From sequence record NC_002166.1: a stretch of 40,751 bases of DNA, one strand, 5' to 3'. Positions 1-40,751 of this stretch are shown here, one piece after another. The notes under the pieces are model-generated. The model ran no database searches. It was not told the DNA's origin and worked only from the letters and a program-made list of their open reading frames with translations. Both the position numbers and the translations under genes were made by a program. This DNA comes from Escherichia phage HK022. How positions within the stretch are numbered: the first letter of the stretch is position 1; each line of letters opens with the position of its first letter.

Positions 1-49
1 GTTTGAATTTAACGCTAACCCGATTTTTTTAGTTTTAAGGTGTTGACAT

Positions 50-535
50 ATGGCAGATAAACGAATCCGTTCAGACAGTTCGGCGGCAGCGGTTCAGGCC
101 ATGAAAAATGCAGCTGTGGACACCATCGATCCGCCGTCCCATGCAGGTTTGGAGAAAAAAGCCGAACCATTCTGGCATGACAATATCAGATCGAAAGCTC
201 TGGACAGCTGGACGCCTGCCGACCTTCTAGCCGCCGTAGAACTTGCTAATAATCAGCTCTATATCACCGTTTTACGCAAGGATTTACGCAAAGAAGAGCG
301 CATACGCGGGGAGGAGCGAGACGAAGGCCTTATAAAAGACCTCCGCAAGCAAATTGTTGAGCTACAACGAACTATCCTGGCTCAGCGCCGCGACCTCCAG
401 ATCCACTCCCACGCAACCAACGGCGAAAGTCGCGACCAGAAGAAACGTAATCAGAACGATCGTGATGCACGGAATACCAAAAACGAGCATCAGGACCAGG
501 ACGATAACCTGATCGCCTTTCCCAAGCACGGATAA
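50..535 (+). CDS. terminase small subunit
   Basis: 161-aa ORF directly upstream of the large terminase; charged N-terminal half and acidic C-terminal tail typical of P27-type small terminases; ATG at 50. Confidence 0.75.
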   Translation: MADKRIRSDSSAAAVQAMKNAAVDTIDPPSHAGLEKKAEPFWHDNIRSKALDSWTPADLLAAVELANNQLYITVLRKDLRKEERIRGEERDEGLIKDLRKQIVELQRTILAQRRDLQIHSHATNGESRDQKKRNQNDRDARNTKNEHQDQDDNLIAFPKHG

Positions 536-541
536 AAGACT

Positions 542-2056
542 ATGACGCGAGGTGAGCGTGTAATAGCGTTCATTGAGCGCTTTTGCATCGTGCCAGAAGG
601 CAAGCTTATCGGACAACCTATGCGGTTGGACACCTTTCAGAAAGAATTCATCCTGGCGGTTTACGACAATCCAGCCGGAACGGATATGGCGATCCTCAGC
701 ATCGCCCGAAAAAATGGTAAGACTGGCCTGATTGCCGGAATTCTGCTGGCTCACCTGGTGGGGCCTGAAGCGGTGCAGAACACGCAGATTGTCAGCGGTG
801 CACTCAGCCGGGAACAGGCGGCCATCGTTTTTAACCTCGCGGTGAAGATGGTTAACCTGAACCCCAAGCTGCAGGAGATTGTGCACATTACGCCCAGCGG
901 CAAAAAGCTGATCGGCCTGCCGTGTAACGTCGAATACAAGGCTTTATCCGCAGAAGGTAAGACGACGCACGGCCTTTCCCCCATTCTGGCCATTCTCGAT
1001 GAAACAGGGCAGGTTAGGGGCCCGCAGGATGATTTTATCGATGCAATAACTACGGCGCAGGGGGCTCATGAAAACCCGCTGCTAATCGTTATCAGTACGC
1101 AGGCAGCAAACGATGCTGACCTGCTTAGCATCTGGATTGATGATGCGGTCAAATCGAAAGATCCGCACATCGTGTGCCACGTTTATGAAGCGCCAAAAGA
1201 CGCTGATATCAGTAAACGCGAGTCATGGCTGGCTGCGAACCCGGCACTGGGAACATTCAGGTCAGAAAAAGACATGGCGCGCCAGGCTGAGAAAGCTGGC
1301 CGAATGCCAAGCTTCGAAAACACCTTCCGAAACCTCAACCTCAATCAGCGCGTGTCTACCGTATCGCCGTTTATCTCCCGCAGCGTGTGGGAGCTTTGCG
1401 GAGAGATGCCGATTAACACCCCGAGGAAGTGGTACGCGGGGCTGGATCTGTCAGCCAGGAACGACTTAACGGCGCTGGTTATCGCTGGTGAAGCAGATGA
1501 TGGTGTCTGGGATGTTTTCCCCTTCTTCTGGACACCGCAAAAGACTCTTGAAGAGCGAACCAAAACGGACCGAGCACCCTATGACGTTTGGGTGAGGGAG
1601 GGGCTGCTGCGCACCACGCCAGGAGCTTCGGTGGATTACTCATTCGTCGTTGCGGATATCGCTGAAATTATCGGTGATTTCGACCTTACCTCGATAGCTT
1701 TTGACCGCTGGCGCATTGACCAGTTCAGGAAGGATGCCGATGCCATTGGGCTGAGCCTCCCGCTGGTCGAGTTCGGCCAGGGCTTTAAGGATATGGGGCC
1801 AGCTGTAGACACGCTGGAGTCTCTGATGCTTAACGGGCGCGTGAGGCATGGCATGCACCCTGTATTAACGATGTGTGCTGTGAATGCGGTGGTGGTGAAA
1901 GATGCTGCTGGCAACCGCAAGCTCGATAAATCCAAAGCAACGGGCCGTATTGATGGCATGGTCGCAATGACAATGTCCGTTGGTGCTGCTAATGGGGAAG
2001 TTACCGAACAGGGTGGTGACTTCGACGACTTCATTTTCCGACCGCTGAGCATGTGA
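542..2056 (+). CDS. terminase large subunit
   Basis: 504-aa ORF; P-loop-like motif ARKNGKTG near N-terminus; position between small terminase and portal. Confidence 0.9.
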   Translation: MTRGERVIAFIERFCIVPEGKLIGQPMRLDTFQKEFILAVYDNPAGTDMAILSIARKNGKTGLIAGILLAHLVGPEAVQNTQIVSGALSREQAAIVFNLAVKMVNLNPKLQEIVHITPSGKKLIGLPCNVEYKALSAEGKTTHGLSPILAILDETGQVRGPQDDFIDAITTAQGAHENPLLIVISTQAANDADLLSIWIDDAVKSKDPHIVCHVYEAPKDADISKRESWLAANPALGTFRSEKDMARQAEKAGRMPSFENTFRNLNLNQRVSTVSPFISRSVWELCGEMPINTPRKWYAGLDLSARNDLTALVIAGEADDGVWDVFPFFWTPQKTLEERTKTDRAPYDVWVREGLLRTTPGASVDYSFVVADIAEIIGDFDLTSIAFDRWRIDQFRKDADAIGLSLPLVEFGQGFKDMGPAVDTLESLMLNGRVRHGMHPVLTMCAVNAVVVKDAAGNRKLDKSKATGRIDGMVAMTMSVGAANGEVTEQGGDFDDFIFRPLSM

Positions 2057-3330
2057 TGGAAGAACCTAAATACACGATTGACCTGCGAACCAATAACGGC
2101 TGGTGGGCAAGGCTGCAGTCCTGGTTTGTCGGCGGGCGTTTAGTCACCCCAAATCAGGGCTCACAGACGGGGCCTGTTTCGGCCCACGGACACCTGGGCG
2201 ATTCATCCATTAACGATGAACGGATACTGCAAATTTCGACTGTGTGGCGCTGCGTGAGCCTGATTTCAACGCTCACGGCATGCTTACCGCTTGATGTCTT
2301 CGAAACAGACCAGAATGACAACCGTAAAAAAGTGGATTTGAGCAATCCACTGGCGCGACTGCTGCGCTACTCACCGAATCAGTACATGACCGCCCAAGAA
2401 TTCAGGGAGGCCATGACGATGCAGCTCTGTTTCTACGGTAACGCATATGCACTTGTGGACCGCAACAGCGCAGGTGACGTGATCAGCCTTCTCCCGCTTC
2501 AGTCTGCCAATATGGATGTGAAGCTCGTCGGAAAAAAAGTGGTTTATCGCTATCAACGCGACAGCGAATACGCCGACTTTTCGCAGAAAGAGATTTTTCA
2601 CCTTAAAGGCTTCGGATTCACCGGGCTTGTAGGCCTGTCACCCATTGCTTTTGCCTGTAAATCGGCAGGTGTGGCAGTTGCGATGGAGGACCAGCAGCGA
2701 GATTTCTTTGCCAACGGCGCCAAGTCTCCGCAAATCCTCTCAACTGGCGAAAAAGTGCTAACTGAACAGCAGCGCTCCCAGGTCGAAGAGAATTTCAAAG
2801 AGATCGCCGGCGGCCCGGTAAAAAAACGCCTCTGGATTCTGGAAGCGGGTTTTTCTACATCGGCAATTGGCGTAACTCCGCAGGATGCCGAAATGATGGC
2901 GTCCCGAAAATTTCAGGTAAGTGAACTGGCGCGATTCTTTGGCGTACCGCCTCACCTTGTCGGCGACGTCGAGAAATCAACGAGCTGGGGATCGGGCATC
3001 GAGCAGCAGAATCTCGGCTTCCTGCAGTACACCCTGCAGCCCTATATCTCCAGGTGGGAAAACAGCATTCAGCGGTGGCTTATTCCTGCTAAGGATGTTG
3101 GCCGCATTCATGCTGAGCACAACCTCGACGGCCTGCTGAGGGGCGATTCGGCATCCCGCGCTGCCTTTATGAAGGCAATGGGAGAGGCAGGGCTACGCAC
3201 CATCAACGAGATGCGACGAACGGACAACCTCCCGCCATTGCCGGGTGGCGATGTGGCAATGCGCCAGTCGCAATACGTGCCGATCACCGATTTAGGAACC
3301 AACAAAGAGCCCCGTAATAACGGGGCTTAA
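2056..3330 (+). CDS. portal protein (HK97-type)
   Basis: 424-aa ORF following terminase; ATG at 2056 overlaps the terminase stop (TGATG); a GTG at 2053 is an alternative start. Confidence 0.85.
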   Translation: MEEPKYTIDLRTNNGWWARLQSWFVGGRLVTPNQGSQTGPVSAHGHLGDSSINDERILQISTVWRCVSLISTLTACLPLDVFETDQNDNRKKVDLSNPLARLLRYSPNQYMTAQEFREAMTMQLCFYGNAYALVDRNSAGDVISLLPLQSANMDVKLVGKKVVYRYQRDSEYADFSQKEIFHLKGFGFTGLVGLSPIAFACKSAGVAVAMEDQQRDFFANGAKSPQILSTGEKVLTEQQRSQVEENFKEIAGGPVKKRLWILEAGFSTSAIGVTPQDAEMMASRKFQVSELARFFGVPPHLVGDVEKSTSWGSGIEQQNLGFLQYTLQPYISRWENSIQRWLIPAKDVGRIHAEHNLDGLLRGDSASRAAFMKAMGEAGLRTINEMRRTDNLPPLPGGDVAMRQSQYVPITDLGTNKEPRNNGA

Positions 3331-3335
3331 TTTTT

Positions 3336-4025
3336 ATGGGGGCCGTAATGCCTGAAATCGTAAAAACGCTGTCCTTCGACGAGACAGAAATCAAATTCAC
3401 CGGTGACGGTAAACAGGGGATTTTTGAAGGCTACGCCTCTGTTTTTAATAACACCGATTCCGATGGCGACATCATTCTGCCCGGGGCGTTTAAAAACGCG
3501 CTGGCGAACCAGACCCGAAAAGTGGCGATGTTTTTTAACCACAGGACGTGGGAACTGCCGGTTGGCAAATGGGACAGCCTGGCTGAAGACGAAAAAGGCC
3601 TGTATGTGCGCGGTCAACTTACCCCAGGACACAGCGGCGCCGCTGACCTGAAAGCGGCAATGCAGCACGGTACGGTTGAAGGTATGTCGGTTGGCTTTTC
3701 CGTTTCGAAAGACGATTACACCATCATTCCAACAGGCCGCATTTTTAAGAATATCCAGGCTCTGCGCGAAATCAGCGTCTGCACTTTCCCCGCCAACGAA
3801 CAGGCTGGCATCGCAGCCATGAAAAGTGTCGATGGCATTGAAACGATTCGTGATGTGGAGAACTGGCTGAGGGATTCAGTCGGCCTCACCAAATCACAGG
3901 CAGTTGGGCTAATTGCCCGGTTTAAGTCAGCGATTCGGAGCGAGTCCGAGGGCGACGGAAACGAAGCACAAATAAACGCTCTGCTTCAGAGCATCAAATC
4001 TTTCCCTTCTAACTTAGGTAAATAA
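3336..4025 (+). CDS. prohead maturation protease (HK97 gp4-like)
   Basis: 229-aa ORF between portal and major capsid; start could be ATG 3336 or ATG 3348. Confidence 0.8.
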   Translation: MGAVMPEIVKTLSFDETEIKFTGDGKQGIFEGYASVFNNTDSDGDIILPGAFKNALANQTRKVAMFFNHRTWELPVGKWDSLAEDEKGLYVRGQLTPGHSGAADLKAAMQHGTVEGMSVGFSVSKDDYTIIPTGRIFKNIQALREISVCTFPANEQAGIAAMKSVDGIETIRDVENWLRDSVGLTKSQAVGLIARFKSAIRSESEGDGNEAQINALLQSIKSFPSNLGK

Positions 4026-4027
4026 TT

Positions 4028-5185
4028 ATGTCTGAACTCGCTCTCATTCAAAAAGCTATCGAAGAATCCCAGCAGAAAATGACCCAGCTTTTCGATGCGC
4101 AGAAAGCAGAAATCGAAAGCACAGGCCAGGTTTCCAAACAGTTGCAGTCCGACCTGATGAAAGTACAGGAAGAGCTGACCAAATCCGGCACTCGCCTCTT
4201 CGATCTGGAACAGAAACTGGCATCCGGCGCTGAGAATCCTGGTGAGAAGAAATCCTTCTCTGAACGGGCTGCTGAAGAGCTTATTAAGTCATGGGACGGT
4301 AAACAGGGCACCTTTGGCGCTAAAACGTTTAACAAGTCACTAGGCAGTGACGCTGATTCGGCTGGCTCACTGATCCAGCCTATGCAGATCCCAGGCATCA
4401 TCATGCCAGGCCTGCGCCGTCTTACCATTCGTGATCTGCTGGCTCAGGGCCGCACTTCCAGTAACGCTCTGGAATATGTGCGTGAAGAGGTGTTTACCAA
4501 TAACGCCGACGTGGTGGCAGAGAAAGCACTGAAGCCAGAATCGGATATCACCTTCAGCAAACAAACCGCGAACGTGAAGACCATCGCGCACTGGGTGCAG
4601 GCATCACGTCAGGTGATGGATGATGCGCCAATGCTTCAGTCCTACATTAACAACCGCCTCATGTACGGCCTGGCACTGAAGGAAGAGGGCCAGCTGCTGA
4701 ACGGCGACGGTACCGGGGATAACCTGGAAGGGCTGAACAAAGTGGCAACCGCCTATGACACCTCGTTGAATGCCACCGGCGACACCCGCGCTGACATTAT
4801 CGCTCACGCTATTTATCAGGTGACCGAGTCTGAGTTCAGCGCTTCCGGTATCGTCCTGAACCCGCGCGACTGGCACAACATCGCGTTGCTGAAAGACAAT
4901 GAAGGCCGCTATATCTTCGGTGGTCCTCAGGCATTCACCAGTAACATCATGTGGGGCTTGCCAGTGGTTCCGACTAAGGCGCAGGCCGCCGGCACCTTTA
5001 CCGTAGGCGGTTTCGATATGGCCTCACAGGTCTGGGATCGCATGGATGCCACCGTGGAAGTTAGCCGTGAAGACCGCGATAACTTCGTGAAAAACATGCT
5101 GACCATCCTGTGCGAAGAGCGTCTGGCGCTGGCACATTATCGCCCGACAGCAATCATCAAGGGCACCTTCTCTTCTGGCTCATGA
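4028..5185 (+). CDS. major capsid protein (HK97 fold)
   Basis: 385-aa ORF with long N-terminal coiled-coil-like delta region (residues ~1-100) followed by capsid domain; classic protease-capsid gene pair. Confidence 0.9.
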   Translation: MSELALIQKAIEESQQKMTQLFDAQKAEIESTGQVSKQLQSDLMKVQEELTKSGTRLFDLEQKLASGAENPGEKKSFSERAAEELIKSWDGKQGTFGAKTFNKSLGSDADSAGSLIQPMQIPGIIMPGLRRLTIRDLLAQGRTSSNALEYVREEVFTNNADVVAEKALKPESDITFSKQTANVKTIAHWVQASRQVMDDAPMLQSYINNRLMYGLALKEEGQLLNGDGTGDNLEGLNKVATAYDTSLNATGDTRADIIAHAIYQVTESEFSASGIVLNPRDWHNIALLKDNEGRYIFGGPQAFTSNIMWGLPVVPTKAQAAGTFTVGGFDMASQVWDRMDATVEVSREDRDNFVKNMLTILCEERLALAHYRPTAIIKGTFSSGS

Positions 5186-5192
5186 TGGAGGG

Positions 5193-5214
5193 GGCGGGGA
5201 AACCCGCCATTTTA
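5193..5214 (+). terminator. partial terminator/attenuator after the major capsid gene
   Basis: GGCGGG-gaaa-CCCGCC hairpin followed by ATTTTA. Confidence 0.4.
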
Positions 5215-5218
5215 ACGT

Positions 5219-5545
5219 ATGGCGATAGATGTTCTGGATGTAATTTCCCTCAGTCTGTTTAAGCAGCAGATTGAGTTTGAGGAAGACGACAGGGACGAGC
5301 TGATCACGCTGTACGCCCAGGCCGCTTTTGACTACTGCATGCGCTGGTGCGATGAACCAGCATGGAAGGTTGCGGCTGATATTCCTGCCGCCGTTAAGGG
5401 CGCCGTTCTGCTTGTCTTTGCTGACATGTTTGAACACCGGACGGCACAAAGCGAAGTGCAGCTTTATGAGAATGCAGCCGCCGAACGCATGATGTTCATT
5501 CATCGCAACTGGCGCGGAAAAGCCGAATCAGAGGAGGGCTCCTGA
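5219..5545 (+). CDS. head-tail connector protein (gp6-like)
   Basis: 108-aa ORF directly after capsid gene; position and size fit head-tail connector family. Confidence 0.65.
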   Translation: MAIDVLDVISLSLFKQQIEFEEDDRDELITLYAQAAFDYCMRWCDEPAWKVAADIPAAVKGAVLLVFADMFEHRTAQSEVQLYENAAAERMMFIHRNWRGKAESEEGS

Positions 5546-5781
5546 TGGAACCGGGACGATTCAGGCACCGGGTAAAAATTCTCACCTTCACGACTTCGCG
5601 CGATCCATCTGGTCAGCCGGTTGAATCGTGGACAGGTGGCAACCCGGTCCCGGCTGAGGTAAAGAGGATCAGCGGCAGAGAGCAGCTTTCAGGCGGCGCG
5701 GAAACGGCGCAGGCAACGATTCGCGTCTGGATGCGCGCAACGGAGCGAGTGGATAAAAAAGTGGGCAAAAATAGCTTATGA
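5545..5781 (+). CDS. short head-tail adaptor homolog (possibly a truncated paralog)
   Basis: 78 aa; N-terminal 70 residues align with the 110-aa adaptor at 5977..6309 (shared RHR..P..G....W.....V.AEV...S.RE pattern) but the conserved C-terminal segment is missing; ATG overlaps upstream stop. Confidence 0.5.
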   Translation: MEPGRFRHRVKILTFTTSRDPSGQPVESWTGGNPVPAEVKRISGREQLSGGAETAQATIRVWMRATERVDKKVGKNSL

Positions 5782-5975
5782 ACGAGCAACTGGTAAACGA
5801 ACTGATAGCAGTGATACGGGAACAAATCACAGCGCAGAGTGAGCAGACGGAAGCGATAAGCCGTCTGGCTGAATCAAATATGGCGCTTTGCGATGTCATT
5901 ATCCAGTCGCTGGCTGGTGAACTAGATGAAACTGCAGAGCAACAAACCTATCTGAGCGGTAAACCCAGGGGGTAA
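5778..5975 (+). CDS. hypothetical protein (65 aa, acidic, helical)
   Basis: ATG overlaps the stop of the upstream ORF (ATGA); lies between the two adaptor homologs. Confidence 0.4.
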   Translation: MNEQLVNELIAVIREQITAQSEQTEAISRLAESNMALCDVIIQSLAGELDETAEQQTYLSGKPRG

Positions 5976-5976
5976 C

Positions 5977-6309
5977 ATGCAGGCCGGGAAATTGCGCCAC
6001 AGGATTACTCTGCAGGAGCCAGTAAAAGTGCAGAACCCGACAACGGGAGCCGTAATTAATACCTGGCGAGATGTTGCGACTGTCCGGGCCGAAGTTTCAC
6101 CATTGTCAGCGCGTGAATTTATTGCTGCGCAGGCTTCTCAGGGTGAAATAACCACCCGTATTGTTATTCGCTACCGTGCCGGAGTTACCAGAAAACATCG
6201 CATCTTGTTTCGTGGTGCTGTGTATAACATCCATGGTGTTCTGCCCGATCCAAAAAGCGGACGTGAATACCTGACGCTTCCCTGTTCTGAGGGTGTTAAT
6301 GATGGCTGA
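5977..6309 (+). CDS. head-tail adaptor / head closure protein
   Basis: 110-aa ORF with GGGGGT RBS; full-length member of the head-tail joining family. Confidence 0.7.
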   Translation: MQAGKLRHRITLQEPVKVQNPTTGAVINTWRDVATVRAEVSPLSAREFIAAQASQGEITTRIVIRYRAGVTRKHRILFRGAVYNIHGVLPDPKSGREYLTLPCSEGVNDG

Positions 6310-6841
6310 TAGTGTTGAGGTAAGTCTTACCGGGCTTGAATCACTTCTTGGGAAAATGGAGGCCGTATCAGAAGTCACCCGTAATAAAGCCGGTCGGTTT
6401 GCATTGCGTAAGGCGGCAAACATTATAAGGGATCGGGCCAGAAGCAACGCGTCACGAGTTGATGATCCTCTGACTAAAGAAGCAATCCACAAAAATATCG
6501 TCGCCAGCTTCAGCAGCAAGCAATTCCGCAGGACAGGTGATCTGGCATTCCGTGTCGGGGTAATGGGCGGTGCCAGGCAGTATGCAAATACAAAGGCAAA
6601 CGTCAGAAAAGGCAGAGCGGGTAAAACATACAAAACCTCAGGAGATAAAGGCAATCCAGGAGGAGATACCTGGTACTGGCGTTTTCTTGAGTTTGGTACT
6701 GAGCACACATCAGCGCGGCCTATCCTCCGACCTGCAATGAACGGCGTAGATAATGACGTGATTAATGTTTTTTCTACGGAAATGGGAAAGGCTATTGATC
6801 GCGCTATCAGGCTGGCCATGAAGAAAGGAACCACTGCATGA
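6299..6841 (+). CDS. HK97 gp10-like neck/tail-completion protein
   Basis: 180 aa; ATG at 6299 or 6302 after GAGGGTG; start overlaps upstream stop. Confidence 0.65.
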   Translation: MMADSVEVSLTGLESLLGKMEAVSEVTRNKAGRFALRKAANIIRDRARSNASRVDDPLTKEAIHKNIVASFSSKQFRRTGDLAFRVGVMGGARQYANTKANVRKGRAGKTYKTSGDKGNPGGDTWYWRFLEFGTEHTSARPILRPAMNGVDNDVINVFSTEMGKAIDRAIRLAMKKGTTA

Positions 6842-7203
6842 TTGCCCCTATTTTTTCTGTTTGCGCGTCGAGTCCTGAAGTCACTGACTTACTCGGAAGC
6901 AATCCGGTAAGAATTTATCCTTTCGGAATTCAGGACGACAACGTGGTCTATCCCTATGTGGTCTGGCAGAACATCACCGGTTCTCCAGAGAACTACATTG
7001 CCCAGCGCCCTGACGCAGACTTTTTCACGCTGCAGGTGGATGCATATGCCGACACCGTGGATGAAGTGATTGCCGTGGCTACTGCGCTGCGGGATGCCAT
7101 TGAGCCGCACGCGCATATCACGCGCTGGGGCGGACAGGAAAGAGACCCCGAAACAAAGCGCTATCGCTACTCATTCGATGTTGACTGGATAGTCACTCGA
7201 TAA
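6838..7203 (+). CDS. tail terminator-like protein
   Basis: 121-aa ORF with ATG overlapping upstream stop; last gene before the major tail gene. Confidence 0.55.
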   Translation: MIAPIFSVCASSPEVTDLLGSNPVRIYPFGIQDDNVVYPYVVWQNITGSPENYIAQRPDADFFTLQVDAYADTVDEVIAVATALRDAIEPHAHITRWGGQERDPETKRYRYSFDVDWIVTR

Positions 7204-7216
7204 ACGTATTATTCAA

Positions 7217-7241
7217 CCACCGGCCTTGAGCCGGTTTTTTT
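7217..7241 (+). terminator. rho-independent terminator
   Basis: ACCGGC-cttga-GCCGGT hairpin followed by T7. Confidence 0.6.
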
Positions 7242-7257
7242 ATGACCGGAGATAACA

Positions 7258-7758
7258 ATGTCTGTATTGACGCAAGGTACGCAGCTCTTTGTGCTCGTAA
7301 AAGGCAAGGTGAGCGAAGTTGAATGTATCACTGCATTTTCACCCGGCAGCAATCCGGCTGACCAGATTGAAGACACCTGTCTTTCTGAACGCTTTGATCG
7401 CAGCTATAAGCGTGGTCTTCGAACGCCTGGCACAGCATCACTGACGCTTAACGCTGATCCTAAAAATACCAGCCACATCATGCTCTACAACCTGTCCATT
7501 TCGGACGACGAAGAGGATCAGGACCTGACCTTCGCGATTGGATGGTCAGACGGAACCGCATCGCCAACTGCGGCTGAAAATGGTGCATCCGGTGCAGTCG
7601 ATGGCCTGGTGCTACCTGATAGCCGCACATGGTTCGTATTCAAAGGCTATGTGTCCGACTTCCCGTTTGATTTTTCAGCAAACACGGTTGTTTCTACTTC
7701 TGCATCTATCCAGCGCTCCGGCTCTGCTGTATGGGTGCCAAAAGTCGTGACCCCATAA
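7258..7758 (+). CDS. major tail (tube) protein
   Basis: 166-aa ORF with GGAG RBS, positioned before the chaperone/tape-measure genes. Confidence 0.75.
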   Translation: MSVLTQGTQLFVLVKGKVSEVECITAFSPGSNPADQIEDTCLSERFDRSYKRGLRTPGTASLTLNADPKNTSHIMLYNLSISDDEEDQDLTFAIGWSDGTASPTAAENGASGAVDGLVLPDSRTWFVFKGYVSDFPFDFSANTVVSTSASIQRSGSAVWVPKVVTP

Positions 7759-7762
7759 AATC

Positions 7763-7785
7763 AGGGCGGCAACGCCCTTATTAAT
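7763..7785 (+). terminator. partial terminator after major tail gene
   Basis: AGGGCG-gcaa-CGCCCT hairpin followed by TATTAAT. Confidence 0.4.
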
Positions 7786-7796
7786 CAGGATTAATA

Positions 7797-8282
7797 ATGA
7801 AATTAACACTTGATGCACTCAAGGAGTCCGGCGCGTTTACCGGTCGCCCGGTTGAGAAAGAAATCACCTGGACGCAAGGCGATAAAAAAATCACCGCGAC
7901 CGTGTATGTTCGCCCGATGGGTTATCACACAGCAACGTCCGATGTGCTGGCTTTTGGTGGTAAGGTCGATGGTGTGGCAGGGCGTATCGCCGCATCCATC
8001 TGCGATGAACATGGTAAACCCATCTTCACCCCGGCTGACATTACTGGTGAGGCAGATCCTGAACGTGGTGCACTGGATGGCGGCCTGACGGTAGCACTGC
8101 TTCTGGCCATTCAGGAAGTTAACGATCTGGGAAAGACTTCGAGCTCAGCGCCGAAGACGAATTCTGGTGCGAGCTCGTCCTCAACGGAATCGGAGGCAGA
8201 ACAATCGCCGAAGCGCGGGAAGTCCTCTCATTCAAAGAGTCCCAACTCTGGGCAAAGTACCGGGAACGATACGGGAGTCTGA
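7797..8282 (+). CDS. tail assembly chaperone (lambda gpG analog)
   Basis: 161-aa ORF directly upstream of tape measure; contains slippery heptamer near its 3' part. Confidence 0.8.
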   Translation: MKLTLDALKESGAFTGRPVEKEITWTQGDKKITATVYVRPMGYHTATSDVLAFGGKVDGVAGRIAASICDEHGKPIFTPADITGEADPERGALDGGLTVALLLAIQEVNDLGKTSSSAPKTNSGASSSSTESEAEQSPKRGKSSHSKSPNSGQSTGNDTGV

Positions 8283-8458
8283 ACCCTATGTTGCGGGTTG
8301 AGTGGGGTGCCGGGCTGGTGAGCAGCATGATAGCCAACGTTAACAGAGACCCCAAGCGCCCACCATTCAACCCGACCGATTTCACACTTCACTTTACCAA
8401 AGTCAAAGCTGCTGATGGACCAATCTCGTTAGAGGAAGCCAGAGCCAGCTGGACATAA
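7797..8458 (+). CDS. tail assembly chaperone, frameshift-extended product (lambda gpGT analog)
   Basis: -1 frame is open from 8135 to stop TAA at 8456-8458 (107 codons, no internal Met-initiated ORF of 60 aa or more), giving a fusion of about 220 aa. Confidence 0.7.
8129..8135 (+). promoter_or_regulatory. programmed -1 ribosomal frameshift slippery heptamer G_GGA_AAG
   Basis: GGGAAAG in the 0 frame as G GGA AAG (codons 112-113 of the chaperone), the same heptamer used by lambda G/GT. Confidence 0.75.
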
Positions 8459-8477
8459 TGCCGCCAACGGAGAGTTT

Positions 8478-10898
8478 ATGGCTTCCAAATCACTGGGCAC
8501 GCTGACGATCGACCTGATTGCCAAAGTGGGCGGTTTTGTCTCAGGCCTCTCGCAGGCTGAGCGAGCTTCACAAAAATGGCGTAAGCAGGTAAAGGAGGAT
8601 GCCGCTGCCGCTGCAGCTGCCATGACCGGATTCGCAACAGCAGTCGGGGCTGCAGCCATCGGAGCCGGAGTGGCGGGGTATAACCTGCTCAAAACCACTT
8701 CACGTCAGATTACCGAATCAGACCGCTGGGCAAAGTCACTTAACATGTCCACGCAGTCCCTGTTAGCCTGGCAATATGCTGCAGAAAAAGCAGGTGTTTC
8801 CGGCGATCAGATGGCCGATATCTTTAAAGATGTCGGAGACAAAATCGGTGATGCCGTTCTTAATAAATCTGGTGAGGCGGTCGGTGCGCTGGACGCTCTG
8901 GGTTTGTCGGCTAAGAAACTGGCCGGAGAATCTCCCGACAAGCAACTCCTGGCTATCAGCGACGCACTGGAGAAAGTTAAGTCCAACGCCGAGAAGACTA
9001 CCATCCTGGAGAGTCTGGGTAATGACCTGTCAAAGATGCTGCCGCTCCTGGACAATGGCAGTGAAAAGCTGCGTCAGTATATGGATGCCGCGAAGAAGTT
9101 TGGTGTGGCGCCCGATGACGCAGATATTGAAAAGCTGGTCAGAGTCAACGCCCTGTTTGAGGATATGGAGACGCAGGTCAACGGCGTCAAAATTGAACTT
9201 GCTGCAGGGCTCGCCAGCGTAGATTTGAGTGGGCTCCAGAAGTCTATTGGAGATATGGGGGATGTATTTAAAGACCCGGCTGTTATTCAGGGTCTGACTG
9301 ATCTGGTTGGTGGGGTAGTGGACCTTGCCACCTGGCTGGTAAGGGTAGGAGCCGAGGCCGGAAAGCTGATAGACCAGTACAAAGGTGGGAGTTCGGTCGG
9401 CCTGAATGCCTCCATTCCAGAAATTGAACGGCGCATCAAGAACCTGAATGCAGATCTCGATGATAAAGGCATACTGGCGAGTTTCAACAGAATAGGTATG
9501 GACGTATCCGGTAAGGAGGCCGAAAGGGCTGAGCTCCAGAGGCGACTGGCCTTTTTGAGAAACTCCCAATCTACTCTACCGGAAATAAAACTGCCCGAGC
9601 CAGTCAAAACAAACTATACCCTTGGCGCCGGGGAAACAAACGGTAAGCCGCAAAAAAATACCTCTGGTCAGAAACTGGATTCAGCGTTTAAAAGCGCTGA
9701 GCGCAGTTACATGCGTCAGATTGAGCTGATCGATACCACCGGCAAAAAAACTGCTGTGGTGACCGAGCAGCAAAAACTGCAGTTCGATATAGCTGACGGC
9801 AAGTTGCAGGGGCTTAACGAAACCCAGAAGAAACGACTTGCGTCTCTGGCTCAGGAAGTTGATCGCCTTAATGCCGTCAAAAAAGCTAATGAAGAAAACG
9901 CGAAGGTAGCGGCGTTCGTGGCAAATCTGCAGGAGCAGAACGAGAATGCACGTGCAGATTTGGGCGTGGATATTCATGGGGCCGGACTCGGTGACAAGCA
10001 GCGTGAAAGGCTGAGGGAAAGGCTGAGTATAGAGCGCAGTTATCTCGATCAGCAGCGCGATCTGCAAAAGCAGTATCAGTCAGGAGATATCAGCCAGACA
10101 GTTTATGACCGCGAAACCCAGGCATTAAAGGATGCGCAAGCTGAGAGGCTGGGCATCCAGGAGGATTATTACAGTCAAATTGATGCGCTGCAGTCTGACT
10201 GGGTGACTGGCGCCAGAGACGGTCTCGCTGACTGGGTAGATGATTCAACTAACTATGCGACGCTGGCGGCGGACGCTATGAAAAGCGCGCTTTCCGGTAT
10301 CAGCAGCAATATCGTCGACATGCTCAACGGCAATAAAGCGAGCTGGAAAGACTGGGGTGTCAGTGTTCTGAAAATCATCGAACAGGTGATGGTTAACATG
10401 ATGATCGCCAATGCAGCCAGCTCGATAGGCTCATTGTTCGGTGGTGCCGCATCGTCTTCCGCCAGCAGCGGTACTGCGATTCAGTCCTACGGGGCGAGCC
10501 TGCAATTCAACGCCAAAGGCGGCGTTTACTCTTCTGCCGATCTCAGTCAGTACAGTAACTCTGTCGTCAGCTCTCCAACACTGTTTGCCTTTGCCAAAGG
10601 GGCCGGATTGATGGGGGAGGCTGGGCCGGAGGCTATTATGCCACTGACCCGCGCCGCTGACGGATCGCTGGGCGTGCGTGCTATGGGAATCTCAGGCTTA
10701 ACACCGGGTGGTAGTAGTGCTCCTCAGGTCAGTATTCAGATTGATGGCAATGGGAATACCCAGGCTCAGGCTAGCGGTGGATATGAGCAATTCGGGCGGG
10801 AGGTAGGTAGTTTTGTTGATCGGCGATACCGCGAGTTGATAGGCCGTGACCTTTCACCCGGTGGCGCGGTCTGGAATCTGGCAAAAGGAGGTCGGTGA
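8478..10898 (+). CDS. tail tape measure protein
   Basis: 806-aa ORF, Ala/Gly-rich N-terminal hydrophobic stretch, long coiled-coil centre, Gly/Ser-rich C-terminal part; GGAGAG RBS. Confidence 0.9.
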   Translation: MASKSLGTLTIDLIAKVGGFVSGLSQAERASQKWRKQVKEDAAAAAAAMTGFATAVGAAAIGAGVAGYNLLKTTSRQITESDRWAKSLNMSTQSLLAWQYAAEKAGVSGDQMADIFKDVGDKIGDAVLNKSGEAVGALDALGLSAKKLAGESPDKQLLAISDALEKVKSNAEKTTILESLGNDLSKMLPLLDNGSEKLRQYMDAAKKFGVAPDDADIEKLVRVNALFEDMETQVNGVKIELAAGLASVDLSGLQKSIGDMGDVFKDPAVIQGLTDLVGGVVDLATWLVRVGAEAGKLIDQYKGGSSVGLNASIPEIERRIKNLNADLDDKGILASFNRIGMDVSGKEAERAELQRRLAFLRNSQSTLPEIKLPEPVKTNYTLGAGETNGKPQKNTSGQKLDSAFKSAERSYMRQIELIDTTGKKTAVVTEQQKLQFDIADGKLQGLNETQKKRLASLAQEVDRLNAVKKANEENAKVAAFVANLQEQNENARADLGVDIHGAGLGDKQRERLRERLSIERSYLDQQRDLQKQYQSGDISQTVYDRETQALKDAQAERLGIQEDYYSQIDALQSDWVTGARDGLADWVDDSTNYATLAADAMKSALSGISSNIVDMLNGNKASWKDWGVSVLKIIEQVMVNMMIANAASSIGSLFGGAASSSASSGTAIQSYGASLQFNAKGGVYSSADLSQYSNSVVSSPTLFAFAKGAGLMGEAGPEAIMPLTRAADGSLGVRAMGISGLTPGGSSAPQVSIQIDGNGNTQAQASGGYEQFGREVGSFVDRRYRELIGRDLSPGGAVWNLAKGGR

Positions 10899-11236
10899 TG
10901 GCTATAGAAACATTCAGCTGGTGTCCGCGCCCGAACGCGGAGCAGGAAGTGACATTCCGACGGCGCACCGCGCAGTTCGGTGACGGATATCAGCAGGTTT
11001 CCGGCGACGGGATTAATCCCCGCTCGCAGAAATGGACTCTCCAGTTTACCGGTACCGAAACGTATATCGGGGCGATTAAAGACTTTCTCGATCGCCATGC
11101 GGGCGTGACGGCGTTTCAGTGGCGCCCGCCGCTTGAGCCTCTCGGGCTTTACCGCTGCGACACCTACACACCAACGCCACTTGGTGCCGGGTTATTTAAT
11201 CTTTCTGCAACTTTTGAACAGGCCTACAAACCATGA
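10898..11236 (+). CDS. M: minor tail protein M
   Basis: 112 aa; AAGGAGG RBS; ATG overlaps tape-measure stop; lambda gpM-like size and position. Confidence 0.8.
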   Translation: MAIETFSWCPRPNAEQEVTFRRRTAQFGDGYQQVSGDGINPRSQKWTLQFTGTETYIGAIKDFLDRHAGVTAFQWRPPLEPLGLYRCDTYTPTPLGAGLFNLSATFEQAYKP

Positions 11237-11988
11237 GTCTTAACGCAGATTTTCAGAAGCTCGAACCTGGCGATGTGGTCAGGCTTTTCGAAGTGGATGG
11301 CACGGCATTTGGTACAGGTGATGTGCTGCGATTTCACAGCTACAGTCTTGCGCACTCTGAAGCCGAAATTATCGCTGCTGGCGGTGATGAAAATAAACTG
11401 CCAGCAAAATCTATCTGGTGGCAGGGTGAGGAGTATAAAGCGTGGCCATGCCAGATTGAGGGGATCGAAGCTTCAACCTCGGGAAGTAGTGCCCAGCCGA
11501 AACTTTCGGTTGCTAACCTCGACAGTTCGATCACCGCGCTTTGCCTGGCTTACGACGATATGCTGCAGGCGAAGGTGACGATACATGACACCCTTGGTAA
11601 GTATCTCGATGCGAGAAACTTCACCGGAGGCAATCCGACAGCCGATCCGACCCAGGAGAAGCTGAAGGTTTTCTACATCGATGCAAAGAGCAGTGAAACC
11701 AATGAAGTTGTTGAGTTCACACTATCCAGCCCTATGGATCTGCAGGGGCTGATGATACCTACCCGCCAGCTTCATTCTCTGTGCACATGGTGCATCCGGA
11801 ACAAGTACCGAACCGGCGACGGCTGCGACTATGCCGGTACGCGCTATTTCGACAAAAACAACAACCAGGTAAGCGATCCGTCACTGGATGAATGCAACGG
11901 AACGCTGACGGCCTGCAAACTTCGGTTCGGTGAAAACAACGAACTCTCGTTTGGTGGGTTCCCGGGTACGTCGCTGATCAGGAGTTGA
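11233..11988 (+). CDS. L: minor tail protein L
   Basis: 251 aa; C-terminal cysteine cluster (C..C....C...C) as in lambda gpL. Confidence 0.85.
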   Translation: MSLNADFQKLEPGDVVRLFEVDGTAFGTGDVLRFHSYSLAHSEAEIIAAGGDENKLPAKSIWWQGEEYKAWPCQIEGIEASTSGSSAQPKLSVANLDSSITALCLAYDDMLQAKVTIHDTLGKYLDARNFTGGNPTADPTQEKLKVFYIDAKSSETNEVVEFTLSSPMDLQGLMIPTRQLHSLCTWCIRNKYRTGDGCDYAGTRYFDKNNNQVSDPSLDECNGTLTACKLRFGENNELSFGGFPGTSLIRS

Positions 11989-11989
11989 T

Positions 11990-12700
11990 ATGCGTCAGAA
12001 AACCATCGATGCGATTATGGCGCATGCTGCAGCTGAATATCCTCGTGAGTGCTGCGGTGTGGTGGCACAGAAGAGCCGGGTAGAGAAATATTTTCCATGT
12101 CGTAACCTCGCTACCGAGCCGACAGAACATTTTCACCTGTCGCCAGAAGACTATGCAGCTGCTGAGGACTGGGGTACGGTGATCGCCATCGTTCACAGTC
12201 ACCCTGACGCCACAACGCAGCCGAGCGAACTGGATAAAGCGCAATGCGACGCAACGCTTTTACCCTGGCATATTGTGAGCTGGCCGGATGGGGATTTACG
12301 CACCATCCAGCCGCGCGGAGAACTGCCACTGCTGGAGCGTCCGTTTGTGCTTGGACACTTCGACTGCTGGGGGCTGGTAATGAGCTATTTCCGGCAAACG
12401 CATGGTATCGAGCTCCACGATTACCGGGTGGATTATCCCTGGTGGGAAAACGCCTATCCGGACAATTTTTATCAGGATTGCTGGTATGAATGCGGATTCA
12501 GGGAGTTTGACGGCCCGCCTCAGGAAGGGGACCTCGTCATCATGCAGGTGCAGGCCGATAAGTGGAATCATGCCGGGATTTTACTGGAGGGTAACATGCT
12601 GCTGCACCACCTGTACGGACATCTGAGCCAGCGCGTGCCGTATGGGGGCTACTGGCAGGAAAGGACGATGAAGATTCTTAGACATCAGAATTTTATTTAA
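11990..12700 (+). CDS. K: tail assembly protein K (JAMM/MPN + NlpC/P60 domains)
   Basis: 236 aa; JAMM motif HSHPDATTQPSELD; downstream Cys in GHFDCWGLV and His in NHAGILL consistent with NlpC/P60. Confidence 0.85.
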   Translation: MRQKTIDAIMAHAAAEYPRECCGVVAQKSRVEKYFPCRNLATEPTEHFHLSPEDYAAAEDWGTVIAIVHSHPDATTQPSELDKAQCDATLLPWHIVSWPDGDLRTIQPRGELPLLERPFVLGHFDCWGLVMSYFRQTHGIELHDYRVDYPWWENAYPDNFYQDCWYECGFREFDGPPQEGDLVIMQVQADKWNHAGILLEGNMLLHHLYGHLSQRVPYGGYWQERTMKILRHQNFI

Positions 12701-12747
12701 CAAACTGTCACTGATACTATCGTGTAGCACACAGCAAGGAGAACGAT

Positions 12748-12972
12748 ATGTATACAGTTGGGTTTGGTTGGATCTTCGTCGGTATTTTTATTGGGTTAAT
12801 TCTCTGGTTTTTCATCAACCGCGCCAGCGTCAGAGCGAACAGGCAGGTTGAATTACTTGAGTCTATCGACCAGAAATTATCAAAAATAGTAGATCCAAAC
12901 TTCGAGGCAAATAACAAAGACCAGTCGAAAGAAAACTACCTTGAAGAAGCAAGGAAAAAAGCTGGGCTTTGA
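12748..12972 (+). CDS. small membrane protein (moron between K and I)
   Basis: 74 aa; AAGGAG RBS 6 nt upstream; one predicted TM helix (VGFGWIFVGIFIGLILWFFI) then charged tail; followed by its own terminator; lower GC than flanking tail genes. Confidence 0.5.
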   Translation: MYTVGFGWIFVGIFIGLILWFFINRASVRANRQVELLESIDQKLSKIVDPNFEANNKDQSKENYLEEARKKAGL

Positions 12973-12986
12973 GAGCGTAAATTAAT

Positions 12987-13010
12987 AAACCACCTACGGG
13001 TGGTTTTTTT
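12987..13010 (+). terminator. rho-independent terminator
   Basis: AAACCACC-tacg-GGTGGTTT hairpin plus T-run. Confidence 0.65.
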
Positions 13011-13021
13011 ATGGGGGCAGC

Positions 13022-13630
13022 ATGCAAGAGGTAATGACAAGAATTGAGCTAAGTGGCGTGCTAGCTAAGACATATGGAAGGGTTCATCACCGTCTGGTTC
13101 GCACTACTGCTGAAGCCATTAATGCACTCGCGAAAACCATCAATGGATTCGAGAAATTCTTAAACACAAGCAAAGCCCGAGGGCTGACGTATGCCGTTTA
13201 TAGAGATAAAAAGAATATTGGCGTTGATGATCTCGGCTTTCCCGTCACCGGCGAAGTGATCCGGATTGTCCCTGTAGTAATAGGGAGTAAAAAGGCTGGT
13301 CTTTTGCAGACGATCTTGGGGGCCGTGCTTATTACTGCTGCTGTGTTGACTGGACCCGGCGGTATTGGCGCTGCTTTCGCTGCTGGTGGATTGACGGGGT
13401 TTGCTGCTGCCACTGGTGCCTCGTTGGTCCTCGGTGGGGTTATTCAGCTGCTTTCACCGCAGCCATCAGGCATAGCCAGTAAACAAAGCGCAGATAACCG
13501 TGCATCGTATGCGTTTGGCGGGGTAACCAACACTGCAGCGCAAGGCTACCCGGTGCCTCTGCTTTATGGTAAGCGTCGAATCGGCGGAGCGATTATTTCT
13601 GCCGGAATTTATGTCGAAGATCAGCAGTGA
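13022..13630 (+). CDS. I: tail assembly protein I
   Basis: 202 aa; hydrophobic Gly/Ala-rich central segment; lambda gpI-like position between K and J. Confidence 0.8.
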   Translation: MQEVMTRIELSGVLAKTYGRVHHRLVRTTAEAINALAKTINGFEKFLNTSKARGLTYAVYRDKKNIGVDDLGFPVTGEVIRIVPVVIGSKKAGLLQTILGAVLITAAVLTGPGGIGAAFAAGGLTGFAAATGASLVLGGVIQLLSPQPSGIASKQSADNRASYAFGGVTNTAAQGYPVPLLYGKRRIGGAIISAGIYVEDQQ

Positions 13631-13714
13631 TACATAATGTGGGGAGCTAATATGAATAACGGGTACTTTGGTTTAAGTAGGGATAAAAAGCAGGTTGTGT
13701 TTTATGCGCCACTA

Positions 13715-13746
13715 TTCCAATTAAAGAAAGGCCGCATCTGCGGCCT
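13715..13746 (-). terminator. rho-independent terminator (minus strand)
   Basis: GGCCGC-agat-GCGGCC hairpin followed on the minus strand by TTTCTTTAATT; lies just 3' of the minus-strand ORF. Confidence 0.5.
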
Positions 13747-13750
13747 GGGG

Positions 13751-13972
13751 CTACTTATTCATGAATTGCTTCAGTTCAGTGGCAAGTTTTTCAAAAGGTG
13801 GATGGCTATACTGAGTAAGCTCTATAAGTAACTGGTTTTTATCTGAGTCAGGCAATCTGGCAAACAACAATCCAAATGCTAGCTTAAGAGCGGTAACCTC
13901 ATTTGCCACATCGGATACATCATTGCAATTAGTGGTTAGTTTTAGCCCGTCAATATGTCGAATCTGATTCAC
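13751..13972 (-). CDS. hypothetical protein (73 aa), opposite-strand moron between I and J
   Basis: GTG start at 13972 with AGGA 6 nt upstream; helical, mildly acidic protein; convergent with flanking tail genes. Confidence 0.45.
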   Translation of the reverse strand: MNQIRHIDGLKLTTNCNDVSDVANEVTALKLAFGLLFARLPDSDKNQLLIELTQYSHPPFEKLATELKQFMNK

Positions 13973-14101
13973 ATATATTCCTTATCCAGAGGTAATCAGC
14001 CATCCCTCCGTACCAGAGTGCGCCAGTGTCCCACCACTGGCGGGCTGAGTTATCACATTAACCAGGGTTTCCGATAAGCAACACCCTGATATTCAAACAG
14101 T

Positions 14102-14126
14102 AGCCACCTTCGGGTGGCTTTTTTTA
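14102..14126 (+). terminator. rho-independent terminator-like hairpin before J
   Basis: AGCCACC-ttcg-GGTGGCT plus T7; near-identical to the hairpin at 12987..13010. Confidence 0.55.
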
Positions 14127-14136
14127 TGGGCGCAAT

Positions 14137-17100
14137 ATGGCTACAGATAAAGTGTTAAAGGGCCGCAAGGGCGGCAGCTCCAGTTCCCGAACTCCTACCG
14201 AACAGCCTGATGATCTGCAATCTGTAGCGAAGGCAAAAATCCTCGTTGCGCTTGGGGAAGGTGAGTTTGCAGGGCAGCTCACCGGCAAAGATATCTACCT
14301 GGACGGAACAGCGCTGGAGAATGCTGACGGCTCCCAAAACTTCAGCGGGGTAACGTGGGAGTTTCGCGCGGGAACTCAGGCGCAAAAATATATTCAGGGT
14401 ATTCCCGGTACCGAAAACGAGATCAGCGTAGGAACTGAGGTATCAAGTGCCACAGCCTGGACGCGCACGTTTACCAATACGCAGCTTTCAGCAGTTCGCC
14501 TGCGTCTTAAATGGCCCTCGCTTTTCAAACAGGAGGACGACGGCGATCTGGTGGGTTACTCGGTCAATTATGCAATTGACCTGCAGACGGACGGCGGCGC
14601 ATGGCAGACGGTACTCAATACCAGCGTGACCGGAAAAACGACGTCTGGTTATGAGCGCAGCCATCGTATTGATTTACCGCAGGCTGGCAGCACTTGGACA
14701 ATCCGCCTGCGTAAGATTACCTCTGACGCCAACAGCGCGAAGATCGGCGACACGATGACGCTGCAGAGCTTCACTGAGGTGATTGACGCCAAGTTACGAT
14801 ATCCAAACACAGCGCTACTCTACATCGAATTCGATTCAAGTCAGTTTAACGGCTCTATCCCGCAGATCTCCTGCGAGCCCCGCGGCCGTGTTATCCGCGT
14901 TCCAGATACCTACGACCCTGAAACCCGCACTTATAGCGGTACATGGACCGGTGCGTTTAAGTGGGCATGGACGGATAACCCTGCGTGGATTTTTTACGAT
15001 CTGGTTGTTTCTGACCGGTTCGGCCTCGGGCACCGTTTGACCGCTGCGAATATTGATAAATGGACGCTTTATCAGGTTGCCCAGTATTGTGATCAGATGG
15101 TACCAGACGGCAAAGGGGGCAACGGTACCGAACCACGTTATACCTGCAACGTGTACATCCAGGACCGAAACGACGCTTATACAGTCCTGCGTGATTTTGC
15201 GGCCATATTCCGTGGCATGACGTACTGGGGAGGCGATCAGATCGTTGCTCTGGCCGATATGCCCCGAGATGTTGATTACAGCTACACGCGCGCCAACGTT
15301 GTTGGCGGTCGCTTCACCTATTCAAGCAGCACCACGAAAACCCGCTACACCACAGCGCTGGTTTCATGGTCAGACCCGGGTAACGCTTATGCCGACGCGA
15401 TGGAGCCGGTATTTGAGCAGGCGCTGGTAGCGCGATACGGCTTCAATCAGCTGGAAATGACAGCCATCGGCTGCACCAGGCAGTCAGAAGCGAACCGAAA
15501 GGGGCGCTGGGGCATTCTCACCAACAACAAGGATCGCGTTGTTTCGTTTGATGTCGGGCTGGACGGAAACATTCCGCAGCCTGGCTACATCATCGCCGTG
15601 GCAGACGAGCTGCTTTCCGGAAAGGTTATGGGCGGCCGCATCAGCGCCGTTAACGGTCGCGTTATCAAACTTGACCGCGTAGCTGATGCAGCACCAGGTG
15701 ATCGCCTTATTCTCAACCTTCCCTCCGGAGCGTCGCAGAGCAGGACCATTCAGGCCGTGAACGGGGAATCAGTCACAGTCACCACGGCATACAGTGAGAC
15801 GCCACAGGCCGAAGCTGTTTGGGTGGTTGAATCTGACGAGCTCTACGCGCAGCAGTATCGAGTTGTCAGCGTTTCCGATAACAATGATGGCACTTTCTCG
15901 ATTACCGGCGCATGGCACGACCCGGATAAATATGCCCGTATCGATACCGGAGCCATCATTGACCAACGGCCGGTGAGCGTGATCCCGCCGGGCAACCAGT
16001 CGCCGCCTGCGAATATCGTGATCAGCTCGTTTTCCGTGGTTCAGCAAAATATCAGCGTCGAAACAATGCGCGTGAGCTGGTACCAGGCGCAGAACGCTAT
16101 CGCCTATGAAGCACAATGGCGCCGCAACGACGGGAACTGGGTTAACGTGCCGCGCACCTCCACCACGTCATTCGACGTCCCGGGGATTTATGCCGGGCGC
16201 TACCTGGTGCGGGTGCGCGCAATCAATGCCGCAGAAATTTCATCCGGATGGGGCTATTCAGAAGAGAAAACGCTGACGGGTAAAGTGGGCAATCCACCGA
16301 AGCCGGTTGGCTTTATCGCCTCTGAAAACGTGGTGTTCGGTATCGAGCTGAACTGGGGATTCCCGGCGAATACCGACGACACGCTGAAGACGGAAATTCA
16401 GTACAGCCTGACCGGTACTGAAGACGATGCCATGCTGCTGGCCGATGTGCCTTACCCGCAGCGCAAATATCAGCAGATGGGCCTTAAGGCTGGGCAGATT
16501 TTCTGGTACCGCGCGCAGCTGGTTGACCGCAGCGGTAACGAGTCAGGTTATACCGGCTGGGTTCGTGGGCAGGCCAGTATCGATGTTTCTGACATCACAG
16601 ATGTGATCCTTGAAGACATCAAAGGGTCTGAGACGTTCAAAGACCTGATCGAGAACGCTGTGGACAGCAATGAAAAAATTGCTGGCATGGCTGACGACAT
16701 CAAACAGGCCAACGATGAACTTGAACTCCAGGCGCAGGAAATCGCAAAAAACGCGCAGGACATCGGGCAGGTTCAGACCAGCGTTAATGAGCTTTCTAGC
16801 ACGGTCGGTGATGTGTCGTCTTCTCTCTCAGATCTTGAGCAGACTGTTGCGACTGCTGATACCGCACTGGGCCAGCGAATCGACAGCATCAGCGTATCTA
16901 TGGACGGCATGACGGGCGGGGTGAAGAACTCTGCTATCGCAATTATCCAGAACGGGCTGGCACAAGTGGCTACGCGTAAATCGTTGTCAGCTTCGGTCGC
17001 AGGGAACAGTGCGCAGCTGGATCGTATTGATGAGGTAATCGTTAACGAGAAGGAGGCAACGGCGCGTTCTCTGCTGAGCCTGCAGACGGATGTCAACGGC

Positions 17101-17688
17101 AACAAGGCATCCATAAACAGCCTGAATCAGACGTTCTCCGACTATCAGCAGGCTACGGCCACGCAGATAAACGGCATAACGGCGACGGTGAACGGGAATA
17201 CCTCCGCCATCACCACTAACGCTCAGGCGATAGCCAACGTTAATGGCGACCTCAGCGCGATGTACAACATCAAGGTTGGCGTTTCCAGCAACGGTCAGTA
17301 TTACGCCGCGGGGATGGGTATCGGCGTGGAGAATACGCCATCCGGCATGCAGTCGCAGGTTATCTTCCTGGCTGATCGCTTCGCCGTCACCACGGCAGCC
17401 GGTAACAGCGTGGCTTTGCCGTTTGTGATCCAGAATGGACAGACATTCATCCGGGCCAGTTTCATCCAGGACGGCACTATCAGCAACGCAAAGATTGGTA
17501 ATTTTATCCAGTCGAACAATTATGTTGCTGGTTCTGCTGGCTGGAAGCTTGATAAAGGGGGGACGTTTGAGAACTACGGTTCGACTGCTGGTGAGGGAGC
17601 CATGAAACTGACAAATCAGACGATCAGCGTCAAAGATGGCAGTAATGTTCTTAGGGTGCAGGTTGGCCGATTAACGGGAGTATTCTGA
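14137..17688 (+). CDS. J: host specificity protein J (central tail fibre / tail tip)
   Basis: 1183-aa ORF after I; size and position match lambda gpJ; C-terminal part likely receptor-binding. Confidence 0.9.
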   Translation: MATDKVLKGRKGGSSSSRTPTEQPDDLQSVAKAKILVALGEGEFAGQLTGKDIYLDGTALENADGSQNFSGVTWEFRAGTQAQKYIQGIPGTENEISVGTEVSSATAWTRTFTNTQLSAVRLRLKWPSLFKQEDDGDLVGYSVNYAIDLQTDGGAWQTVLNTSVTGKTTSGYERSHRIDLPQAGSTWTIRLRKITSDANSAKIGDTMTLQSFTEVIDAKLRYPNTALLYIEFDSSQFNGSIPQISCEPRGRVIRVPDTYDPETRTYSGTWTGAFKWAWTDNPAWIFYDLVVSDRFGLGHRLTAANIDKWTLYQVAQYCDQMVPDGKGGNGTEPRYTCNVYIQDRNDAYTVLRDFAAIFRGMTYWGGDQIVALADMPRDVDYSYTRANVVGGRFTYSSSTTKTRYTTALVSWSDPGNAYADAMEPVFEQALVARYGFNQLEMTAIGCTRQSEANRKGRWGILTNNKDRVVSFDVGLDGNIPQPGYIIAVADELLSGKVMGGRISAVNGRVIKLDRVADAAPGDRLILNLPSGASQSRTIQAVNGESVTVTTAYSETPQAEAVWVVESDELYAQQYRVVSVSDNNDGTFSITGAWHDPDKYARIDTGAIIDQRPVSVIPPGNQSPPANIVISSFSVVQQNISVETMRVSWYQAQNAIAYEAQWRRNDGNWVNVPRTSTTSFDVPGIYAGRYLVRVRAINAAEISSGWGYSEEKTLTGKVGNPPKPVGFIASENVVFGIELNWGFPANTDDTLKTEIQYSLTGTEDDAMLLADVPYPQRKYQQMGLKAGQIFWYRAQLVDRSGNESGYTGWVRGQASIDVSDITDVILEDIKGSETFKDLIENAVDSNEKIAGMADDIKQANDELELQAQEIAKNAQDIGQVQTSVNELSSTVGDVSSSLSDLEQTVATADTALGQRIDSISVSMDGMTGGVKNSAIAIIQNGLAQVATRKSLSASVAGNSAQLDRIDEVIVNEKEATARSLLSLQTDVNGNKASINSLNQTFSDYQQATATQINGITATVNGNTSAITTNAQAIANVNGDLSAMYNIKVGVSSNGQYYAAGMGIGVENTPSGMQSQVIFLADRFAVTTAAGNSVALPFVIQNGQTFIRASFIQDGTISNAKIGNFIQSNNYVAGSAGWKLDKGGTFENYGSTAGEGAMKLTNQTISVKDGSNVLRVQVGRLTGVF

Positions 17689-17689
17689 A

Positions 17690-17992
17690 ATGGCTTATGG
17701 AATACAGACCTGGGATGCTTCAGGAAAACCCAACAACTATGGCATCAAACCCGTTTCCGTCGTTGGGCGAATACAGCTGGCTGCCGGGCAAACCTCAGGC
17801 AGCTGGTCTTTTACGGTGCCCTCAGGAATGAAAGTTGGTTTTGTTCTTTCACTTGATGAAGGAGGTAACAGCGTAGGGCGGCGCATTGTCGCGTCAGGGA
17901 GCACAATAACCGTAAGCGCTGCATCTTCTGTAGGTCTGGGTAATTATCCGGCCTCAAAGTGTGAAGTGGTCGTTTTCATGGAGAAAGCATAA
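17690..17992 (+). CDS. hypothetical protein (100 aa), tail accessory region
   Basis: ATG 2 nt after J stop; shares a G.xxWD(A/S)SGK motif with the next ORF. Confidence 0.5.
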   Translation: MAYGIQTWDASGKPNNYGIKPVSVVGRIQLAAGQTSGSWSFTVPSGMKVGFVLSLDEGGNSVGRRIVASGSTITVSAASSVGLGNYPASKCEVVVFMEKA

Positions 17993-18630
17993 TGGCCGAA
18001 TTTGGCGCGATGATATTAATGGACAACGGGAACCCATTTGTAACGCCCCAGTCAACGCCTTTTTGTCTTTACGGCAAGTACACTTTCAACTCCTCTGCTA
18101 ATGGCAGTTCGCAGCAGGTTGCTCAGAATATTGCATTAAATGCTGACTACCCTGTGATGGTATTTATCAGGACCACAAATACCGCCCAGCCCACGCCAGT
18201 AATATCTTACCGGAACGGCGGAAATATATATGTCGCGGGGGTTAATCCCTATAACCAGAGCTTCACGTTAACCGCATATATTTTTGCCATATTTCCCCAG
18301 ACGTTACCGAAATGGGGGATGGCCATCTGGGATTCGAGCGGGAAGCTGGTACTCACTAATGAGTCCCGCGTGCTGTCAGACTTGCAGACAATCGGAACGC
18401 CTGGAGCAAACGGCGGGATTAACATTGACCAGACGCTTGATGGTTCATGGGCAGTGGCTCCATCAAGGCTGGGGCAAGTGAACAGAAACGACGCTTACTC
18501 ATCTTGTAGGTATTCAGGCACAAGTACAAGAATAAACGCCGGTACAGCCGCAAATACACCTGGCGGTGCTGGAGGGGTGATAAATAATGGAATTATCCTG
18601 ACAGCAATTAAAACAGACGCCTATGACTGA
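17992..18630 (+). CDS. hypothetical protein (212 aa), tail accessory region
   Basis: ATG overlaps upstream stop (TAATG); GGAGA RBS; Gly/Asn/Thr-rich, fibre-like composition. Confidence 0.5.
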   Translation: MAEFGAMILMDNGNPFVTPQSTPFCLYGKYTFNSSANGSSQQVAQNIALNADYPVMVFIRTTNTAQPTPVISYRNGGNIYVAGVNPYNQSFTLTAYIFAIFPQTLPKWGMAIWDSSGKLVLTNESRVLSDLQTIGTPGANGGINIDQTLDGSWAVAPSRLGQVNRNDAYSSCRYSGTSTRINAGTAANTPGGAGGVINNGIILTAIKTDAYD

Positions 18631-18737
18631 TTGTTTTGAGCGATCAATAACAAATAATTTATCTATCTAATCAATTATACCCATCGATTATGTATTGGTA
18701 TCTTCGAAGCTACTGAATACCTCTGGATACTATCAAA

Positions 18738-18971
18738 ATGAAAAGGCTAATTATCTGCATAGCGGGCGCTTTAATGCTGTCTGGTTGCGCTGGTGTACTT
18801 GAGAAACAGAAACCGATTTGCAGCGGCACGGCATATATGGGTGGCCATGAGAATACCGTTATGATTTACGCCGTTCGAAAGCAAAACAACCAGACGCAAT
18901 ACCGGGCCGGATATCCCTTTAACTGGCGCTGGGTAAGTGCGAACACATTCACAAGCACGACATGTAAATAA
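18738..18971 (+). CDS. cor: small lipoprotein, Cor-like (candidate superinfection exclusion)
   Basis: 77 aa; signal peptide with lipobox LSGC (Cys17); AT-rich upstream region; followed by a terminator; same position as cor in phi80/N15-type phages. Confidence 0.6.
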   Translation: MKRLIICIAGALMLSGCAGVLEKQKPICSGTAYMGGHENTVMIYAVRKQNNQTQYRAGYPFNWRWVSANTFTSTTCK

Positions 18972-18991
18972 CTCATGATTTTCAATGCAAA

Positions 18992-19016
18992 CCTCGCCTC
19001 GGCGGGGTTTTTTATT
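18992..19016 (+). terminator. rho-independent terminator
   Basis: CCTCGCC-tc-GGCGGGG hairpin plus T6. Confidence 0.6.
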
Positions 19017-19029
19017 GCCTGGAGAAAAT

Positions 19030-20130
19030 ATGCTTTATAACACTGGAACCATCGCCATTAACGGAAACAGCGCCACCGGCACGGGCACGAACTGGACGGC
19101 ACCCGCCAGCCAGGTTCGCGCTGGCCAGACGATTATCGTGATGTCTAACCCGGTGCAGCTGTTTCAGATTTCATCCGTGAACAGCGCCACGTCAATGACG
19201 GTTACTCCAGCTGCTTCCCCGGCGCTGAGCGGCCAGAAGTATGGAATTCTTGTGTCGGACATTATCTCGGTTGATGGGCTGGCACAGGCCATGTCACAGC
19301 TCATCAAAGAGTACGACGAGAATATTGGCGCGTGGGAGACCTTCGCCAGCACCTCAGCAAACCAGCTGGTCACTGTGACAATCAACGGCACCAGCCTCAG
19401 CATTCCTGCCATCGGTGGTCTCGCCCGGAAAGGGGCAAATAGCGATATCACAGAGCTGAAAGGGCTAAGTACAGCATTGAGTGTTGCTCAGGGTGGGACA
19501 GGTGGCAAAAACGCTACGGACGCAGCAAATAATATTGGTGTTGGGCCTGCCAGTTATCCATTATTTTCTGGAGCGACCGTTTCGACAACAGGCTATGCAA
19601 TTCTCGGAGCGCAAAATACTTCGCGAGAAGCAACGGATGTTGGGGCACGCGTTCAGCTTGAAGCGTCTATTGCTGCAAACGCTCCCGCAGTAATCATACA
19701 AAGGAATAATCAGAATAATCAGACAGGACAAATACGCTCAGTACTGCCATCAACATCTGGCACACTTGCTGTGCAGGGAACATCAGGAAGAGACTATAAA
19801 AAGAACATTTCTCCTGCGAATCCAGAAGAGGCTTTAGGAAGAATACTTGCGCTTGAGCTTGTCAATTTTGTTTACAAGGATGATGAGAAGGATCGCCAGA
19901 GATTTGGGATTATTGCGGAAGACGCAGAAGTTATTGCTCCACAATATATTAAACACAACCAAGAACCGATTCCAGGAACGGAGGTTTTCAATGAAGATGG
20001 ACACAAGATAGGAGAGGAGTTCCGTGATCGCCCATCAGTAGACAATAATCCTATTGTGATGGACCTGATTGGGTGTATTCATGGGTTGCAAAGACAAATT
20101 ACCGATCTTAGACAGGAGCTTGTTGACTAA
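19030..20130 (+). CDS. tail fibre protein with C-terminal intramolecular chaperone-like domain
   Basis: 366 aa from ATG 19030 (GGAGAA RBS); the track's upstream start at 18985 would read through the terminator; C-terminal segment RFGIIAEDAEVIAPQYI resembles the self-cleaving chaperone domain of tail fibres and tailspikes. Confidence 0.7.
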   Translation: MLYNTGTIAINGNSATGTGTNWTAPASQVRAGQTIIVMSNPVQLFQISSVNSATSMTVTPAASPALSGQKYGILVSDIISVDGLAQAMSQLIKEYDENIGAWETFASTSANQLVTVTINGTSLSIPAIGGLARKGANSDITELKGLSTALSVAQGGTGGKNATDAANNIGVGPASYPLFSGATVSTTGYAILGAQNTSREATDVGARVQLEASIAANAPAVIIQRNNQNNQTGQIRSVLPSTSGTLAVQGTSGRDYKKNISPANPEEALGRILALELVNFVYKDDEKDRQRFGIIAEDAEVIAPQYIKHNQEPIPGTEVFNEDGHKIGEEFRDRPSVDNNPIVMDLIGCIHGLQRQITDLRQELVD

Positions 20131-20452
20131 AGCCTTTTAGTAAAATCTTGATTTCAGGAATCAAAACTTCCATTGGTTAGATAGGTTGGATTAGTGAAAA
20201 AACCGCAAATCCTAGACCGACAGAGCGAGGAACATTCACGGATTGTTTACAATATGCAATGCTGCAGTCACGCAATAATTAACGGGCTGCGGCAGCGGCC
20301 AGGTTGTTCATGCCCTGGCGAGTGCAGAAAGTATATAATTTAATAATGCGGTCACCACATGTTTTGCCCGATTTTGGTTGCCGTACTGATAGCCTCAGCC
20401 GGTTCTTTGAATAATCTTGCGGTAGCCAGACTCCAACTCCCACTCCTTTGAC

Positions 20453-20492
20453 AAAAAATTAGCGCAAGAAGACAAAAATCACCTTGCGCTAA
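20453..20492 (-). terminator. rho-independent terminator downstream of int (lambda tI/sib-like position)
   Basis: TTAGCGCAAG / CTTGCGCTAA 10-bp inverted repeat with 14-nt loop, followed on the minus strand by T6; about 230 nt beyond the int stop. Confidence 0.5.
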
Positions 20493-20501
20493 TGCTCTGT
20501 C

Positions 20502-20730
20502 TCAGGTCACTAATACTATCTAAGTAGTTGATTCATAGTGACTGGATATGTTGCGTTTTGTCGCATTATGTAGTCTATCATTTAACCACAGATTAGTGTA
20601 ATGCGATGATTTTTAAGTGATTAATGTTATTTTGTCATCCTTTAGGTGAATAAGTTGTATATTTAAAATCTCTTTAATTATCAGTAAATTAATGTAAGTA
20701 GGTCATTATTAGTCAAAATAAAATCATTTG
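20502..20730. other. attP region with lambda-type Int arm sites
   Basis: P-arm CAGGTCACTA (20503..20512) and inverted ATAGTGACTG (20535..20544); IHF-like site between them; P'-arm AGGTCATTAT / TAGTCAAAAT / AAATCATTTG at 20700..20730; spacing places the core near 20639..20653. Confidence 0.65.
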
Positions 20731-21797
20731 TCGATTTCAATTTTGTCCCATTCCCGTCCACGGCTGTCCCTATACCGCGCCGCCATTGAATCTGATTTAT
20801 GCCCGAGAAGACGTTGAGCAAACTTATCGCCAATCTGGTTCCGGTATAGCCTCGCTGACAGGCTACGCAGTTCATGGAATGTTGGCGGGTTTCCATCAAA
20901 TGAGAGTCCAGATGCATTTCTCGCCTTTGTAAAATACTTTGATACTGTTTTCGGGGAAAGCGGATCGTGATGCTTTGATGCGATTATAGTTTCACTGCTG
21001 CTGGCCTCCCTGCATTGCTGTAGTGTATCAGCCAATGAGATATTGAGCGCGTCAATCGTTAGCGTTAGTGGAATGGCGAGTTTAGCCCCTGTTTTACTCT
21101 GTTCAATGTGAAGATGGTTGTCGTTTATGTCTGACCATTTCATTCTGCACAAATCGCCTACTCTCTGCCCTGTAACGACAGCCAAATCCATTGCCAGTCT
21201 CAGCCAGATTGGGAGCGGTTCGGCTGCATGGTATATCGCGACATATTCATTAGCTGTCAGTCTTGAACGCCTTACTTCTGATTTTGCTGTGCGGGTTGCT
21301 GTTACCGGATTCGTAGCCACATGCCCCTCGGCTATTGCCTCACGAAAAACGTCAACAAGGGTTGACCTGATCAATTTTGCGGAAGCCGATTTGCCTTCTG
21401 CTACGTAGGTGTTTAGCATTGCTGCCACCTCTTTCGTTGATATGTCAGCGAGCGGTTTGTCCGGCAATTTTCTTCGGATTGCTCTGATTTTGCTGGCGTA
21501 GTCGAGTAGAGTTTTCGGCCTGATACCCCTCTCGCTGAGGATTGTTTCATATCGGTCAAGCCACGCATGAAGAGTGATTGCGTCAGCGCCTTTAATTCTG
21601 TCTATCAGTGACTCACGCCTGTTCCCGGATAGCAACTCAATGTTGGCCTGTATAGCTTCAGTGATTGCGATTCGCCTGTCTCGGCCTAATCCAAACTCTT
21701 TACCCGTCCTTGGGTCCCTGTAGCAGTAATATCCATTGTTTCTTATATAAAGGTTAGGGGGTAAATCCCGGCGCTCATGACTTCGCCTTCTTCCCAT
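20724..21797 (-). CDS. int: tyrosine integrase (lambda Int family)
   Basis: 357 aa; N-terminal arm-binding region and C-terminal catalytic region closely resemble lambda Int as recalled (e.g. HELRSLSARLY, LLGHKSD). Confidence 0.95.
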   Translation of the reverse strand: MGRRRSHERRDLPPNLYIRNNGYYCYRDPRTGKEFGLGRDRRIAITEAIQANIELLSGNRRESLIDRIKGADAITLHAWLDRYETILSERGIRPKTLLDYASKIRAIRRKLPDKPLADISTKEVAAMLNTYVAEGKSASAKLIRSTLVDVFREAIAEGHVATNPVTATRTAKSEVRRSRLTANEYVAIYHAAEPLPIWLRLAMDLAVVTGQRVGDLCRMKWSDINDNHLHIEQSKTGAKLAIPLTLTIDALNISLADTLQQCREASSSETIIASKHHDPLSPKTVSKYFTKARNASGLSFDGNPPTFHELRSLSARLYRNQIGDKFAQRLLGHKSDSMAARYRDSRGREWDKIEIDK

Positions 21798-21993
21798 TTC
21801 TGATCCTCTTCAAAAGGCTACCTGTTACTGGTCGATTTAAGTCAACCTTTACCGCTGATTCGTGGAACAGATACTCTCTTCCATCCTTAACCGGAGGAGG
21901 GAATATCCTGCATTCGCGCACCCATCGACGAACTGTTTCAAGGCTTCTTGGGCGTCGCTGGCGAGCGTTCCACTCCTGAAGTGTTAAGTACAT
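21775..21993 (-). CDS. xis: excisionase
   Basis: 72 aa from ATG 21993 (MYLTLQEWNARQRRPRSLETVRRWVRECRIFPP...), essentially the lambda Xis sequence as recalled; overlaps int start. Confidence 0.9.
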   Translation of the reverse strand: MYLTLQEWNARQRRPRSLETVRRWVRECRIFPPPVKDGREYLFHESAVKVDLNRPVTGSLLKRIRNGKKAKS

Positions 21994-22097
21994 CGCAAAG
22001 TCTCCGCAATTACACGCAAGAAAAAGCCGCATTGATGCGGCGATGGTAGGTCTGGATATCTTGAGAAATGAACAGGCCTCATCGAGTGTGAGGCGGG

Positions 22098-22442
22098 TTA
22101 GTCCTTGCGTAGCTCGCTGATTCTTCTGTAAGTCTCTGGTGCTTTGTTTCCGTGTATCTTCATTTCAGACTTCAACAGAGCAACGAGGGAATCCCATTCG
22201 TTGAGGATTCCTTTGAATGACGGAACGCGCTTTGCAACCTTGTCGAATGAATCTCTGATTTCTGGAATCTGCTCAACAAGTGCAACGCATCGCCGGAAGT
22301 CTGCTGCGTCATGGGGAGCGCCGAAGTGATGACCATAGATATTCTTTTTCAGTCCACATGCGATTGAGGCAAGAGTTGCGCTACTGATGCCGACATCGCC
22401 AGTCGATTGCCATTTCAAAATCTTCATAGCCAAATCTGACAT
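22098..22442 (-). CDS. hypothetical protein (114 aa)
   Basis: ATG 22442 with GGAGA 6 nt upstream; preceded on the minus strand by a terminator. Confidence 0.5.
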   Translation of the reverse strand: MSDLAMKILKWQSTGDVGISSATLASIACGLKKNIYGHHFGAPHDAADFRRCVALVEQIPEIRDSFDKVAKRVPSFKGILNEWDSLVALLKSEMKIHGNKAPETYRRISELRKD

Positions 22443-22454
22443 TTCTTGTCTCCA

Positions 22455-22479
22455 ATAAAAAACCGCCATCAGGCGGTTT
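22455..22479 (-). terminator. rho-independent terminator in leftward operon
   Basis: CCGCC-tgat-GGCGG hairpin followed by T6 on the minus strand. Confidence 0.6.
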
Positions 22480-22648
22480 GGTGTTCTTTCAGTTCTTCAA
22501 TTCGAATATTGGTTACGTCTGCATGTGCTATCTGCGCCCATATCATCCAGTGGTTATAGCAGTCGTTGATGTCCTCTGCTTCGATAACTCTGTTGAATGG
22601 TTCTCCATTCCATTCACCTGTGACTCGGAAGGCATTTATCATCTCCAT
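22469..22648 (-). CDS. hypothetical small protein (59 aa)
   Basis: ORF below the 60-aa track cut-off; stop codon lies inside the terminator hairpin; weak RBS. Confidence 0.3.
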   Translation of the reverse strand: MEMINAFRVTGEWNGEPFNRVIEAEDINDCYNHWMIWAQIAHADVTNIRIEELKEHQTA

Positions 22649-22707
22649 AAAACAAAACCCGCCGTAGCGAGTTCAGATAAAAGAAATCCCCGCGAATGCG
22701 AGGATTG

Positions 22708-22992
22708 TCATTCATTGTCGATATTCACCTTTATCGCGAACACCTTTACCGGTTTATCACCGAAGTGCGGATGTGTGATTGTCTTGATTTCATATCCGTC
22801 ATACGGGACGTCAATTCTACGACTGGAGTCGTCGCGCTTCGGATATCCCTTTGTGATAATCAGTCGGTCATAATCCCTGAACATAATTCGCTTATTCCAG
22901 TAGTCATTACACAGTCGATACTCTTCCGTTTTCTCCCTGCGAATCATGGCATCGAAGTATTCACCTTTGACGGCAAGTTGCAGGTTAGCCAC
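22708..22992 (-). CDS. hypothetical protein (94 aa)
   Basis: GTG start with AGGAGG 6 nt upstream; start overlaps stop of upstream gene. Confidence 0.5.
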   Translation of the reverse strand: MANLQLAVKGEYFDAMIRREKTEEYRLCNDYWNKRIMFRDYDRLIITKGYPKRDDSSRRIDVPYDGYEIKTITHPHFGDKPVKVFAIKVNIDNE

Positions 22993-23350
22993 GGTTAACC
23001 TCCTGCGGCGGTTCCGGTAGCGGCATCCAGTGTGACGGTTTCCACGACGCCCCAGGAATTAGCCACCCATCATTAGCGTCAGGATGCCCCGGGATGTAAG
23101 TCGCCCATTTCATTCGCCAGTCACCTTTCCTGTCAAACTCCCTGGCAACAAGAACGGCTGTTTTGCTATCCGGCATTCGCTCACTACAGCTTATCCAACC
23201 ATCCGGAGTTACCGGATAGTTGCCAGCCTTACGCATGGCAATCTCCACGATTTCAACCATATCTCCTGGCAGAATTTTACAAAGCTGGCCAAAGCGCCTC
23301 TGCTGCCTGGCATACTCGAGGATGTGCTCCAGTTTGGTTCGATTAATCAT
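22985..23350 (-). CDS. hypothetical protein, DUF551-like C-terminus
   Basis: 121 aa; C-terminal W.PLPEPP motif typical of DUF551 phage proteins; AAGGGGGA RBS. Confidence 0.55.
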   Translation of the reverse strand: MINRTKLEHILEYARQQRRFGQLCKILPGDMVEIVEIAMRKAGNYPVTPDGWISCSERMPDSKTAVLVAREFDRKGDWRMKWATYIPGHPDANDGWLIPGASWKPSHWMPLPEPPQEVNRG

Positions 23351-23712
23351 GATTTATCCCCCTTAAGCATGGCTGCACGGCAGGCATTCCAGCCTCTCAC
23401 CTCTGCAATAGCGGCAACAGCATCGACCGCGTACATGCTAAGAGGGTTAGGCATTGTTTTTTCTTCAGGTACTACTGGCACTGGAGGGGCGGCATAAACA
23501 GGAATAACGTCCGCTTGCTCTTTATTGCTTTCATCCGTTAAAGCCCAGAATAATTTCCCGGCCGGATGTTTGAAAATATAAGCAACTGGATCTGCTTCCA
23601 GCGATGCCAGTGCAATTTCATAAGCACGGCGCTCAATATTGTCTCGAACGTCCAAGCTGCCTATGCGCTCTTTGATTTCTTTAATCAGTTCTTTGTCGGT
23701 AAAAGTGGTCAT
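23347..23712 (-). CDS. hypothetical protein (121 aa)
   Basis: ATG 23712 with AGGAGA 5 nt upstream; stop overlaps downstream start (ATGA). Confidence 0.5.
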   Translation of the reverse strand: MTTFTDKELIKEIKERIGSLDVRDNIERRAYEIALASLEADPVAYIFKHPAGKLFWALTDESNKEQADVIPVYAAPPVPVVPEEKTMPNPLSMYAVDAVAAIAEVRGWNACRAAMLKGDKS

Positions 23713-23713
23713 A

Positions 23714-24421
23714 TCACTCTCCTTTGATGCGAATGCCAGCAAGCCAGTTTCTTATGCCGATATATTCAGCGTTCCTGAAACCGCTTTTTACATATATAAA
23801 TGGCAAGCGAAGATTGTGACCATTGACTGCCAGGTAGTCTTTACAACCCTGTTCGGTGAAACAGCAGGTAACGAATTCATCAATATCTTTCACAGCAACG
23901 CGCCGCCATTTTTCTGGTGGCTCTCGAAAGTTTTCGTGAAGTAGTTCGAGACGACGACTTTGGCGTTTATTGGCTTCATTGCCATCTTCATCAACCCAGA
24001 CAATCCGGTCATAGTCATAATCAGCATCAACAACGATTTCGCGCTTTTGATACACACAAAACATAGGGTCTGACGTTATTCGATTATCCTGTGTTCGAAT
24101 ATTTTCACCGATGATGCCAAACGAATCTGGTGCAGAGTTTGTCTGCAACTCTTCGATACGTTCAGCCATAGCAGCACACTCTTCAAAGTTGCTTAATGCT
24201 TTTCGCTCCCATTCGGCGCATTGTTTTTCCAGTTCTGCTATGCGCTTACTCCCATCCGAGATAACGCCCTCGTAATACTCACGCTGCTCGTTGAGTTTTG
24301 ATTCAAGTTCACCGAACTTACGGACAAGATATTCAGCGTTTGTTTCGTTAACCTTTAAATCTCGTGGGATGCATTTACCTTTCAGAAATCCATCCATCTC
24401 AATTAGTGACATTTGTTTCAT
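23714..24421 (-). CDS. hypothetical protein (235 aa) with N-terminal coiled coil
   Basis: ATG 24421 (track start at 24439 is GTG); translationally coupled to neighbours. Confidence 0.5.
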
Positions 24422-24582
24422 TTCTTCCCACTCCGCCACATCGCATTCAGATATTTGTTTTGATTCACTGATGGAAAAGAATTTCTCTTTAGCAATTCCT
24501 CTCTCGATGGCATTGGCTTTACGCGTTGGCGAATAATCATTTCTGCCGGAAGAATTCCTGGATTGTATGCAAGTCCTCTCAT
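24418..24582 (-). CDS. hypothetical small protein (54 aa)
   Basis: ATG 24582 with GAGGA 7 nt upstream; stop overlaps next start (ATGA); below track cut-off when started here. Confidence 0.35.
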
Positions 24583-24592
24583 GGTAAATTCC

Positions 24593-24886
24593 TCAGTCAT
24601 TACTGATAGCGCCATAGCGTGAGCGGTAATTACGCAGGCGCGGGTCAATTTCAGGGAAGTGGGTATATGTGGCTTTGCGGAATGGTCGGATTGATGTCTG
24701 GTAAATTCGCTCGCGTTCTTCTTTCTCTGCAAGCCATATACAATGGCGAAATTCCTTTTCCTCTTTCGTTTCCTGCGGTAGCGACATTATCCGGTTGTAG
24801 TTTTTCCTGAATTTATCCAGCACCTCCGATACGGAATTGCCGGAACAGCGGCGCGCGTCATCCGCACCATACAGAGGCGCAGGCAT
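24593..24886 (-). CDS. hypothetical protein (97 aa)
   Basis: ATG 24886 with AAGGA upstream; basic protein. Confidence 0.4.
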
Positions 24887-24909
24887 AATGGAATCCTTAT
24901 GTTGCTAAT

Positions 24910-25293
24910 TTAGAAGGGAATTGAATCGTCGTATTCAGGATGATTTTGATGATTGCTACTTTGTTGCTGTTGGCTGTTTCCTGAAGTTGCAAATCCAATC
25001 TTTGCATTCAGTAATTCAAGAGTGATTGATTGACCATTTTGCCCCTGATAAACATCAACCCTGATGTTTTCTCCGGTAATTTCTACAATGCCACCTTCAA
25101 CAAGAACACTACGGTAGTAATCCGCTTGCGCTCCCGGCTTGGCAAATACAACGGCGCTGTAGTTTGTCCATTCTTTCTTTTTTGTCTGGCGATCGTAATA
25201 CTGAACGCCAGCACGGATGTTGAATCCGATATTTTCCCCGGCCTGAAACTCTCTTGCGGGCTTGTTTAGTCTTACAGTAATCGAATGTGCCAT
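24910..25293 (-). CDS. single-strand DNA-binding protein-like
   Basis: 127 aa from ATG 25293 (overlaps erf-like stop, TAATG); C-terminal acidic tail ...PEYDDSIPF resembles the SSB DDDIPF tail; Gln-rich linker. Confidence 0.6.
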   Translation of the reverse strand: MAHSITVRLNKPAREFQAGENIGFNIRAGVQYYDRQTKKKEWTNYSAVVFAKPGAQADYYRSVLVEGGIVEITGENIRVDVYQGQNGQSITLELLNAKIGFATSGNSQQQQSSNHQNHPEYDDSIPF

Positions 25294-25898
25294 TAAGCAG
25301 CCGCTCCTTCTAATTCGTCTCGTCTGATGTTGTAAACGTCCTGCGCTTTGTGCTGCTCCGGTGTTCCTTCGAGCATCTTCCACGCTTTGGCGAACGCCTG
25401 TTTAAGCTCTTCCACGGTGTTTTTTTGCATTGCTGCGTCAGTGAATGCTTTTAGAACCTGTTCAGGTGTAGGTGATGGGTTTGATTGCTTTGCTGCTGCG
25501 TTCTGCTGATGTTTATGTTCGTCGGTATCTGCATCTTTCGCATCATCAATGCCGAACAAACCATTGAGGCAATACTTGCGTGCATAAGAGCTTGTAGCTC
25601 CAGTAACTTGTGCAGAATCCATTCCTTTCTTGCTTTCTTCCTCTCGTGCAAGGGCGGTTGCTGTATGACTGTTTTCGCCATCAGTAATAGTTGCTGTTGC
25701 TTTCACGTAATACCGATCACCAATCAACACAACTTCATCGCTGATTGATAAAAACAGGCCATTCAGTAACGGCTTAACACCCTCAAGAATGTCTTCGCAG
25801 CTTCTGTATTTATATTTACCGAATGAGTTGTACTGATTCTTTGGCGCGTTCAGATTCTCCTGAATGGCTGCCAGTCTTGCGTAAAATTCTTTGCTCAT
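25293..25898 (-). CDS. erf: Erf-family single-strand annealing protein
   Basis: 201 aa from ATG 25898; N-terminus MSKEFYARLAAIQENLNAPKNQYNSFGKYKYRSCEDILEGVKPLL matches my recollection of P22 Erf. Confidence 0.6.
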   Translation of the reverse strand: MSKEFYARLAAIQENLNAPKNQYNSFGKYKYRSCEDILEGVKPLLNGLFLSISDEVVLIGDRYYVKATATITDGENSHTATALAREEESKKGMDSAQVTGATSSYARKYCLNGLFGIDDAKDADTDEHKHQQNAAAKQSNPSPTPEQVLKAFTDAAMQKNTVEELKQAFAKAWKMLEGTPEQHKAQDVYNIRRDELEGAAA

Positions 25899-25908
25899 AT
25901 GTTTGTTC

Positions 25909-26079
25909 TCAGAATGGACATGGCCCAAGGAAATAACGCTGATTTAATACTTCAGTCTTTGCCGCATTCAAAAATACGCGAACACCTTCACGATCTCCCT
26001 TCTGGCGATACATTAACGCCTGCTGCGTGTACATGCGTCTCTGTAACTTGCTCTCCTTCACTGTGGTTGCAAGTGACAT
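25909..26079 (-). CDS. hypothetical small protein (56 aa) upstream of erf
   Basis: ATG 26079 preceded by AAGGAG with 6-nt spacer; not in the ORF track (under 60 aa); overlaps the weaker track ORF 25988..26173. Confidence 0.4.
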   Translation of the reverse strand: MSLATTVKESKLQRRMYTQQALMYRQKGDREGVRVFLNAAKTEVLNQRYFLGPCPF

Positions 26080-26291
26080 GAATATCTCCTTCGTTACCGA
26101 TTAATTCTTTCATCTGACGAATGAATTCTTCGTCTGACCAGTTATCTGTAAAACTCATTTCCTGCGATACCATGGAAGGTTGATAGCTGATTTCATCGCT
26201 TTATTTGCTTCAAGCCACATTTTTGAATCACCAATAAATCTGGCTATTACTGCTTTGTTCTGTGCAGCACGAAGCATCTGGTGATTGATGG

Positions 26292-26426
26292 CTATTTCAT
26301 TGCGCATAACGCCTCCAGTTGTTTCTTTGCTGCTCTGATTAATTGTTTAACTCGGCGTGATAATTCAGATTCGTGCGGGTAGAAAGCGGACATGACGCCG
26401 CTACCCGCGAGCTGAAAGTGCATCAT
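26292..26426 (-). CDS. cIII: CIII-like protein
   Basis: 44 aa from tandem ATGs at 26426/26423 with AAGGAG 6 nt upstream; central HESELSRRVKQLIRAAKK resembles the lambda CIII amphipathic core (PSESLLERITRKLRDGWKR). Confidence 0.5.
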   Translation of the reverse strand: MMHFQLAGSGVMSAFYPHESELSRRVKQLIRAAKKQLEALCAMK

Positions 26427-26492
26427 GGGTAACTCCTTATATTTGATTGCATAACGAAAACGCCTCGAGTGAAGCGTTATTGTTATGCATAT

Positions 26493-26516
26493 AAAAAGGC
26501 CCTCACATCGGAGGGC
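26493..26516 (-). terminator. rho-independent terminator upstream of cIII-like gene (tL1-like)
   Basis: GCCCTC-cgatgt-GAGGGCC hairpin followed by T5 on the minus strand. Confidence 0.5.
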
Positions 26517-26600
26517 AAAGAAGATTTCCAATAATCAGAACAAGTCGGCTCCTGTTTAGTTACGAGCGACATTGCTCCGTGTATTCACTCGTTGGAATGA

Positions 26601-27657
26601 GGCTTTGTTGAATAAATCAGATTTCGGGTAAGTCTCCCCCGTAGCGGGTTGTGTTTTCAGGCAATACGCACGCTTTCAGGCATACCTGCTTTCGTCATTT
26701 TGTTCAGCGCTCGTACCAGGGCCATAGCCTCTGCAACCTGACCATCGTAGTCACGCAGTGTCAGTGAACCCCCGAACAGCTGTTTTACCCGGTACATCGC
26801 CGTTTCCGCTATCGAGCGACGGTTGTAATCTGTTGTCCATTTCCACCGCGCATTACTCCCGGTCATTCGCTGATTAGCCACTGCACGGTTACGGTCTGCA
26901 TATTCACCGGGCCAGTAACCCGCACCTTTTCGGGGAGGGATAAGCGCGCTGATTTTCTTACGCCGCAGTTCATCGTGACATAGCCGGGTATCGTAAGCGC
27001 CATCGGCGGCGGCTGACCTGATTTTCCGGTGGGTTTGCCGGATTAACCCGGGGAAGGCCTCTGAGTCCGTAACGTTGTTCAGCGACAGGTCAGCGCAGAT
27101 GATTTCATGTGTTTTACTGTCAACGGCGAGATGCAGCTTACGCCAGATACGGCGGCGTTCCTGGCCATGCTTTTTGACTTTCCACTCGCCTTCACCGAAG
27201 ACCTTCAGCCCGGTGGAATCAATTACCAGGTGTGCGATTTCACCCCGGGTGGGCGTTTTGAAACTGACATTAACCGACTTTGCCCGCCTGCTGACACAGC
27301 TGTAATCCGGGCAGCGTAGCGGAACGTTCATCAGAGAAAAAATGGAATCAATAAAGCCCTGCGCAGCGCGCAGGGTCAGCCTGAATACGCGTTTAATGAC
27401 CAGCACAGTCGTGATGGCAAGGTCAGAATAGCGCTGAGGTCTGCCTCGTGAAGAAGGTGTTGCTGACTCATACCAGGCCTGAATAGCTTCATCATCCAGC
27501 CAGAAAGTTATGGAGCCACGGTTGATGAGGGCTTTATTGTAGGTGGGCCAGTTGGTGATTTTGAACTTTTGCTTTGCCACGGAACGGTCTGCGTTGTCGG
27601 GAAGATACGTGATCTGATCCTTCAACTCAGCAAAAGTTCGATTTATTCAACAAAGCC
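26601..27657 (-). mobile_element. IS903-like insertion sequence (IS5 family), 1057 bp
   Basis: Perfect 18-bp terminal inverted repeats GGCTTTGTTGAATAAATC (26601..26618 and 27640..27657); flanked by 9-bp direct repeat TTGGAATGA (26592..26600 and 27658..27666). Confidence 0.9.
26657..27580 (-). CDS. IS903-type transposase
   Basis: 307 aa from GTG at 27580 (track extends to a TTG at 27625); ends ...MTKAGMPESVRIA as in IS903 transposase. Confidence 0.85.
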   Translation of the reverse strand: MAKQKFKITNWPTYNKALINRGSITFWLDDEAIQAWYESATPSSRGRPQRYSDLAITTVLVIKRVFRLTLRAAQGFIDSIFSLMNVPLRCPDYSCVSRRAKSVNVSFKTPTRGEIAHLVIDSTGLKVFGEGEWKVKKHGQERRRIWRKLHLAVDSKTHEIICADLSLNNVTDSEAFPGLIRQTHRKIRSAAADGAYDTRLCHDELRRKKISALIPPRKGAGYWPGEYADRNRAVANQRMTGSNARWKWTTDYNRRSIAETAMYRVKQLFGGSLTLRDYDGQVAEAMALVRALNKMTKAGMPESVRIA

Positions 27658-27724
27658 TTGGAATGAATACACAGTGCAGTGTTTATTCTGTTGTTTGCGT
27701 GAAAATGAAACCCGCCTGAGCGGG

Positions 27725-28063
27725 TTATGACCACTTTTTGTTTGGGTTTCGCTGGTGAGCGTGATTAACAACTCTGTGCATTACATCCTCATATTTTTCA
27801 TCTTCAATTTTTTCGACATCGCGAGGAAATGGTGTTGCTAATGCTTTGTCAACTTTGTCCATTGGGTCTTCATTAATCTTATATTCAGGACCGTCATCTA
27901 TAGCATTAAATCCAGGTGTCACACCGTTTTTTAATGCATATGCTATCCTTTTTTCCCATCTCGCTATTCTCCTCCTGTCTCGAGATGTAAGACCTCTATC
28001 AGATACTTTTCTGTTTTGTCCGCTGTCAGGATTAACATAAATAGTCTTTTTCACCATAAGCAT
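27725..28063 (-). CDS. nun: Nun-like arginine-rich transcription termination factor (N-position protein)
   Basis: 112 aa from first ATG (track start 28069 is TTG); arginine-rich motif RKVSDRGLTSRDRRRIARWEKR; acidic centre; C-terminus ...NPNKKWS; no SD, as for N-like genes. Confidence 0.75.
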   Translation of the reverse strand: MLMVKKTIYVNPDSGQNRKVSDRGLTSRDRRRIARWEKRIAYALKNGVTPGFNAIDDGPEYKINEDPMDKVDKALATPFPRDVEKIEDEKYEDVMHRVVNHAHQRNPNKKWS

Positions 28064-28239
28064 ACCCAATAAGCACCGTACGGTAGTTTACTGTACAATT
28101 TTATTTTTTGGACTGCATGTATTTTGTTTCCTAATGGGTTTGAATCTTTGCAATAAATACTTCTATTTTTTCGAACGACTTCTATATCAAAAAGCTGCTT
28201 TGCTTTTTGTGACTAAAAGCAAAAAAGCCTTCTCGCTAA

Positions 28240-28310
28240 TGAGCAGCATTGCCGTTCATCCTGAACCCGCCGCGCTCCCGACGCATGGTTTAAAGACGCG
28301 CCGTTCGTCT
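28240..28310 (-). promoter_or_regulatory. putL-like cis-acting RNA element
   Basis: GC-rich segment immediately downstream of the predicted pL start, sharing sequence blocks with the element at 29460..29520. Confidence 0.5.
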
Positions 28311-28315
28311 ATGGG

Positions 28316-28344
28316 CTTATGATGTACTTAAAGTTCATTAATGT
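28316..28344 (-). promoter_or_regulatory. candidate pL promoter
   Basis: minus-strand TTGGTA (-35), 17-nt spacer, TATAAG (-10); flanked by operator-like repeats. Confidence 0.4.
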
Positions 28345-28421
28345 AAAGTACCAATAGTACATTTTATGGGTATAAAAAGCTCACTACATCATAAGTTAGT
28401 GAACTTTAAGGAAATTTATTT

Positions 28422-29129
28422 TTATCCGAATCGCTTGTAATCGATTGACTGCCTAATGAGGACTTTGGCTAGAATGTGAAGTTGCTCTTCTTCACCTTCT
28501 TCTATGTACCATCGATCATAAGCGGCATTGTCAGAGATGACGGCAAGCCTGTTCTTTTGCATTTGCAGGCGCTTAACGTGCATTGTTTTCCCGTATACAA
28601 ACACATAAATGCCATCGCCATCAAAACAGGTTATGGATACATCAACAAAGATCTCATCTCCCGGATTGATGGTTCCCTCCATGCTGTCACCGCGAACCGT
28701 GATGACTTTTACGCTTTCCTGTGGCCTTCCATTAAATAAAATTCTTGCCTGCTCGGTCGTATATTCAATTGCTCTTATCTTTTCTATAAATTCATTGGAA
28801 ACCATGGTTCCTGGCCCGGCGCTCGCCTGAACATCCAATACATCAACACGATAATAATCATTTGATCTTGATAGATGATTTACCGTGATACCGTCATCAT
28901 CAGCATAGCCATGCAGATATGCAGCAGTAGTTCCCAGCACCGAAGCCAGAGATTCCATCTTGTCTTTTCTTGGTATTGACTCCCCGTTGAACCATTTACT
29001 AATGGCTTTTGGTGTGACCTTAAGCCTGACAGCTAAATCAGCCTGCCTACCATGCAAAGGTAATCCCGCTTTATCACAGGCCAGCGCAAGCCTCTGCGAG
29101 AAAGTTTCACGCTCTTTCTGTTGAACCAT
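28422..29129 (-). CDS. cI: CI-type repressor (HTH + S24 LexA-like peptidase domain)
   Basis: 235 aa from ATG 29129; N-terminal HTH, Ala-Gly cleavage site (ASAGPG), catalytic Ser in GDSMEG and Lys in HVKRL; longer track ORF would overlap pR and cro. Confidence 0.85.
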   Translation of the reverse strand: MVQQKERETFSQRLALACDKAGLPLHGRQADLAVRLKVTPKAISKWFNGESIPRKDKMESLASVLGTTAAYLHGYADDDGITVNHLSRSNDYYRVDVLDVQASAGPGTMVSNEFIEKIRAIEYTTEQARILFNGRPQESVKVITVRGDSMEGTINPGDEIFVDVSITCFDGDGIYVFVYGKTMHVKRLQMQKNRLAVISDNAAYDRWYIEEGEEEQLHILAKVLIRQSIDYKRFG

Positions 29130-29136
29130 AAGTTCA
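29122..29136. promoter_or_regulatory. operator-like palindrome TGAACCATAAGTTCA (copy 1)
   Basis: 15-bp sequence with perfect TGAAC/GTTCA arms; centre overlaps the cI ATG. Confidence 0.45.
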
Positions 29137-29149
29137 ACTATATTAGGTA

Positions 29150-29178
29150 TTGACTGTACTATCAGTTCCGTCATAATA
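29150..29178 (+). promoter_or_regulatory. candidate pR promoter
   Basis: TTGACT (-35), 16-17 nt spacer, CATAAT/ATAATA (-10), 30 nt upstream of cro ATG. Confidence 0.55.
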
Positions 29179-29193
29179 TGAACCATAAGTTCA
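29179..29193. promoter_or_regulatory. operator-like palindrome TGAACCATAAGTTCA (copy 2)
   Basis: Identical 15-mer directly downstream of the pR -10 element. Confidence 0.45.
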
Positions 29194-29208
29194 CCACAGG
29201 AGAGAAGC

Positions 29209-29439
29209 ATGAACGAAGTTACGTTTGGAGAAGTTATCAAATCCGTTCGAGTTTCTGTTGTGGCTGATGTTTGTGGACTTACGCCAAAAGCCATCTATAA
29301 GTGGCTTGAGCGTGGTTCTCTGCCGCGTACCGAGTTCACTGGTGAAACCGAATATGCGGATAAGATCGCCAAGGCATCAGGCGGCAAGTACTCAGCAGCA
29401 CAGATTCGCCGTATCGGTAAACAGCAGTTTGTTATGTAA
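29209..29439 (+). CDS. cro: Cro-like repressor
   Basis: 76 aa; AGGAGA RBS; HTH (GLTPKAIYKWLERG); divergent from cI across the operator region. Confidence 0.7.
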   Translation: MNEVTFGEVIKSVRVSVVADVCGLTPKAIYKWLERGSLPRTEFTGETEYADKIAKASGGKYSAAQIRRIGKQQFVM

Positions 29440-29459
29440 TAAAAATGTACTTTTAGTAC

Positions 29460-29520
29460 CGAACGGCCCGGTATACGGTCGGGTGCCCGGCGTGGTCAAG
29501 GATGACTGTCAATGGTGCAC
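29460..29520 (+). promoter_or_regulatory. putR-like cis-acting RNA element
   Basis: GC-rich structured segment between cro and cII; shares CGAACGGC, GTCGGG, GCCCGGCG and GGTCAAGGATGACTGTCAATGGTGC-like blocks with 28240..28310. Confidence 0.5.
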
Positions 29521-29560
29521 GATAAAAACCCAAATTATTTACCTATGGAGATAGTAAGAA

Positions 29561-29857
29561 ATGACACAAACAAGTTACAGCAAGCCAACACAGCGAGAAA
29601 TTGATCGCGCTGAAACTGATTTACTCATCAACCTGTCAACGCTTACCCAGCGCGGTCTGGCAAAGATGATTGGCTGTCATGAATCGAAGATAAGCAGAAC
29701 GGACTGGAGATTTATTGCTTCGGTCTTGTGTGCTTTCGGAATGGCATCAGACATCAGTCCGATTAGCAGGGCTTTTAAGTATGCGCTTGATGAAATCACA
29801 AAGAAAAAATCCCCGGCCGCCACCGAGGATTTTAAGCAAATTGATATGCAATTCTGA
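29561..29857 (+). CDS. cII: CII transcriptional activator
   Basis: 98 aa; C-terminus [18 protein letters not shown] parallels lambda CII KKRPAATERSEQIQMEF; GGAGA RBS. Confidence 0.85.
29570..29583 (-). promoter_or_regulatory. candidate CII-binding site of a pRE-like promoter (TTGC-N6-TTGT)
   Basis: minus-strand TTGCTGTAACTTGT within the first codons of cII, same position as the lambda TTGC-N6-TTGC. Confidence 0.35.
29804..29828 (-). terminator. candidate terminator of an oop-like antisense RNA
   Basis: minus-strand CCTCGG-uggcgg-CCGGGG hairpin followed by ATTTTTT, inside the 3' end of cII. Confidence 0.35.
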
Positions 29858-29889
29858 GGGAATTACTGGATCAATCCACAGGAGTAATT

Positions 29890-30036
29890 ATGACAAAACA
29901 ACTCAGTCCTTACCAGGACAAAATTCACAAACACATACTACGTGATCGCTTCCTGTCCAGCTTCAAGCAGCCTGGTCGATTCCGGGCTGAGTTGGAAAAA
30001 GTGAAGCTGATGCAGAAGGAGAAAGGTCATGAGTAA
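29890..30036 (+). CDS. hypothetical small protein (48 aa) between cII and the O-like gene
   Basis: GGAG 5 nt upstream of ATG 29890; stop overlaps the O-like start; basic protein; below track cut-off. Confidence 0.35.
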
Positions 30037-30928
30037 CATATCTAATCTAGCCGAAGCCAGAGAGGCCAGAAGGCTACAACAACCGCATCAAAGCAGCGGT
30101 AAGGGGTATGCCTTGCTGCACCGTAAAATTATGGATGTGCCGTTTTACAAGGATGCAGAAGCAGCGCATCTGTGGGTTCACTTAATCCTCAAAGCAAAGC
30201 ATACGCCTGAGTATGTAATGACTGACGCAGGAGAAATTCTGGTAGGTAGAGGGAAGCTACTTGGCGGTAGAAACTCTCTGGCGTTTGAAACAGGGCTCAA
30301 ACCAGATCGCGTTCAGTACCTGCTTAGAAAGTTCAAAAAACTCGGCATGATTGACTGGGTTTCACACGGTAAATTCTCAGTTTTCTCGGTAGAGAAATAT
30401 GACGATTATCAGTCAAATTTTGTACCAGCAGATTACCAGCAAATTACCACCTCAAAGCCAGCAATATCAATGTCTGTAAGCAATACTGTCCCAGCAGATT
30501 ACCAGCAAATTACCACAGATAAAGAATATAATAATATTATCTCTAATACTGACGTATTAGAGAGTGCCACAGCAGACAAAAAGTCTGACAAGAAAAAACC
30601 TTCCGTTAGCTGTCAGGATGTTGTCGATGCTTACCACGAAATCCTTCCTGAAGCGCCAAGAATCCGCGCACTGAATGACAAGCGTAAAAACCAGATCCGA
30701 ACGTTCTGGCGCAAAGCCGGAGTGATAACCCGCCAGCTTGACGGGCATGGGTTCACGATGCAGGACTGGAGAAATTATTTGAGCTACGTAGGCGAAAATT
30801 GCCGATGGATGTTCGAAGAGCGTCCAAACCATCAACGCGGAACCGTCTGGCACAAAAAGGGATTTGATTTCCTGCTTAACGATAATACCTACCTGAAAGT
30901 TCGTGAGGGTGAACACGATGACCGATAA
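30029..30928 (+). CDS. replication initiator (O-like / P22 gp18-like)
   Basis: 299 aa; contains the iteron array inside its coding sequence (repeated peptide [10 protein letters not shown]); followed by the helicase gene. Confidence 0.75.
30425..30516. repeat. candidate replication origin iterons
   Basis: Two perfect 26-nt direct repeats CCAGCAGATTACCAGCAAATTACCAC (30425..30450 and 30491..30516), each with two 11-nt sub-iterons, followed by an AT-rich stretch (30517..30545). Confidence 0.55.
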
Positions 30929-32354
30929 TTTTTATGCGCCGCCCCATAGCATCGAGGCAGAGCAGGCGGTGATTGGTGGATTGCTTCTGGATGATGACAG
31001 CAGTGAGCGCGTCCAGAAAGTCCTGGCGATGCTGAAGCCTGATTCATTTTACAGCCGACCACACAAAATCATTTTCGAAGAAATAACCAGAATGCACCGG
31101 GAGCAAAAGCCAGTAGATGGCCTGACGCTTTTCGATGAACTGGAGCGTAAATCGTTAACGGCGTCTGTTGGCGGTTTTGCTTATATCGCTGAGATCGCAA
31201 AGAACACGCCAAGCGCAGCAAACATCGTTGCCTATGCAATGCAGGTTCGAGAAACCGCAATGGAACGCTACGCCATCAACCGCATGACTGAAGCGACGGA
31301 ATTGCTCTATTCCCGCAACGGAATGACTGCAACGCAGAAGTACGAAGCTATTCAGTCGATTTTCACGCAACTGACAGACCATGCAAAAACCGGATCGCGT
31401 CGCGGCCTTCGTTCATTTGGTGAGGTCATGGAAGACTGGGTTAGCGACCTTGAGAAGCGATTTGACCCATCAGGCGAACAACGGGGAATGAGCACAGGGA
31501 TCCCATCGCTGGACAGGATGCTGTCACCGAAAGGTCTGGTGAAAGGCTCTCTGTTTGTCATTGGCGCTCGCCCTAAGATGGGTAAAACGACGCTATACAG
31601 CCAGATGGCAATCAACTGCGCAGTGCATGAGAAAAAGCCCGCTCTGATGTTCAGCCTTGAAATGCCCGGTGACCAGATACTGGAAAAACTGGTGGGACAG
31701 AAGTCAGGTGTTAACCCGAATATTTTTTACCTTCCGGCGACAAATGACGCTGATGACGGCTATCAGGGTGATTACGATGGTGACTTCAACAGGGCGATCG
31801 AAACAGCAAATCGCTTGAGTGAAATCGATATGCTTTACATCGACGACACGCCTGGATTATCTCTGGCACAAATCGTCAGCGAAAGCCGTCGAATCAAGCG
31901 AGAAAAAGGATGTGTTGGCATGATTCTGGTCGATTACCTGACACTAATGACCGCTGAGAAGGCCGATCGTAACGACCTTGCTTACGGCATGATCACCAAA
32001 GGATTGAAGAACCTTGCCAAAGAGCTTGATTGCGTTGTTGTGCTTCTGACACAGCTTAACCGCGCACTGGAAAGCCGAACCAATAAACGCCCATTACCAA
32101 GTGACTCGCGCGATACAGGGCAGATTGAACAGGATTGCGATTATTGGGTGGGGATCCATCGTGAAGGTGCTTTTGATGACAGTGTTCCACCTGGTGAAAC
32201 CGAACTAATCCTTCGTCTCAATCGTCATGGCAATACCGGCACGGTGTATTGCATTCAGGCAAATGGCGCTATTTATGACACAGACCAACAGTCTGCTGAA
32301 ATGCGCCGCCGTGAACGCGAGGAACCGCAATCCAAGAAGAAAGGAGGATTCTGA
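30918..32354 (+). CDS. replicative DNA helicase (DnaB family)
   Basis: 478 aa from ATG 30918 (GAGGG RBS); Walker A GARPKMGKTT and DnaB-like C-terminal domain. Confidence 0.9.
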   Translation: MTDNFYAPPHSIEAEQAVIGGLLLDDDSSERVQKVLAMLKPDSFYSRPHKIIFEEITRMHREQKPVDGLTLFDELERKSLTASVGGFAYIAEIAKNTPSAANIVAYAMQVRETAMERYAINRMTEATELLYSRNGMTATQKYEAIQSIFTQLTDHAKTGSRRGLRSFGEVMEDWVSDLEKRFDPSGEQRGMSTGIPSLDRMLSPKGLVKGSLFVIGARPKMGKTTLYSQMAINCAVHEKKPALMFSLEMPGDQILEKLVGQKSGVNPNIFYLPATNDADDGYQGDYDGDFNRAIETANRLSEIDMLYIDDTPGLSLAQIVSESRRIKREKGCVGMILVDYLTLMTAEKADRNDLAYGMITKGLKNLAKELDCVVVLLTQLNRALESRTNKRPLPSDSRDTGQIEQDCDYWVGIHREGAFDDSVPPGETELILRLNRHGNTGTVYCIQANGAIYDTDQQSAEMRRREREEPQSKKKGGF

Positions 32355-32435
32355 TGACCATCTACATCACTGAGCTAATAGCAGGGTTATCGTTACTAAT
32401 GGTTCTTACTGTATATATTATTAAGTATATTCTTT

Positions 32436-33047
32436 ATGCGAATAAAAAAACTAATTGATCACGATGAGCTTCTGTCAACATTATCATATGACTCAGAAAC
32501 AGGAATATTTAAATGGCTAAAAACAAATTCAGTAGTAAGAGTAAAAGGTAGTATTGCTGGAGGTGTTAGTGGTGGTTATATATGCATTAGCATAAATAAT
32601 GTTTTGTATTATGCGCATAGACTTGCTTGGTTCTATGTATACAAAAAATGGCCTCCTAAGTTTATTGATCATGTAAATGGGAACAGACTTGACAATAGGA
32701 TTTCAAATCTAAGACTGGCAACAGAAGAGCAGAATGCAAGAAACATTGTAGGGAATAGATTAAACACATCCGGTGCAATTGGAGTGTCTTGGTATAAGCC
32801 AACTGGCAGGTGGAAGTCTTATGTTGGTTATAAAAATAAGACAATATCGTTAGGGTATTTCGATAGCAAAGAAGATGCAGCATTCATAGCAGCACTAGCA
32901 AGAAAGAAACTATATGGAACTTATGCGAGTAAAGCACTTAATTGCGAGCATGAGCTTTTATCTCAATTTAATAATGATGAGGATAAACTTGCGGAATATC
33001 TTAAGGAAAAATCTAAAAGGACTCGAAAGCGTGTTAAAAACAGATAA
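32436..33047 (+). CDS. HNH endonuclease with AP2-like DNA-binding domain
   Basis: 203 aa; HNH core (HRLAW...IDHVNGNRLDNRISNLRLAT..EQN) plus AP2-like segment (GVSWYKPTGRWKSYVGYKNKTISLGYF); region markedly AT-rich. Confidence 0.7.
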   Translation: MRIKKLIDHDELLSTLSYDSETGIFKWLKTNSVVRVKGSIAGGVSGGYICISINNVLYYAHRLAWFYVYKKWPPKFIDHVNGNRLDNRISNLRLATEEQNARNIVGNRLNTSGAIGVSWYKPTGRWKSYVGYKNKTISLGYFDSKEDAAFIAALARKKLYGTYASKALNCEHELLSQFNNDEDKLAEYLKEKSKRTRKRVKNR

Positions 33048-33049
33048 AG

Positions 33050-33076
33050 GCCTGCTGGTAATCGCAGGCCTTTTTA
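33050..33076 (+). terminator. rho-independent terminator
   Basis: GGCCTGC-tggtaat-GCAGGCC hairpin plus T5. Confidence 0.65.
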
Positions 33077-33094
33077 TTTGGGGGAGAGTAAATC

Positions 33095-33301
33095 GTGGTT
33101 GAGTTGATTTTCTCTGCATTGAGGCTTCTCGGTGCTCTGTGGATGGTGGCGACGTTCATTGTGGTTGCTGGCTGTTTTGTCCGGTTGGTAGGCGAAGGTA
33201 AAGACCTGGTGGGTGTGCTTTTCGGTAGCATTTTCCTGTGGGTGATTATCGGTGTTATGCCTGTCGCTGTAGCCAAAATGGCGTGGCGTTTTGTGAGTTG
33301 A
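33095..33301 (+). CDS. small membrane protein (68 aa)
   Basis: GTG start with GGGGAGAG upstream; two hydrophobic helices. Confidence 0.4.
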   Translation: MVELIFSALRLLGALWMVATFIVVAGCFVRLVGEGKDLVGVLFGSIFLWVIIGVMPVAVAKMAWRFVS

Positions 33302-33318
33302 ACTGAGGGTAAGTATCG

Positions 33319-33636
33319 ATGGACGAATCAAGAAAGCAGTTTGAAGAAAGTTGGTTGCGACGTGGAGGCGAATCATCAGACCTTATCCGTTACCCTGAAA
33401 ATCACCATGAAATTGGCAGTGGTGATATTGGTGGTCAATACGTGATGGACGATGTTCAAGGCCACTGGCAAACGTGGCAGGCATCGCGAGCAGCTATCGA
33501 GATTGAGTGTCCTGGAGAAAGAGAGCGTGAGGCATTTTCTACCGATTTCGAGGATGGGGTCACATTTGGTTATAACAACGCAATTAGTGAATGCGAAGGA
33601 CGGATTCGCGCTGCTGGAGTCAAAGTGAAGGAGTGA
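33319..33636 (+). CDS. hypothetical protein (105 aa)
   Basis: ATG with GAGGGTAAG upstream; acidic. Confidence 0.5.
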   Translation: MDESRKQFEESWLRRGGESSDLIRYPENHHEIGSGDIGGQYVMDDVQGHWQTWQASRAAIEIECPGEREREAFSTDFEDGVTFGYNNAISECEGRIRAAGVKVKE

Positions 33637-33640
33637 GTAT

Positions 33641-33895
33641 ATGCCATTTATAAAATTAACCATGCAATGCAGCATCTATCAGCCACCAAGCACAGGCGTG
33701 ATAGAAAGCACCAGAAGTGCATATGAGCCCTTGTACGTTAACTCTGACAACATCGAAACCCTATTTGAGGCCGGGATTACGATTGTAAGAATGGCAAGTG
33801 GTGAGCGGTTCGATGTTATTGAGAAACCAGAAGCTATTTTGGCGTTAATTAATCCATGTGTGCAGAAGGTGAGCAATGAGGAAACTAACGTTTGA
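33641..33895 (+). CDS. hypothetical protein (84 aa)
   Basis: AAGGAG RBS upstream of ATG 33641. Confidence 0.45.
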   Translation: MPFIKLTMQCSIYQPPSTGVIESTRSAYEPLYVNSDNIETLFEAGITIVRMASGERFDVIEKPEAILALINPCVQKVSNEETNV

Positions 33896-34316
33896 ACTAA
33901 GAAGCCCCATCCATCAGCAGAACGCCATTCAAGCCATCCAGCAAATCCTTCCAGACCCAACAAAACCAATCGTAGTAACCATTCAGGAGCGCAACCGCAG
34001 CTTAGACCAAAATCGGAAGCTTTGGGCTTGCCTTGGTGACGTCTCTCGTCAGGTTGAATGGCATGGTCGCTGGCTGGATGCAGAAAGCTGGAAGTGTGTG
34101 TTTACCGCAGCATTAAAGCAGCAGGACGTTGTTCCTAACCTTGCCGGGAATGGCTTTGTGGTAATAGGCCAGTCAACCAGCAGGATGCGTGTAAGCGAAT
34201 TTGCGGAGCTATTAGAGCTTATACAGGCATTTGGTACAGAACATGGCGTTAAGTGGTCAGACGAAGCGCGACTGGCTCTGGAGTGGAAAGCGAGATGGGG
34301 AGACAGGGCGGCATGA
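33876..34316 (+). CDS. ninB: NinB (Orf-family recombination mediator)
   Basis: 146 aa; [15 protein letters not shown] motif as in lambda NinB. Confidence 0.85.
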
Positions 34317-34495
34317 GACGACAGCGACGAAGTATCACCGACATCATCTGTGAAAACTGCAAATACCTTCCAACGAAACGCTCCAGAAATAAACGCAAGC
34401 CAATCCCAAAAGAATCTGACGTAAAAACCTTCAACTACACGGCTCACCTGTGGGATATCCGGTGGCTTAGAGAACGTGCGAGGAAAACAAGGTGA
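34313..34495 (+). CDS. ninE: NinE
   Basis: 60 aa from ATG 34313 (overlaps ninB stop): [30 protein letters not shown]..., matching lambda NinE as recalled. Confidence 0.75.
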
Positions 34496-34662
34496 TTGAC
34501 CAAAATCGAAGTTACGAACAAGAAAGCGTCGAGCGGGCTTTAACGTGCGCTAACTGCGGTCAGAAGCTGCATGTGCTGGAAGTTCACGTGTGTGAGCACT
34601 GCTGCGCAGAACTGATGAGCGATCCGAATAGCTCAATGTACGAGGAAGAAGACGATGAATGA
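34492..34662 (+). CDS. ninF: NinF
   Basis: 56 aa from GTG 34492: [38 protein letters not shown]...; under track cut-off; matches lambda NinF as recalled. Confidence 0.65.
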
Positions 34663-35380
34663 GTTAATAAATGGCAATGCCATCAAAATGACAAGCATTG
34701 AAATCGCTGAGTTGGTAGAAAGCCGCCATAGCAATGTAAAAGTATCCATAGATAGATTGGTGAAACGTGGCGTTATCAAGCCTCCTGCATTGCAGCACAC
34801 TAACATAATCAATGATTTAGGTGTTATTACCGGGAAGCGTGATTTCTACGTCTTCGAGGGCGAACAAGGTAAGCGAGACAGCATTATTGTCGTCGCTCAG
34901 TTGTCGCCGGAATTCACCGCTCGTCTTGTTGACCGTTGGCGAGAGCTTGAAGAAGCTGCGGTTAATATCCCCAAAACGCTACCAGAAGCGTTGCGCCTTG
35001 CTGCTGACCTTGCTGAGCAGAAAATGCAACTGGAAAACCAGCTCGCAATTGCCGCACCTAAAGTTGAGTTTGCCGATCGCGTTGGCGAGGCCAGCGGAAT
35101 TTTGATTGGAAACTTTGCAAAGGTTGTCGGTATTGGTCCAAACAAACTGTTTGCGTGGATGCGTGATCACAAAATCCTTATTGCTTCAGGTTCCCGGCGC
35201 AATGTGCCAATGCAGGAATATATGGATCGCGGCTATTTCACAGTGAAAGAAACAGCGGTCAACACAAATCACGGAATACAGATATCGTTCACCACAAAAA
35301 TCACCGGGCGTGGTCAACAGTGGCTGACCAGAAAGTTGCTCGATAACGGAATGCTGAAAGTAACAGGGGAGGCTGCTTAA
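34655..35380 (+). CDS. Rha-family regulatory protein / antirepressor-like (Rha N-terminal + KilA-C-like domain)
   Basis: 241 aa; ATG overlaps ninF 3' end. Confidence 0.7.
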   Translation: MNELINGNAIKMTSIEIAELVESRHSNVKVSIDRLVKRGVIKPPALQHTNIINDLGVITGKRDFYVFEGEQGKRDSIIVVAQLSPEFTARLVDRWRELEEAAVNIPKTLPEALRLAADLAEQKMQLENQLAIAAPKVEFADRVGEASGILIGNFAKVVGIGPNKLFAWMRDHKILIASGSRRNVPMQEYMDRGYFTVKETAVNTNHGIQISFTTKITGRGQQWLTRKLLDNGMLKVTGEAA

Positions 35381-35670
35381 TGGCTAACCTACGCAAAGAA
35401 GCGCGCGGCAGAGAATGCCAGGTACGTATTTACGGCGTATGCAATGGTAATCCTGAAACTACAGTTCTGGCACATTACCGGATGGCTGGAATTTGCGGAA
35501 CGGGAATGAAGCCTGAAGACCTGATCGGTGCATGGGCTTGTAGTGACTGCCACGCGGAGATCGACCGACGCACCCATAATCTCGACAACAAAGACGCCAG
35601 ACTTTACCACCTCGAAGGCGTGATCAGGACGCAGGCGATACTGCTGAAGGAGGGGAAGATTAAGCCATGA
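35380..35670 (+). CDS. DUF1364-family zinc-binding protein (YbcO-like)
   Basis: 96 aa; Cys/His-rich (C..C...C..C.DCH); ATG overlaps upstream stop. Confidence 0.55.
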   Translation: MANLRKEARGRECQVRIYGVCNGNPETTVLAHYRMAGICGTGMKPEDLIGAWACSDCHAEIDRRTHNLDNKDARLYHLEGVIRTQAILLKEGKIKP

Positions 35671-36029
35671 ACGAATATCAGTTTGTGCTTCCATACCCGC
35701 CGTCGCTGAACACCTACTGGCGAAGAAGGGGAAGCCAATACTACATCAGCGATAAAGGCCAGAAATACCGAAAAGACGTTCAGCAAATCATCCGCCAACT
35801 CAAGTTAGACATTTTCACCAAATCACGACTCCGCATCAAAGTAATCGCAGACGTTCCAGACTCCCGCCGCCGCGACCTCGATAACATCCTGAAAGGTTTA
35901 CTCGACTCCCTTATCCACGCCGGATTTGCGGAAGACGACGAGCAATTCGATGACATTCGCGTAATTCGTGGTGTGAAAGTACCAGGCGGACGGCTTGGAA
36001 TAAAAATCACAGAACTGGAGAGCGTATGA
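35667..36029 (+). CDS. rusA: Holliday junction resolvase RusA
   Basis: 120 aa; N-terminal LPYPPSLNTYWR signature; catalytic Asp-rich region. Confidence 0.9.
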   Translation: MNEYQFVLPYPPSLNTYWRRRGSQYYISDKGQKYRKDVQQIIRQLKLDIFTKSRLRIKVIADVPDSRRRDLDNILKGLLDSLIHAGFAEDDEQFDDIRVIRGVKVPGGRLGIKITELESV

Positions 36030-36214
36030 ACGCCACAATTCAAACGATACCAGAACTGCTTATCCAGACACGAGGCAATCAGACCGAAGTGGCGAGGATG
36101 CTTTCCTGCGCAAGAGGAACAGTGCTCAAGTACAACCGAGACAGCAAAGGCGAGCGTCACGTAATAGTTAACGGCGTCCTGATGGTCAAACAGGGCAAGA
36201 GGGGAAGACCATGA
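36026..36214 (+). CDS. ninH: NinH-like small DNA-binding protein
   Basis: 62 aa; GNQTEVARML.C.RGTV motif as in lambda NinH. Confidence 0.7.
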   Translation: MNATIQTIPELLIQTRGNQTEVARMLSCARGTVLKYNRDSKGERHVIVNGVLMVKQGKRGRP

Positions 36215-36834
36215 GACTCGAAAGCGTAGCTAAATTTCACTCGCCAAAAAGCCCGATGATGAGCGACTCACCACGGACCACGGCTTCTGACTCTCTTTCC
36301 GGTACTGATGTGATGGCTGCTATGGGGATGGCGCAATCACAAGCCGGATTCGGAATGGCTGCATTCTGCGGTAAGCATGAACTCAGCCAGAACGACAAAC
36401 AAAAGGCTATCAACTATCTGATGCAATTTGCACACAAGGTATCGGGGAAATACCGTGGTGTGGCAAAGCTTGAAGGAAATACTAAGGCAAAGGTACTGCA
36501 AGTTCTCGCAACATTCGCTTATGCGGATTATTGCCGTAGTGCCGCGACACCGGGCGCAAGATGCAGAGATTGCCACGGTACTGGCCGGGCCGTTGATATT
36601 GCCAAAACAGAGCAGTGGGGGAGAGTTGTCGAGAAAGAGTGCGGAAGATGCAAAGGCGTCGGCTATTCCAGGATGCCAGCAAGCGCCGCATATCGCGCTG
36701 TAACGATGCTAATCCCAAACCTTACCCAACCCACCTGGTCACGCACTGTTAAGCCGCTGTATGACGCTCTGGTGGTGCAATGCCACAAGGAAGAGTCAAT
36801 CGCAGACAACATTTTGAATGCGGTCGCACGTTAG
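36211..36834 (+). CDS. Q: late gene antiterminator Q
   Basis: 207 aa; begins MRLESVAKFHSPKSPMMSDSPR... with Cys4 zinc motif (C..C...C..C); matches lambda Q almost residue for residue as recalled. Confidence 0.9.
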   Translation: MRLESVAKFHSPKSPMMSDSPRTTASDSLSGTDVMAAMGMAQSQAGFGMAAFCGKHELSQNDKQKAINYLMQFAHKVSGKYRGVAKLEGNTKAKVLQVLATFAYADYCRSAATPGARCRDCHGTGRAVDIAKTEQWGRVVEKECGRCKGVGYSRMPASAAYRAVTMLIPNLTQPTWSRTVKPLYDALVVQCHKEESIADNILNAVAR

Positions 36835-36876
36835 CAGCATGATTGCCACGGATGGCAACATATTAACGGCATGATA

Positions 36877-36905
36877 TTGACTTTTTGAATAAAGTTGGGT
36901 AAATT
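36877..36905 (+). promoter_or_regulatory. late promoter pR' (with qut region downstream)
   Basis: TTGACT (-35), 17-nt spacer, TAAATT (-10), same arrangement as lambda pR' as recalled. Confidence 0.6.
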
Positions 36906-36940
36906 TGACCCAACGATGGATAAATGCACTCGTTAAATAA

Positions 36941-36970
36941 AGCCCTGAGTTAATAGCTCTGGGCTTTTTG
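36941..36970 (+). terminator. candidate pR'-proximal terminator
   Basis: AGCCCTGAG / CTCTGGGCT imperfect hairpin followed by T5. Confidence 0.45.
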
Positions 36971-37266
36971 CGTTTTAAGCACGGCCTTTCTGAAAGCACA
37001 TCAAACCAAATACCAGACAGACAATACCCTCACCTTATCCGCTGTGGCTACGGTGCGGTGTGCTTTGTATAAAAGAAAACCAGCTCAATGTCTGGCTTCG
37101 TGAAAGCGGGTGGCAGGAGGTTGCGCTAACAACCTCATGCCGTTTTGCCCGTGCATATCGGTCACGAACAAATCTGATTACTAAACACAGTAACCTGGAT
37201 TTGTTCTATCAGTAATCGACCTTATTCCTAATTAAATAGAGCAAATCCCCTTATTGGGGGTAAGAC

Positions 37267-37590
37267 ATGAAGATGCCAGAAAAAAATGACCTGTTAGCCG
37301 CCATTCTCGCGGCAAAGGAACAAGGCATCGGGGCAATCCTTGCGTTTGCAATGGCGTACCTTCGCGGCAGATATAATGGCGGTGCGTTTACAAAAACAGT
37401 AATCGACGCAACGATGTGCGCCATTATCGCCTGGTTCATTCGTGACCTTCTCGGCTTCGCCGGACTAAGTAGCAATCTCGCTTATATAACGAGCGTGTTT
37501 ATCGGCTACATCGGTACTGACTCGATTGGTTCGCTTATCAAACGCTTCGCTGCTAAAAAAGCCGGAGTAGAAGATGGTGGAAATCAATAA
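37267..37590 (+). CDS. S: holin S (class I, dual-start motif MKM)
   Basis: 107 aa; Met1-Lys2-Met3 dual start; three TM segments; matches lambda S as recalled. Confidence 0.9.
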
Positions 37591-38050
37591 TCAACGTAAG
37601 GCGTTCCTCGATATGCTGGCATGGTCAGAGGGAACTGATAACGGACGTCAGAAAACCAGAAATCATGGTTATGACGTCATTGTAGGCGGAGAGCTATTCA
37701 CTGATTACTCCGATCACCCTCGCAAACTTGTCACGCTAAACCCCAAACTCAAATCAACAGCCGCCGGACGCTACCAGCTTCTTTCCCGTTGGTGGGATGC
37801 CTATCGTAAGCAGCTTGGCCTGAAAGATTTCTCTCCGAAAAGCCAGGACGCTGTGGCATTGCAGCAGATTAAAGAGCGTGGCGCTTTACCGATGATTGAT
37901 CGCGGTGATATTCGTCAGGCAATCGACCGTTGCAGCAATATCTGGGCTTCACTGCCGGGGGCTGGTTATGGTCAGTTCGAGCATAAGGCTGACAAACTGA
38001 TTGCAAAATTCAAAGAAGCTGGCGGAACGGTCAGAGAGATTGAGGTATGA
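37574..38050 (+). CDS. R: endolysin R (lytic transglycosylase)
   Basis: 158 aa; start overlaps S; matches lambda R as recalled ([24 protein letters not shown]...). Confidence 0.9.
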
Positions 38051-38484
38051 GCAGAGTAACCGCGATTATCTCCGCTCTGGTTATCTGCATCATCGTCTGC
38101 CTGTCATGGGCTGTTAATCATTACCGTGATAATGCAATCGCCTACAAAGAACAGCGCGACAAAGCCGCATCCACTATTGCTGACATGCAGAAGCGTCAAC
38201 GTGATGTAGCAGAACTCGATGCCAGATATACAAAGGAGCTTGCTGATGCTAACGCGACTATCGAAAGTCTCCGTGCTGATGTTTCTGCTGGGCGTAAGCG
38301 CCTGCAAGTCGCCGCCACCTGTGCAAAGTCAACGACCGGAGCCAGCGGCATGGGCGATGGAGAAAGCCCAGGACTTACAGCAGATGCTGAACTCAATTAT
38401 TACCGTCTCCGAAGTGGAATCGACAGGATAACCGCGCAGGTTAACTACCTGCAGGAATACATCAGGACGCAATGCCTGAAATAA
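38047..38484 (+). CDS. Rz: i-spanin Rz
   Basis: 145 aa; N-terminal TM anchor ([16 protein letters not shown]) and coiled-coil periplasmic domain. Confidence 0.85.
38246..38431 (+). CDS. Rz1: o-spanin Rz1 (lipoprotein embedded in Rz, +1 frame)
   Basis: 61 aa from ATG 38246; lipobox LLGVSAC; Pro-rich mature part; entirely inside Rz; start codon choice uncertain. Confidence 0.65.
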
Positions 38485-38516
38485 TTTTTTTTGCAAATCA
38501 CAAAGTCAATTTAATG

Positions 38517-38540
38517 AGCCTCGCGATGCGGGGCTTTTTT
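38517..38540 (+). terminator. candidate terminator after lysis cassette
   Basis: AGCCTCGC-gat-GCGGGGCT hairpin (one G-U pair) followed by T6. Confidence 0.45.
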
Positions 38541-38690
38541 ACATCTGCAGTAAACGCGCATTCTCGTGCGCATATCAACCAAGAGCTTTTCGGGATATGA
38601 GACAGAGACAGGACGGTGGCTTACATCGTGCCGCTCTTGGGCTGTCCATGTCTGCGAGAACTGGCTCATATCACCAAAAAGGTAAATACG

Positions 38691-39419
38691 ATGTCCAATA
38701 TCATCCCGATTGATTTCGAAGGCCATCCCATGCGTTTTTCTGACGATGGCTGGTTTGACGCGACTGCGGCAGCTGACAAGTTCAACAAGGAGCCGGCTCA
38801 GTGGCTTAGGCTTCCTGAGACTGTCCGTTACATCGAGGCGTTAAAGAGTAGATATGGGAATATCACATATGTAAAAACCAGCCGCGCTCGCAAAGACCGT
38901 GGCGGCGGAACATGGCTTCACCCAAAACTGGCGGTCAGATTTGCTCGATGGCTTTCTGTAGATTTTGAGATCTGGTGTGATGAGCAAATTGACGCAATCA
39001 TTCAGGGTTCCGTTCATCATATCGACGATGAAAGAATAAAGGCTATTTTCCTTCTGGATAAATCTCAGCCATGGGAAAAGAGGTTTAGCGATCCGTTTTA
39101 TTCTGCGATGTTCAAAATGTCAGGGCTGCCCCGTCATCGACCAGGTCGTCGCCCCGCACTATTTGGGATGATCAGTGCCAAGTGGGTATATGGCCCGGTA
39201 TTACCACCAGAAGTATATGCAGAGGTTAAAAGACGGCTGGCTGCAGGAGACAAAATCCATCAGCACCTTAAACCTGACGCGCTGACATTGGTTGAGCGAC
39301 AGATCATTGCCGTTACCAGCATTGCCAATGGGTGCTCTGATTATCGTGATTTCGAAGCGCGTTGCATGTCGGCATTCCCGGTGAAAGGGCAGATGAAATT
39401 GCTCTATGCGGCGGCCTGA
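38691..39419 (+). CDS. KilA-N domain protein
   Basis: 242 aa from ATG 38691; N-terminal KilA-N-like segment (IPIDFEGHPMRFSDDGWFDATAAADKF...WLHPKLAVRFARWLS). Confidence 0.55.
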   Translation: MSNIIPIDFEGHPMRFSDDGWFDATAAADKFNKEPAQWLRLPETVRYIEALKSRYGNITYVKTSRARKDRGGGTWLHPKLAVRFARWLSVDFEIWCDEQIDAIIQGSVHHIDDERIKAIFLLDKSQPWEKRFSDPFYSAMFKMSGLPRHRPGRRPALFGMISAKWVYGPVLPPEVYAEVKRRLAAGDKIHQHLKPDALTLVERQIIAVTSIANGCSDYRDFEARCMSAFPVKGQMKLLYAAA

Positions 39420-39421
39420 TC

Positions 39422-39679
39422 ATGAGCACCCGAATAATAGAATGCGCCTCCAGAGCGGGGCGCGACTTCTCTGAGTTTCTGAAAGGTGAGAAAGACATGA
39501 TGCAGGCATTGTCATCTGTTGATCAGTTTGGCGAGCAACTCCGTATTAACGGTTGCGTCAACCATCACTTTGTCAGCTACATGATGCGTAATGCGGTCAT
39601 GCAGGCATTCATGGACATGGCAAAAGCCGTGAGGAAAGAAGAGCGCCGGCGTAAGCGAGCCGAAGAAAAAGCGAAGTAA
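39422..39679 (+). CDS. hypothetical protein (85 aa)
   Basis: ATG 39422 2 nt after upstream stop; basic C-terminal tail. Confidence 0.4.
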   Translation: MSTRIIECASRAGRDFSEFLKGEKDMMQALSSVDQFGEQLRINGCVNHHFVSYMMRNAVMQAFMDMAKAVRKEERRRKRAEEKAK

Positions 39680-40071
39680 CCATTACAAAGCTCATCTGCG
39701 GGTGGGCTTGATAATGAAACCGGAGTTAATTTCTGGTCACTAATTAACGGCAGCACCGCGAAACAACCCAAGCCAGAAAGTGGGGAAATAACACTGGCAG
39801 CCACTGAAAGATAAACCTCCTGCCTTATGGCAAAAAAGATTCTTTGTGGTGGCGGACTGATGGAAAGACATCGGTTATTGCAGAGGCCATTCAATGAGTG
39901 GTCTCGACAATGGCTTATACCCTACACGGGATAACTTAACTGATATCCCTTTTAACGGATAAACGGAGCCAACAATGGCAGAGATTATTCTCATGACTGA
40001 AGAACAGAAATTCCAGTTAGAGATTTACAAACTGGTCATGAACCAGAACGCCGCCGTGCATGGAGACTGGC

Positions 40072-40413
40072 ATGAACAAAGAGCCCCGCGTATATGGCAG
40101 CCGATGGGATAAGGCCCGTCTGCGTTTTCTCCAGCAGCACCCACTGTGTGTGATGTGCGAGCAGCAGGGGCGCATAACACCAGCAACGGTGGTCGACCAT
40201 ATCGTGCCCCACAAACTGAAAGATGCGCTTAAGTCAGGTAACCCTCTGGCCATATCGAAAGCACAGCTCCTGTTCTGGAGTAAAGAGAACTGGCAGCCAC
40301 TGTGCAAAGCGCATCATGACTCAACGAAACAGAGAATGGAGAAGAGCGGCGCGGTAATCGGTTGTGATGCCAACGGCTACCCGCTCGATCCTGCGTCTCA
40401 CTGGAGCACGTAA
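40072..40413 (+). CDS. HNH endonuclease (terminase-associated)
   Basis: 113 aa from ATG 40072 (GGAG 6 nt upstream); Cys/His motifs (C..C...DHIVPH...C..HH); sits immediately before the terminase genes on the circular map. Confidence 0.8.
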   Translation: MNKEPRVYGSRWDKARLRFLQQHPLCVMCEQQGRITPATVVDHIVPHKLKDALKSGNPLAISKAQLLFWSKENWQPLCKAHHDSTKQRMEKSGAVIGCDANGYPLDPASHWST

Positions 40414-40616
40414 TGAAAGACCTCATCATTGAATACCGAGACGGTAAGTTTGTTCAGCTGGCGATTGATGGCGTGGAGATGAAGCGCGTAACGTCTATCC
40501 ACTTCTCCCACACCGTAGGCGAGGACGTACCGACATTGACCGTCTCAGGACATGTGTGGTCCGAGTATGGGAAAGGCGATCACAAACTCGAACAGGTAGA
40601 CAAACATTCGGCATAG
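40413..40616 (+). CDS. hypothetical protein (67 aa)
   Basis: ATG overlaps the HNH stop; no recognisable motif. Confidence 0.4.
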   Translation: MKDLIIEYRDGKFVQLAIDGVEMKRVTSIHFSHTVGEDVPTLTVSGHVWSEYGKGDHKLEQVDKHSA

Positions 40617-40751
40617 CGCGGCGGCGGCAAGTCGATTATCTATCATGTGAAATCATTTCAAATGCAACGATATCAAATGAGAATGAATCGCATTCAGGGC
40701 GGGGGGGGGATCAAATCTTCAAAACCTTTGCCCTAAATGACCGCCGCCAAA

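Follow-up and report, generated by a model that had tools for sequence, protein, structure and literature searches.

The 40,751-base stretch of DNA analysed here (the window) is, with very little doubt, the genome of HK022 (Shamshuipovirus HK022), a temperate lambdoid coliphage, complete from cos to cos, and almost certainly the HK022 reference sequence itself. We take its accessions to be GenBank AF069308 and RefSeq NC_002166, and the reference genome was reportedly described by Juhala et al. in 2000. The genome was published earlier and the phage is well studied; the identification is correct, and nothing is discovered by it.

1..40751, no strand: complete linear (cos-to-cos) Escherichia phage HK022 genome (length, HK97 ends, lysogen)

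All features tested against HK022 agree: length, 17 proteins, immunity region, putL, attP core with its integration site, and IS903. The window is exactly as long as the published HK022 genome (40,751 bp; PMC2266997). Seventeen of its proteins are residue-for-residue identical to HK022-labelled entries, including J, Int, Cor, the capsid protein, Cro and Q, with further exact matches for the tail tube, tape measure, Stf, O, P, Ea22-like and 114-aa ORF proteins; J and O are each the sole sequence in their own 90% cluster. The 1989 record X16093 ('HK022 nun gene and immunity region') corresponds to window 26123-29622 with 99.94% identity over 3,500 bp, the sole difference being a CG/GC swap at 26999-27000, inside IS903, and the window matches its kil, cIII and cI CDSs without a difference. 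The HK022 lysogen assembly GCA_949549225.1 aligns over 40,695 of the 40,751 bases with zero mismatches, the one departure being a cat cassette in place of part of cor; for the 56 bases at 18816-18871, confirmation comes solely from the exact Cor protein match. Identity to HK022 is thus near-complete (X16093) or complete over the aligned bases (lysogen) rather than low, and the initial annotation's proposal of HK022 or a very close relative narrows to HK022. The length and the Nun, put and Cor features to which it had pointed fit as well, the published length being equal and Nun, put and Cor being identical to the HK022 versions.

Window and HK97 record share their end points (1 to 1, 40751 to 39732), and in the lysogen base 40751 directly precedes base 1, contiguous as expected of joined cos ends. 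Host DNA and host genes were absent from the window, and together these observations bear out its reading as a whole genome. The vegetative lambdoid gene order proposed for it was also recovered, running from terminase, head and tail through attP, int/xis, early left, immunity, replication, nin, Q and lysis to cos, with connectors and tail at 5545-20130, early-left genes to 26426 on the minus strand, and nun-putL-cI-cro-putR at 27725-29520. The mosaicism seen earlier can now be quantified: nucleotide alignment covers 24,222 bases for HK97 (59% of the window), 4,779 for lambda (11.7%) and 4,116 for P22 (about 10-12%).

Could the window instead derive from a close natural relative (mEpX2, mEp235, HK140), or from an imm-HK022 hybrid like O276? 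Many relatives have long stretches at 94-99% identity, the HK022 immunity region, IS903 included, recurs in O276 at 99.7%, and HK75 has nun and put at 95.9%. However, other records cover at most 74% of either window part searched (1-25000 and 25001-40751), mEpX2 carries N and another immunity region, and O276 carries lambda Bet, Gam, O and P where the window encodes Erf and a helicase of the DnaB type. Given also the exact J and O matches in single-sequence clusters and a total length of exactly 40,751, we consider such an origin very unlikely. Far less probable still is that no genuine virion genome lies behind the window, whether it was cut as a prophage segment out of a bacterial assembly or arose as a chimera when several lambdoid phages were assembled together. 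Strong mosaicism (59% HK97, about 10-12% each lambda and P22) and a bacterial IS element inside the window would be compatible with this, but the ends are cos, not att, host genes number zero, and the IS903 copy was already present in the 1989 record. An intact, internal attP (20640-20650) and an independently sequenced lysogen, co-linear with the window apart from circular permutation at att, unbroken across cos and free of mismatches, refute it.

Read as HK022, the genome opens with terminase and head genes that are 98.5% identical to HK97 in nucleotide sequence over 1-5736, in line with the HK97-type head recognised initially.

50-535, +: terminase small subunit (100% aa to HK97 gp1; Pfam)
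542-2056, +: terminase large subunit (99% aa to HK97 gp2; Pfam)
2056-3330, +: portal of the HK97-type head module, 2056..5545 (Pfam)
3348-4025, +: S78 maturation protease (Pfam)
4028-5185, +: major capsid protein (identical to CAPSD_BPHK7 and AAF30357.1)
5219-5545, +: head-tail adaptor gp6 (Pfam)
5545..5781, +: 78-aa remnant of HK97 gene 7 (head closure; Pfam Phage_HCP), mosaic junction
5778..7203, +: head-tail joining genes (Pfam PF05521, PF04883, PF11367)
within 5778..7203, +: 65-aa ORF, first of the joining genes
5977-6309, +: second Phage_HCP gene
6299-6841, +: HK97-gp10-like gene
6838-7203, +: tail completion gene

The terminase Pfam matches are Hendrixvirinae_terminase_S, TerL_ATPase and TerL_nuclease. 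The gene 7 remnant is 97% identical to HK97 gp7 over residues 1-64 only, the nucleotide match stopping at 5736, and the joining genes that follow show just 27-29% aa identity to HK97 gp7 and gp10.

7258..7758, +: major tail tube protein, 166 aa (AAF30364.1 / Q9MCU9_BPHK0 'Major tail subunit' exact; Pfam Phage_TTP_11)
7797..8458, +: tail assembly chaperone pair, with a G-like ORF at 7797-8282 (Pfam Phage_TAC_13)
8478-10898, +: tape measure H (NP_037676.1 exact)
10898-11236, +: M (Pfam; lambda/HK97 homology)
11233-11988, +: L (Pfam; lambda/HK97 homology)
11990-12700, +: K (Pfam; lambda/HK97 homology)
12748-12972, +: YebO-like moron (Pfam)
13022-13630, +: I (Pfam; lambda/HK97 homology)
14137..17688, +: central tail fibre/tip protein J, 1183 aa (NP_037684.1 / Q9MCU0_BPHK0 exact)
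17690..18630, +: two ORFs, 100 and 212 aa, between J and cor (phrog_557, phrog_425)
18738..18971, +: cor, superinfection-exclusion lipoprotein against FhuA-dependent phages (AAF30376.1 exact, 'phage exclusion lipoprotein Cor')
19030..20130, +: side tail fibre gene, 366 aa, with C-terminal S74 intramolecular chaperone domain (A0A2I6PID3_BPHK0 exact; Pfam Peptidase_S74)

Within the chaperone ORF overlap, the slippery sequence GGGAAAG at 8129-8135 is the sole in-frame X XXY YYZ heptamer, and the -1 frame is open over 8123-8458; the pair is probably expressed via a programmed -1 frameshift. H, M, L, K and I share 25-33% aa identity with lambda and 49-100% with HK97, and J shares 98% with HK97 J (residues 1-1145) and 33% with lambda J (9-861), its PDB relatives including lambda J 8IYK. 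The lambda-type tail described before therefore applies to how the genes are organised, to the G/GT frameshift signal and to H, M, L, K, I and J at the distal end, but not to the connector and tail-shaft genes, since tblastn of 5778-8458 against lambda gave zero matches. Likewise, the tail tube protein found no match by tblastn against lambda V and HK97 gp12. The side tail fibre protein is 79% identical to the N-terminal part of HK97 Stf.

The protein of the 212-aa ORF shares 50% identity with one from phage T1 and also occurs in ES18 and other siphoviruses. The position of the two J-cor ORFs agrees with the RBP locus located downstream of gpJ (PMC8594841; PMC12309495), and on this basis they may form a candidate FhuA receptor-binding module. 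The striking systems of this genome are known ones, as the initial annotation held; of the regions that it left as unknown, the J-cor ORFs now have a plausible role from recent literature.

20640..20650, no strand: attP core CTTTAGGTGAA, inside lambda-like P and P' arms (about 20449-20770)
20724-21797, -: int (VINT_BPHK0 / AAF30377.1 exact; 75% aa to lambda Int)
21775-21993, -: xis (98% to lambda Xis)
22098..24582, -: seven early-left ORFs of 114, 59, 94, 121 (DUF551), 121, 235 (Ea22-like) and 54 aa (DUF2737)
24593-24886, -: abc2 (92% to P22 Abc2)
24910-25293, -: SSB-like gene (phrog_44 SSB)
25293-25898, -: erf (Pfam ERF, E 3e-44)
25909-26079, -: 56-aa ORF, PHROG 'recombinase' (phrog_1723)
26155-26307, -: kil (annotated in X16093)
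26292-26426, -: cIII (annotated in X16093)

The 11-base attP core is also present in the K-12 torS-torT spacer (attB), the integration site reported for HK022 (PMC6814406), and the lysogen carries hybrid attL and attR. The att arms are 76% identical to lambda 27534-29126, and Int matches lambda Int structures at E 1e-177. Among the early-left genes, exact HK022 matches (AUM59808.1, AAF30379.1) and Pfam matches (DUF551, Ead_Ea22) were found, while the PHROGs matches of 22098..24582 are all labelled 'unknown function'. Erf is 98% identical to HK97 Erf and 74% to P22 Erf, which upholds its description as P22-type.

26601..27657, -: IS903B, 1057 bp, transposase 26657-27625 (inverted repeats, length, target duplications)
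27725..28063, -: nun, transcription termination factor excluding lambda (112-codon ORF; the 109-aa form starts at 28054)
28239..28312, -: putL antiterminator RNA, +1 at 28312, from pL (-10 at 28319-28324, -35 at 28342-28347)
about 28320-28410: OL (X16093 and O276 positions)
28422..29129, -: cI repressor, 235 aa, HTH and S24 peptidase (90% cluster includes RPC1_BPHK0; region 100% identical to X16093)
about 29120-29200: OR (X16093 and O276 positions)
29209..29439, +: cro, 76 aa (RCRO_BPHK0 exact)
29464..29520, +: putR antiterminator RNA, about 270-280 nt downstream of pR (O276 'HK022 putR' at the equivalent position)

The IS903B copy, which had gone unmentioned in the initial annotation, adjoins nun on the downstream side and is 99.7% identical to elements annotated as IS903B family. 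It is flanked by 9-bp target duplications, TTGGAATGA, at 26592-26600 and 27658-27666; the pre-insertion sequence is unbroken in lambda 33923-34064, and the copy is also found in X16093 and O276.

Nun matches PDB 6ALG chain N ('Transcription termination factor nun') at 109 of 109 residues and 1HJI_B at 26 of 26; the gene is annotated in X16093, and the O276 annotation puts its own promoter at 28090-28118. All 23 putL residues named in the cryo-EM paper PMC9378689 agree with our numbering, other offsets being at most 7, and both PCR primers of that paper match the window exactly. O276 annotates putL at the equivalent of 28241-28303. A consensus scan placed pR at 29150-29177, and the putR-pR distance agrees with PMC9378689. 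The two put sites have in common the blocks CGAACGGC and AGGATGA..CAATG.TGC. Thermodynamically, putL and putR folded no better than shuffled controls (z about 0), and Rfam yielded no put family; the put assignment is accordingly based on identity to published sequences, not on structure detection.

29561-29857, +: cII (99% aa to HK97)
29890-30036, +: 48-aa ORF
30029-30928, +: replication initiator O (AAF30383.1 exact; phrog_345 'replication initiation O-like')
30918-32354, +: DnaB-type helicase P (AAF30384.1 exact; Pfam DnaB, DnaB_C)
32436..36214, +: nin region (Pfam; lambda/HK97/P22 identities; PHROGs, PADLOC)
32436-33047, +: HNH_3/AP2 endonuclease-like gene (Pfam)
33095-33895, +: three small ORFs of the nin region
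within 32436..36214, +: ninB, ninE, ninF
34655-35380, +: roi
35380-35670, +: YbcO-like gene
35667-36029, +: rusA
within 32436..36214, +: ninH, last of the nin region
36211..36834, +: Q late-gene antiterminator, lambda type (REGQ_BPHK0 / NP_037694.1 exact; 99% aa to lambda Q)
37267-37590, +: holin S (97% aa to lambda)
37574-38050, +: endolysin R (98% aa to lambda)
38047-38484, +: spanin Rz (59% to lambda, 97% to HK97, 90% to P22 gp15)
38691-39419, +: KilA-N/P63C gene (Pfam, PHROGs)
39422-39679, +: 85-aa ORF
39975-40112, +: DUF2560 gene (Pfam)
40072-40413, +: HNH endonuclease, HK97 gp74 homologue (Pfam)
40413-40616, +: 67-aa ORF, last before cos

The earlier P22-type label fits the helicase as to class (a DnaB family member instead of lambda P), although it shares only 31% aa with P22 gp12 (31-32% to P22 gp12 and HK97 P). 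The lambda-type assignment of Q, S and R stands at the identities listed, and the Q region, including the stretch just downstream of Q, is 96% identical in nucleotides to lambda 43875-44609. The right-end genes (38691..40616) show 99% aa identity to their HK97 counterparts.

A life cycle can be proposed by combining the sequence with published HK022, HK97 and lambda biology, the mechanisms being taken from the literature. The HK97-type terminase, aided by the right-end HNH endonuclease, would cleave cos, and DNA would be packaged into an HK97-fold capsid of portal, S78 protease and capsid protein. The long non-contractile tail would have a tube and chaperones that differ from those of lambda in sequence; the GGGAAAG -1 frameshift of the lambda G/GT type is retained, and the distal genes H, M, L, K, I and J are homologous to lambda. 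Adsorption would proceed via FhuA, after which Cor would block FhuA-dependent superinfection. Int, a lambda Int homologue, would recombine the attP core with attB between torS and torT, and cI and cro would control pL and pR. With no N protein, the cis-acting putL and putR RNAs would bind RNA polymerase and render early transcripts termination-resistant, and Nun made by the prophage would bind lambda nut RNA and arrest lambda transcription, so that lambda is excluded (PMC9378689 and the names of the PDB entries for these mechanisms). Replication would use the O-like initiator and the phage DnaB-type helicase; lambda-type Q would turn on the late genes, with S, R and Rz lysing the cell.

Compared with known phages, HK022 resembles HK97 (Byrnievirus HK97) in most of J (95%), erf to cIII (95% nt), cII, and ninE through lysis to cos (97% nt), with cos ends and the HNH and KilA-N right-end genes in common. 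HK97, however, has N protein and nut sites where HK022 has Nun and put, has its own cI and cro, and has the att core of lambda; it diverges from HK022 in the tail-shaft genes and the tape-measure N-terminus, makes a longer J (1296 aa), carries other O and P alleles (P 32% aa), and lacks cor, the two J-cor ORFs and IS903. The Shamshuipovirus phages mEpX2, mEp235 and HK140 share late regions at 97-99% over 66-74% of window 1-25000, including the HK022-type tail shaft, J-downstream ORFs and cor, and mEpX2 and mEp235 also share part of the early-right region (window 25001-40751). All three differ in integrases and immunity regions: mEpX2 encodes N plus other cI and cro, and mEp235, like mEpX1, has nun beside an N gene. 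O276, a lambda imm-HK022 hybrid, has IS903, nun, putL, cI, cro, putR and cII at 99.7%, explicitly annotated, but on a lambda backbone (Bet, Gam, lambda O and P, Ren) with a cI ts mutation, whereas HK75 has the same immunity region as O276 at 95.9% but is a 36.7-kb phage unlike HK022 elsewhere. With lambda, HK022 shares overall gene order, Int (75%), Xis (98%), att arm architecture, ninB, ninE, ninF, Q (99%), S (97%), R (98%), H to J (25-33% aa), the GGGAAAG tail-chaperone frameshift signal and the sequence around the IS903 target site. It differs from lambda in its HK97-type head, without lambda B, C, Nu3, D and E; in lacking N, nut sites, rex and Red (exo/bet/gam), with Erf instead; in the DnaB-type helicase that replaces lambda P; and in its receptor, FhuA rather than LamB.

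To judge from its sequence, the window is the known cos-to-cos genome of phage HK022 (species Shamshuipovirus HK022), as the initial annotation had thought likely. The identification is supported by exact protein matches, an earlier partial record, a sequenced lysogen, the putL and att sites, and length. HK022 has been described under NC_002166 as 40751 bp with 57 genes (PMC2266997), a figure equal to the length of the window, which the initial annotation had already matched to this phage. By exact-sequence look-up, and by comparison with the PDB and with the coding sequences of X16093, a 1989 partial HK022 record spanning the nun gene and immunity region, we found 17 window proteins identical to HK022-labelled entries.

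Window proteins and coding sequences identical to HK022 entries
J, 14137-17688 (+), central tail fibre/tip protein: NP_037684.1, AAF30375.1 and Q9MCU0_BPHK0; the sole sequence of its cluster
Int: VINT_BPHK0 and AAF30377.1
Cor, 18738-18971 (+), exclusion lipoprotein: AAF30376.1
Major capsid protein: AAF30357.1, also identical to HK97 gp5
Cro: RCRO_BPHK0
Q: REGQ_BPHK0 and NP_037694.1
Tail tube protein: AAF30364.1
Tape measure protein: NP_037676.1
Side tail fibre: A0A2I6PID3_BPHK0
O: AAF30383.1; the sole sequence of its cluster
Helicase P: AAF30384.1
Ea22-like protein: AAF30379.1
114-aa early protein: AUM59808.1
Nun: PDB 6ALG chain N
kil, cIII and cI: window sequence identical to the X16093 coding sequences

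The HK022 prophage in bacterial assembly GCA_949549225.1 covers nearly all of the window. Three loci of this assembly are 100.000% identical to positions 4137-18815, 18872-20650, 20640-33350 and 26211-40751 joined directly to 1-6083, so that 40,695 of the 40,751 window bases are confirmed without a single mismatch. The other 56 (18816-18871) lie inside cor, where the lysogen carries a chloramphenicol acetyltransferase cassette instead (locus L004, 14680-15557, contig CATHYL010000002.1); because this cassette replaces 56 bp of the gene, the lysogen appears to be an engineered laboratory strain. The prophage is contiguous across the 40751-to-1 junction and the window ends coincide with those of the HK97 record, from which we conclude that the window ends are cos.

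Two other readings were considered, namely that the window is a prophage fragment or chimera, or that it represents a relative such as mEpX2 or the lambda imm-HK022 hybrid phage O276. A fragment or chimera is ruled out by an attP that is intact and internal and by a lysogen that is co-linear with the window, and the relatives are ruled out by their different immunity or backbone modules. By megablast of the window in two parts, the best phage relatives were mEpX2, HK140, mEp235, mEp506 and HK97, among hundreds of lambdoid matches. No phage record covered more than 74% of either part, in a collection without an HK022 genome record, so this figure is not a sign of novelty. We therefore retain the identification as HK022, and with it the claim that the window is a whole mosaic lambdoid genome, which is borne out by the cos ends, the module order and the nucleotide alignments to HK97, lambda and P22.

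The attachment site agrees with this identification. HK022 integrates between torS and torT (PMC6814406), and the lysogen shows the prophage ending beside torT at window position 20650 and starting beside torS at 20640. The attP sequence, ATCCTTTAGGTGAATAAGTTG, and the empty K-12 site, GCACTTTAGGTGAAAAAGGTT, have in common the core CTTTAGGTGAA, and both hybrid sites, attL and attR, are present in the lysogen. In lambda, the att arms and int-xis segment are 76% identical to those of HK022 at the nucleotide level, with Int at 75% and Xis at 98% amino acid identity. A short AT-rich stretch, 20651-20724, separates attP from the end of int and faces torS in the lysogen. The only torS transcription start site has been reported to fall within the prophage in lysogens, altering torCAD regulation (PMC6814406).

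The immunity region is that of HK022. All 3,500 bp of X16093 align without gaps to window 26123-29622, and the interval from nun to cro, including cI, cro and the operators, is 100% identical. The sole difference is at 26999-27000 inside IS903, GC in the window versus CG in X16093, which looks like an old gel-reading error in the 1989 record. Nun (27725-28054, minus strand) matches PDB 6ALG chain N, 'Transcription termination factor nun', at 109 of 109 residues, and the Nun peptide in 1HJI at 26 of 26. The gene lies where lambda has N, downstream of both pL and putL, and no N homologue was found in the window by tblastn against lambda, HK97 and P22 or by Pfam.

The put sites could be placed by published sequence. 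In the HK022 cryo-EM study, pL-putL was amplified with two PCR primers, both of which have exact matches in the window, one on the minus strand (28338-28357) and one on the plus strand (28214-28232). If the pL transcript is numbered from +1 at 28312 on the minus strand, the window agrees with PMC9378689 at each of the 23 putL residues that this paper names, compared with at most 7 of 23 at other offsets, and the -10-like AACCAU at putL +23 to +28 agrees with the same study. The O276 annotation provides equivalent coordinates for both sites, as well as for pL, pR and nun's own promoter.

Put sites in the window, from the equivalent O276 annotation
28241-28303: putL
29464-29520: putR

The two sites have in common the blocks CGAACGGC and AGGATGA..CAATG.TGC. 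Minimum-free-energy folds of putL (z -0.14) and putR (z +0.17) were no better than those of shuffled sequences, and a search of the window at Rfam gathering thresholds, in a database without a put family, returned no match; it is accordingly the identity to published sequences that supports the put call. Accepting that identity as the guide to function, putL and putR are present downstream of pL and pR. The view that Nun, put and Cor mark this genome as HK022 is thus confirmed by 6ALG chain N, the 23 putL residues and AAF30376.1, respectively.

Related nun genes occur more widely. The gene and its upstream region (27708-28183) show 95-97% nucleotide identity to mEpX1 and mEp235 and 95% to Kapi1. 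In mEpX1 and mEp235 the annotated N antiterminator gene directly adjoins nun, indicating that Nun is not confined to put-using phages; in Kapi1, nun and its flanking genes are annotated as hypothetical only. Nun belongs to a 90% cluster of 556 members, most of those listed being named just 'transcriptional regulator'.

Just downstream of nun, the early-left region is interrupted by an insertion sequence.

Insertion sequence in the window
26601-27657: IS903B, 1057 bp, with 18-bp inverted repeats GGCTTTGTTGAATAAATC and a 9-bp target duplication TTGGAATGA

The element (IS5 family, with a Pfam DDE_Tnp_1 transposase) is 99.7% identical to annotated IS903B elements and occupies 26592-27666 with its duplications. 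It splits the hairpin GTGTATTCA...TGAATACAC, a sequence that lambda (33923-34064) and HK97 both have in conserved, unbroken form. The insertion was there by 1989, being in X16093, and O276 and the lysogen carry it too.

The striking systems of the window, for which genetics and structures have been published, are the exclusion of lambda by Nun, antitermination by put RNA, the HK97-type capsid, Cor, and integration of the lambda family at torS-torT. Combining the sequence with published work on HK022, HK97 and lambda, we propose a life cycle whose steps are published for HK022 or close relatives. Adsorption would depend on FhuA, with exclusion by Cor, and integration at torS-torT would be mediated by Int. 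cI and cro would form the regulatory switch. Early antitermination would proceed through putL and putR RNA without an N protein, put RNA having been shown to bind the beta-prime zinc-binding domain of RNA polymerase (PMC9378689), and Nun made by the prophage would arrest polymerase on lambda nut transcripts. Replication would be carried out by O and a DnaB-type helicase. Q would antiterminate late transcription, lysis would follow from S, R and Rz, and an HK97-type terminase, partnered by an HNH protein, would package DNA from cos into a capsid of HK97 fold.

Further scans of the window added little. When ten small or unknown proteins were scanned with PADLOC, no known defence system was called; the only two matches, both marginal, were a homing-endonuclease model (to an HNH_3 ORF) and PDC-S22 (to the KilA-N protein). 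Chi sites were not enriched (2 found, 1.4 expected), and the window holds no tRNAs. A 203-aa homing-endonuclease-like ORF of HNH_3/AP2 type (32436-33047), without equivalent in lambda, HK97 or P22, separates the helicase gene from the nin region, and three small ORFs follow it at 33095-33895.

The tail required a correction. The initial annotation had called it lambda-type, and this stands for the distal genes: the lambda order H, M, L, K, I, J is kept, at 25-33% amino acid identity to lambda by tblastn and 49-100% to HK97, with Pfam matches to Tape_meas_lam_C, Phage_min_tail, Phage_tail_L, Lambda_tail_I and Phage_Tail_Tip. It does not stand for the shaft and connector genes at 5778-8458, whose ORFs have no sequence homologue of lambda Z, U, V, G or T (tblastn, E<1e-3) and show 27-29% identity to HK97 gp7 and gp10 only, with Pfam matches to Phage_TTP_11, Phage_TAC_13 and Tail_completion_gp17. 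A lambda-type slippery heptamer, GGGAAAG, occurs at 8129-8135, and the -1 frame is open over 8123-8458. From this slippery site, a G/GT-like fusion is predicted, with chaperones that lack tblastn similarity to lambda G and T. Similarity to HK97 stops at nt 5736, inside gene 7. At this junction (5545-6309), a 78-aa gp7 remnant ORF matching HK97 gp7 residues 1-64 is followed by a 65-aa ORF and a second, full Phage_HCP head-closure gene (5977-6309). A YebO-like 74-aa ORF (PF13974; 12748-12972) between K and I matches HK97 at 99% identity, in a part of the RefSeq record that carries no annotation, and has the look of a typical moron.

At the tail tip (17557-18971), J, at 1183 aa, is shorter than its HK97 counterpart (1296 aa), to which it ceases to be identical at residue 1145. 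Between J and cor lie two ORFs.

ORFs between J and cor
17690-17992: 100-aa ORF, phrog_557
17992-18630: 212-aa ORF, phrog_425

A phage T1 protein has 50% identity to the 212-aa protein, which is found also in ES18 and many other siphovirus records; a search for PDB sequence relatives of the two proteins returned nothing meaningful. Their placement fits the 'bona fide RBP locus downstream of gpJ' (PMC8594841), and the pair fits a model of an Ig-like plus a hand-like protein (PMC12309495). A receptor-binding locus downstream of gpJ has been proposed for Drexlerviridae and Dhillonvirus phages. By its position and relatives, the pair is a plausible candidate for an FhuA-binding module. We would more tentatively suggest the fuller reading, in which HK022 J lacks a receptor-binding domain of its own, the ORF pair forms the FhuA-binding tip and cor is the matching exclusion gene. 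If true, the model of a gpJ-downstream receptor-binding locus would then also cover a temperate lambdoid phage of the classical kind, which offers a tractable genetic system. The pair is the sole part of the window with some open biology and its most promising uncharacterised piece; the rest is already described.

Gene order was established from tblastn comparisons with the annotated phages lambda, HK97 and P22, precomputed Pfam hits, and Pfam and PHROGs scans, all of which bear out the vegetative lambdoid order. The map runs from terminase through the HK97-type head, the connectors and the tail to cor, the side fibre gene, attP, int-xis and the early-left genes. These are followed by IS903, nun, putL, cI, cro, putR, cII, O and P, and then by the nin region, Q, S-R-Rz, the genes for KilA-N and HNH proteins, and cos. 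We took an HK97-type head to comprise an HK97-fold capsid protein, an S78 protease and a portal, with no separate scaffold or decoration gene. The window has such a head (Hendrixvirinae; Pfam Phage_capsid, Peptidase_S78 and Phage_portal): positions 1-5736 are 98.5% identical to HK97 at the nucleotide level, and identity to the HK97 proteins reaches 100% for the capsid protein (gp5), 99% for the protease and 98% for the portal.

Other modules proposed from the sequence fared as follows. Q, S and R are lambda-type, as suggested, at 99%, 97% and 98% amino acid identity to lambda, and Rz is HK97/P22-like (97% to HK97, 90% to P22, 59% to lambda). The P22-type Erf was upheld, with 74% amino acid identity to P22 Erf, 98% to HK97 and a Pfam ERF match at E 3e-44, alongside an Abc2 that is 92% identical to that of P22. 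The helicase that replaces lambda P is, like the proposed P22 type, of the DnaB family (Pfam DnaB, DnaB_C and AAA_25), but at only 31% identity to P22 gp12 it is a distant allele. The module labels are accordingly corrected to a tail shaft that is not lambda-like in sequence and a helicase that is distantly P22-like.

The HK022 genome and its striking systems are already known, and this analysis is a re-identification of a published model phage; its contributions are firm coordinates for every element, the label corrections and the pointer to the ORF pair downstream of J. Set against the annotated phages, the window aligns most extensively to HK97.

Window bases aligned at the nucleotide level
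HK97: 24,222 (59%)
lambda: 4,779 (12%)
P22: 4,116 (10%)

Segments in common with lambda, HK97 and P22 are 76-99% identical at the nucleotide level, as befits the interchangeable modules of lambdoid phages, and O276 is itself annotated as a lambda-HK022 hybrid.

Follow-up and report, generated by a model that had tools for sequence, protein, structure and literature searches.

The stretch of DNA analysed here, referred to as the window, is the 40,751-nucleotide sequence of Escherichia phage HK022 (NC_002166.1). Its late operon lies on the + strand, in the order portal, protease, major capsid protein, gp6, gene 7', gene 8, gene 9, gp10, gp11 and major tail protein (MTP). The features considered in this study are listed below, with the evidence for each in parentheses.

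5219..5545, + strand: gp6, head-tail adaptor Ad1, last intact gene of the HK97-type head module (PF05135; phrog_40, Ad1)
5545..5781, + strand: gene 7', truncated head-closure (Hc1) remnant, 78 aa (PF05521; PDB 2kz4; SD; exact match to AAF30359)
5545..5736, + strand: codons 1-64 of gene 7', HK97-type gene 7, strands β1-β4 plus the tunnel-helix loop (tblastn; AF2 strand map)
5737..5781, + strand: last 14 codons and stop of gene 7', ATERVDKKVGKNSL*, orfX-derived DNA read in the -1 frame (alignment; tblastn)
5726..5736, no strand: crossover point, 11-bp microhomology TCTGGATGCGC (three-way alignment; megablast overlap)
5726..5842, + strand: orfX remnant, codon 4 onward, with no upstream in-frame start (intact orfX in ~85 related loci)
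5755..5761, + strand: A_AAA_AAG heptamer in the orfX frame (kept in most relatives)
5778..5975, + strand: gene 8, 65 aa, acidic, phrog_2612 (profile match; AF2; pS/pN)
5977..6309, + strand: gene 9, full-length head-closure/stopper Hc1, 110 aa (PF05521; TIGR01563; 2kz4; SPP1 gp16)
6302..7203, + strand: gp10 (HK97-gp10 family, Ne1) and gp11 (tail terminator/completion) (profile matches)

The open reading frames (ORFs) at 5545..5781 (78 aa), 5778..5975 (65 aa) and 5977..6309 (110 aa) lie exactly where an earlier, sequence-only reading of this DNA had placed them, and are the same objects as the annotated HK022 genes 7, 8 and 9 (AAF30359-61). The products of gene 7', gene 8 and gene 9 were exact matches to the HK022 proteins AAF30359, AAF30360 and AAF30361, respectively. 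The gp6 protein was 100% identical to that of HK97 at the amino acid level and 99.4% at the nucleotide level.

The product of gene 9 was recognised along its full length by PF05521 (116 bits against a cut-off of 25, E 1e-33, profile positions 1-106 of 106) and by TIGR01563 (73.5 bits, positions 1-100 of 101), and was aligned by sequence, end to end, with PDB 2kz4 (E 4e-11) and with SPP1 gp16 (2kca/7z4w); it was 99.1% identical (aa) to gp09 of mEp235. The product of gene 7' matched only the first part of the same models, that is, positions 1-70 of 106 in PF05521 (Phage_HCP; 58.8 bits, E 9e-16), positions 2-69 of 101 in TIGR01563 (gp16_SPP1) and residues 2-69 of 2kz4. Both proteins fell in PHROG 25 ('head closure Hc1'), and were 29% identical to each other over 73 residues in BLASTP (E = 4e-9). 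The two proteins thus belong to one family, PF05521, rather than to distinct ones, and the shorter is truncated relative to its relatives (~50 clusters of Hc1 proteins of 107-114 aa).

The sequence-only reading had called the two proteins head-tail adaptors. In current nomenclature the members of this family are Hc1 head-closure (stopper) proteins, and Ad1 proper is gp6 (5219-5545). The same reading had aligned the shorter ORF with the first ~70 residues of the 110-aa protein; the C-terminal part is indeed missing, whereas the true homology stops earlier, at residue 64. As an Hc1 stopper, the gene 9 product would be expected to form a hexamer on the Ad1 ring and to shut the portal channel in the virion.

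Junction of two parental modules

In megablast searches, positions 5219-5736 of the window (gp6 and codons 1-64 of gp7) were 99.4% identical in nucleotide sequence to HK97, and positions 5726-6309 were 99.1% identical to mEp235, the two segments overlapping at query positions 508-518. A three-way alignment was used to locate the switch. Only TCTGGATGCGC was common to HK97 gene 7 and the mEp235-type orfX at this point, and the sequence on either side was unrelated. When a closer right-hand relative was used (locus L011), the shared stretch was 8 bp, GGATGCGC; HK97 and mEp235 stand in for the actual parents, and the length of the microhomology is therefore given as 8 or 11 bp.

Residues 1-64 of HK97 gp7 were matched to positions 5545-5736 at 96.9% amino acid identity (tblastn). 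The C-terminal 48 aa of the 112-residue HK97 protein were found nowhere in the whole 40.7-kb window, in any frame. The left parent is broken after codon 64 of 112 of HK97 gene 7, inside the head-closure gene, and the right parent 9 nt inside the leader ORF orfX, so that both genes at the joint are broken. Residues 65-78 of the gene 7' product (ATERVDKKVGKNSL) come from unrelated right-parent DNA read in another frame.

The sequence-only reading had proposed that recombination left a scar here, at a mosaic joint among the head-tail connector genes, and the change from 99.4% identity to HK97 left of 5736 to 99.1% identity to mEp235 right of 5726 bears this out. The region 5545-5781 is very probably the scar of one out-of-register recombination between an HK97-type head module and an mEp235-type neck/tail module.

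A crossover within 8-11 bp of microhomology joined the HK97-type head to the mEp235-type neck/tail out of register. Gene 7 lost β5-β8 and now continues out of frame into orfX DNA for 14 codons, and orfX lost its start. In the course of events proposed, the incoming module would have supplied a complete gene 9 together with gene 8, the small acidic helical gene that is always found in front of it. As this module has its own complete head-closure gene, the phage could have stayed viable. A recombinant with a new tail also needs the stopper that matches it; here this stopper, gene 9, arrived along with the tail, the head's own stopper gene was cut, and gene 7' would have been left as a translated, functionless remnant. 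The original event may have taken place in either an HK97-type or a ClpP-type head background. Gene 9 is taken as functional because it is complete and co-inherited with its module, and its sequence points to a working stopper, matched to the new tail.

Structure and persistence of gene 7'

For a full-length HK97-type gp7, the AF2 model (pLDDT 86.8) shows strands at residues 8-19, 25-31, 35-41, 59-64, 74-77, 86-89 and 101-108, and two short helices at 44-56. The model was superposed on Shigella SF1141 (2kz4) with a TM of 0.87 and on SPP1 gp16 in the connector complex (7z4w) with a TM of 0.80, over all 112 columns in both cases. The homology of gene 7' ends exactly at the end of β4 (residue 64); strands 74-77, 86-89 and 101-108 are missing, and β5-β8 are lost. 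Judged from this model, gene 7' is without half of a single-domain, approximately eight-stranded barrel, and its product would lack a complete β-barrel core. In SPP1, gp16 contacts the adaptor ring via Q39, Y61, S91, E95 and R98, and its β1-β2 loop points to the tail (PMC9701221). The C-terminal adaptor contacts S91/E95/R98 have no counterpart in gene 7'.

The SD of gene 7' is the strongest in the region (-12.5 kcal/mol; background median, -2.4), and its TGA overlaps the ATG of gene 8 (ATGA). Gene 7' is probably translated into a structurally incomplete protein.

The identical joint was found in HK140, in mEpX2 and in prophages of 5 complete E. coli genomes, and in only 3 IMG/VR contigs. In the annotations of HK140 and mEpX2 the HK022 genes are cited, as 'putative head-tail adaptor', gp8 and gp9. 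Loci L092-L094 carry the joint behind another head module (ClpP-type protease, DUF7210 and an mEp235-like Ad1). Their gene 7' is chimeric, with ~21 codons of another Hc1 allele (MQAGRLRDRVVVQNIT...) at the 5' end, and is identical to the window from ~5608 through the joint. The scar was therefore transferred to another type of head by a further crossover, which fell within the remnant. Three points count against an inert gene 7', namely that its ribosome-binding site is the strongest in the region, that the ORF is mostly intact and that it survived a second recombination.

The carriers are >99% identical around the joint, and a variant-position test was used for gene 7' in place of dN/dS for this reason. 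In this test, in which some substitutions came from raw-read assemblies and the positions were picked after the data had been seen, changes at invariant positions occurred only in truncated copies (R9L and W29R; 2/8, against 0/52 for full-length HK97-type gp7; Fisher p = 0.016, with just 8 substitutions). BLOSUM scores were lower for the substitutions confined to truncated copies (p = 0.02, same sample of 8). These variants at family-invariant residues suggest relaxed constraint, or neutral drift, the evidence from this small sample being modest but consistent. The gene 7' ORF was intact in all listed variants except P0011, which is frameshifted in an A-run. With carriers so similar around the joint, the persistence of gene 7' needs no selection. 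Gene 7' thus appears to be a functionless remnant, the product of which would be unable to close the barrel.

Gene 7' could instead encode a functional short paralog, acting as an assembly regulator or as a dominant-negative decoy that would spoil the necks of HK97-type phages infecting the same cell. Such a role would agree with the strong SD, the tight translational coupling, the intact ORF in ~130 contigs, the retention of the gene after its transfer to a second head type and the presence of the N-terminal β1-β2 loop, which faces the tail in SPP1 gp16. We regard it as quite improbable, however, as half of the single-domain barrel and the C-terminal adaptor contacts are missing, the last 14 residues are meaningless sequence, read out of frame from another ORF, variants occur at invariant residues (in the sample of 8 substitutions), one variant is frameshifted, and with carriers >99% identical around the joint the gene can persist without selection. 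In addition, its position in the late operon would provide no prophage expression by which incoming phages could be excluded. In RefSeq both ORFs are tagged 'head closure Hc1'; caution is needed with this annotation, and gene 9 alone should be taken as functional.

The incoming module, orfX and gene 8

Loci with gp8 homologs (~90) were collected from IMG/VR, two genomes, E. coli prophages and raw-read assemblies; a gp8 scan of genome contigs gave only 2 loci, IMG/VR being far richer. A single full-length Hc1 was found by tblastn in 82 of 92 sequences (91 fetched loci and the window segment). In ~85 related loci, Ad1 was followed by orfX-gp8-gp9(Hc1)-gp10-gp11 and then by MTP, with at least six unrelated head modules. 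In these relatives gp8, gp9, gp10, gp11 and MTP were co-inherited, with 58-100% aa identity to the window, and the gp6 of the window had no match in the related loci that carry gp8-gp11/MTP. Since at least six Ad1 types abut the same orfX start and gp8 to MTP are co-inherited, the usual boundary lies between Ad1 and orfX. Ad1 travels with the head, and Hc1, orfX and gp8 travel with the tail. The same gp9 type works behind at least seven different Ad1 types, and the Ad1-Hc1 interface therefore appears permissive and the Hc1-tail interface specific. The boundary is displaced only in the HK022 group, by 192 nt into the next gene of the left parent and by 9 nt into orfX.

What is annotated as a ~60-nt 'spacer' between Ad1 and gp8 is a conserved ORF, orfX, which extends 95 nt into gp8 in a different frame. 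It was intact (51 codons, own SD) in ~85 related loci, and its ATG lies -1 to +10 nt from the Ad1 stop, across at least six Ad1 types that are 22-52% identical to one another. The N-terminus follows the pattern MxCxGCxxRREW[LIV]KKW[TA]KIAY... and matches phrog_19728 (E 6e-7). For codons 1-20 of orfX, pS was 0.2-0.9 against a pN of 0.0-0.19, whereas pS was close to pN in the other two frames; in the orfX/gp8 overlap, the variation tracks the codon positions of gp8. Displacement of the boundary by 9 nt leaves orfX without its start codon in the window, and HK022 itself has an extra premature TGA at 5840-5842.

The A_AAA_AAG heptamer is in the correct phase for orfX and is preceded by three different codons (TTA, ATA and GTA), all of which end in A. 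Programmed -1 frameshifting from orfX into gene 8 at this site was considered and rejected, as loci L088-L090 keep the protein with ATT AAG AAG (T_AAG_AAG). No significant stimulatory structure was found downstream of the heptamer (fold z-scores of -1.1 to +0.9). An orfX-gp8 fusion protein was likewise rejected, the gp8 frame having stops just upstream of the ATG in most lineages. The longer forms of gp8 in the databases are C-terminal read-throughs (P0043, P0026, P0140 and P0115), N-terminal extensions in which the upstream stops are mutated (P0142 and P0146) or a frameshifted assembly (P0158).

The product of gene 8 is acidic (11 D+E against 4 K+R; pI 4.2), as the sequence-only reading had observed of an ORF that it described as wedged between the two homologs. 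Its position is a regular one, since the gene is a conserved resident that lies just upstream of a full-length Hc1 in every relative examined. The protein matched phrog_2612 (small phage protein; E 2.4e-24, positions 1-65 of 66), with 177 homolog clusters in the Enterobacteriaceae (Klebsiella, Citrobacter, Salmonella, Raoultella, Enterobacter and Escherichia), and sequence searches gave no significant match in PDB or NCBIfam. AF2 predicted one long helix at residues 3-59 (pLDDT 85.7, confident to ~residue 47), after which comes a variable, acidic and predicted disordered tail that ends in a conserved YLSGKPRG. Gene 8 is under purifying selection (pS 0.5-0.9 against pN 0.03-0.14). It has no SD of its own (-4.7 kcal/mol). 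A promoter and terminator scan of 5100-7400 found none apart from the known one after gp11, and an Rfam scan of 4500-7500 gave no match.

Small, of no known function and absent from HK97, gene 8 might be taken for a moron, or for a selfish element that had disrupted an ancestral gene or inserted itself between two adaptor genes. This is highly improbable. Without a promoter or terminator of its own in the 5100-7400 scan and without an SD, gene 8 is not a moron; purifying selection acts on it, it is inherited along with the tail genes, and in all relatives it is found at one place, between orfX and Hc1, across at least six head types. Gene 8 is a real gene and a resident of the incoming neck/tail module. 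Because gp8 and gp9 are always adjacent and co-inherited, our best guess, held with low confidence, is that the gene 8 product is a candidate neck/head-completion accessory acting with gp9.

Translation of gene 7' may deliver ribosomes to gene 8, with the 5' part of gene 7' serving as a homology handle; we put this forward tentatively, as somewhat more doubtful than not. It is unlikely, though conceivable, that ancestral gene 8 relies on the translation of orfX, possibly with slippage at A_AAA_AAG into a frame that stops on the gene 8 ATG, and that gene 7' took over this leader role via the ATGA, being retained both because it drives translation and because it offers homology for tail-module swaps among phages with an HK97-type gene 7.

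The sequence-only reading had offered a partial duplication alongside the recombination scar. An intragenomic partial tandem duplication of gene 9 or of gene 7, followed by divergence, would produce two members of the same family 430 bp apart on one strand, the first without its C-terminus. Gene 7' is, however, 96.9% identical in amino acid sequence and 99.4% in nucleotide sequence to HK97 gp7 and only 29% to gp9, the flanking DNA matches a different phage on each side, and relatives with gp8-gp9 have no upstream fragment. Gene 7' and gene 9 are diverged homologs from two parents and not paralogs, and we give duplication hardly any credence. A sequencing or assembly artefact, i.e. a frameshift in a full-length gene 7 such as that in the A-run of the database variant P0011, is practically untenable, because the missing 48 residues are absent from every frame of the window and the same joint is present in the independently sequenced HK140, mEpX2 (two separate sequences) and 5 complete E. 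coli genomes.

Comparison with known systems

The mosaic joint of HK022 at genes 7-9 was reportedly already described with the genome sequence, and the gene numbering points the same way. Juhala and colleagues, in 2000, are said to have treated the truncated HK022 gene 7 as a direct demonstration of non-homologous recombination. In the numbering of HK97, gp7 is followed directly by the 'gp10 family', the tail subunit is Gp12, and 8 and 9 are left out; the original annotators had therefore aligned HK97 with HK022 and recognised the extra HK022 genes. No description of HK022 gene 7 was found in open-access full text. Added here are the type of the right-hand parent (mEp235-like, sequenced later), the breakpoint at base level with its 8-11 bp of microhomology, the leader ORF orfX, which is broken here and has mostly gone unannotated, the signs of relaxed constraint and the second-generation recombinant.

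The stoppers HK97 gp7, SPP1 gp16 and SF1141 (2kz4) resemble gp9 over its full length and gene 7' over its first 64 residues. Their genes lie right after Ad1, as in the window, where the gene in this position, gene 7', has only β1-β4. The neck modules of mEp235 (gp08-gp09) and of Klebsiella and Citrobacter prophages are the same module as that of the window from 5726 onward. They start cleanly at the orfX start after Ad1, whereas that of the window starts 9 nt inside orfX, behind a foreign half-gene. Adaptor/connector genes decide whether capsids are joined to HK022-type or to HK106 (HK97-like) tails (bioRxiv 10.1101/2025.02.11.637232). The joint marks a functional boundary, with Ad1 on the side of the head and Hc1, orfX and gp8 on that of the tail, and this fits the adaptor/connector-tail experiments.

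As in joints formed by illegitimate recombination (Hendrix model), identity switches abruptly from ~99% to ~99% in HK022, with 8-11 bp shared and without a diverged 'shoulder'. Phage mosaic joints are mostly found at gene boundaries, messy ones having been removed by selection. Most surviving lambdoid joints conform to this, whereas the HK022 joint lies inside a single-domain gene, where it was tolerated because a complete homolog lies downstream. Short-homology recombination is documented for lambdoid mosaic joints, with RecET events at 5-13 bp (cited in PMC2327257). The HK022 joint is a rare unedited product, which lies mid-gene and survives only thanks to the complete replacement in the incoming module, and from it follows that an exchange of modules can begin with recombination that is essentially random and needs no more than microhomology.

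The leader ORF upstream of gp8

A conserved ORF of 51 codons, orfX, is found in relatives of HK022 between the gene for the head-tail adaptor Ad1 and gp8 (the 65-aa ORF at 5778-5975), and is annotated almost nowhere. In the window its start codon is lost at the joint where HK97-type sequence gives way to mEp235-type sequence. The two forms are located as follows.

orfX remnant: window 5726-5842
orfX intact: L001 2992-3147; L004 2992-3147; L088 2539-2694; about 80 further loci

The ORF starts directly 3' of Ad1, encodes MxCxGCxxRREW[LIV]KKW[TA]KIAY... and shares 95 nt with the 5' end of gp8, read in a different frame. A Shine-Dalgarno (SD) sequence of its own is present, gp8 has none, and codons 1-20 are under purifying selection; orfX may be a leader for gp8. 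The N-terminus matched phrog_19728, and the ORF was called as a gene in only 8 protein clusters out of 5.8 billion.

In one assembly, L091, the sequence TGG TAA AAA AAG (about 2520-2530) places a nonsense codon within orfX, and gp8 is then called as an N-terminally extended ORF of 85 aa; either orfX is dispensable in that locus or the assembly is in error.

Position 21 of gp8 is Ser in HK022 (window 5838-5842) versus Arg or Lys in the other 19 aligned homologs, with Arg kept in HK140 and mEpX2. The dead orfX frame gains a premature TGA from the same base change that is responsible for Ser21.

The heptamer within orfX

One short motif lies in phase with orfX.

A_AAA_AAG heptamer: window 5755-5761; corresponding position in relatives

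The preceding codon (Leu, Ile or Val) ends in A every time (TTA, ATA or GTA), the rare ATA included, and the -1 frame from the heptamer stops at the gp8 ATG. ATT AAG AAG occupies the site in L088-L090. A structure downstream of the heptamer was looked for and none was found. Seven A's were seen at the site in two loci (L037 and L084).

Gene 7' and other breaks in HK97-type gp7

Gene 7', the truncated HK97-type head-closure remnant of 78 aa (5545-5781), recurs in second-generation mosaic loci.

Second-generation mosaic loci: L092 2665-3765; L093; L094

In these, a head of the ClpP-protease type and an mEp235-like Ad1 are followed by a chimeric gene 7', made up of about 21 codons of a different allele and, from there on, sequence identical to that of HK022; the joint is also the one seen in HK022. 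The remnant has acted as a homologous exchange site.

HK97-type gp7 has been truncated or fused independently, with the break after about residue 82-84, in two database proteins: P0269 (84 aa), from Enterobacter hormaechei and present in 21 contigs, and P0274 (260 aa), from Leclercia, in which an unrelated sequence of 177 residues continues the gp7 part. Both probably represent scars left by deletions in prophages undergoing decay.

Gene overlaps and the tail assembly chaperone pair

Stop and start codons overlap or abut through the entire gp6-gp11 run. For gp10 the start codon is ambiguous between GTG 6293, ATG 6299 and ATG 6302 (window 6293-6309), and every option overlaps the end of gene 9, the full-length head-closure gene. 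Further downstream lies a pair of ORFs.

Tail assembly chaperone pair: window 7797-8458 (161-aa ORF, 7797-8282; 56-aa ORF, 8288-8458)

In the E. coli p10B prophage (L004), an ISKpn26 transposase of the IS5 family (5495-6475) is inserted directly 3' of the tail assembly chaperone gene, and this prophage is likely defective.

The HK022 pair represents the -1 frameshift that is conserved in, and expected of, the tail genes of siphophages; it corresponds to the G/T analogs of lambda, and the counterpart ORFs of HK140 are annotated as a frameshift fusion.

Follow-up and report, generated by a model that had tools for sequence, protein, structure and literature searches.

The lambda-type G/GT frameshift has had its place in the textbooks since 1993/2004; the chaperone frameshift of lambda reportedly goes back to work by Levin, Hendrix and Casjens in 1993 and by Xu, Hendrix and Duda in 2004, 2013 and 2014. 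The −1 signal of Escherichia coli dnaX consists of the heptamer A_AAA_AAG, a Shine–Dalgarno (SD)-like element on its 5′ side and a stem-loop on its 3′ side. At dnaX, ∼50% of ribosomes shift and then terminate at once (PMC5009743). In lambda, a few percent of ribosomes slip by −1 on the heptamer G_GGA_AAG, giving a gpGT:gpG ratio of ∼1:30; the G parts serve to bind the tape measure protein, and the T part brings in the major tail protein (PMC5009743, PMC3296357, PMC7618472). Lambda makes G and GT at a fixed ratio; tail assembly depends on both proteins, and neither is present in virions (PMC5009743). The same heptamer has been mutated in phage TP901-1 (PMC4493119).

Here, we examined the corresponding locus of Escherichia phage HK022 in the complete 40,751-nt sequence NC_002166.1 (hereafter, the window). 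Positions 7797..8458 almost certainly encode a gpG-type chaperone with −1 ribosomal slippage at 8129–8135 that gives a 220-aa GT protein. HK022 and lambda are alike in the heptamer (G_GGA_AAG), in the −1 direction of the shift and in the position of the genes, which are flanked by the major tail gene on one side and the tape measure gene on the other. The gene order in HK022 is major tail gene, G, T and tape measure gene, with two overlapping frames between the outer genes. The upstream neighbour on the + strand (7258..7758) encodes a lambda-like major tail tube protein (Phage_TTP_11, E 1.8e-65; phrog_158, major tail protein), and its counterpart in the HK140 record is annotated as ‘major tail subunit’. 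The downstream neighbour, also on the + strand (8478..10898), encodes the tail length tape measure protein (Tape_meas_lam_C; phrog_2854, E 1.9e-255). Shortly before the major tail gene, at 7219–7245, stands a terminator-like hairpin followed by a T-run; in HK140 it is annotated as a rho-independent terminator. Between the major tail gene and G, a GC-rich hairpin (AGGGCGGCAACGCCCT, 7763–7778) is present that has no T-run on the + strand and is flagged by the scan on the − strand only. Rfam and tRNA scans of the whole window found nothing.

The anatomy of the two frames can be read directly from the sequence. The G analogue, a tail assembly chaperone gene on the + strand, runs from its ATG at 7797 to 8282 and has a frame-0 product of 161 aa. 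Its codons begin at 8130 (GGA) and 8133 (AAG), so that GGGAAAG at 8129–8135 (+ strand) lies in the phase G_GGA_AAG; the sequence-only reading had thus assigned the heptamer to the correct frame. The −1 frame is closed by a TAA at 8120–8122 and is open from 8123, two codons 5′ of the heptamer, to the TAA at 8456–8458. This bears out the claim of 107 open codons, which is the number of sense codons counted from 8135 (109 if counted from 8129). The T extension accordingly occupies 8135..8458 on the + strand (107 codons plus TAA), and the GT fusion, join(7797..8135, 8135..8458) on the + strand, has 220 aa and a size of ∼24 kDa. Its junction peptide (VNDLGKDFELSAEDEF) reads VNDLGK-DFELSAEDEF, with the hyphen marking the junction. 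Within the G/T overlap (8123–8282), G_GGA_AAG is the sole in-frame heptamer of the form X_XXY_YYZ. The further claim that the −1 frame has no upstream ATG-initiated ORF of its own stands in part: ATG, GTG and TTG are absent from the −1 frame between 8123 and 8287, but the first start codon, an ATG at 8288, heads a 56-aa ORF in the ORF list (8288..8458, + strand) that equals the C-terminal half of T.

Domain homology was observed directly in both parts of the fusion. The G part matches Pfam family PF16459 (Phage_TAC_13) at residues 6–109, over the full length of the model, with 117.9 bits and E 2.7e-34 (curated gathering threshold 28.8 bits), as well as phrog_1749, ‘tail assembly chaperone’. 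The −1 extension matches PF06223 (Phage_tail_T) at fusion residues 146–215 with 35.2 bits and E 1.7e-8 (curated gathering threshold 25.9 bits), phrog_337 over residues 7–106 of the extension (fusion residues 120–219), and also phrog_5297. The similarity of the −1 product to T-domain proteins, on which the sequence-only reading had staked its case, is therefore present in both PF06223 and phrog_337. A search of solved structures with the fusion gave no match at E ≤ 1.

The T extension family PF06223 is common to both phages, lambda T scoring 54.1 bits. In the comparison of the −1 product with lambda gpT that had been proposed earlier, this profile match was found, but direct pairwise similarity is weak, with BLASTP giving 22% identity over 55 aa (E 0.023) and hhalign against the single lambda T sequence a probability of 2.4%. 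For the G part, BLASTP against lambda gpG detected no similarity (E 49), and the lambda gpG profile PF06894 (Phage_TAC_2) had no match in HK022 G at E ≤ 0.01; the family of the G part is thus PF16459 in HK022 as against PF06894 in lambda. As pairwise similarity is weak to lambda gpT and absent to lambda gpG, the homology claim rests on the Pfam and PHROG profiles, and the HK022 G part is a functional analogue of lambda gpG without detectable homology. The two phages also differ in the frame-0 tail past the slip site, which is 48 codons long in HK022 and ∼6 in lambda, and in the length of the T extension (107 aa in HK022, 144 aa in lambda).

Conservation of the two-frame layout is likewise a direct observation. 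A tblastn search of phage genomes with the fusion returned 75 records, with coverage of at least 80% in 60 of them, from phages of Escherichia, Klebsiella, Pseudomonas (D3, PAJU2), Vibrio, Halomonas and Synechococcus; among the full-length matches listed, each aligns as two pieces, as two frames predict. We assembled a comparison set of 91 related loci (80 from IMG/VR, plus annotated phage loci), 90 of which have both domains, the one left out (L042, from IMG/VR) being a truncated contig without a T match. In all 90 loci with both domains (G identity 37–100%), the T homology is read in the −1 frame with respect to G, and in every one of them a single in-frame slippery heptamer occurs within the overlap. 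This heptamer is GGGAAAG in 87 loci, AAAAAAC in one (PAJU2) and CCCAAAG in two (Vibrio phages). The variants occupy the homologous position, A_AAA_AAC in PAJU2 (L089, 945–951) and C_CCA_AAG in the Vibrio phages (L090 and L091, 945–951). GGGAAAG is unchanged across 37 unique close relatives, and the heptamer is still kept at 37% protein identity. In Escherichia phage 733R5 (L084, 1309–1686), Klebsiella phage ST16-OXA48phi5.3 (L085, 1316–1783) and Synechococcus phage Yong-L1-251 (L087, 1345–1650), an additional ORF stands between T and the tape measure gene, where HK022 has none.

The pattern of substitution changes frame at the heptamer, and this switch in constraint, too, is seen directly in the alignment. 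Among the 37 unique ungapped relatives, nucleotide diversity is highest at third codon positions of frame 0 as far as the heptamer and at those of frame −1 beyond it; the codon-phase switch falls at 8127–8135, and the frame −1 pattern holds in the 45-nt interval that begins at 8127 and in the later ones. In the overlap 8136–8279, the changes among these relatives amount to 335 synonymous and 56 nonsynonymous when read in frame −1, as against 24 synonymous and 361 nonsynonymous in frame 0, and the protein-coding frame from the heptamer on is therefore the T frame. Together with the gene position, the domains and the conservation in 90 loci, this switch supports the earlier identification of the site as the conserved tail assembly chaperone frameshift. 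The 48 codons of G past the slip site are Ser-rich and of low complexity, and the length of this frame-0 tail among relatives ranges from 16 to 151 nt. A functional role for the tail was considered and rejected on account of the 24 synonymous against 361 nonsynonymous changes and of the variable length; judged by its substitutions, the tail is without constraint at the amino-acid level.

The same data bear on whether T might be made solely as an independent 56-aa protein from the ATG at 8288, with no frameshift. That ORF does exist, the 56-aa protein appears in many database entries and is annotated in this way in several genome records, and its ATG is unchanged in the 37 relatives, with GGGAG/GGAAG ∼10 nt upstream. 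On the other hand, both the T homology (phrog_337, starting at extension residue 7) and the strong purifying selection in the −1 frame span the whole stretch from the heptamer to 8287, which has no start codon, and reach ∼50 codons to the 5′ side of this ATG; the T-family residues that are best conserved (W11, ELV 13–15 and GIGG 18–21) are also located upstream of it. Moreover, the annotated ‘T’ starts of the relatives lie at differing, non-homologous positions, and the conservation of the heptamer down to 37% protein identity counts against a start at 8288 alone. We therefore consider exclusive expression from this ATG very improbable, although the ATG, with GGGAG 10 nt to its 5′ side, could to some extent serve as a separate start for the 56-aa fragment alongside the frameshift product.

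A still smaller probability, close to nil, attaches to the idea that the heptamer and the open −1 frame arose by chance, or that a single gene has been split by a sequencing error or a frameshift mutation (pseudogenization). GGGAAAG occurs 11 times in the window, five times on the + strand and six on the − strand, and the motif by itself is therefore unremarkable, as a chance origin would have it. Yet, the site is an outlier among the 47 in-frame X_XXY_YYZ heptamers found in the window, on either strand, within ORFs that are 100 aa or longer: their −1 extensions have a median of 13 codons, and at least 100 open −1 codons follow only the site at 8129–8135 and one artefact, a spurious ORF nested within the tape measure gene. 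The −1 frame of the G_GGA_AAG site also stays open beyond the frame-0 stop. Against both chance and error, the two-frame layout with one in-frame heptamer recurs in 90 of 90 loci from several genera, with differing heptamers at the homologous spot. Slippage of RNA polymerase, which some phage and bacterial genes use and which would give the same protein (PMC5009743), is just as hard to credit as the source of the fusion, since transcriptional slippage in bacteria is described on runs of nine A or T (PMC5009743) and the longest run here is three, and since the shift on the same heptamer in lambda depends on tRNA-Lys modification, a property of the ribosome (PMC3296357).

Ribosomal slippage on G_GGA_AAG may in HK022 be assisted by flanking elements. 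A candidate SD-like sequence, AGGAAG, lies at 8113..8118 (+ strand), 10 nt 5′ of the heptamer, a spacing that agrees with the 9–14 nt described for stimulators of this type at −1 shift sites (PMC5009743). Many relatives have AGGAGG or GAGGT at this position, and the element is absent from the Klebsiella phage and from one further locus of the set (L055); the AGGAAG sequence is also constrained by a conserved Q-E-V peptide. On the 3′ side, a candidate stimulatory hairpin (8140..8177, + strand; 7 bp + 8 bp, 6-nt loop) follows the heptamer after a 4-nt spacer. It has a minimum free energy of −24.1 kcal/mol (z −3.7), none of 200 shuffled sequences is equally stable, and of synonymous recodings that leave the peptide unchanged just 0.33% match its stability, which depends on codon choice. 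In the Pseudomonas D3 clade, a hairpin with a single G:C to C:G exchange is retained at this position, and of the 86 sites that vary in the clade only 2 lie in the interval from −14 to +67 relative to the heptamer. A very stable hairpin (−32.1 kcal/mol, z −6.3) is also found downstream of the heptamer in PAJU2.

The search for a downstream stimulatory structure, which had likewise been proposed, gave a stable predicted hairpin at 8140–8177 in HK022, but covariation is not significant. In a pair-count test on 31 diverse sequences, 81.3% of the cells were paired as compared with 80.2% in shuffles (24 of 500 as high), and RNAalifold recovered no consensus hairpin; we do not claim a conserved structure. 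Excess structure downstream of the heptamer was absent in lambda, in a Klebsiella phage and in several IMG/VR relatives, and in the downstream region of lambda 76% of recodings are as stable as the native sequence. HK022, with its candidate hairpin 4 nt 3′ and SD-like element 10 nt 5′, differs in this respect from lambda, which has no comparable downstream structure. With dnaX, HK022 would share a three-part layout, made up of the candidate SD-like element 10 nt on the 5′ side, an X_XXA_AAG heptamer read by the single tRNA-Lys, and the candidate stem-loop a few nucleotides on the 3′ side. It departs from dnaX in that the SD-like element is imperfect (AGGAAG), the hairpin spacer is merely 4 nt and the shift leads, presumably at a low rate, into a long −1 extension, whereas that of dnaX leads to immediate termination.

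Synonymous variation is suppressed around the slip site. Along the GT reading path, synonymous diversity averages 0.341, falls to 0.041 in the interval 8127–8170 (0 of 5000 permutations as low) and is 0.00–0.06 at codons 105–109; the zone of low variation extends from ∼8109 to 8185 (∼75 nt) and takes in both AGGAAG and the hairpin. This zone is the only material in the analysis that is even mildly new. The SD-like element and the hairpin at 8140–8177 hint at a tuning of the frameshift rate. The HK022 and D3 lineages may carry a selected, dnaX-like three-part signal (the SD-like element 10 nt 5′, the heptamer itself and, 4 nt 3′ of it, a hairpin of 15 bp) in place of the bare site that is usually described for lambda, a signal that would explain the 8109–8185 island and set a lineage-specific G:GT ratio; we regard this as possible, with the balance tilting against it. 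Among the loci of the set, identities of G and T to HK022 are discordant (L010, L049–L059 and others), with values such as 99%/92%, 98%/100% and 83%/65%. This suggests recombination at or near the slip-site region, and because of this discordance a conserved recombination junction could also explain the island.

By analogy with lambda, a frameshift in HK022 would proceed as follows. A minority of ribosomes on G_GGA_AAG (8129–8135) would move back by one nucleotide, with tRNA-Gly re-pairing from GGA to GGG and tRNA-Lys from AAG to AAA, and owing to this re-pairing the Gly-Lys dipeptide would be unaltered. The slipped ribosomes would then read the −1 frame to the TAA at 8456–8458 and complete the 220-aa GT fusion. 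In the subsequent assembly, the G part of both G and GT would coat the tape measure protein, whereas the T part would recruit the major tail protein, such that the tape measure becomes enclosed by the polymerising tube. A low frameshift rate would set a high G:GT ratio, and neither protein would remain in the virion. The occurrence of slippage in HK022, its rate and these roles in assembly are all modelled on the lambda system.

The product itself is already on record. An exact-sequence look-up identified the 220-aa fusion as AAF30366.2 (UniProt Q9MCU7), ‘tail assembly chaperone [Escherichia phage HK022]’, and the 161-aa G protein as AAF30365.1 (Q9MCU8_BPHK0); the two correspond to the deposited HK022 proteins gp13 and gp14 (AAF30365.1; AAF30366.2, Q9MCU7, NP_037675.1). 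Being identical to AAF30366.2, the frameshift product was deposited before and is not new, and the G-T −1 frameshift of HK022 is correct but ordinary and already known. The statement of the sequence-only reading that the extended product is missing applies to mechanical ORF lists but not to the literature or to databases such as GenBank. In the HK140 record, the genes are called ‘lambda gpG analog’ and ‘gpT-like’, with reference to HK022, and HK140_014, the 56-aa ORF, is annotated ‘forms fusion with gpG’. Many other database entries contain the 56-aa protein as ‘phage tail assembly protein T’, as ‘gpT-like’ or as hypothetical. HK140, mEpX2, mEp235 and RefSeq E. coli prophages (H69–H75) annotate the 56-aa ORF alone, and the HK022 record has the fusion; one locus of the comparison set (L001) carries the counterpart of the 56-aa ORF at 2589–2759. 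The DNA of HK140, mEpX2 and mEp235 is 99.6–99.9% identical to that of HK022, and the difference is one of annotation style and not of biology.

The practical value of the result lies in annotation: for the close relatives HK140, mEpX2 and mEp235, and likewise for E. coli prophages in RefSeq, the entries still show a 56-aa fragment or a ‘hypothetical protein’ where the 220-aa product belongs. In lambda, the G:GT ratio is essential for tails of correct length, which makes the frameshift site biologically important. The stimulatory elements, if true, would mean that different phages tune the same heptamer differently, a matter of interest to recoding specialists only.

What the first reader, a model, noticed from the sequence alone, without database searches (positions are those of the whole stretch)
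12701..13021. Small membrane-protein moron inserted between tail genes K and I
K and I are adjacent in lambda, but here a 74-aa protein with one TM helix, a strong AAGGAG RBS, lower GC content and its own hairpin-T7 terminator sits between them. A membrane protein expressed from a prophage tail region is a candidate lysogenic conversion or superinfection-exclusion factor.
Basis: seen in the sequence. Interest (0 to 1): 0.55.

Follow-up and report, generated by a model that had tools for sequence, protein, structure and literature searches.

The report
YebO-like membrane-protein moron in phage tail genes
A small, well-conserved membrane-protein gene with its own promoter and terminator sits between two tail genes of an HK97-like temperate phage; it is a relative of the known HK97 exclusion protein gp15, so it probably helps a lysogen keep out other phages, though this has not been tested.

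Summary
A 74-aa ORF (12748-12972, +) fills the gap between tail genes K and I. It has an AAGGAG ribosome-binding site, one N-terminal transmembrane helix, GC of 0.40 against 0.51-0.54 in the flanking genes, and a hairpin-T7 terminator.

The window is a mosaic HK97-like temperate phage. The ORF is "gene 20", a slot left unannotated in the HK97 reference, where I found an amber codon at position 33. The protein belongs to Pfam YebO (PF13974) and to the same PHROG as HK97 gp15, the founding moron and a proven superinfection-exclusion protein (43% identity, with bridging intermediates).

Diverged homologues (46-76% identity) from Serratia, Pantoea, Klebsiella and metagenome contigs almost always lie in siphophage tail modules. 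They occupy three slots: K-I, H-M and GT-H. Most carry a conserved extended -10 promoter, and dN/dS is about 0.16.

In HK140 and mEpX2 the K-I slot holds a different cargo, a lipoprotein.

The best reading is a prophage-expressed inner-membrane protein of the YebO/gp15 family that blocks incoming phage DNA entry. The gene, its family and its moron status are shown here. Its expression from the prophage and its function are inferred. It is a new member of a known kind, of modest interest.

The parts
11990..12700 (+). Tail gene K (upstream flank; JAB + NlpC/P60 domains)
   Evidence: Pfam PF14464 2e-21 and PF00877 4.6e-22. It is 99% identical to HK140 K as far as 12678, where homology breaks.
12679..12987 (+). 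Exchangeable cargo segment of the K-I slot. It comprises the last 7 codons of K, the promoter, the RBS, the ORF and a spacer.
   Evidence: BLASTN against HK140 and mEpX2 loses homology at 12678 and regains it at 12988. Those phages carry a 113-aa lipoprotein gene here instead. GC is 0.388.
12712..12720 (+). Candidate extended -10 promoter, TGATACTAT (TG at 12712-13, -10 hexamer TACTAT at 12715-20)
   Evidence: TG-n-TA-nn-AT is invariant across four diverged K-I loci while the neighbouring bases vary. A TGnTAnnnT motif lies 34-42 nt before the ATG in about 19 of 24 unique upstream regions, across all three tail slots. E. coli chromosomal yebO has TGGTAGAAT at -34. The generic -35/-10 scan found nothing. 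The transcription start has not been mapped.
12736..12741 (+). Ribosome-binding site AAGGAG
   Evidence: Read directly from the sequence. AGGAG/GAG is conserved in homologous loci.
12748..12972 (+). CDS for the 74-aa YebO/gp15-family protein (equivalent to HK97 'gene 20')
   Evidence: ORF list; Pfam PF13974 1.8e-12; PHROG 5031 6.9e-41; 38 homologous protein clusters; median dN/dS 0.16.
12760..12816 (+). Coding region for the transmembrane helix (residues 5-23, GFGWIFVGIFIGLILWFFI)
   Evidence: Hydropathy and charge bias. The AF2 model has a helix over residues 3-48, with pLDDT 92 for residues 11-20. The sequence varies but stays hydrophobic across homologues.
12817..12870 (+). Coding region for the invariant juxtamembrane motif NRASVRANRQVELLESID (residues 24-41)
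   Evidence: Invariant or near-invariant columns in alignments A1 and A5. Regional pN/pS is 0.10. The motif is 73% identical to E. coli K-12 YebO over 30 aa.
12934..12969 (+). Coding region for the C-terminal motif NYLEEARKKAGL (residues 63-74), specific to the phage-borne subfamily
   Evidence: Conserved in homologues from all three tail slots but absent from E. coli YebO and HK97 gp15. Regional pN/pS is 0.19.
12987..13010 (+). Intrinsic-terminator hairpin plus T7 run
   Evidence: Terminator scan. Free energy -13.6 kcal/mol, z = -3.2. Annotated as a putative terminator in the HK97 record. mEpX2 has an equivalent hairpin with a different stem sequence (CCCGC/GCGGG).
13013..13630 (+). GGGGG ribosome-binding site and tail gene I (downstream flank)
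   Evidence: Pfam Lambda_tail_I 2e-06. The junction 'TTTTTTTATGG..ATG' is conserved in front of the next tail gene in every slot.

Best explanation
The interval holds a genuine moron cassette: its own extended -10 promoter, a strong ribosome-binding site, a 74-codon gene and an intrinsic terminator. It sits in the K-I slot of the tail operon of an HK97-like temperate phage.

The product is a single-pass inner-membrane protein of the YebO/gp15 family. The predicted topology is N-terminus out, with about 50 residues of helical C-terminal tail in the cytoplasm.

The most likely working model has three parts.

1. In a lysogen the silent late operon is not transcribed. The cassette's own promoter makes a short transcript that stops at the hairpin before gene I. 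During lytic growth, Q-modified polymerase reads through.
2. The protein inserts into the inner membrane.
3. Like its relative HK97 gp15, it blocks the step at which an incoming siphophage's tape-measure protein and DNA cross the inner membrane. This gives superinfection exclusion that is independent of repressor immunity.

What is shown here: the gene is real, it is under purifying selection, it belongs to the family, the cassette has the anatomy described, the slot accepts alternative cargo, and the cassette recurs in three tail slots. What is inferred: promoter activity in lysogens, the topology, and the exclusion function and its target.
For: - Family: Pfam YebO above the curated cut-off. 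It falls in the same PHROG (5031) as HK97 gp15.
- Direct similarity to gp15: BLASTP gives 43% identity over 44 aa, E = 5e-9.
- A bridging member (L049/L059, Klebsiella phages) is 45% identical to gp15 (E = 6e-18) and 49% identical to this ORF (E = 1e-22). It carries this ORF's C-terminal motif.
- gp15 is an experimentally shown, prophage-expressed inner-membrane exclusion protein that blocks genome injection, and it is YebO-like (PMC3594210; PMC10883804; PMC12939059).
- Context: 42 of 43 related loci lie in siphophage tail modules. Of these, 29 are in K-I, 7 in H-M, 4 in GT-H (gp15's slot) and 2 in a divergent H...J module.
- Promoter: a motif of the form TGnTAnnnT travels with the gene in all three slots.
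- Terminator.
- Selection: median dN/dS is 0.16. Window against L030 gives 21 synonymous and 8 non-synonymous differences. The juxtamembrane motif (pN/pS 0.10) and the C-terminal motif (0.19) are the most constrained.
- Membrane anchor and positive-inside bias; helical AF2 model.
- The alternative cargo in the same slot is a lipoprotein, another envelope protein.
Against: - No expression or phenotype data exist for this gene. I found none in the searchable literature.
- The ORF is closer to chromosomal YebO in its conserved core (73% over 30 aa) than to gp15. Over-expression or deletion of YebO had no effect on HK97 plating (PMC3594210). Family membership therefore does not guarantee exclusion activity.
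- The C-terminal motif is absent from gp15, so the partner may differ.
- An identical 74-aa protein rides with at least four tape-measure variants: HK97-type at 100, 81, 69 and about 42% identity, and the HK022-type. It is therefore not tuned to the resident phage's tape measure, unlike what gp15's tape-measure dependence might suggest.
- Several phages carry both gp15 and this gene. That argues for non-redundant roles.
- HK97 itself tolerates an amber mutation in the gene.
- No PADLOC defence model matches.
- The generic sigma-70 scan found no promoter.
Confidence: 0.5

Rival explanations
1. It is a lysogenic-conversion factor that acts on host physiology, not on phages. Under this reading it is a captured copy of the chromosomal yebO gene. 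It does what YebO does, or interferes with it, at the cytoplasmic face of the inner membrane, for example in envelope or PhoPQ-linked stress responses.
For: - The TM-proximal core is 73% identical to E. coli K-12 YebO.
- The same extended -10 lies at the same distance upstream of chromosomal yebO. This suggests that gene and promoter were captured together.
- yebO is co-transcribed with mgrB, the PhoQ inhibitor, and its function is unknown (PMC5861431).
- The invariant juxtamembrane motif is shared by the phage and chromosomal branches. This points to a conserved host partner.
- There is no co-variation with the resident tape measure.
Against: - The phage branch has its own conserved C-terminal motif and lacks YebO's C-terminus.
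- The only characterised phage-borne family member is an exclusion protein (PMC3594210).
- The gene is almost exclusively linked to siphophage tail modules.
- YebO's function is unknown, so this rival makes no specific prediction yet.
Confidence: 0.2
2. It is an accessory late-gene product that works during lytic growth. It would be made by read-through of the tail operon. Possible roles are stopping progeny or sibling phages from injecting into the already infected cell, or adjusting inner-membrane events before lysis.
For: - It lies inside the late operon on the same strand, so it must be transcribed late as well.
- The strong RBS would give translation from the late polycistronic RNA.
- The hairpin and downstream RBS junction are arranged so that expression of gene I is preserved.
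Against: - A conserved private promoter and a terminator are unnecessary for a purely late function.
- The gene is dispensable for phage growth. It is absent from HK140, mEpX2 and lambda, and it is amber-truncated in the plaque-forming HK97 reference.
- gp15 is expressed from the prophage (PMC3594210).
Confidence: 0.1
3. It is a decaying or non-functional ORF, a leftover of recombination at a hairpin-flanked junction, with no selected function.
For: - The HK97 reference carries a nonsense codon in it.
- Only 7 of 5426 complete E. coli genomes hold it.
- An antisense 'shadow' ORF is also open in many copies.
Against: - The ORF is intact in 24 of 26 deposited E. coli phage records. The other two are the two copies of the HK97 sequence. 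It is also intact in every diverged homologue examined.
- dN/dS is about 0.16, with invariant motifs at saturated synonymous divergence.
- It has been independently retained in three slots and several genera.
- The antisense frame is broken in several homologues.
Confidence: 0.03

Closest known systems
HK97 gp15, the founding 'moron' product and a superinfection-exclusion protein (Cumby et al. 2012, J Bacteriol 194:5012; reviewed in PMC3594210)
   Same: - It is a small (62 aa) single-pass membrane protein of the YebO family in PHROG 5031.
- It is encoded by a promoter-ORF-terminator cassette inserted in the tail operon of HK97-like phages.
- It is 43% identical over the TM-proximal region, and bridging intermediates exist.
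   Different: - It occupies a different slot (GT-H, not K-I).
- gp15 lacks the YLEEARKKAGL C-terminus and has diverged in the NRASVRAN core (LRFSTRAN).
- gp15 is physically linked to HK97-type tape measures, whereas this gene rides with several types.
- gp15's function is demonstrated. This gene's is not.
E. coli YebO (b1825), Pfam PF13974, a protein of unknown function in the mgrB-yebO transcript
   Same: - It shares the TM helix followed by LILWFFINRAS.R.N.Q.ELLE (73% identity over 30 aa).
- It has the same predicted topology.
- It has the same extended -10 at -34.
   Different: - YebO is 95 aa with an unrelated acidic C-terminus.
- It is chromosomal, not in a prophage.
- Over-expression or deletion did not affect HK97 (PMC3594210).
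- The phage branch has its own C-terminal motif.
Other prophage exclusion proteins that act at the cell envelope: Cor lipoprotein (HK022, phi80, N15), P22 SieA, TP-J34 Ltp
   Same: - They are prophage-expressed envelope proteins that stop infection at or after adsorption.
- Cor is itself encoded in this window's tail region, at 18738-18971.
- The alternative K-I cargo in HK140 and mEpX2 is also a lipoprotein.
   Different: - There is no sequence relationship.
- Cor acts on the outer-membrane receptor FhuA.
- SieA is a larger multi-pass protein that acts on podophage ejection proteins (PMC10883804).

Membership tests
Phage moron (Juhala et al. 2000, as summarised in PMC3594210) | Extra DNA between two genes that are adjacent in related phages | tested here: met
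   K and I overlap in lambda. HK140 and mEpX2 share the flanks at 81-99% identity but have different cargo, with break-points at 12678 and 12988.
Phage moron (Juhala et al. 2000, as summarised in PMC3594210) | Base composition differs from the surrounding genes | tested here: met
   Cassette GC is 0.388 and ORF GC 0.404, against K 0.540 and I 0.511. The interval is in the lowest 2.5% of the structural region.
Phage moron (Juhala et al. 2000, as summarised in PMC3594210) | Own promoter | tested here: inconclusive
   A conserved extended -10 (TGATACTAT, 12712-12720) is retained at -34 to -42 in about 19 of 24 diverged upstream regions, in three slots. There is no good -35, the generic scan was negative, and no transcript data exist.
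Phage moron (Juhala et al. 2000, as summarised in PMC3594210) | Own factor-independent terminator | tested here: met
   Hairpin plus T7 at 12987-13010, free energy -13.6 kcal/mol, z = -3.2. An equivalent hairpin follows YebO-like genes in the other slots. A similar hairpin also exists with other cargo or with none.
Phage moron (Juhala et al. 2000, as summarised in PMC3594210) | Expressed from the repressed prophage | not testable with these tools
   This needs RNA-seq, 5'-RACE or a reporter in a lysogen.
YebO family (Pfam PF13974) | Profile match above the curated gathering score | tested here: met
   47.7 bits against a cut-off of 27, E = 1.8e-12. PGAP names the identical prophage gene 'YebO family protein'. 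All 38 homologue clusters carry PF13974.
YebO family (Pfam PF13974) | Small protein with one N-terminal TM helix followed by the N-R-A-S-x-R-x-N motif | tested here: met
   TM helix at residues 5-23 and NRASVRAN at residues 24-31. The pairwise match to E. coli YebO is 73% over 30 aa.
gp15-type superinfection-exclusion proteins | Sequence homology to HK97 gp15 | tested here: met
   BLASTP E = 5e-9, the same PHROG, and intermediates.
gp15-type superinfection-exclusion proteins | Inner-membrane localisation | not testable with these tools
   Only a prediction is available: hydropathy 2.36 over 19 residues, positive-inside bias, no signal peptidase or lipobox site, and a helical model.
gp15-type superinfection-exclusion proteins | Confers immunity-independent resistance by blocking phage DNA entry, with dependence on the tape measure and on PtsG | not testable with these tools
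   This requires phage challenge, DNA-entry assays, escape-mutant mapping and two-hybrid tests. The indirect evidence is mixed: the identical protein occurs with very different tape measures.
Catalogued anti-phage defence systems (PADLOC-DB 2.0) | Match to any defence-system profile | tested here: not met
   No hit at E <= 0.1 for this ORF or for gp15. gp15-type exclusion proteins are not in that catalogue, so this says little.

The most novel reading that the evidence does not exclude
YebO-like tail morons may be a modular family of inner-membrane 'entry blockers'. In this reading a constant juxtamembrane motif docks on a conserved host inner-membrane component, and the variable TM, linker and C-terminus set which phage entry route is closed. 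The K-I protein would then be a second exclusion function in HK97-like phages, not redundant with gp15, with a different target range. It would have escaped notice because the HK97 reference strain carries an amber mutation in it. As a corollary, chromosomal YebO could itself modulate the same inner-membrane component.
Probability: 0.25. Interest if true: 0.55.

Novelty: new member of a known kind. Interest (0 to 1): 0.38.

Why it matters
gp15 is the textbook moron and one of the few exclusion proteins known to act at the inner-membrane DNA-entry step of siphophages. This work shows three things about its family.

- HK97-like phages carry a second, better-conserved member of the family in another tail slot.
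- The family is a mobile promoter-gene-terminator cassette found in three tail slots across Escherichia, Enterobacter, Serratia, Pantoea and Klebsiella phages.
- The HK97 reference strain is a natural nonsense mutant for this second member.

Together these give a concrete, cheap experiment: repair or express the gene and challenge with a phage panel. That could widen what is known about how phage genomes cross the inner membrane and about the unknown function of YebO.

In practice it also corrects annotation. The gene is unannotated in the HK97 records, and the 'YebO' label is attached to the neighbouring gene K in phage ECP1.

Tried and rejected
- Generic sigma-70 promoter scan: nothing found in 11500-14500. 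The promoter case rests on comparative conservation instead.
- Rfam scan of 11500-14500 at E <= 1: no RNA family.
- PADLOC and NCBIfam profile scans: no hits.
- PDB sequence/profile search: only a meaningless TarG hit at E = 0.63.
- AF2 model: a long TM-plus-cytoplasmic helix and a second helix, mean pLDDT 69.9. I judged this too simple for a meaningful fold search, so none was run.
- Motif mimicry: I searched the window and related loci for copies of the juxtamembrane or C-terminal motif in tail proteins, to test for mimicry of the tape measure or another tail protein. None was found.
- Antisense ORF 12717-12917: rejected as a shadow frame, because it is broken in several homologues while the sense frame is always intact.
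- DNA-level search of 5426 E. coli genomes: it did not pick up chromosomal yebO, which is too diverged at the DNA level. It found only 7 prophage copies.
- Literature: searches for a functional study of this gene (HK97 gp20, YebO, mEp/HK phages) found none. The primary gp15 paper, tried by DOI and by PMC id, and HK022 RefSeq accession NC_002166.1 were not held.
- Co-variation with the resident tape measure: none found.

Full report
**1. What is in the sequence**

The interval 12701-13021 is exactly the gap between two tail genes. K lies at 11990-12700 (Prok-JAB + NlpC/P60) and I at 13022-13630 (Lambda_tail_I). The gap contains:

- one ORF, 12748-12972 on the + strand, 74 aa;
- AAGGAG at 12736-12741, 6 nt upstream of the ATG;
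- a terminator-like hairpin at 12987-13006 (core CCACC-TACG-GGTGG) running into seven T at 13004-13010. Its free energy is -13.6 kcal/mol, z = -3.2 against shuffles.

GC is 0.404 for the ORF, against 0.540 for K and 0.511 for I. The interval falls in the lowest 2.5% of equally sized windows in the structural half of the genome.

The protein has one strongly hydrophobic stretch, residues 5-23 (mean Kyte-Doolittle 2.36). No basic residues lie before it and three lie just after it. It has no lipobox. An AlphaFold2 model built from 28 homologues is a helix over residues 3-48 followed by a helix over 52-71. It is confident over the membrane part and weak after residue 50. In lambda, K and I overlap.

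**2. What genome this is**

The window is a mosaic HK97-like (Hendrixvirinae) temperate phage. No deposited phage covers more than 74% of its first 25 kb (mEpX2 98.1%, HK140 96.9%, mEp235 98.8%). Its tape measure is the 806-aa HK022 type, not the HK97 type.

The K-I interval is 99.3-99.8% identical to 26 records of E. coli HK97-family phages: HK633, HK75, HK97, HK446, HK544, HK106, HK542, mEp234, mEp235, mEp506, mEpX1 and ECP1. In the HK97 GenBank record, K is Gp19 and I is Gp21. The terminator is annotated, but no gene 20 CDS is given.

The reason is visible in the sequence. HK97 differs from the window by a single base in this ORF, CAG to TAG at codon 33, which truncates the protein just after the membrane helix. 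All other deposited phages have the intact ORF. Only 7 of 5426 complete E. coli genomes carry the cassette. In all 7 it is chromosomal and named 'YebO family protein' by PGAP, and the one I inspected lies in a prophage.

**3. Is it a real gene?**

Yes, on several grounds.

- It matches Pfam YebO (PF13974) at 47.7 bits against a cut-off of 27, and PHROG 5031 at E = 6.9e-41.
- A search of 5.8 billion proteins returned 38 clusters, all PF13974 and almost all 74-86 aa (two are shorter fragments). Identity goes down to 49%, and the named sources include Enterobacter, Serratia and Pantoea.
- An exhaustive profile search of 1.84 billion representatives found only 62 clusters at E <= 1e-3. About ten of them match end to end. 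The family is therefore small and confined.
- Across 18 distinct full-length coding sequences the frame is always open. Median Nei-Gojobori dN/dS is 0.16 over the 31 pairs whose dS is measurable. For example, window against L030 gives 21 synonymous and 8 non-synonymous differences.
- Constraint is concentrated in the juxtamembrane motif NRASVRANRQVELLESID (pN/pS 0.10) and the C-terminal motif YLEEARKKAGL (0.19). The membrane helix and the linker are freer (0.55).
- The antisense open frame is a shadow that is broken in several homologues.

**4. Is it a moron?**

*Break-points.* Comparison with HK140 and mEpX2, which share the flanking genes, shows homology ending at 12678 (22 nt inside K) and resuming at 12988 (the first base of the hairpin). 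Between these points those phages carry a different gene, a 113-aa predicted lipoprotein (PHROG 914). The K-I junction is thus a cargo slot with alternative fillings.

*Terminator.* The hairpin that follows the cargo is present in both versions but with a different stem sequence (CCACC/GGTGG against CCCGC/GCGGG). It is followed in each case by TTTTTTTATGG and the start of I. The same arrangement precedes J. In mEpX2 the I-J hairpin is there although the slot is empty. The terminator is therefore better described as part of the slot or cassette junction, and the G-run after it serves as the ribosome-binding site of the next tail gene. It is not a private possession of this ORF.

*Promoter.* A generic -35/-10 scan finds no promoter. 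Alignment of four diverged K-I loci shows that the only conserved non-coding positions besides the RBS spell TG-n-TA-nn-AT. In the window this is TGATACTAT at 12712-12720. A TGnTAnnnT motif sits 34-42 nt before the ATG in about 19 of 24 distinct upstream regions, including copies in the other tail slots. E. coli chromosomal yebO has TGGTAGAAT at -34. This is a phylogenetic footprint of an extended -10 promoter that travels with the gene. Activity has not been measured.

**5. Where the family lives**

I classified 43 related loci from viral and genome collections, with some contigs present in both:

| Position of the YebO-like gene | Loci |
|---|---|
| Between K and I | 29 |
| Between the tape measure H and M | 7 |
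| Between the G/T chaperone and H | 4 |
| Between H and J in a divergent module | 2 |
| Not placed | 1 |

Independent look-ups agree. Twenty Klebsiella phage records carry a 50%-identical copy. In the one I inspected it lies just upstream of the tape measure in a different tail architecture. In some Serratia and Pantoea loci a second small gene follows the YebO-like gene in the K-I slot.

**6. Relation to gp15 and YebO**

HK97 gp15 is the first element ever called a moron. It lies in the GT-H slot. According to the authors' review it is expressed from the prophage, inserts into the inner membrane and prevents genome injection by HK97 and HK75, independently of immunity and without blocking receptors. 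Exclusion is relieved by swapping in the HK022 tail region. gp15 resembles YebO in its N-terminal part, but YebO itself has no effect on HK97 (PMC3594210). Later summaries link it to the tape measure and PtsG (PMC12939059; PMC10883804).

The window's protein is 43% identical to gp15 over 44 residues (E = 5e-9) and falls in the same PHROG. It is 73% identical to E. coli YebO over the 30-residue core. gp15 is the more diverged of the two relative to YebO.

A Klebsiella-phage member in the GT-H slot bridges them. It is 45% identical to gp15 (E = 6e-18) and 49% identical to the window protein (E = 1e-22), with the YLEEARKKAGL ending.

HK97, HK75, HK633, HK446, HK544 and mEpX1 carry both genes. The window carries only the K-I copy. 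One review states that gp15 has no homologues in other phages (PMC6379469). The data here show otherwise.

**7. Mechanism**

The best-supported reading is a prophage-expressed, N-out/C-in inner-membrane protein that acts like gp15 at the DNA-entry step. I put this at about 0.5.

It rests on homology, on the cassette's autonomous anatomy, on the exclusive association with siphophage tail modules, and on the fact that the alternative cargo is also an envelope protein.

Several points count against equating it with gp15:

- It has a distinct conserved C-terminus.
- It co-occurs with gp15 in several phages.
- The identical 74-aa protein rides with tape measures that are 100, 81, 69 and about 42% identical to HK97's, and with the HK022 type. 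It is not matched to the resident tape measure, so it more plausibly addresses a host inner-membrane component.

The main rival (about 0.2) is a host-directed YebO-like activity. It is favoured by the closer similarity to YebO and the shared promoter architecture. It is weakened because YebO's role is unknown and the phage branch has its own C-terminus. A purely late-lytic role (about 0.1) does not explain a private promoter and terminator, nor the gene's dispensability. A dead ORF (about 0.03) is contradicted by the selection data.

**8. Novelty and value**

The ORF is already deposited many times as 'hypothetical protein' or 'YebO family protein'. HK97's tail morons and gp15's function are established. 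This is a new, uncharacterised member of a known kind.

What this analysis adds:

- the explicit gp15 relationship, with bridging members;
- the three-slot distribution;
- the travelling extended -10 promoter;
- the slot and terminator architecture;
- the alternative lipoprotein cargo;
- the amber mutation in the HK97 reference, which may explain why the gene was never studied.

A specialist would find it useful and not surprising.

Noticed in passing
window 13631-14102 (ORF 13751-13972 on the - strand; - strand terminator 13746-13729; + strand terminator 14102-14119): A second cargo slot, between I and J, is filled here by about 470 bp of low-GC DNA (0.43). It carries a reverse-strand 73-aa ORF with its own terminator. 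The ORF has conserved homologues in Enterobacteriaceae (69-97% identity) and matches PHROG 6806, of unknown function. The DNA has no megablast match in 50,697 phage records, and only 82 nt match in one E. coli genome. HK97 has different cargo (gp22/gp23) in this slot, and in mEpX2 the slot is empty.
   Followed up: partly
L001 (HK97 AF069529) 6695-6697, equivalent to window 12844-12846: The HK97 reference sequence has CAG to TAG (amber) at codon 33 of this ORF. It is the only difference from the window across the 225 nt. This explains why 'gene 20' is missing from the HK97 annotation although its terminator is annotated.
   Followed up: yes
L012 (mEpX2) 5682-6023 and L013 (HK140) 5775-6116: In the closest relatives of the window's tail region, the K-I slot holds a different gene: a 113-aa predicted lipoprotein (PHROG 914, unknown function). 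It is followed by an analogous hairpin-T7.
   Followed up: partly
window 13004-13021 and 14120-14136; L012 6047-6066 and 6709-6724: A hairpin, a T-run, 'ATGG' and then the start codon precede both I and J in all phages compared. In mEpX2 this holds even at the I-J junction, where there is no cargo. The hairpins look like fixed junction elements of the tail operon, possibly remnants or recombination joints.
   Followed up: partly
L014 (E. coli K-12) upstream of yebO, -34 from the ATG: Chromosomal yebO has an extended -10 (TGGTAGAAT) at the same distance from its start codon as the phage cassette. This suggests that promoter and gene were captured together.
   Followed up: partly
L002 (phage ECP1 KY979108) 1841-2551 and 2599-2823: There is an annotation slip in the ECP1 record. 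The 711-nt K gene is labelled 'YebO', while the real YebO-like ORF next to it is labelled 'hypothetical protein'.
   Followed up: no
window 18738-18971: A Cor exclusion lipoprotein gene is present, 99% identical to the ORF annotated 'Cor protein' in mEpX2. The phage therefore already carries one known receptor-level exclusion function in its tail region.
   Followed up: partly
L051, L052, L053 (IMG/VR contigs), match at about 6001: Longer relatives of 154 aa have the YebO-like TM and NRASVRAN core fused to an extra C-terminal domain of about 100 aa. Two lie between H and J in a divergent tail module. The context of the third could not be resolved.
   Followed up: no
L006 5278-5610 and L010 5222-5647: In Serratia and Pantoea prophages, a second small gene of unknown function (110 or 141 aa, no Pfam hit) follows the YebO-like gene within the K-I slot, making a two-gene cargo.
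   Followed up: no

Follow-up and report, generated by a model that had tools for sequence, protein, structure and literature searches.

Between tail genes I and J of the temperate coliphage HK022 lie about 500 bp of extra, low-GC DNA (13631..14136), and the gene that they carry is read against the surrounding late operon. This raises the questions of what kind of element occupies the site, how a gene facing the virion genes could be expressed, and what its product might do. A first-pass annotation had called the element an opposite-strand moron and had considered an antisense gene inside a late operon unusual. Morons as a kind reportedly go back to Juhala et al. 2000, and the reverse moron is said to have been recognised since the HK97 genome paper. 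The hallmarks of morons are extra DNA, deviant base composition, a promoter and terminator of their own, and expression from the prophage (reviewed in PMC3594210). Based on the complete HK022 sequence (the window, 40,751 nt) and its comparison with related phages and prophages, we consider it fairly probable, mechanism included, that the cassette (13631..14126) belongs to the mobile reverse morons of the HK97 gene 23 type and lies antisense in the Q-dependent late operon of a temperate coliphage resembling HK140 and HK97.

A mobile cassette between tail genes I and J

Phage HK140 is 99.7% identical to HK022 over HK022 positions 1-12000 and lacks the cassette, its I and J genes being separated by a gap of 52 nt. 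The GC content of HK022 is 0.40-0.42 at 13600-14000, as against 0.53-0.58 in tail genes K, I and J, and a terminator scan of 12600..14400 returned seven sites where 1.8 were expected. The features of the locus are given in Table 1; the Q gene lies at 36211..36834. No close DNA match to the 506-bp region was found among 50,697 phage records, the E. coli genomes gave a partial match to the leader only, and a tblastn search of phages with the region returned nothing useful. The label of moron holds, given the extra DNA relative to HK140, the dip in GC content, the cassette's own terminator, its antisense orientation and the HK97 precedent.

Table 1 Features of the HK022 cassette and its flanking tail genes.
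Feature	Position	Strand	Evidence
Tail assembly gene I, left flank, late operon	13022..13630	+	Pfam PF06805 Lambda_tail_I, E=2e-6; gene order shared with homologous loci
Micro-protein gene	13652..13831	+	59 aa; GGGGAG 5 nt before ATG; found beside the 73-aa gene in relatives
Intrinsic terminator of the 73-aa gene	13719..13746	-	Terminator scan; stem 13746..13729 AGGCCGCAGATGCGGCCT, then T-rich tail TTCTTTAATT
73-aa gene, GTG start	13751..13972	-	ORF list; family of 73-aa proteins; pS/pN; AlphaFold2 model
Shine-Dalgarno AAGGA of the 73-aa gene	13979..13983	-	Sequence; 6 nt before GTG; position constant before all cargo genes
Leader stem 3, GGAGG/CCTCT, loop with near-invariant GGCTGA (14001..13996)	13986..14009	-	Compensatory changes and G.U pairs in the inner four pairs
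Leader hairpin 2, CGCCAGTG-GTGGGA-CACTGGCG	14021..14042	-	Covariation
Invariant TCAGCC (14048..14043), able to pair with the GGCTGA loop; predicted transcription start	14043..14050	-	Strong conservation begins here
-10-like hexamer TAATGT, candidate promoter of the reverse gene	14055..14060	-	Conserved position
Conserved upstream block CTACTG-N9-CAGGG	14084..14103	-	Kept in two sequence variants with differing interior
Terminator-like hairpin and T-run, just before the J RBS and start	14102..14126	+	Terminator scan
Tail tip/host specificity gene J, right flank, late operon	14137..17688	+	1183-aa ORF; equivalent 1183-aa gene in homologous locus L007 has GpJ Pfam families

The ~125 nt upstream of the 73-aa ORF form a conserved promoter-plus-leader module. 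Across Enterobacterales, at least 140 cassettes have this leader, which stands at a fixed distance before about 20 BLAST-unrelated groups of cargo genes. In E. coli it is present in 225 of 5426 complete genomes, and strains NC101 and NRG 857C are examples of carriers. Of the long ORFs flanking 140 leader-bearing cassettes, 494 run opposite to the cassette and 34 run with it, and not one of 135 cassettes has flanking ORFs that are all on its own strand. The 73-aa gene itself occupies the I/J site, the M/L site (L137) and a site upstream of the small terminase gene (L001-L006), and in each case it runs antisense to the genes around it; at the M/L site the family occurs in Pseudescherichia vulneris. 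The cassette is mobile, strongly biased in its orientation and equipped with terminators. Contrary to the first-pass annotation, an antisense gene in a late operon is not unusual: at least 140 cassettes share the leader, and the kind was already known, since HK97 gene 23, which belongs to the same cassette type, is labelled "Gp23, reverse moron product" in GenBank. The cargo proteins under the leader are small, diverse and fast-evolving. A single superfamily uniting all of them was considered and rejected, as hhalign related only one other cluster.

The 73-aa gene and its late-strand neighbour

The 73-aa ORF is a real gene. Its family comprises 14 clusters at 70-97% identity, 11 of which keep the length of 73 aa, and comparison of the HK022 ORF with the most distant members gives pS ~0.85 and pN ~0.20, with synonymous sites saturated. 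A hairpin occupies the place equivalent to its terminator in L001-type cassettes, and AlphaFold2 predicts a three-helix bundle with a disordered N-terminus for its product (pLDDT 79). The elements named in the first-pass annotation, i.e. the minus-strand ORF with its GTG start and RBS, the hairpin terminator at its 3' end and the plus-strand terminator-like hairpin before J, were all recovered in place, both hairpins by the terminator scan. The ORF is also conserved in relatives, as seen in the length-kept family and its purifying pattern of substitution, HK140 being a relative without the cassette. What the earlier list of parts overlooked is a second gene, on the late strand, and the conserved structured leader.

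Searches with the 73-aa protein returned no more than a sub-threshold match from Pfam and only families of unknown function from PHROGs, and PADLOC, PDB sequence profiles and Foldseek against PDB and BFVD returned no match indicative of function. Our best guess is that it is a small binding protein that would protect the lysogen from other phages, since by homology such protection is expected of the two further accessory genes in this tail region. These are a YebO/HK97 gp15-like gene (12748..12972, ~700 bp upstream of the cassette) and a Cor homologue (18738..18971, 79% identity to phi80 Cor), whose predicted products resemble those of known exclusion genes.

The second gene encodes a micro-protein and converges on the 73-aa gene, which its 3' end overlaps by 81 nt in HK022; an alternative start (ATG 13637) would give 64 aa. 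It accompanies the 73-aa gene through five diverged subtypes and three sites of insertion, where it is 27-59 aa long, and conservation is limited to the first ~25 aa (M..Y.GLS.DKK.VVFYAP.F.LK). Raw pN/pS values of 0.13-0.58, many synonymous changes and stops in the other two frames establish, on comparative grounds, that the micro-protein gene is real and under purifying selection. The overlap itself is not maintained, since the micro-ORF of loci L137 and L139 ends before or at the terminator. More remote relatives of the 73-aa gene have other forward neighbours in place of the micro-ORF, whose link to the 73-aa gene may therefore be one of descent and not of function. A consensus scan of 12600..14400 found no promoter-like site upstream of the micro-protein gene on the plus strand.

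The plus-strand hairpin before J (stem 14102..14119, AGCCACCTTCGGGTGGCT, then TTTTTTT, 10 nt before the J start at 14137) covaries between cassette lineages, with GCCACC..GGTGGC in some and GCCGC..GCGGC in others. It is absent from lysis-cassette copies and present in HK140 without the cassette, so that it is not simply a part brought by the 73-aa gene.

A conserved leader with a candidate promoter

The leader is near-invariant, with ~90% identity between cassettes whose coding regions are synonymously saturated. The window contains the 28-nt core of the upstream element once, and none of 100 shuffles contains it. A search of 12500..15000 against Rfam 15 on both strands gave no leader match at E<=1 and only a terminator-like fragment elsewhere, and the whole 40,751 nt gave no gathering-level match. 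In the literature no match was found for the leader strings or for "reverse moron"; the papers on HK97 gp15 and the ES18 genome and that of Juhala et al. 2000 may have remarked on the shared upstream sequence.

At the upstream end, 96 of 98 genuine unique copies have a T-A-N-N-N-T hexamer 6 or 7 nt before TCAGCC. At best, 2-3 of 6 positions match a -35 element, and a consensus sigma-70 scan of 12600..14400 returned no promoter and did not report the TAATGT hexamer; the candidate promoter would therefore be weak or dependent on a further factor. The inverted CTG...CAG of the conserved upstream block is centred ~45 nt upstream of TCAGCC. It was considered as a LexA box (TACTG...CAG) and rejected, the spacing being CTG-N9-CAG and not N10. 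An RNA helix between CAGGGT and ACCCTG was rejected because the pairing is not kept in HK97, L065 or lysis-cassette copies, and these bases are thus more likely to act as DNA.

Within the leader, hairpin 2 shows both-sided changes in five of its eight pairs, 96% of cells are paired, and its score was reached by none of 500 shuffles; the pairing is preserved across genera through many compensatory changes. One pair occurs as U.G (13), U-A (11) and C-G (8), a combination viable on the cargo strand only. At the level of sequence, this demonstrates that hairpin 2 forms on the cargo strand. Its commonest U.G pair would become a C.A mismatch in a plus-strand small RNA ending at 14102..14126, a candidate that folds well but was rejected on this ground and for want of a plus-strand promoter. 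The Xenorhabdus and Photorhabdus copies of the leader lack hairpin 2.

GGCTGA and TCAGCC are invariant in a 32-sequence alignment (A7), with rare variants elsewhere, and are kept from Escherichia to Xenorhabdus around a varying intervening sequence. In the minimum-free-energy fold, TCAGCC is paired with GGCTGA and the Shine-Dalgarno sequence is free. Since both sides are invariant, covariation is uninformative for this pairing, and sequence-specific recognition fits the invariance at least as well as simple pairing does. Two further roles were considered and rejected, namely a leader peptide starting from the upstream ATG in GGGATGGCTGA, which is lost in several lineages that keep GGCTGA, and CsrA control via GGA motifs, the GGA in GGGATGG not being conserved where GGCTGA is. 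Part of the leader's conservation could stem from frequent recombination among phages and not from a function of the RNA.

Proposed mechanism

We hypothesise that a weak, mainly -10-dependent promoter starts minus-strand transcription at about 14048-14050. The resulting transcript would begin with a structured 5' leader of ~75 nt, in which the 5'-terminal TCAGCC could pair with the GGCTGA loop, followed by the covarying hairpin and a short stem beside the exposed Shine-Dalgarno sequence. Host RNA polymerase would transcribe the 73-aa gene as long as the late operon is off, in the lysogen and shortly after the DNA enters the cell. Once Q is on, antiterminated polymerases would cross the cassette head-on, and this late transcription is predicted to lower expression of the reverse gene through transcriptional interference and antisense pairing. 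The late transcript would also be the sole message for the micro-protein, which has an RBS and no promoter. Since the micro-protein would come only from the late transcript and the 73-aa protein from a cassette whose surrounding operon is silent, the two products would mark opposite states of the phage. Most likely, the micro-protein acts with or against the 73-aa protein.

Tentatively, we further propose that the ~125-nt element may represent an undescribed and widespread "reverse-moron leader". It would combine a portable promoter with a structured 5' UTR, made up of a covarying hairpin and a helix or pseudoknot at the 5' end, and enterobacterial temperate phages would use it to restrict expression of interchangeable small accessory genes to periods when the late operon is off. 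Its cargo in HK022 would be one half of a two-state pair, the other half being the ~25-aa micro-protein translated only from the late transcript.

Alternative explanations

A more specific version of this explanation, and not its opponent, is a defence and self-immunity pair resembling Tai/Ati or BstA. The 73-aa protein of the lysogen would bind a component of an incoming phage and block it, and the micro-protein would neutralise this activity for the phage's own lytic cycle. This is possible, if doubtful. It would account for a reverse gene combined with a small late-strand gene in a Q operon, for the travel of both genes together through three insertion sites and for the small, diverse and fast-evolving proteins under the leader, and it would agree with the likeness of the tail region's other accessory genes to superinfection-exclusion genes. 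However, there was no match in PADLOC or to other defence families, the micro-ORF is missing beside more distant relatives of the 73-aa gene, and the phi80 genes diverge from overlapping 5' ends whereas those of HK022 converge. Similarity to TaiEcA or AtiEcA of phi80 was likewise not significant: a single BLASTP comparison of the 73-aa protein with the 204-aa reverse ORF, taken as TaiEcA by size and position only, gave only a 16-residue patch (E=0.013), and the micro-protein gave no BLASTP alignment with the 76-aa ORF of phi80.

It appears unlikely that the leader is a recombination "linker" joined to a plain promoter, used for swapping cargo and without regulatory RNA function beyond the RBS. 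High identity beside synonymously saturated coding regions is the pattern expected of recent exchange, and about 20 unrelated cargo groups stand behind the leader. In addition, the Xenorhabdus and Photorhabdus copies manage without hairpin 2, and a forward N-terminus, MTLEQRVEALE, found on the far side of 30 of 102 cassettes, could be a second flank. Yet recombination alone does not explain the compensatory changes in hairpin 2 across genera, and from Escherichia to Xenorhabdus neither GGCTGA nor TCAGCC varies, despite the changing sequence between them.

An early anti-defence or host-takeover gene, whose 73-aa product would be made on DNA entry, inhibit a host defence or function and be switched off late, seems improbable to us. 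Synthesis at DNA entry would follow from a promoter that needs no phage factor, since a host-recognised promoter would be expected to fire on incoming DNA too. Small helical proteins without enzymatic motifs, such as the one modelled here, are typical of phage inhibitors, and an arms race fits the diversity of the cargo. However, early timing agrees less well with the strict antisense placement in late operons than does shut-off while virions are being produced, and no similarity to known inhibitors was found. To our knowledge, lambdoid anti-defence genes are known in early operons and not antisense within tail operons.

Less probable still is an addiction module of the toxin-antitoxin type, in which one small protein would be toxic and the other protein, or an antisense RNA from the overlap, would neutralise it and so stabilise the prophage. 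Two small, co-inherited and convergent genes with an 81-nt overlap would suit such a module. It would, however, require expression of both genes in the lysogen, where the forward gene lacks a promoter-like site, and it is further opposed by the unconserved overlap (L137, L139), by a 73-aa protein modelled as a soluble helical bundle and not as a type I membrane peptide, and by searches of Rfam and Pfam that returned no toxin-antitoxin match. Finally, that the minus-strand ORF is no gene at all, and the region only RNA or intergenic punctuation of the late operon, might be suggested by the plus-strand hairpin in cassette-free HK140 and by the lack of an assignable function, but this reading is already contradicted by the substitution pattern and kept length of the family, a Shine-Dalgarno sequence conserved at fixed spacing and the confident three-helix model, and can hardly be right.

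Significance

Taken alone, the 73-aa gene of HK022 is one more prophage accessory gene of an already recognised kind. The wider pattern is more useful, namely a single control module that serves about 20 unrelated groups of small genes, almost always antisense in late operons, from Escherichia to Xenorhabdus. Genes borne by the leader are too small and diverse for detection by homology, and the leader offers a simple sequence handle for phage genes probably expressed in lysogeny, among them candidate exclusion, defence and host-modifying factors. The cassette also provides a compact test case for switch-off by convergent late transcription, and its late-strand micro-protein shows that gene callers overlook part of such cassettes.

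Comparison with known systems

The closest counterpart is HK97 gene 23 (with gene 22; NC_002167 14475..14975), which shares the I/J site and the antisense orientation. [quoted passage not shown] In contrast, HK97 gp23 and the HK022 73-aa protein are not detectably related (hhalign probability 0.35% against the gp23-type cluster; a weak 25-residue patch in BLASTP), and the forward partner gp22, a protein of 120 aa, is unlike the HK022 micro-protein. The two phages thus have the cassette type in common, but not the protein family. A similar arrangement is found in Salmonella phage ES18, where gene 25 ("possible moron") is a small antisense gene between tail genes M and L. Its leader is 85% identical to that of HK022 over 141 nt, with a plus-strand terminator upstream of gene 25 and a small forward gene 24 (DUF1327) on the other side; cargo and forward partner differ from those of HK022.

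Other accessory genes share single traits with the cassette. The HK97 gp15 moron, for a YebO-like superinfection exclusion protein, is likewise a small accessory gene with its own terminator in the tail operon, but unlike the 73-aa gene it is in forward orientation, encodes a membrane protein and has another control region. Lambda bor is an accessory gene antisense to the late genes, expressed in the lysogen from its own promoter, and sits at the end of the late operon, not between tail genes. STMMW_20121 of prophage ST64B is antisense to lytic genes, has its own promoter and is transcribed under almost every condition (PMC7067206). The leader is absent from ST64B, and the proteins of STMMW_20121 and bor are unrelated to the 73-aa protein.

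Phage phi80 lacks the conserved leader, but its taiEcA is a reverse gene that interrupts a Q-dependent late operon and is constitutive in the lysogen, with lower expression when Q is expressed (He et al. 2024, PMC11364771). Its small late-strand neighbour, AtiEcA, antagonises TaiEcA, an arrangement described as a "noncontiguous operon" (PMC11364771). Tai/Ati systems inhibit the tail assembly of other phages, their target being the J C-terminus or the tail needle. HK022 shares this layout, a reverse gene in a Q-controlled late operon with an adjacent small gene on the late strand. By analogy, Tai/Ati of phi80 would be the best experimentally supported model of how the HK022 cassette behaves.

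Results

The window spans the entire genome of a temperate, HK97-like coliphage, and its first 12 kb share 99.7-99.8% identity with HK140 and mEpX2. The left neighbour of the cassette is tail gene I, as the first-pass annotation had named it (Pfam Lambda_tail_I match). The I-J gap in HK140 measures only 52 nt, and GC content is 0.40-0.42 in 13600..14000 of the window against 0.53-0.58 in the tail genes. This gap difference and the fall in GC are the classical moron signature; the cassette is an insertion, and the original reading of it as a moron was correct. Also present as first described are the GTG-start 73-aa ORF with its ribosome-binding site (AAGGA, 6 nt before the GTG), its intrinsic terminator and a terminator-like hairpin on the plus strand, followed by seven T and, 10 nt further, the start of J.

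Features of the window, with strand where recorded
Feature	Position	Strand	Remark
Small terminase gene	50..535
YebO-like gene (K/I forward moron)	12748..12972	+
Terminator of K/I forward moron	12987..13006	+
Micro-ORF	13652..13831	+
Terminator stem of 73-aa ORF	13746..13729	-
73-aa ORF	13751..13972	-	GTG start
Stem 3, GGAGG/CCTCT	14009..13986	-	a few compensatory changes, many G.U pairs
Hairpin 2	14042..14021	-	covariation
TCAGCC	14048..14043	-	onset of strong conservation
TAATGT, -10-like	14060..14055	-	candidate
Block CTACTG-N9-CAGGG	14103..14084	-	conserved
Hairpin before J	14102..14119	+
J (tail gene)	14137..17688
77-aa ORF	18738..18971	+
Integrase	20724..21797	-
Transposase-like ORF	26657..27625	-
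CI-like repressor	28422..29294	-
Q	36211..36834
Holin	37267..37590

The hairpin before J has an identical copy in HK140, which has no cassette; it is thus either older than the cassette at this site or a remnant after cassette loss. TTTTTTATGGG and then the beginning of a tail gene come after each of two near-alike plus-strand hairpins, CCACCTACGGGTGG (12987..13013, before I) and CCACCTTCGGGTGG (14102..14129, before J); these look like either recurrent late-operon punctuation or sites of moron exchange, as its targets or its scars. The K/I forward moron codes for a YebO-like membrane protein of 74 aa (Pfam PF13974, E=1.8e-12; PHROG 5031) of the same family as the HK97 gp15 superinfection-exclusion protein, whereas HK140 carries a 113-aa lipoprotein-like gene at that site. 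The 77-aa ORF shares 79% identity with the phi80 Cor superinfection-exclusion lipoprotein and has no Pfam match. The phage genome also contains an insertion sequence: the early region has an ORF whose domains are those of DDE transposases (PF13737, PF01609), some 800 bp away from the gene for the CI-like repressor.

Judged by its sequence, the 73-aa ORF is a real gene, which differs from its most distant relatives at ~85% of synonymous and ~20% of non-synonymous sites. The first annotation had proposed a check of its conservation, and a search of 5.8 billion proteins returned 14 unnamed clusters at 70-97% identity, 11 of which have a length of exactly 73 aa; profile searching across 1.84 billion representatives gave 15 matches only. 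AlphaFold2 predicts a three-helix bundle (19-38, 42-54, 58-70) with a disordered N-terminus (mean pLDDT 79). Homology and fold searches yielded no assignable function: Pfam gave a sub-threshold match, PHROGs only families of unknown function, PADLOC and PDB sequence profiles no match, and Foldseek on PDB and BFVD nothing better than E=0.6.

The 73-aa family is found at three places. In the window and in loci L007-L010 and L139-L141 its member sits at I/J; in L137 (Pseudescherichia vulneris) it sits at M/L; in L001-L006 it lies upstream of the packaging module, flanked by a 485-aa gene and HNH/terminase genes. Every member is antisense to its neighbours; the gene is mobile and keeps the reverse orientation throughout. 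The annotation had called an antisense gene in a late operon unusual, which does not hold given the annotated precedents in HK97 and ES18 and at least 140 leader-bearing cassettes. The long ORFs flanking 140 such cassettes lie on the opposite strand in 494 instances and on the same strand in 34, and none of the 135 cassettes having any flanking ORF has all of them on its own strand. The insertion sites of leader-bearing cassettes include I/J, M/L, a place upstream of terminase genes and one in the lysis cassette, between a DUF1327/YdfR gene and the lysozyme gene.

By alignment, the most conserved part of the cassette is the region upstream of the 73-aa ORF, which is near-invariant between the window and the most distant cassette type, whereas the coding region has diverged to ~70%. 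A 19-nt string from this leader occurs in more than 119 IMG/VR contigs, and a separate 20-nt string in 40 species-representative genomes ranging from Escherichia, Citrobacter and Enterobacter to Pantoea, Erwinia, Pectobacterium, Photorhabdus and Xenorhabdus. The leader lies unannotated in 225 of 5426 complete E. coli genomes and is found in the named phages HK97, ES18, HK633, mEp043, mEp213, mEp506 and SPN3UB. In Xenorhabdus and Photorhabdus, one genome holds several copies: Xenorhabdus sp. BG5 has them on three contigs, and X. ehlersii has two.

The ORFs behind the leader start at a fixed distance from it and fall into more than 20 groups unconnected by BLAST, mostly of 65-95 aa with a few of 154-210 aa. 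Profile comparison relates the 73-aa family to one other group only. DUF1883 accounts for one group, and a second is similar to a retropepsin-like aspartyl protease; the others have no match. Among the large cargos, that of L011 (3321..3953, E. coli MSB1_9D, NZ_LR890349.1) is a 210-aa protein at the I/J site behind the same leader as in the window, with nothing matching it in Pfam, PHROG or PADLOC; L065 carries a 169-aa PHROG 3983 protein, and L024 a retropepsin-like aspartyl protease of 154 aa.

A consensus scan found no promoter; a -10-like hexamer is present and a good -35 is not. The T-A-N-N-N-T hexamer stands 6 or 7 nt before TCAGCC in 96 of 98 genuine unique leader copies, and a transcript from it would be predicted to start at TCAGCC. 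Hairpin 2 was tested on a 32-sequence alignment (A7) including copies fetched by a different anchor: five of eight pairs changed on both sides, 96% of cells were paired, and none of 500 shuffles reached its covariation score. One pair occurs as U.G (n=13), U-A (n=11) and C-G (n=8), and since the plus-strand counterpart of U.G would be the mismatch C.A, the hairpin is one of the cargo mRNA. GGCTGA lies in the stem 3 loop and is exactly complementary to TCAGCC; neither varies in A7, with rare variants elsewhere, so their pairing is beyond the reach of covariation. In the predicted minimum-free-energy fold this helix stacks on hairpin 2 and the Shine-Dalgarno is open. The leader matches no Rfam family.

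Leader copies from Xenorhabdus and Photorhabdus (L142-L144, L147-L151, L153, L160, L162, L166, L168, L175, L177, L180) have an AT-rich linker instead of hairpin 2 and keep TCAGCC, GGCTGA and stem 3; they carry their own strongly conserved upstream block, CCACCCCAT...GGGCGTCCGTGGGGTGA. An invariant leader segment, GGCUGAUUACCUCU (13986..14001, minus strand), resembles the 16S rRNA 3' end (GGUUGGAUCACCUCC). Its pairing partner is a GGAGGG upstream that looks like a Shine-Dalgarno sequence, and the resemblance may be coincidental, arising from a stem that sequesters such a sequence.

Homology between cassette types extends ~100 nt past the terminator of the 73-aa gene, into a stretch encoding a micro-ORF on the late-operon strand, whose ATG follows GGGGAG at a distance of 5 nt. 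Conservation at the protein level covers the first 25 codons of the micro-ORF in five diverged subtypes (MNNGYFGLSRDKKQVVFYAPLFQLK, MDNEYFGLSSDKKQVVFYAPIFKLK, MDKSYMRLSEDKKMVVFYAPKFRLK, MQKVYLGLDKGKKAVVFYASIFKIK and MKKAYFGLSEDKKSVVFYAPKFLLK), with a total length of 27 to 59 aa, raw pN/pS between subtypes of 0.13-0.58 and stops in both other frames. The promoter scan revealed no promoter-like site upstream, so the late-operon transcript is the only visible message. HK97 and ES18 share the layout but have different forward genes (gp22 and gp24, respectively). The more remote relatives of the 73-aa gene are next to other forward genes. Among 102 unique cassettes the forward ORF starts with MTLEQRVEALE in 30 and is the micro-ORF in 12. 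Forward ORFs sharing these ~11 DUF1327/YdfR-like residues (L012, L018, L023, L029, L030, L072 and others) have unrelated C-terminal parts and converge on the reverse cargo; the variable unit may be the forward C-terminus plus the reverse gene, between two conserved flanks.

Discussion

The cassette is a moron, an added example of a recognised kind and no oddity. The same leader precedes HK97 gene 23 ("reverse moron product"), likewise between I and J, and ES18 gene 25 ("possible moron"); this kind of element has therefore been known since the HK97 genome was annotated. The parts worth follow-up are the leader, with its conservation and RNA structure, and the micro-protein concealed on the late strand; we found no published description of either in the literature covered, the ES18 genome, HK97 gp15 and Juhala et al. 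2000 papers lying outside it.

The anatomy of the cassette fits a two-state expression model, the most likely mode of action. Host polymerase would express the 73-aa gene whenever late transcription is off, Q-modified polymerases running head-on through the cassette would silence it, and the micro-protein would be made only while late transcription is on. With low confidence, we suggest that the 73-aa protein shields the lysogen from other phages, because both other accessory genes of the tail region, the YebO/HK97 gp15-like gene and the 77-aa Cor homologue, resemble superinfection-exclusion genes.

The 73-aa protein (13754..13972, minus strand) shares a patch with a 204-aa reverse ORF of phi80 (44365..44979, minus strand), which we take to be TaiEcA: LFARLPDSDKNQLLIE versus LFGR----DKNKLLIE, 10/16, E=0.013 in a single comparison and too short to count as homology. 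Both phi80 and prophage ST64B lack the leader of the window, and neither the 73-aa protein nor the micro-protein is related to those of phi80; the two published systems therefore lend support to the expression model as analogies and are no evidence of membership. In ST64B, a gene antisense to lytic genes has its own promoter and is transcribed in nearly all conditions (PMC7067206). In phi80, the reverse gene taiEcA lies inside the Q operon, is constitutive in the lysogen, is lowered on Q expression and is counteracted by a small late-strand neighbour (PMC11364771).

Follow-up and report, generated by a model that had tools for sequence, protein, structure and literature searches.

The gene pair behind J in phage HK022 as a putative two-chain FhuA-binding complex of the tail tip

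The question raised by the two small genes behind J in Escherichia phage HK022 is which protein of T1, phi80 and HK022, the classical FhuA phages, binds FhuA, an outer-membrane transporter of E. coli. Published views on this disagree. [quoted passage not shown] The FhuA dependence of HK022 itself is stated in PMC13164509, citing Wietzorrek 2006. In the present study, the whole 40,751-nt stretch of record NC_002166.1 (the window) was analysed, and all features described below lie on its plus strand. Herein, we propose that the two proteins probably form a putative two-chain FhuA-binding complex at the distal tip of trimeric J, which would set the FhuA specificity of the phage. This split tail-tip reading agrees with published proposals.

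The gene layout is compact. The J-like central tail fibre or tail-tip protein (14137..17688, 1183 aa), annotated as central tail fibre J in the near-identical regions of mEp235 and HK106, ends with the TGA at 17686-17688; HK022 gp24 is named as a homologue of T1 gp33 in the T1 record. After a 1-nt gap follows the ATG of the short protein gene (17690..17992, 100 aa; homologue of T1 gp32 and phi80 gp22), the stop of which shares the TAATG at 17990-17994 with the start of the long protein gene (17992..18630, 212 aa; homologue of T1 gp31). Thus, the open reading frames and their placement right behind J, as given in a preliminary description of this DNA, were borne out. Shine-Dalgarno-like GGGAG/GGAG sequences were observed 8-9 nt upstream of both starts (17676-17680 and 17980-17983). 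This arrangement suggests late expression of both genes, which would close the J operon, and the tight or overlapping junctions would favour roughly equal amounts of the two proteins. By profile matching, the pair is a member of an already known family, PHROG 557/425: the short protein matched PHROG 557 over residues 1-99 of its 100 (E 2.4e-36) and the long protein PHROG 425 over its full length, residues 1-212 (E 9.7e-75). Neither protein matched any family in Pfam, even at E 10, or in NCBIfam, the families Lom and Tfa included; only a sub-threshold match of the short protein to Tailspike_C (E 0.015) was obtained. PDB sequence searches with the single sequences and the family profiles of the pair returned nothing meaningful.

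The region corresponds to the end of the tail operon behind J in lambda, where no such pair is present, J binds LamB through its own C-terminal domain and Lom is an outer-membrane barrel with a signal peptide, unlike the HK022 pair. The pair had been described as replacing the lom/stf region of lambda, and this statement holds for one half only. The lom position is indeed taken by the pair together with a moron carrying cor, the gene for the FhuA-specific superinfection-exclusion lipoprotein (18738..18971; NCBIfam equivalog lamb_exclu_cor, E 4e-41; PHROG 1119), and a terminator-like hairpin (18989..19010) lies directly 3' of cor; a promoter scan 5' of cor found no sigma-70-like site at the threshold of the tool. 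However, stf is not replaced, since a Stf-like side tail fibre gene with a C-terminal S74 intramolecular chaperone is retained at about 19030..20130 (Pfam Peptidase_S74, E 1e-9; PHROG 1980/1591). The side-fibre reading frame is listed from 18985, and its family matches start at about residue 15-16.

The adjacency to cor invites the reading of the pair as membrane or outer-membrane proteins that assist Cor in superinfection exclusion, which was proposed as an 'extended cor cassette' in PMC13164509 and is implied by RefSeq and PHROG names. In coliphages the pair adjoins Cor, and the common link to FhuA-dependent phages (PMC13164509) is consistent with such a role. Several results argue against it. 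First, the Cor lipoprotein signal, MKRLIICIAGALMLSGC, reaches a maximal 19-residue Kyte-Doolittle hydropathy of 2.09, whereas the pair reaches only 1.27 and 0.82; the short and the long protein both lack a signal peptide, a lipobox and a transmembrane segment, and their N-termini, MAYGIQTWDASG and MAEFGAMILMDN, are without a hydrophobic core. Thus, the usual routes to the periplasm and outer membrane would be closed to the pair, and the sequences give no support to the names "outer membrane" and "membrane associated" used in databases. Second, cor is no obligate companion: of the Klebsiella phage records, 111 have the pair but just 2 have cor. Sushi and Roth30, both Klebsiella phages, have a terminator or a fibre gene of convergent orientation directly 3' of the pair, and no gene separates the pair from the next fibre gene. 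Third, cor may be co-oriented, inverted or missing, whereas the pair stays fixed to J. Fourth, the GC content of the pair (0.47-0.51) differs from that of cor (0.40-0.43); the fall in GC content from about 0.55 to 0.48 occurs near 17450, within J. The predicted fold, described below, is moreover that of a receptor-binding protein. An exclusion role of the pair is already disfavoured and, in our estimate, highly improbable; cor is a cognate partner of the cassette and yet a separate moron.

The association of the pair with J was constant. A co-oriented J homologue was found directly 5' of the pair in HK022-like phages, T1, PaulSarasin, PeterMerian, LeonhardEuler, Sushi and Roth30, with the order short then long the same in the six named phages, and in T1, phi80, Dhillonvirus and the Klebsiella weberviruses the J homologue always precedes the pair. 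The short-long junction in the compared phages was always 0-5 nt or overlapping, and their co-occurrence was nearly perfect, at 344 and 348 phage records and equal counts within the main host groups. The order J, short, long, cor is shared with T1 (gp32/gp31 and cor), phi80 (gp22 and its downstream neighbour) and the Drexlerviridae and Dhillonvirus phages of BASEL, where the association with FhuA dependence is also the same and nothing essential differs. T1 gp32 and gp31 are 54-56% and 50% identical to the short and long proteins, respectively, and the short protein of phi80 is 100% identical to that of HK022. The HK022 copy lies in a temperate lambdoid genome, with cor co-oriented and followed by the side-fibre gene and integrase. 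These observations are consistent with a previous report in which the loci behind gpJ match receptor specificity (Maffei et al. 2021, PMC8594841), and with the FhuA-type 'bona fide RBP locus' of small siphoviruses (PMC8594841; bioRxiv 10.64898/2026.04.02.716166; PMC13164509). The cassette is carried by the FhuA-dependent phages T1, HK022, N15, ES18 and phi80, and within the BASEL collection it was found in 10 Drexlerviridae and Dhillonvirus phages, all of which use FhuA (PMC13164509). In the Klebsiella weberviruses, the two proteins (gp53/gp54, putative homologues of the pair) are missing from the sole FhuA-insensitive phage, and predicted complexes with FhuA gave an ipTM of 0.75 for one webervirus protein and 0.45 for the other (PMC12629751). 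The role suggested in the preliminary description, tail-tip accessory or receptor-binding, is thus the best-supported one: the pair is fixed behind J, it tracks FhuA dependence across unrelated families, and the tip of J co-varies with the cassette type.

This co-variation concerns the extreme C-terminus of J, the last ~45 aa (17551..17688). The tips of HK022, T1, PaulSarasin and Sushi align as ...GTFENYGS..GEGAMK.TN.TISV.D....LRVQ.GRLTG.(F/W), and PeterMerian J carries the same FhuA-type tip, from which the tips of Rtp (LptD type) and IsaakIselin (YncD type) differ; a change of the J tip with cassette type was likewise reported in bioRxiv 10.64898/2026.04.02.716166. The J proteins of HK022 and T1 are 66-80% identical over the final 80 columns of the alignment, compared with 10-50% further upstream. 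It might be argued from the tip change that J binds FhuA through its own C-terminal tip, with the pair as accessory components of the tip whose effect on the step might, for instance, be tip stabilisation, LPS binding or the setting of the TonB or energy dependence of irreversible adsorption, and with neither protein the primary binder of FhuA. PMC10373560, as noted, casts J as the binder, the specificity of TolC-, LamB- and NupG-targeting relatives is assigned to J (PMC8594841; bioRxiv 10.64898/2026.04.02.716166), and the high conservation of the short protein (82% mean column identity) would fit a structural accessory. However, at just ~45 residues and with such conservation between HK022 and T1, the tip resembles a surface for docking more than one that adapts to a receptor, the AlphaFold complex predictions favour the locus proteins for FhuA (PMC12629751; bioRxiv 10.64898/2026.04.02.716166), and the long protein has the predicted fold of an experimentally shown receptor binder from an equivalent locus (PMC12685063). 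Binding by J itself is therefore considered unlikely, and we propose the J tip as the docking site for the FhuA-binding pair.

Both proteins contain G-x-x-x-W-D-x-S-G-K, as GIQTWDASGK at aa 4-13 of the short protein (17699..17728) and WGMAIWDSSGK at aa 108-118 of the long protein (18313..18345). The long protein also begins with a degenerate copy, FGAMILMDNGNP (aa 4-15, 18001..18036), in which N12, G13, N14 and P15 are nearly invariant in the family. In the models, the second copy is a hairpin (strands 111-113 and 119-122) with which the second module of the long protein begins, and it falls within residues 91-160, where conservation in the family is highest; the degenerate copy is a low-confidence hairpin (strands 7-9 and 15-17). 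Single sequences gave modest support for the similarity: BLASTP returned an E of 0.018 over 11 residues, and the observed ungapped score was reached in 55 of 2000 shuffles. With the family profiles, the alignment was clearly significant (hhalign E 5.7e-5), and the shared WD(A/S)SGK motif pointed out earlier is therefore real. W8, D9 and G12 of the short family (120 sequences) and W113, D114 and G117 of the long family (89 sequences) are invariant or nearly so, and a scan of all 81,498 six-frame residues of the window with the strict pattern G[ILMFV].[ATIVLS][WF]D..G returned no site besides these two. The motif stands at the beginning of a repeated module. It is likewise found at the head of the modules in the YncD-type cassette of phage IsaakIselin and, in a weaker form, at the head of those in the LptD-type protein Rtp44. 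When six modules were compared one by one with hhalign, only the short protein versus the second module of the long protein was significant; the other pairs gave P 0.007-0.4, and their in-register alignments were partly forced by the settings.

The models predict, with high confidence, that the short protein is one beta-sandwich module with an N-terminal motif arm and the long protein two tandem beta-sandwich modules. The comparison of the long protein to fibre proteins, made previously on account of its composition, fails on these compact modules and on the weakness of the composition bias; the Gly/Asn/Thr richness itself is mild (G 10.4, N 9.4 and T 9.4%). The predicted fold of the pair agrees with that of a solved receptor-binding protein (9RPT chain C). 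Foldseek found no match of the short protein in BFVD at E <= 0.001; weaker matches were limited to uncharacterised small proteins of phages and to end domains of fibres or tailspikes. Variation in the long protein is concentrated toward its C-terminus, aa 161-200 (18472..18591), which we regard as candidate receptor-contacting loops: the highest-entropy block of the family alignment is aa 181-190, many tblastn matches span just residues 1-161/163, and the nucleotide match to phi80 ends at 80% of the region. A HMMER search of 1.84 billion representative proteins with the long-family profile yielded 128 relatives, almost all of them two-module proteins of 205-240 aa, and did not link the family to the short family or to DUF6453. 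No natural fusion of short and long was present among these 128; the one 337-aa match (P0303) was a J-fragment chimera, and a 1794-aa match (P0389) was rejected as a chance match to a repetitive protein. Several short matches look like frameshifted fragments.

Small cytoplasmic proteins with no export signal among tail-fibre genes might alternatively act inside the infected cell, where they would chaperone or help to assemble the J tip or the side tail fibre, and be absent from the finished virion. Phage fibre chaperones are often encoded directly downstream of their client gene. Moreover, the virion studies consulted did not detect the pair, which weighs against a receptor-binding role as well: the distal J region and any extra protein are not resolved in the T1 cryo-EM structure (PMC11945409), and gel-band proteomics of T1-like phages, which covered major bands only or suffered from non-structural contamination, did not report the pair (PMC3496638, PMC4070988). 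Against this, Pfam and NCBIfam searches linked the pair to no known family of fibre-assembly proteins, the predicted fold matches an adhesin module and not a chaperone, and the variable C-terminal loops of the long protein suggest outward-facing selection. The side fibre of HK022 has its own S74 intramolecular chaperone, and the pair remains beside J in T1, where the side-fibre gene is ~3 kb distant and on the opposite strand. An assembly role is accordingly judged very unlikely, and a receptor-binding role of the pair remains the preferred reading.

Receptor-binding cassettes after gpJ have hitherto been described as unrelated families, and further known systems were compared with the HK022 pair. 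Among the LptD-targeting RBPs Rtp44 and RBP-Oekolampad (Pfam DUF6453, PF20051; PDB 9RPT; PMC12685063), receptor binding by a protein from the equivalent locus has been shown experimentally (PMC12685063). Like the HK022 pair, this protein is encoded right after J, with the Rtp receptor-binding gene inverted relative to J, so that co-orientation with J is no universal rule. Rtp44 is a single chain of 311 aa, compared with the 100- and 212-aa chains of HK022, which thus lacks the ~310-aa single polypeptide of DUF6453 proteins, and its receptor is LptDE. Its three motif-led segments (QGIYIDLNDG, QGIYVADSTD and PGINIFNSNN) suggest three modules, a reading from sequence only. Neither HK022 protein matched the DUF6453 model even at E 10 (positive control Rtp44, E 1.4e-113), and sequence similarity to the Rtp44 family was not significant, with hhalign values of just E 0.003-0.006 from two competing registers. 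In IsaakIselin (Bas10; 101, 217 and 110 aa), the YncD-type cassette is split in the same way into one and two modules; its 101- and 217-aa proteins carry PGLQAWDASGNLV, SGFEVRNNAG and GYLDVFDASGNLVW, with GLQAWDASGNLV opening the short protein and GYLDVFDASGNLVW in the middle of the long one. BLAST and HMMER found no similarity between the HK022-type and IsaakIselin cassettes; hhalign did, with E 1.9e-4 (short-family profile versus the 101-aa protein) and 4.8e-4. The IsaakIselin system differs in its receptor, YncD, in the inversion of the whole cassette, in the J tip and in the third protein, which is not a Cor homologue. The same logic is seen in T5, where pb5, a dedicated FhuA-binding protein, sits non-covalently on the trimeric central fibre and Llp, like Cor, is a periplasmic lipoprotein that blocks FhuA (PMC9586334). 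Different from the pair, pb5 is a single protein with its gene located elsewhere in the T5 genome, and it was not among the matches of any sequence or fold search with the pair. The length of pb5 is 640 aa.

Based on these comparisons, a mechanism can be proposed. Each module would open with a beta-hairpin of the form (Y/W)G-h-x-h-(W/F)-D-x-x-G, in which h is a hydrophobic residue, and the three modules together would be the counterpart of the single-chain ~311-aa RBP of the LptD phages Rtp and Oekolampad. The short protein might serve as the J-proximal module or adaptor, docking on the cassette-specific J tip through its N-terminal hairpin, and the N-terminal hairpin of the long protein would pack on the short protein. 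The variable C-terminal module of the long protein would then contact the extracellular side of FhuA and trigger infection, as the published AlphaFold complex predictions support. Subsequently Cor, produced from its own moron as a periplasmic lipoprotein, would block FhuA against superinfection, a role established for Cor in the literature.

Thus, the fold class of a solved receptor-binding protein, the lack of export signals and the occurrence without cor narrow the options for the pair to a testable model of a J-binding and an FhuA-binding subunit. In addition, we tentatively raise the possibility, which we hold to be less than even, that at least the FhuA, YncD and LptD cassette types descend from one three-module beta-sandwich adhesin, with the first module split off in the FhuA and YncD types and the pair forming a pseudo-threefold heterodimer. 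In this view, one hairpin or module could pair with each of the three chains at the J tip, which would reconcile a trimeric fibre with a monomeric receptor. The Oekolampad protein inserts into an open LptD barrel; if the long protein works in a similar way, it may need the energised, TonB-dependent state of FhuA, which would explain why adsorption of T1 and phi80 classically requires TonB. If true, this split three-module picture would offer a way to correct the misleading annotation 'outer membrane protein', which many of the ~340 phage records carry through RefSeq copies and PHROG-based annotations, and would provide a common blueprint for retargeting small siphoviruses among FhuA, YncD and LptD.

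Two small genes lie directly 3' of J (14137..17688, + strand, 1183 aa), the tail-tip gene, in this lambdoid phage genome, the tail-end region of which is 98.8-100% identical to those of mEp235, HK633, HK106 and HK75. They encode proteins of 100 aa (short protein) and 212 aa (long protein) on the + strand. The preliminary description had placed these ORFs at 17690..17992 and 17992..18630, respectively, and considered them translationally coupled. Both the coordinates and the coupling were confirmed, because a single base separates the J stop from the start of the short protein, the two ORFs overlap in TAATG, and a GGAG-type ribosome-binding site is located 8-9 nt 5' of each. In the T1 record, the HK022 proteins NP_597886 and NP_597887 are listed as the homologues of gp32 and gp31 of T1. 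A 107-nt AT-rich gap leads to cor (18738..18971, +), the gene for a FhuA-exclusion lipoprotein, which is directly followed by a terminator-like hairpin at 18989..19010. Next come a gene (~19030..20130, +) for a side tail fibre with an S74 chaperone domain and, further 3', the integrase gene (-). The listed side-tail-fibre ORF, with its start at 18985, overlaps this hairpin; since the family matches start at residues 15-16, the ATG at 19030 (MLYNTGTIAING...) is probably its true start. Two further small ORFs were observed in the tail operon. A 74-aa ORF (12748..12972, +) with a hydrophobic N-terminal stretch (MYTVGFGWIFVGIFIGLILWFFI...), matching PHROG 5031 (unknown function, E 7e-41), lies between the K-like gene (11990..12700) and the gene for tail assembly protein I (13022..13630), and may be a moron. 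Within the unusual I-J gap of ~500 nt (13631..14136), a 73-aa ORF runs in the opposite direction (13751..13972, -); it has a match to PHROG 6806 (unknown function, E 4e-8) and looks like another insertion.

The best explanation for the two proteins is that they form a virion-borne, two-chain complex on the J tip that is predicted to bind FhuA, and we regard this reading as probable; with less certainty, receptor binding would fall to the long protein, and the short protein would serve as a J-proximal module or adaptor. Loci directly 3' of gpJ were proposed by Maffei et al. in 2021 to encode dedicated receptor-binding proteins and cognate exclusion proteins, 'pending experimental validation' (PMC8594841), and a 2026 preprint upheld the correlation between locus and receptor, describing the FhuA, BtuB, LptD and YncD proteins as 'four unrelated protein families' with 'accessory proteins', together with supportive AlphaFold3 models (bioRxiv 10.64898/2026.04.02.716166). 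Structural proof exists for the LptD-type case (PMC12685063). The cassette containing the present pair has been noted in T1, HK022, N15, ES18 and phi80, all of which are FhuA-dependent (PMC13164509). Among Klebsiella weberviruses, the sole FhuA-insensitive phage lacks two proteins whose predicted complexes with FhuA gave ipTM values of 0.75 and 0.45 (PMC12629751); judging by how the Roth30 locus is arranged, they very probably correspond to the homologues of the long and the short protein. The two proteins might instead be assembly factors that stay out of the virion; no extra proteins were seen by cryo-EM of T1, in which J was not resolved beyond residue 820 (PMC11945409), and we consider this alternative unlikely.

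The preliminary description had also noted a motif common to both proteins. It spans residues 4-13 in the short protein (GIQTWDASGK) and 108-118 in the long one (WGMAIWDSSGK). Between the two single sequences, the similarity is no more than suggestive (E 0.018 by BLASTP; the observed ungapped score was attained in 55 of 2000 shuffles). Once relatives had been collected, 157 for the short protein and 106 for the long protein, the evidence became convincing: in both family alignments W, D and G show no or almost no variation, the profile-profile comparison reached E 5.7e-5, and the strict pattern was found at no other site in a six-frame translation of the whole window. The significance of the shared motif is thus upheld. 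Both proteins also show a weak match, in the same register, to PHROG 2427, and a third, degenerate but also conserved copy, (Y/F)G-A-M-I-x-x-x-N-G-N-P, is present at the start of the long protein. In confident AlphaFold2 models made from the family alignments, the long protein (pLDDT 88, pTM 0.84) contains two beta-sandwich modules (residues ~23-100 and ~125-207), each preceded by a motif-carrying two-strand hairpin, and the short protein (pLDDT 83) contains a single sandwich (residues 22-100), with its 20 N-terminal residues, including the motif, poorly defined in the isolated model. Conservation in the long family is highest at residues 11-30 and 91-160, the hairpins and the module junction, and lowest at residues 31-90 and 161-200; it is uniform in the short family.

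Rtp44, the LptD-type protein of phage Rtp, is encoded directly 3' of J beside the exclusion lipoprotein Rtp45, and its length of 311 aa compares with 100+212 = 312 aa in HK022. By eye it divides into three segments, each with a weaker version of the motif at its opening: QGIYIDLNDGRKP (residue 3), QGIYVADSTDF (residue 115) and PGINIFNSNNQ (residue 208). The corresponding openings in its homologue, the receptor-binding protein of phage Oekolampad (PDB 9RPT chain C, confirmed by sequence), are GAGILIDYNDGRP, NAGLLVANSTDF and GTGITMTNNQNQ. In IsaakIselin, a phage that targets YncD, the cassette is inverted (MZ501077 4099..5473, minus strand) and encodes proteins of 101, 217 and 110 aa, of which the first two share the layout and the WDASG/FDASG motif of the FhuA-type pair (PGLQAWDASGNLV at the N-terminus of the short protein; SGFEVRNNAGVVLI at the N-terminus and SGYLDVFDASGNLVW in the middle of the long protein), and the short-family profile matches its short protein over 66 columns (E 1.9e-4). 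The 110-aa protein has a signal-like N-terminus (MKKIMLAMALVAPLNAMA) and is not a Cor homologue. From these three motif-led segments and this split layout, we read the HK022 pair as a putative three-module adhesin divided between two chains. Module 1 would be supplied by the short protein and modules 2-3 by the long one, and hairpins poorly defined in isolated models would be those lacking their partner. Sequence comparison points to this weakly: hhalign of the long family with the Rtp44 family gave E 0.003-0.006 in two alternative registers, the majority of module pairs were not significant when compared one by one, the pair has no match to Pfam DUF6453, and an exhaustive HMMER profile search recovered neither DUF6453 nor the short family. 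The database proteins P0303 (337 aa, containing the J sequence GKVGNPPKPVGF...) and P0106 (188 aa, annotated as a TipJ family protein) each combine a fragment of J with a portion of the long protein; they look less like natural fusions than like assembly or frameshift chimeras.

By tblastn, the short protein was detected in 344 phage records and the long protein in 348, with identical counts in the main host groups (176 Escherichia, 111 Klebsiella, 22 'Enterobacteria', 8 Shigella and 8 'Campylobacter'). The latter eight have both the pair and cor, in the manner of T1-like coliphages; their labelling as phages of Campylobacter jejuni (e.g. MG065641.1, 'Campylobacter phage A14a') probably reflects mislabelled hosts or contaminating coliphages. 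In every locus inspected (T1, PaulSarasin, PeterMerian, LeonhardEuler, Sushi and Roth30), the pair lies directly 3' of a J homologue and is co-oriented with it, the junction being <=5 nt. All carriers of the pair have a single type of J C-terminus (last ~45 residues), from which those of Rtp and IsaakIselin differ, and the GpJ tip has been associated with specificity (bioRxiv 10.64898/2026.04.02.716166). J might accordingly be the true binder and the pair accessory, which we consider doubtful but the likeliest of the alternatives. HK022-like J and T1 J share 66-80% identity in the last 80 alignment columns and 10-50% just upstream, and the GC content falls from ~0.55 to ~0.48 at ~17450 and then to 0.40-0.43 in cor. 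This shift in distal J suggests a recombination boundary inside J (~17450..17688) that travels with the downstream pair, and the identity pattern and GC steps fit a mobile unit of J tip plus pair, with cor as a separate moron.

The cor segment (18738..19010), with its GC content below that of its neighbours, the AT-rich gap on its 5' side and the hairpin on its 3' side, looks like a self-contained moron; no sigma-70-like site was found 5' of it at the threshold of the promoter scan. It is co-oriented with the pair in HK022, inverted in the T1-like loci opened and, judged by match strand, in Dhillonvirus, and was detected in only 2 Klebsiella records; in Sushi and Roth30 no gene lies between the pair and the terminator or convergent fibre gene. 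In the report on phage KanT1 (2026), the pair gave no Foldseek or HHpred matches and was suggested to be membrane proteins related to exclusion (PMC13164509). Cor has a classic lipoprotein signal; neither the short nor the long protein has a signal peptide, lipobox or hydrophobic segment (maximum 19-residue hydropathy 1.27 and 0.82 versus 2.09 for Cor), so the database membrane labels on the pair are unsupported, and exclusion-related envelope proteins are the least likely alternative, a very improbable one. The locus is a member of a kind already described, to which the present study adds the motif as a signature common to FhuA-, YncD- and, more weakly, LptD-type cassettes, a fold link, as modelled, to the solved Oekolampad protein, arguments against annotating the pair as membrane or exclusion proteins, and the suggestion that a three-module receptor-binding protein may be split between two genes.

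Follow-up and report, generated by a model that had tools for sequence, protein, structure and literature searches.

The cor gene of Escherichia phage HK022, an exclusion lipoprotein gene at the end of a conserved FhuA-associated tail cassette

The Cor proteins of phages phi80 and N15 are the founding members of their family and are known for lysogenic conversion to T1 and phi80 resistance. HK022 Cor has been named alongside the N15 and phi80 proteins as protecting lysogens against FhuA-dependent phages, and Cor proteins also lower ferrichrome uptake and confer protection against colicin M (PMC3594210). HK022 itself uses FhuA, the product of fhuA, as its receptor (PMC6814406). Receptor-specific loci downstream of gpJ, together with their cognate exclusion proteins, have been described previously (PMC8594841), and a three-gene cassette that includes cor has been reported in T1, HK022, N15, ES18 and phi80, all of them FhuA users; in relatives that do not use FhuA the whole cassette is absent, and not cor alone (PMC13164509). 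The lipoprotein Llp of phage T5 binds the periplasmic face and the plug of FhuA and folds the loops EL7 and EL8 inward, and its authors proposed the same mode of action for Cor (PMC9586334). Two papers from 2026 (a preprint and PMC13164509) model Cor as Llp-like, one of them working with HK022 Cor.

The window analysed here is the whole 40,751-nucleotide stretch of HK022 DNA (NC_002166.1), and the feature under study within it (Table 1) is the already described cor gene of this phage. Its 77-codon ORF begins with ATG and translates to MKRLIICIAGALMLSGCAGVLEKQKPICSGTAYMGGHENTVMIYAVRKQNNQTQYRAGYPFNWRWVSANTFTSTTCK. This exact protein is on record as AAF30376.1 ("Cor protein, Hendrixvirinae") and also as NP_037685, and phage mEp235 (JQ182731), which is 100% identical at the DNA level over 17690–20200, annotates the ORF as "Cor protein, similar to NP_037685 cor protein [phage HK022]". 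The NCBIfam equivalog NF047972 ("phage exclusion lipoprotein Cor", cutoff 31) is matched with 138.8 bits, and the match covers residues 1–76 and positions 1–76 of the 78 in the profile; PHROG 1119 (phrog_1119) is matched with E = 2.4e-37. A Pfam search returned no family for Cor, nor for the two genes that precede it. Over its full length HK022 Cor shares 79% identity with the phi80 protein and 64.5% with that of N15, and these values, together with the NF047972 score, bear out the Cor-like identity that an original prediction, made from the letters alone, had proposed. We regard the identity as cor, taken jointly with the FhuA exclusion phenotype, as highly probable. Literature and curated databases already cover the gene and its family, as well as the cassette around it and the mechanism by which it probably acts.

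Table 1. Features of the cor locus and its neighbours in the HK022 window.
Feature	Position	Strand	Basis or remark
J-type central tail fibre / tail tip gene, 1183 aa	14137..17688	+	ORF list; mEp235 annotation
100-aa gene, HK022p24 type, PHROG 557 ("outer membrane protein")	17690..17992	+	phrog_557 E=2.4e-36
212-aa gene, HK022p25 type, PHROG 425	17992..18630	+	phrog_425 E=9.7e-75
AT-rich spacer, 107 bp, 29.9% GC	18631..18737	+	composition; presumed site of prophage-active promoter
Candidate extended -10 element (TGnTAnnnT) TGGTATCTT	18696..18704	+	position kept in nine phages
GGA, weak Shine-Dalgarno-like element	18725..18727	+	about 10 nt 5' of the ATG, within the predicted leader
cor CDS, 77 aa + stop	18738..18971	+	NF047972, phrog_1119, identity to annotated Cor
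Type II (lipoprotein) signal peptide, residues 1-16	18738..18785	+	lipobox regex, charge, hydrophobicity
Mature lipoprotein Cys17-Lys77, 61 aa	18786..18968	+	small beta-barrel; conserved Cys28, Cys76, motif YRAGYPFNWRWV
Intrinsic terminator: 9-pair stem, 4-nt loop, T-run	18989..19016	+	dG -14.3 kcal/mol
Side tail fibre gene, 366 aa, C-terminal Peptidase_S74 intramolecular chaperone domain	19030..20130	+	PF13884 E=9.9e-10, phrog_1980

The N-terminus of Cor (MKRLIICIAGALMLSGC, continuing AGV...) has two basic residues and a hydrophobic core with a mean Kyte-Doolittle value of 2.4, and a regular expression places the lipobox LSGC at residues 14–17 (nt 18777–18788). Cys17 is the predicted acylated residue, the equivalent Cys being annotated as acylated in the phi80 record, and because the +2 residue is Ala there is no inner-membrane retention signal. 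The 77-aa lipoprotein with an LSGC lipobox that had been predicted is supported by the ORF, the basic N-terminus, the hydrophobic core and the invariance of Cys17. A total of 114 Cor homologues were found, 52 of which, all full-length proteins from Escherichia, Enterobacter, Citrobacter, Salmonella, Klebsiella and others, were aligned. Nine positions are invariant across the 52 (Cys17, Gly35, Ile43, Tyr44, Gly58, Pro60, Phe61, Trp65 and Cys76), and C28, Y55, R56, A57, Y59, N62 and W63 are at least 90% conserved, with Cys28 nearly invariant. Differences at codon positions 1/2/3 number 9/8/33 between the cor genes of HK022 and phi80 and 18/20/53 between those of HK022 and N15, and this excess at third positions indicates protein-level selection on the frame.

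The HK022 protein is 100% identical to the Cor of HK75, HK446, HK542, HK544, HK106 and HK633, and also to that of mEp234, mEp235, mEp506 and mEpX1. By megablast, the cor sequence occurs in 12 of 5,426 complete E. coli genomes, and all nine genomes whose match spans the gene carry a cor annotation. Several database records call for comment. The gene at 31074–31304 of KY979108 (Escherichia phage ECP1) encodes a Cor that is 92% identical and is labelled "lipase chaperone" in GenBank, probably wrongly; the RefSeq copy calls it Cor. In Aeromonas phage pAEv1818 a cor homologue with 59.7% protein identity (OL964755, 7087–7317) lies in an unannotated gap between a 220-aa gene and a tail protein gene, and appears to be a missed gene call. 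Eight records labelled as Campylobacter jejuni phages, including MG065688, MG065637 and MG065687 ("Campylobacter phage A110b, A15b, A136"), have homologues of Cor as well as of the 212-aa cassette protein, and look like T1-like coliphage sequence with a wrong host label, or contamination. Two laboratory strains of E. coli, NZ_CP081008 (XL10-Gold) and NZ_CP107281 (JCL301), carry a cor with 79.9% DNA identity, the phi80 level of divergence, which presumably derives from phi80-derived lacZ constructs.

In the neighbourhood of the gene, a J-type gene comes first, opening the host-recognition block, followed by a gene of ~100 aa, a gene of ~212–225 aa, a spacer of ~100–110 bp, cor and a tail fibre gene, and this order recurs in phi80, N15, mEp390, Fostie, Enterobacter LAU1, Aeromonas pAEv1818 and Erwinia vB_EhrS_49. 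The mEp235 counterpart of the J-type gene is annotated "central tail fiber, similar to HK022 gp24", with 98.9% identity over the arm, and the 100-aa gene holds the same position in phi80 (PHI80_22), N15 (gp22), mEp390, Fostie, LAU1, pAEv1818 and EhrS_49. The 212-aa protein shows 50% identity to the T1 protein encoded downstream of J and 45%–67% identity to proteins of Dhillonvirus and T1-like phages; it probably attaches to J as a FhuA-specific receptor-binding or accessory protein. The side tail fibre gene, whose exact protein sequence is UniRef A0A2I6PID3_BPHK0 of phage HK022, is positioned downstream of the cor terminator. In every neighbourhood compared (mEp235, phi80, N15, mEp390, Fostie, LAU1, pAEv1818 and EhrS_49), cor is accompanied by both preceding genes. 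Klebsiella T1-like phages have the 212-aa gene only as a partial homologue (coverage 77%, identity 34%), and a Cor match is missing from nearly all of them. Since the cassette is conserved in unrelated FhuA-dependent phages, cor would seem to be the exclusion arm of a FhuA recognition cassette and not a stray insertion. The original prediction had placed the gene after the J-proximal genes and ahead of the tail fibre gene, which is where it lies, here and likewise in phi80, N15 and mEp390. It had also described the gene as an inserted moron; the location in the tail-fibre region stands, but a conserved cassette with cor as its last gene speaks against sporadic insertion. A foreign origin judged by composition was considered and rejected, the cor coding sequence having 47.4% GC compared to ~49% for its neighbours, with only the spacer unusual.

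That spacer, which runs from the stop codon of the preceding gene (18628–18630) to the cor ATG, is far poorer in GC than the window as a whole (49.5%). Of all 107-bp stretches in the window only 0.8% reach this AT-richness, and of those within positions 1–20500, the late-gene half, 0.18% do. The corresponding spacers of phi80, N15 and mEp390, whose flanking genes are annotated, are 111 bp long, and mean column identity in the alignment of these three with HK022 is 81%. The pattern TGnTAnnnT occurs exactly once in each cor upstream region in all nine phages, 38–42 nt 5' of the start codon, and is kept even in N15 and in the Aeromonas, Erwinia and Klebsiella phages with otherwise diverged spacers; from this a cor transcript start near 18711 is predicted. 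Within the predicted leader, the G and A of the GGA element are invariant in the nine-phage alignment, and the complete GGA is invariant in the four-phage alignment. A simple sigma-70 scan upstream of cor found no consensus promoter on the + strand; a relaxed scan gave matches at only 7–8 of 12 positions, the best being the extended -10 candidate. Iron co-regulation with fhuA through a Fur box was also considered and rejected, the best matches in the nine upstream regions failing to stand out from shuffled sequence (a fraction of 0.06–0.97 of the shuffles scored at least as high).

A second pattern lies further upstream. In phi80, mEp390, Fostie and LAU1 the repeats ATTGATC...GATCAAT...ATTGATC bring with them three GATC sites for Dam, located roughly 112, 96 and 81 nt 5' of the cor start codon. 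The HK022-type spacer (18631–18665) retains only the middle site, the other two having been lost through a 4-bp deletion and a G-to-T change. One could imagine the spacer as a regulated prophage promoter, in which the extended -10 is preceded by GATC-bearing ATTGATC/GATCAAT repeats and the HK022-type loss of GATC sites sets Cor levels differently, but we consider this doubtful. If it were true, the trade-off between exclusion and ferrichrome uptake would differ between HK022-type and phi80-type lysogens. The position-conserved extended -10 candidate and the HK022-type GATC loss were not found in published work and are small additions to the description of the locus.

At the other end of the gene, the terminator hairpin occupies 18989–19010, with a T-run to about 19016. 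A "rho-independent terminator" is annotated at the identical sequence of mEp235, and terminators are annotated after cor in phi80, mEp390 and N15 as well. The hairpin is kept in all three, with one compensatory pair change (C:G to U:A) in N15. An Rfam search of 18500–19100 gave sub-threshold hits only, all resting on the terminator hairpin; the istR hit (18872–19013, + strand) reached 24 bits where the gathering score is 45, with E = 0.013. It takes in the terminator as well as the 3' end of cor, and was judged a chance match driven by the hairpin. The AT-rich upstream region and the downstream terminator that had been predicted are present, and the promoter is a candidate read from the sequence.

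How these parts would work together can be outlined. Lysogenic conversion by Cor needs expression while the late operon is off, as what is established about lambdoid regulation and the description of the gene in the phi80 record imply. In the HK022 lysogen the late operon would be silent, so that Cor would depend on a promoter within the AT-rich spacer, the conserved extended -10 being the candidate, with transcription from the prophage ending at the hairpin. During lytic growth, antiterminated late transcription would pass the terminator into the tail fibre gene, and the layout fits a separate unit that is read through in this manner. The 77-aa precursor would be exported, acquire its lipid on Cys17 and be processed by signal peptidase II, steps that we infer from the sequence and the standard lipoprotein pathway. 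The mature protein would then inactivate FhuA, HK022's own receptor, and a lysogen with inactivated FhuA would exclude HK022, phi80, T1 and other FhuA-dependent phages. Exclusion would act at the adsorption or entry step, at a cost in ferrichrome uptake; the exclusion effect has been shown in the literature for members of the Cor family. The explanation as a whole, in which the HK022 cor gene is expressed from the prophage and its product inactivates FhuA so that the lysogen excludes FhuA-dependent phages, is in our estimate very likely correct. Cor is in this respect a textbook case of a prophage altering the host surface: it shields the lysogen, and with it the phage's investment, from all phages that enter through FhuA and from colicin M, and the price is paid in ferrichrome uptake.

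Other readings of the locus were weighed as well. The small size of the ORF and the lack of a Pfam family could suggest that it is open by chance, or that it encodes an unrelated small lipoprotein without a part in exclusion. Such a reading would have to accommodate a curated family match far over its cutoff, 114 homologues, with Cys, Trp, Pro and Gly positions that do not vary in the 52 aligned, a third-codon-position bias of substitutions and synteny kept across unrelated phages; it has next to no chance of being right, and is effectively refuted already by the family match, the invariant positions and the codon bias. A narrower objection grants the gene but would have it expressed only from the late operon in lytic growth, like T5 Llp or T1 Cor, with a promoterless spacer; its role would then be to prevent the adsorption of progeny to debris and to shut out superinfecting phages in the lytic cycle. 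This would agree with the sigma-70 scan and its missing + strand consensus promoter, with the position of cor inside the late tail operon in the same orientation, and with the presence of cor homologues in lytic phages as well. However, the name of the gene goes back to lysogenic conversion by prophages of phi80 and N15, "lysogenic conversion lipoprotein" is its label in the phi80 record, and the Cor proteins of HK022, N15 and phi80 have all been reported to protect lysogens. TGnTAnnnT stands at a fixed distance from the ATG in nine of nine upstream regions, and a terminator placed right after cor, ahead of the next late gene, is the layout of a separate unit. A repressed mEp167 prophage is also said, in work by Uc-Mass and colleagues from 2004, to express exclusion. 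We therefore hold expression from the late operon only to be quite improbable and retain prophage expression.

The step that separates Cor from FhuA inactivation allows for more debate. Judging from the modelled fold, an action like that of T5 Llp is fairly probable, in which Cor would attach to FhuA at its plug and periplasmic face and force the extracellular loops shut; this step of direct binding is drawn from fold similarity. Modelling by AlphaFold2 from the alignment of 52 sequences gave a mean pLDDT of 83.8, with block means of 89 to 94 over residues 31–77, and a structure in which five strands follow the signal-peptide helix. By structural alignment the modelled fold appears to be the same as that of Llp, at 11% identity. 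Among BFVD entries the best matches to the model are a Dhillonvirus exclusion protein and then lipoproteins of T5-like phages; Foldseek against the PDB returned nothing below E = 0.06, the top hits being Tudor and chromo barrels. By sequence, phmmer of Cor against PDB entries did not recover Llp and gave only a signal-peptide match to TraV (E = 1.9), and hhalign of Cor with an Llp profile aligned 29 columns, mostly signal peptide, at 77% probability; a search for Llp homologues yielded four sequences, too few for a useful profile. Cor might alternatively exclude phages indirectly, through OmpA, OmpC, OmpF, OmpW, LamB or Slp, or through an altered environment of FhuA. Interactions of Cor with these proteins are attributed to Arguijo-Hernandez et al. 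(2018) in a review (PMC9311878), the 2026 preprint calls the mechanism of Cor not elucidated, and there is no demonstrable sequence homology to Llp beyond the signal peptide. An indirect route seems to us unlikely, though not far-fetched, and Llp-like binding to FhuA is the reading we prefer.

The remainder of the HK022 window supplies some context for the locus. Its late arm (1–20500) is mosaic, in the usual lambdoid manner: the head region matches mEpX2 and HK140 (97%–98% identity over 87% of the query), mEp235 matches the late arm only from about 5726 onward, and no single record of the phage collection covers the full window. In the early-left region, a transposase-like ORF of 322 aa (MKDQITYLPDNADRS..., 26657..27625, - strand), which we take to be the copy of IS903, with its IS903-type transposase, known in HK022, lies beside a Nun-like gene. 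The latter ORF (27725..28069, - strand) ends ...HAHQRNPNKKWS and is presumably the HK022 Nun transcription-termination protein; as listed, the ORF opens at a TTG that lies upstream of what is probably the true start, the internal MVKKTIY.

The systems described at the outset can now be set beside the HK022 locus. Closest are phi80 and N15, which share with HK022 the lipobox position, Cys28 and Cys76, as well as the gene order J, gp22, gp23, cor, terminator and tail fibre. They differ in detail: the HK022-type spacer is 4 bp shorter and is without two of the three GATC/ATTGATC repeats found in phi80, mEp390, Fostie and LAU1, and N15 has ~165 bp extra between cor and the terminator compared to HK022. 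The Cor proteins of T1-like phages, Dhillonvirus and ES18 are more distant (30%–60% identity to HK022 Cor), and their genes always adjoin homologues of the 100-aa and 212-aa genes (PMC13164509). In CLB_P3, Sponge, SSL-2009a and ES18 the cor strand is opposite to that of the neighbouring gene, and in lytic phages Cor does its work during infection and not as the product of a prophage. T5 Llp (PDB 8A60 chain B, 7QJF) shows only 11% identity to Cor in the structural alignment, and beyond the signal peptide neither sequence nor profile comparison gave a significant match; direct binding to FhuA has been demonstrated for Llp and is modelled for Cor. T5 Llp and HK022 Cor are both 77-aa precursors with a similar spacing of cysteines.
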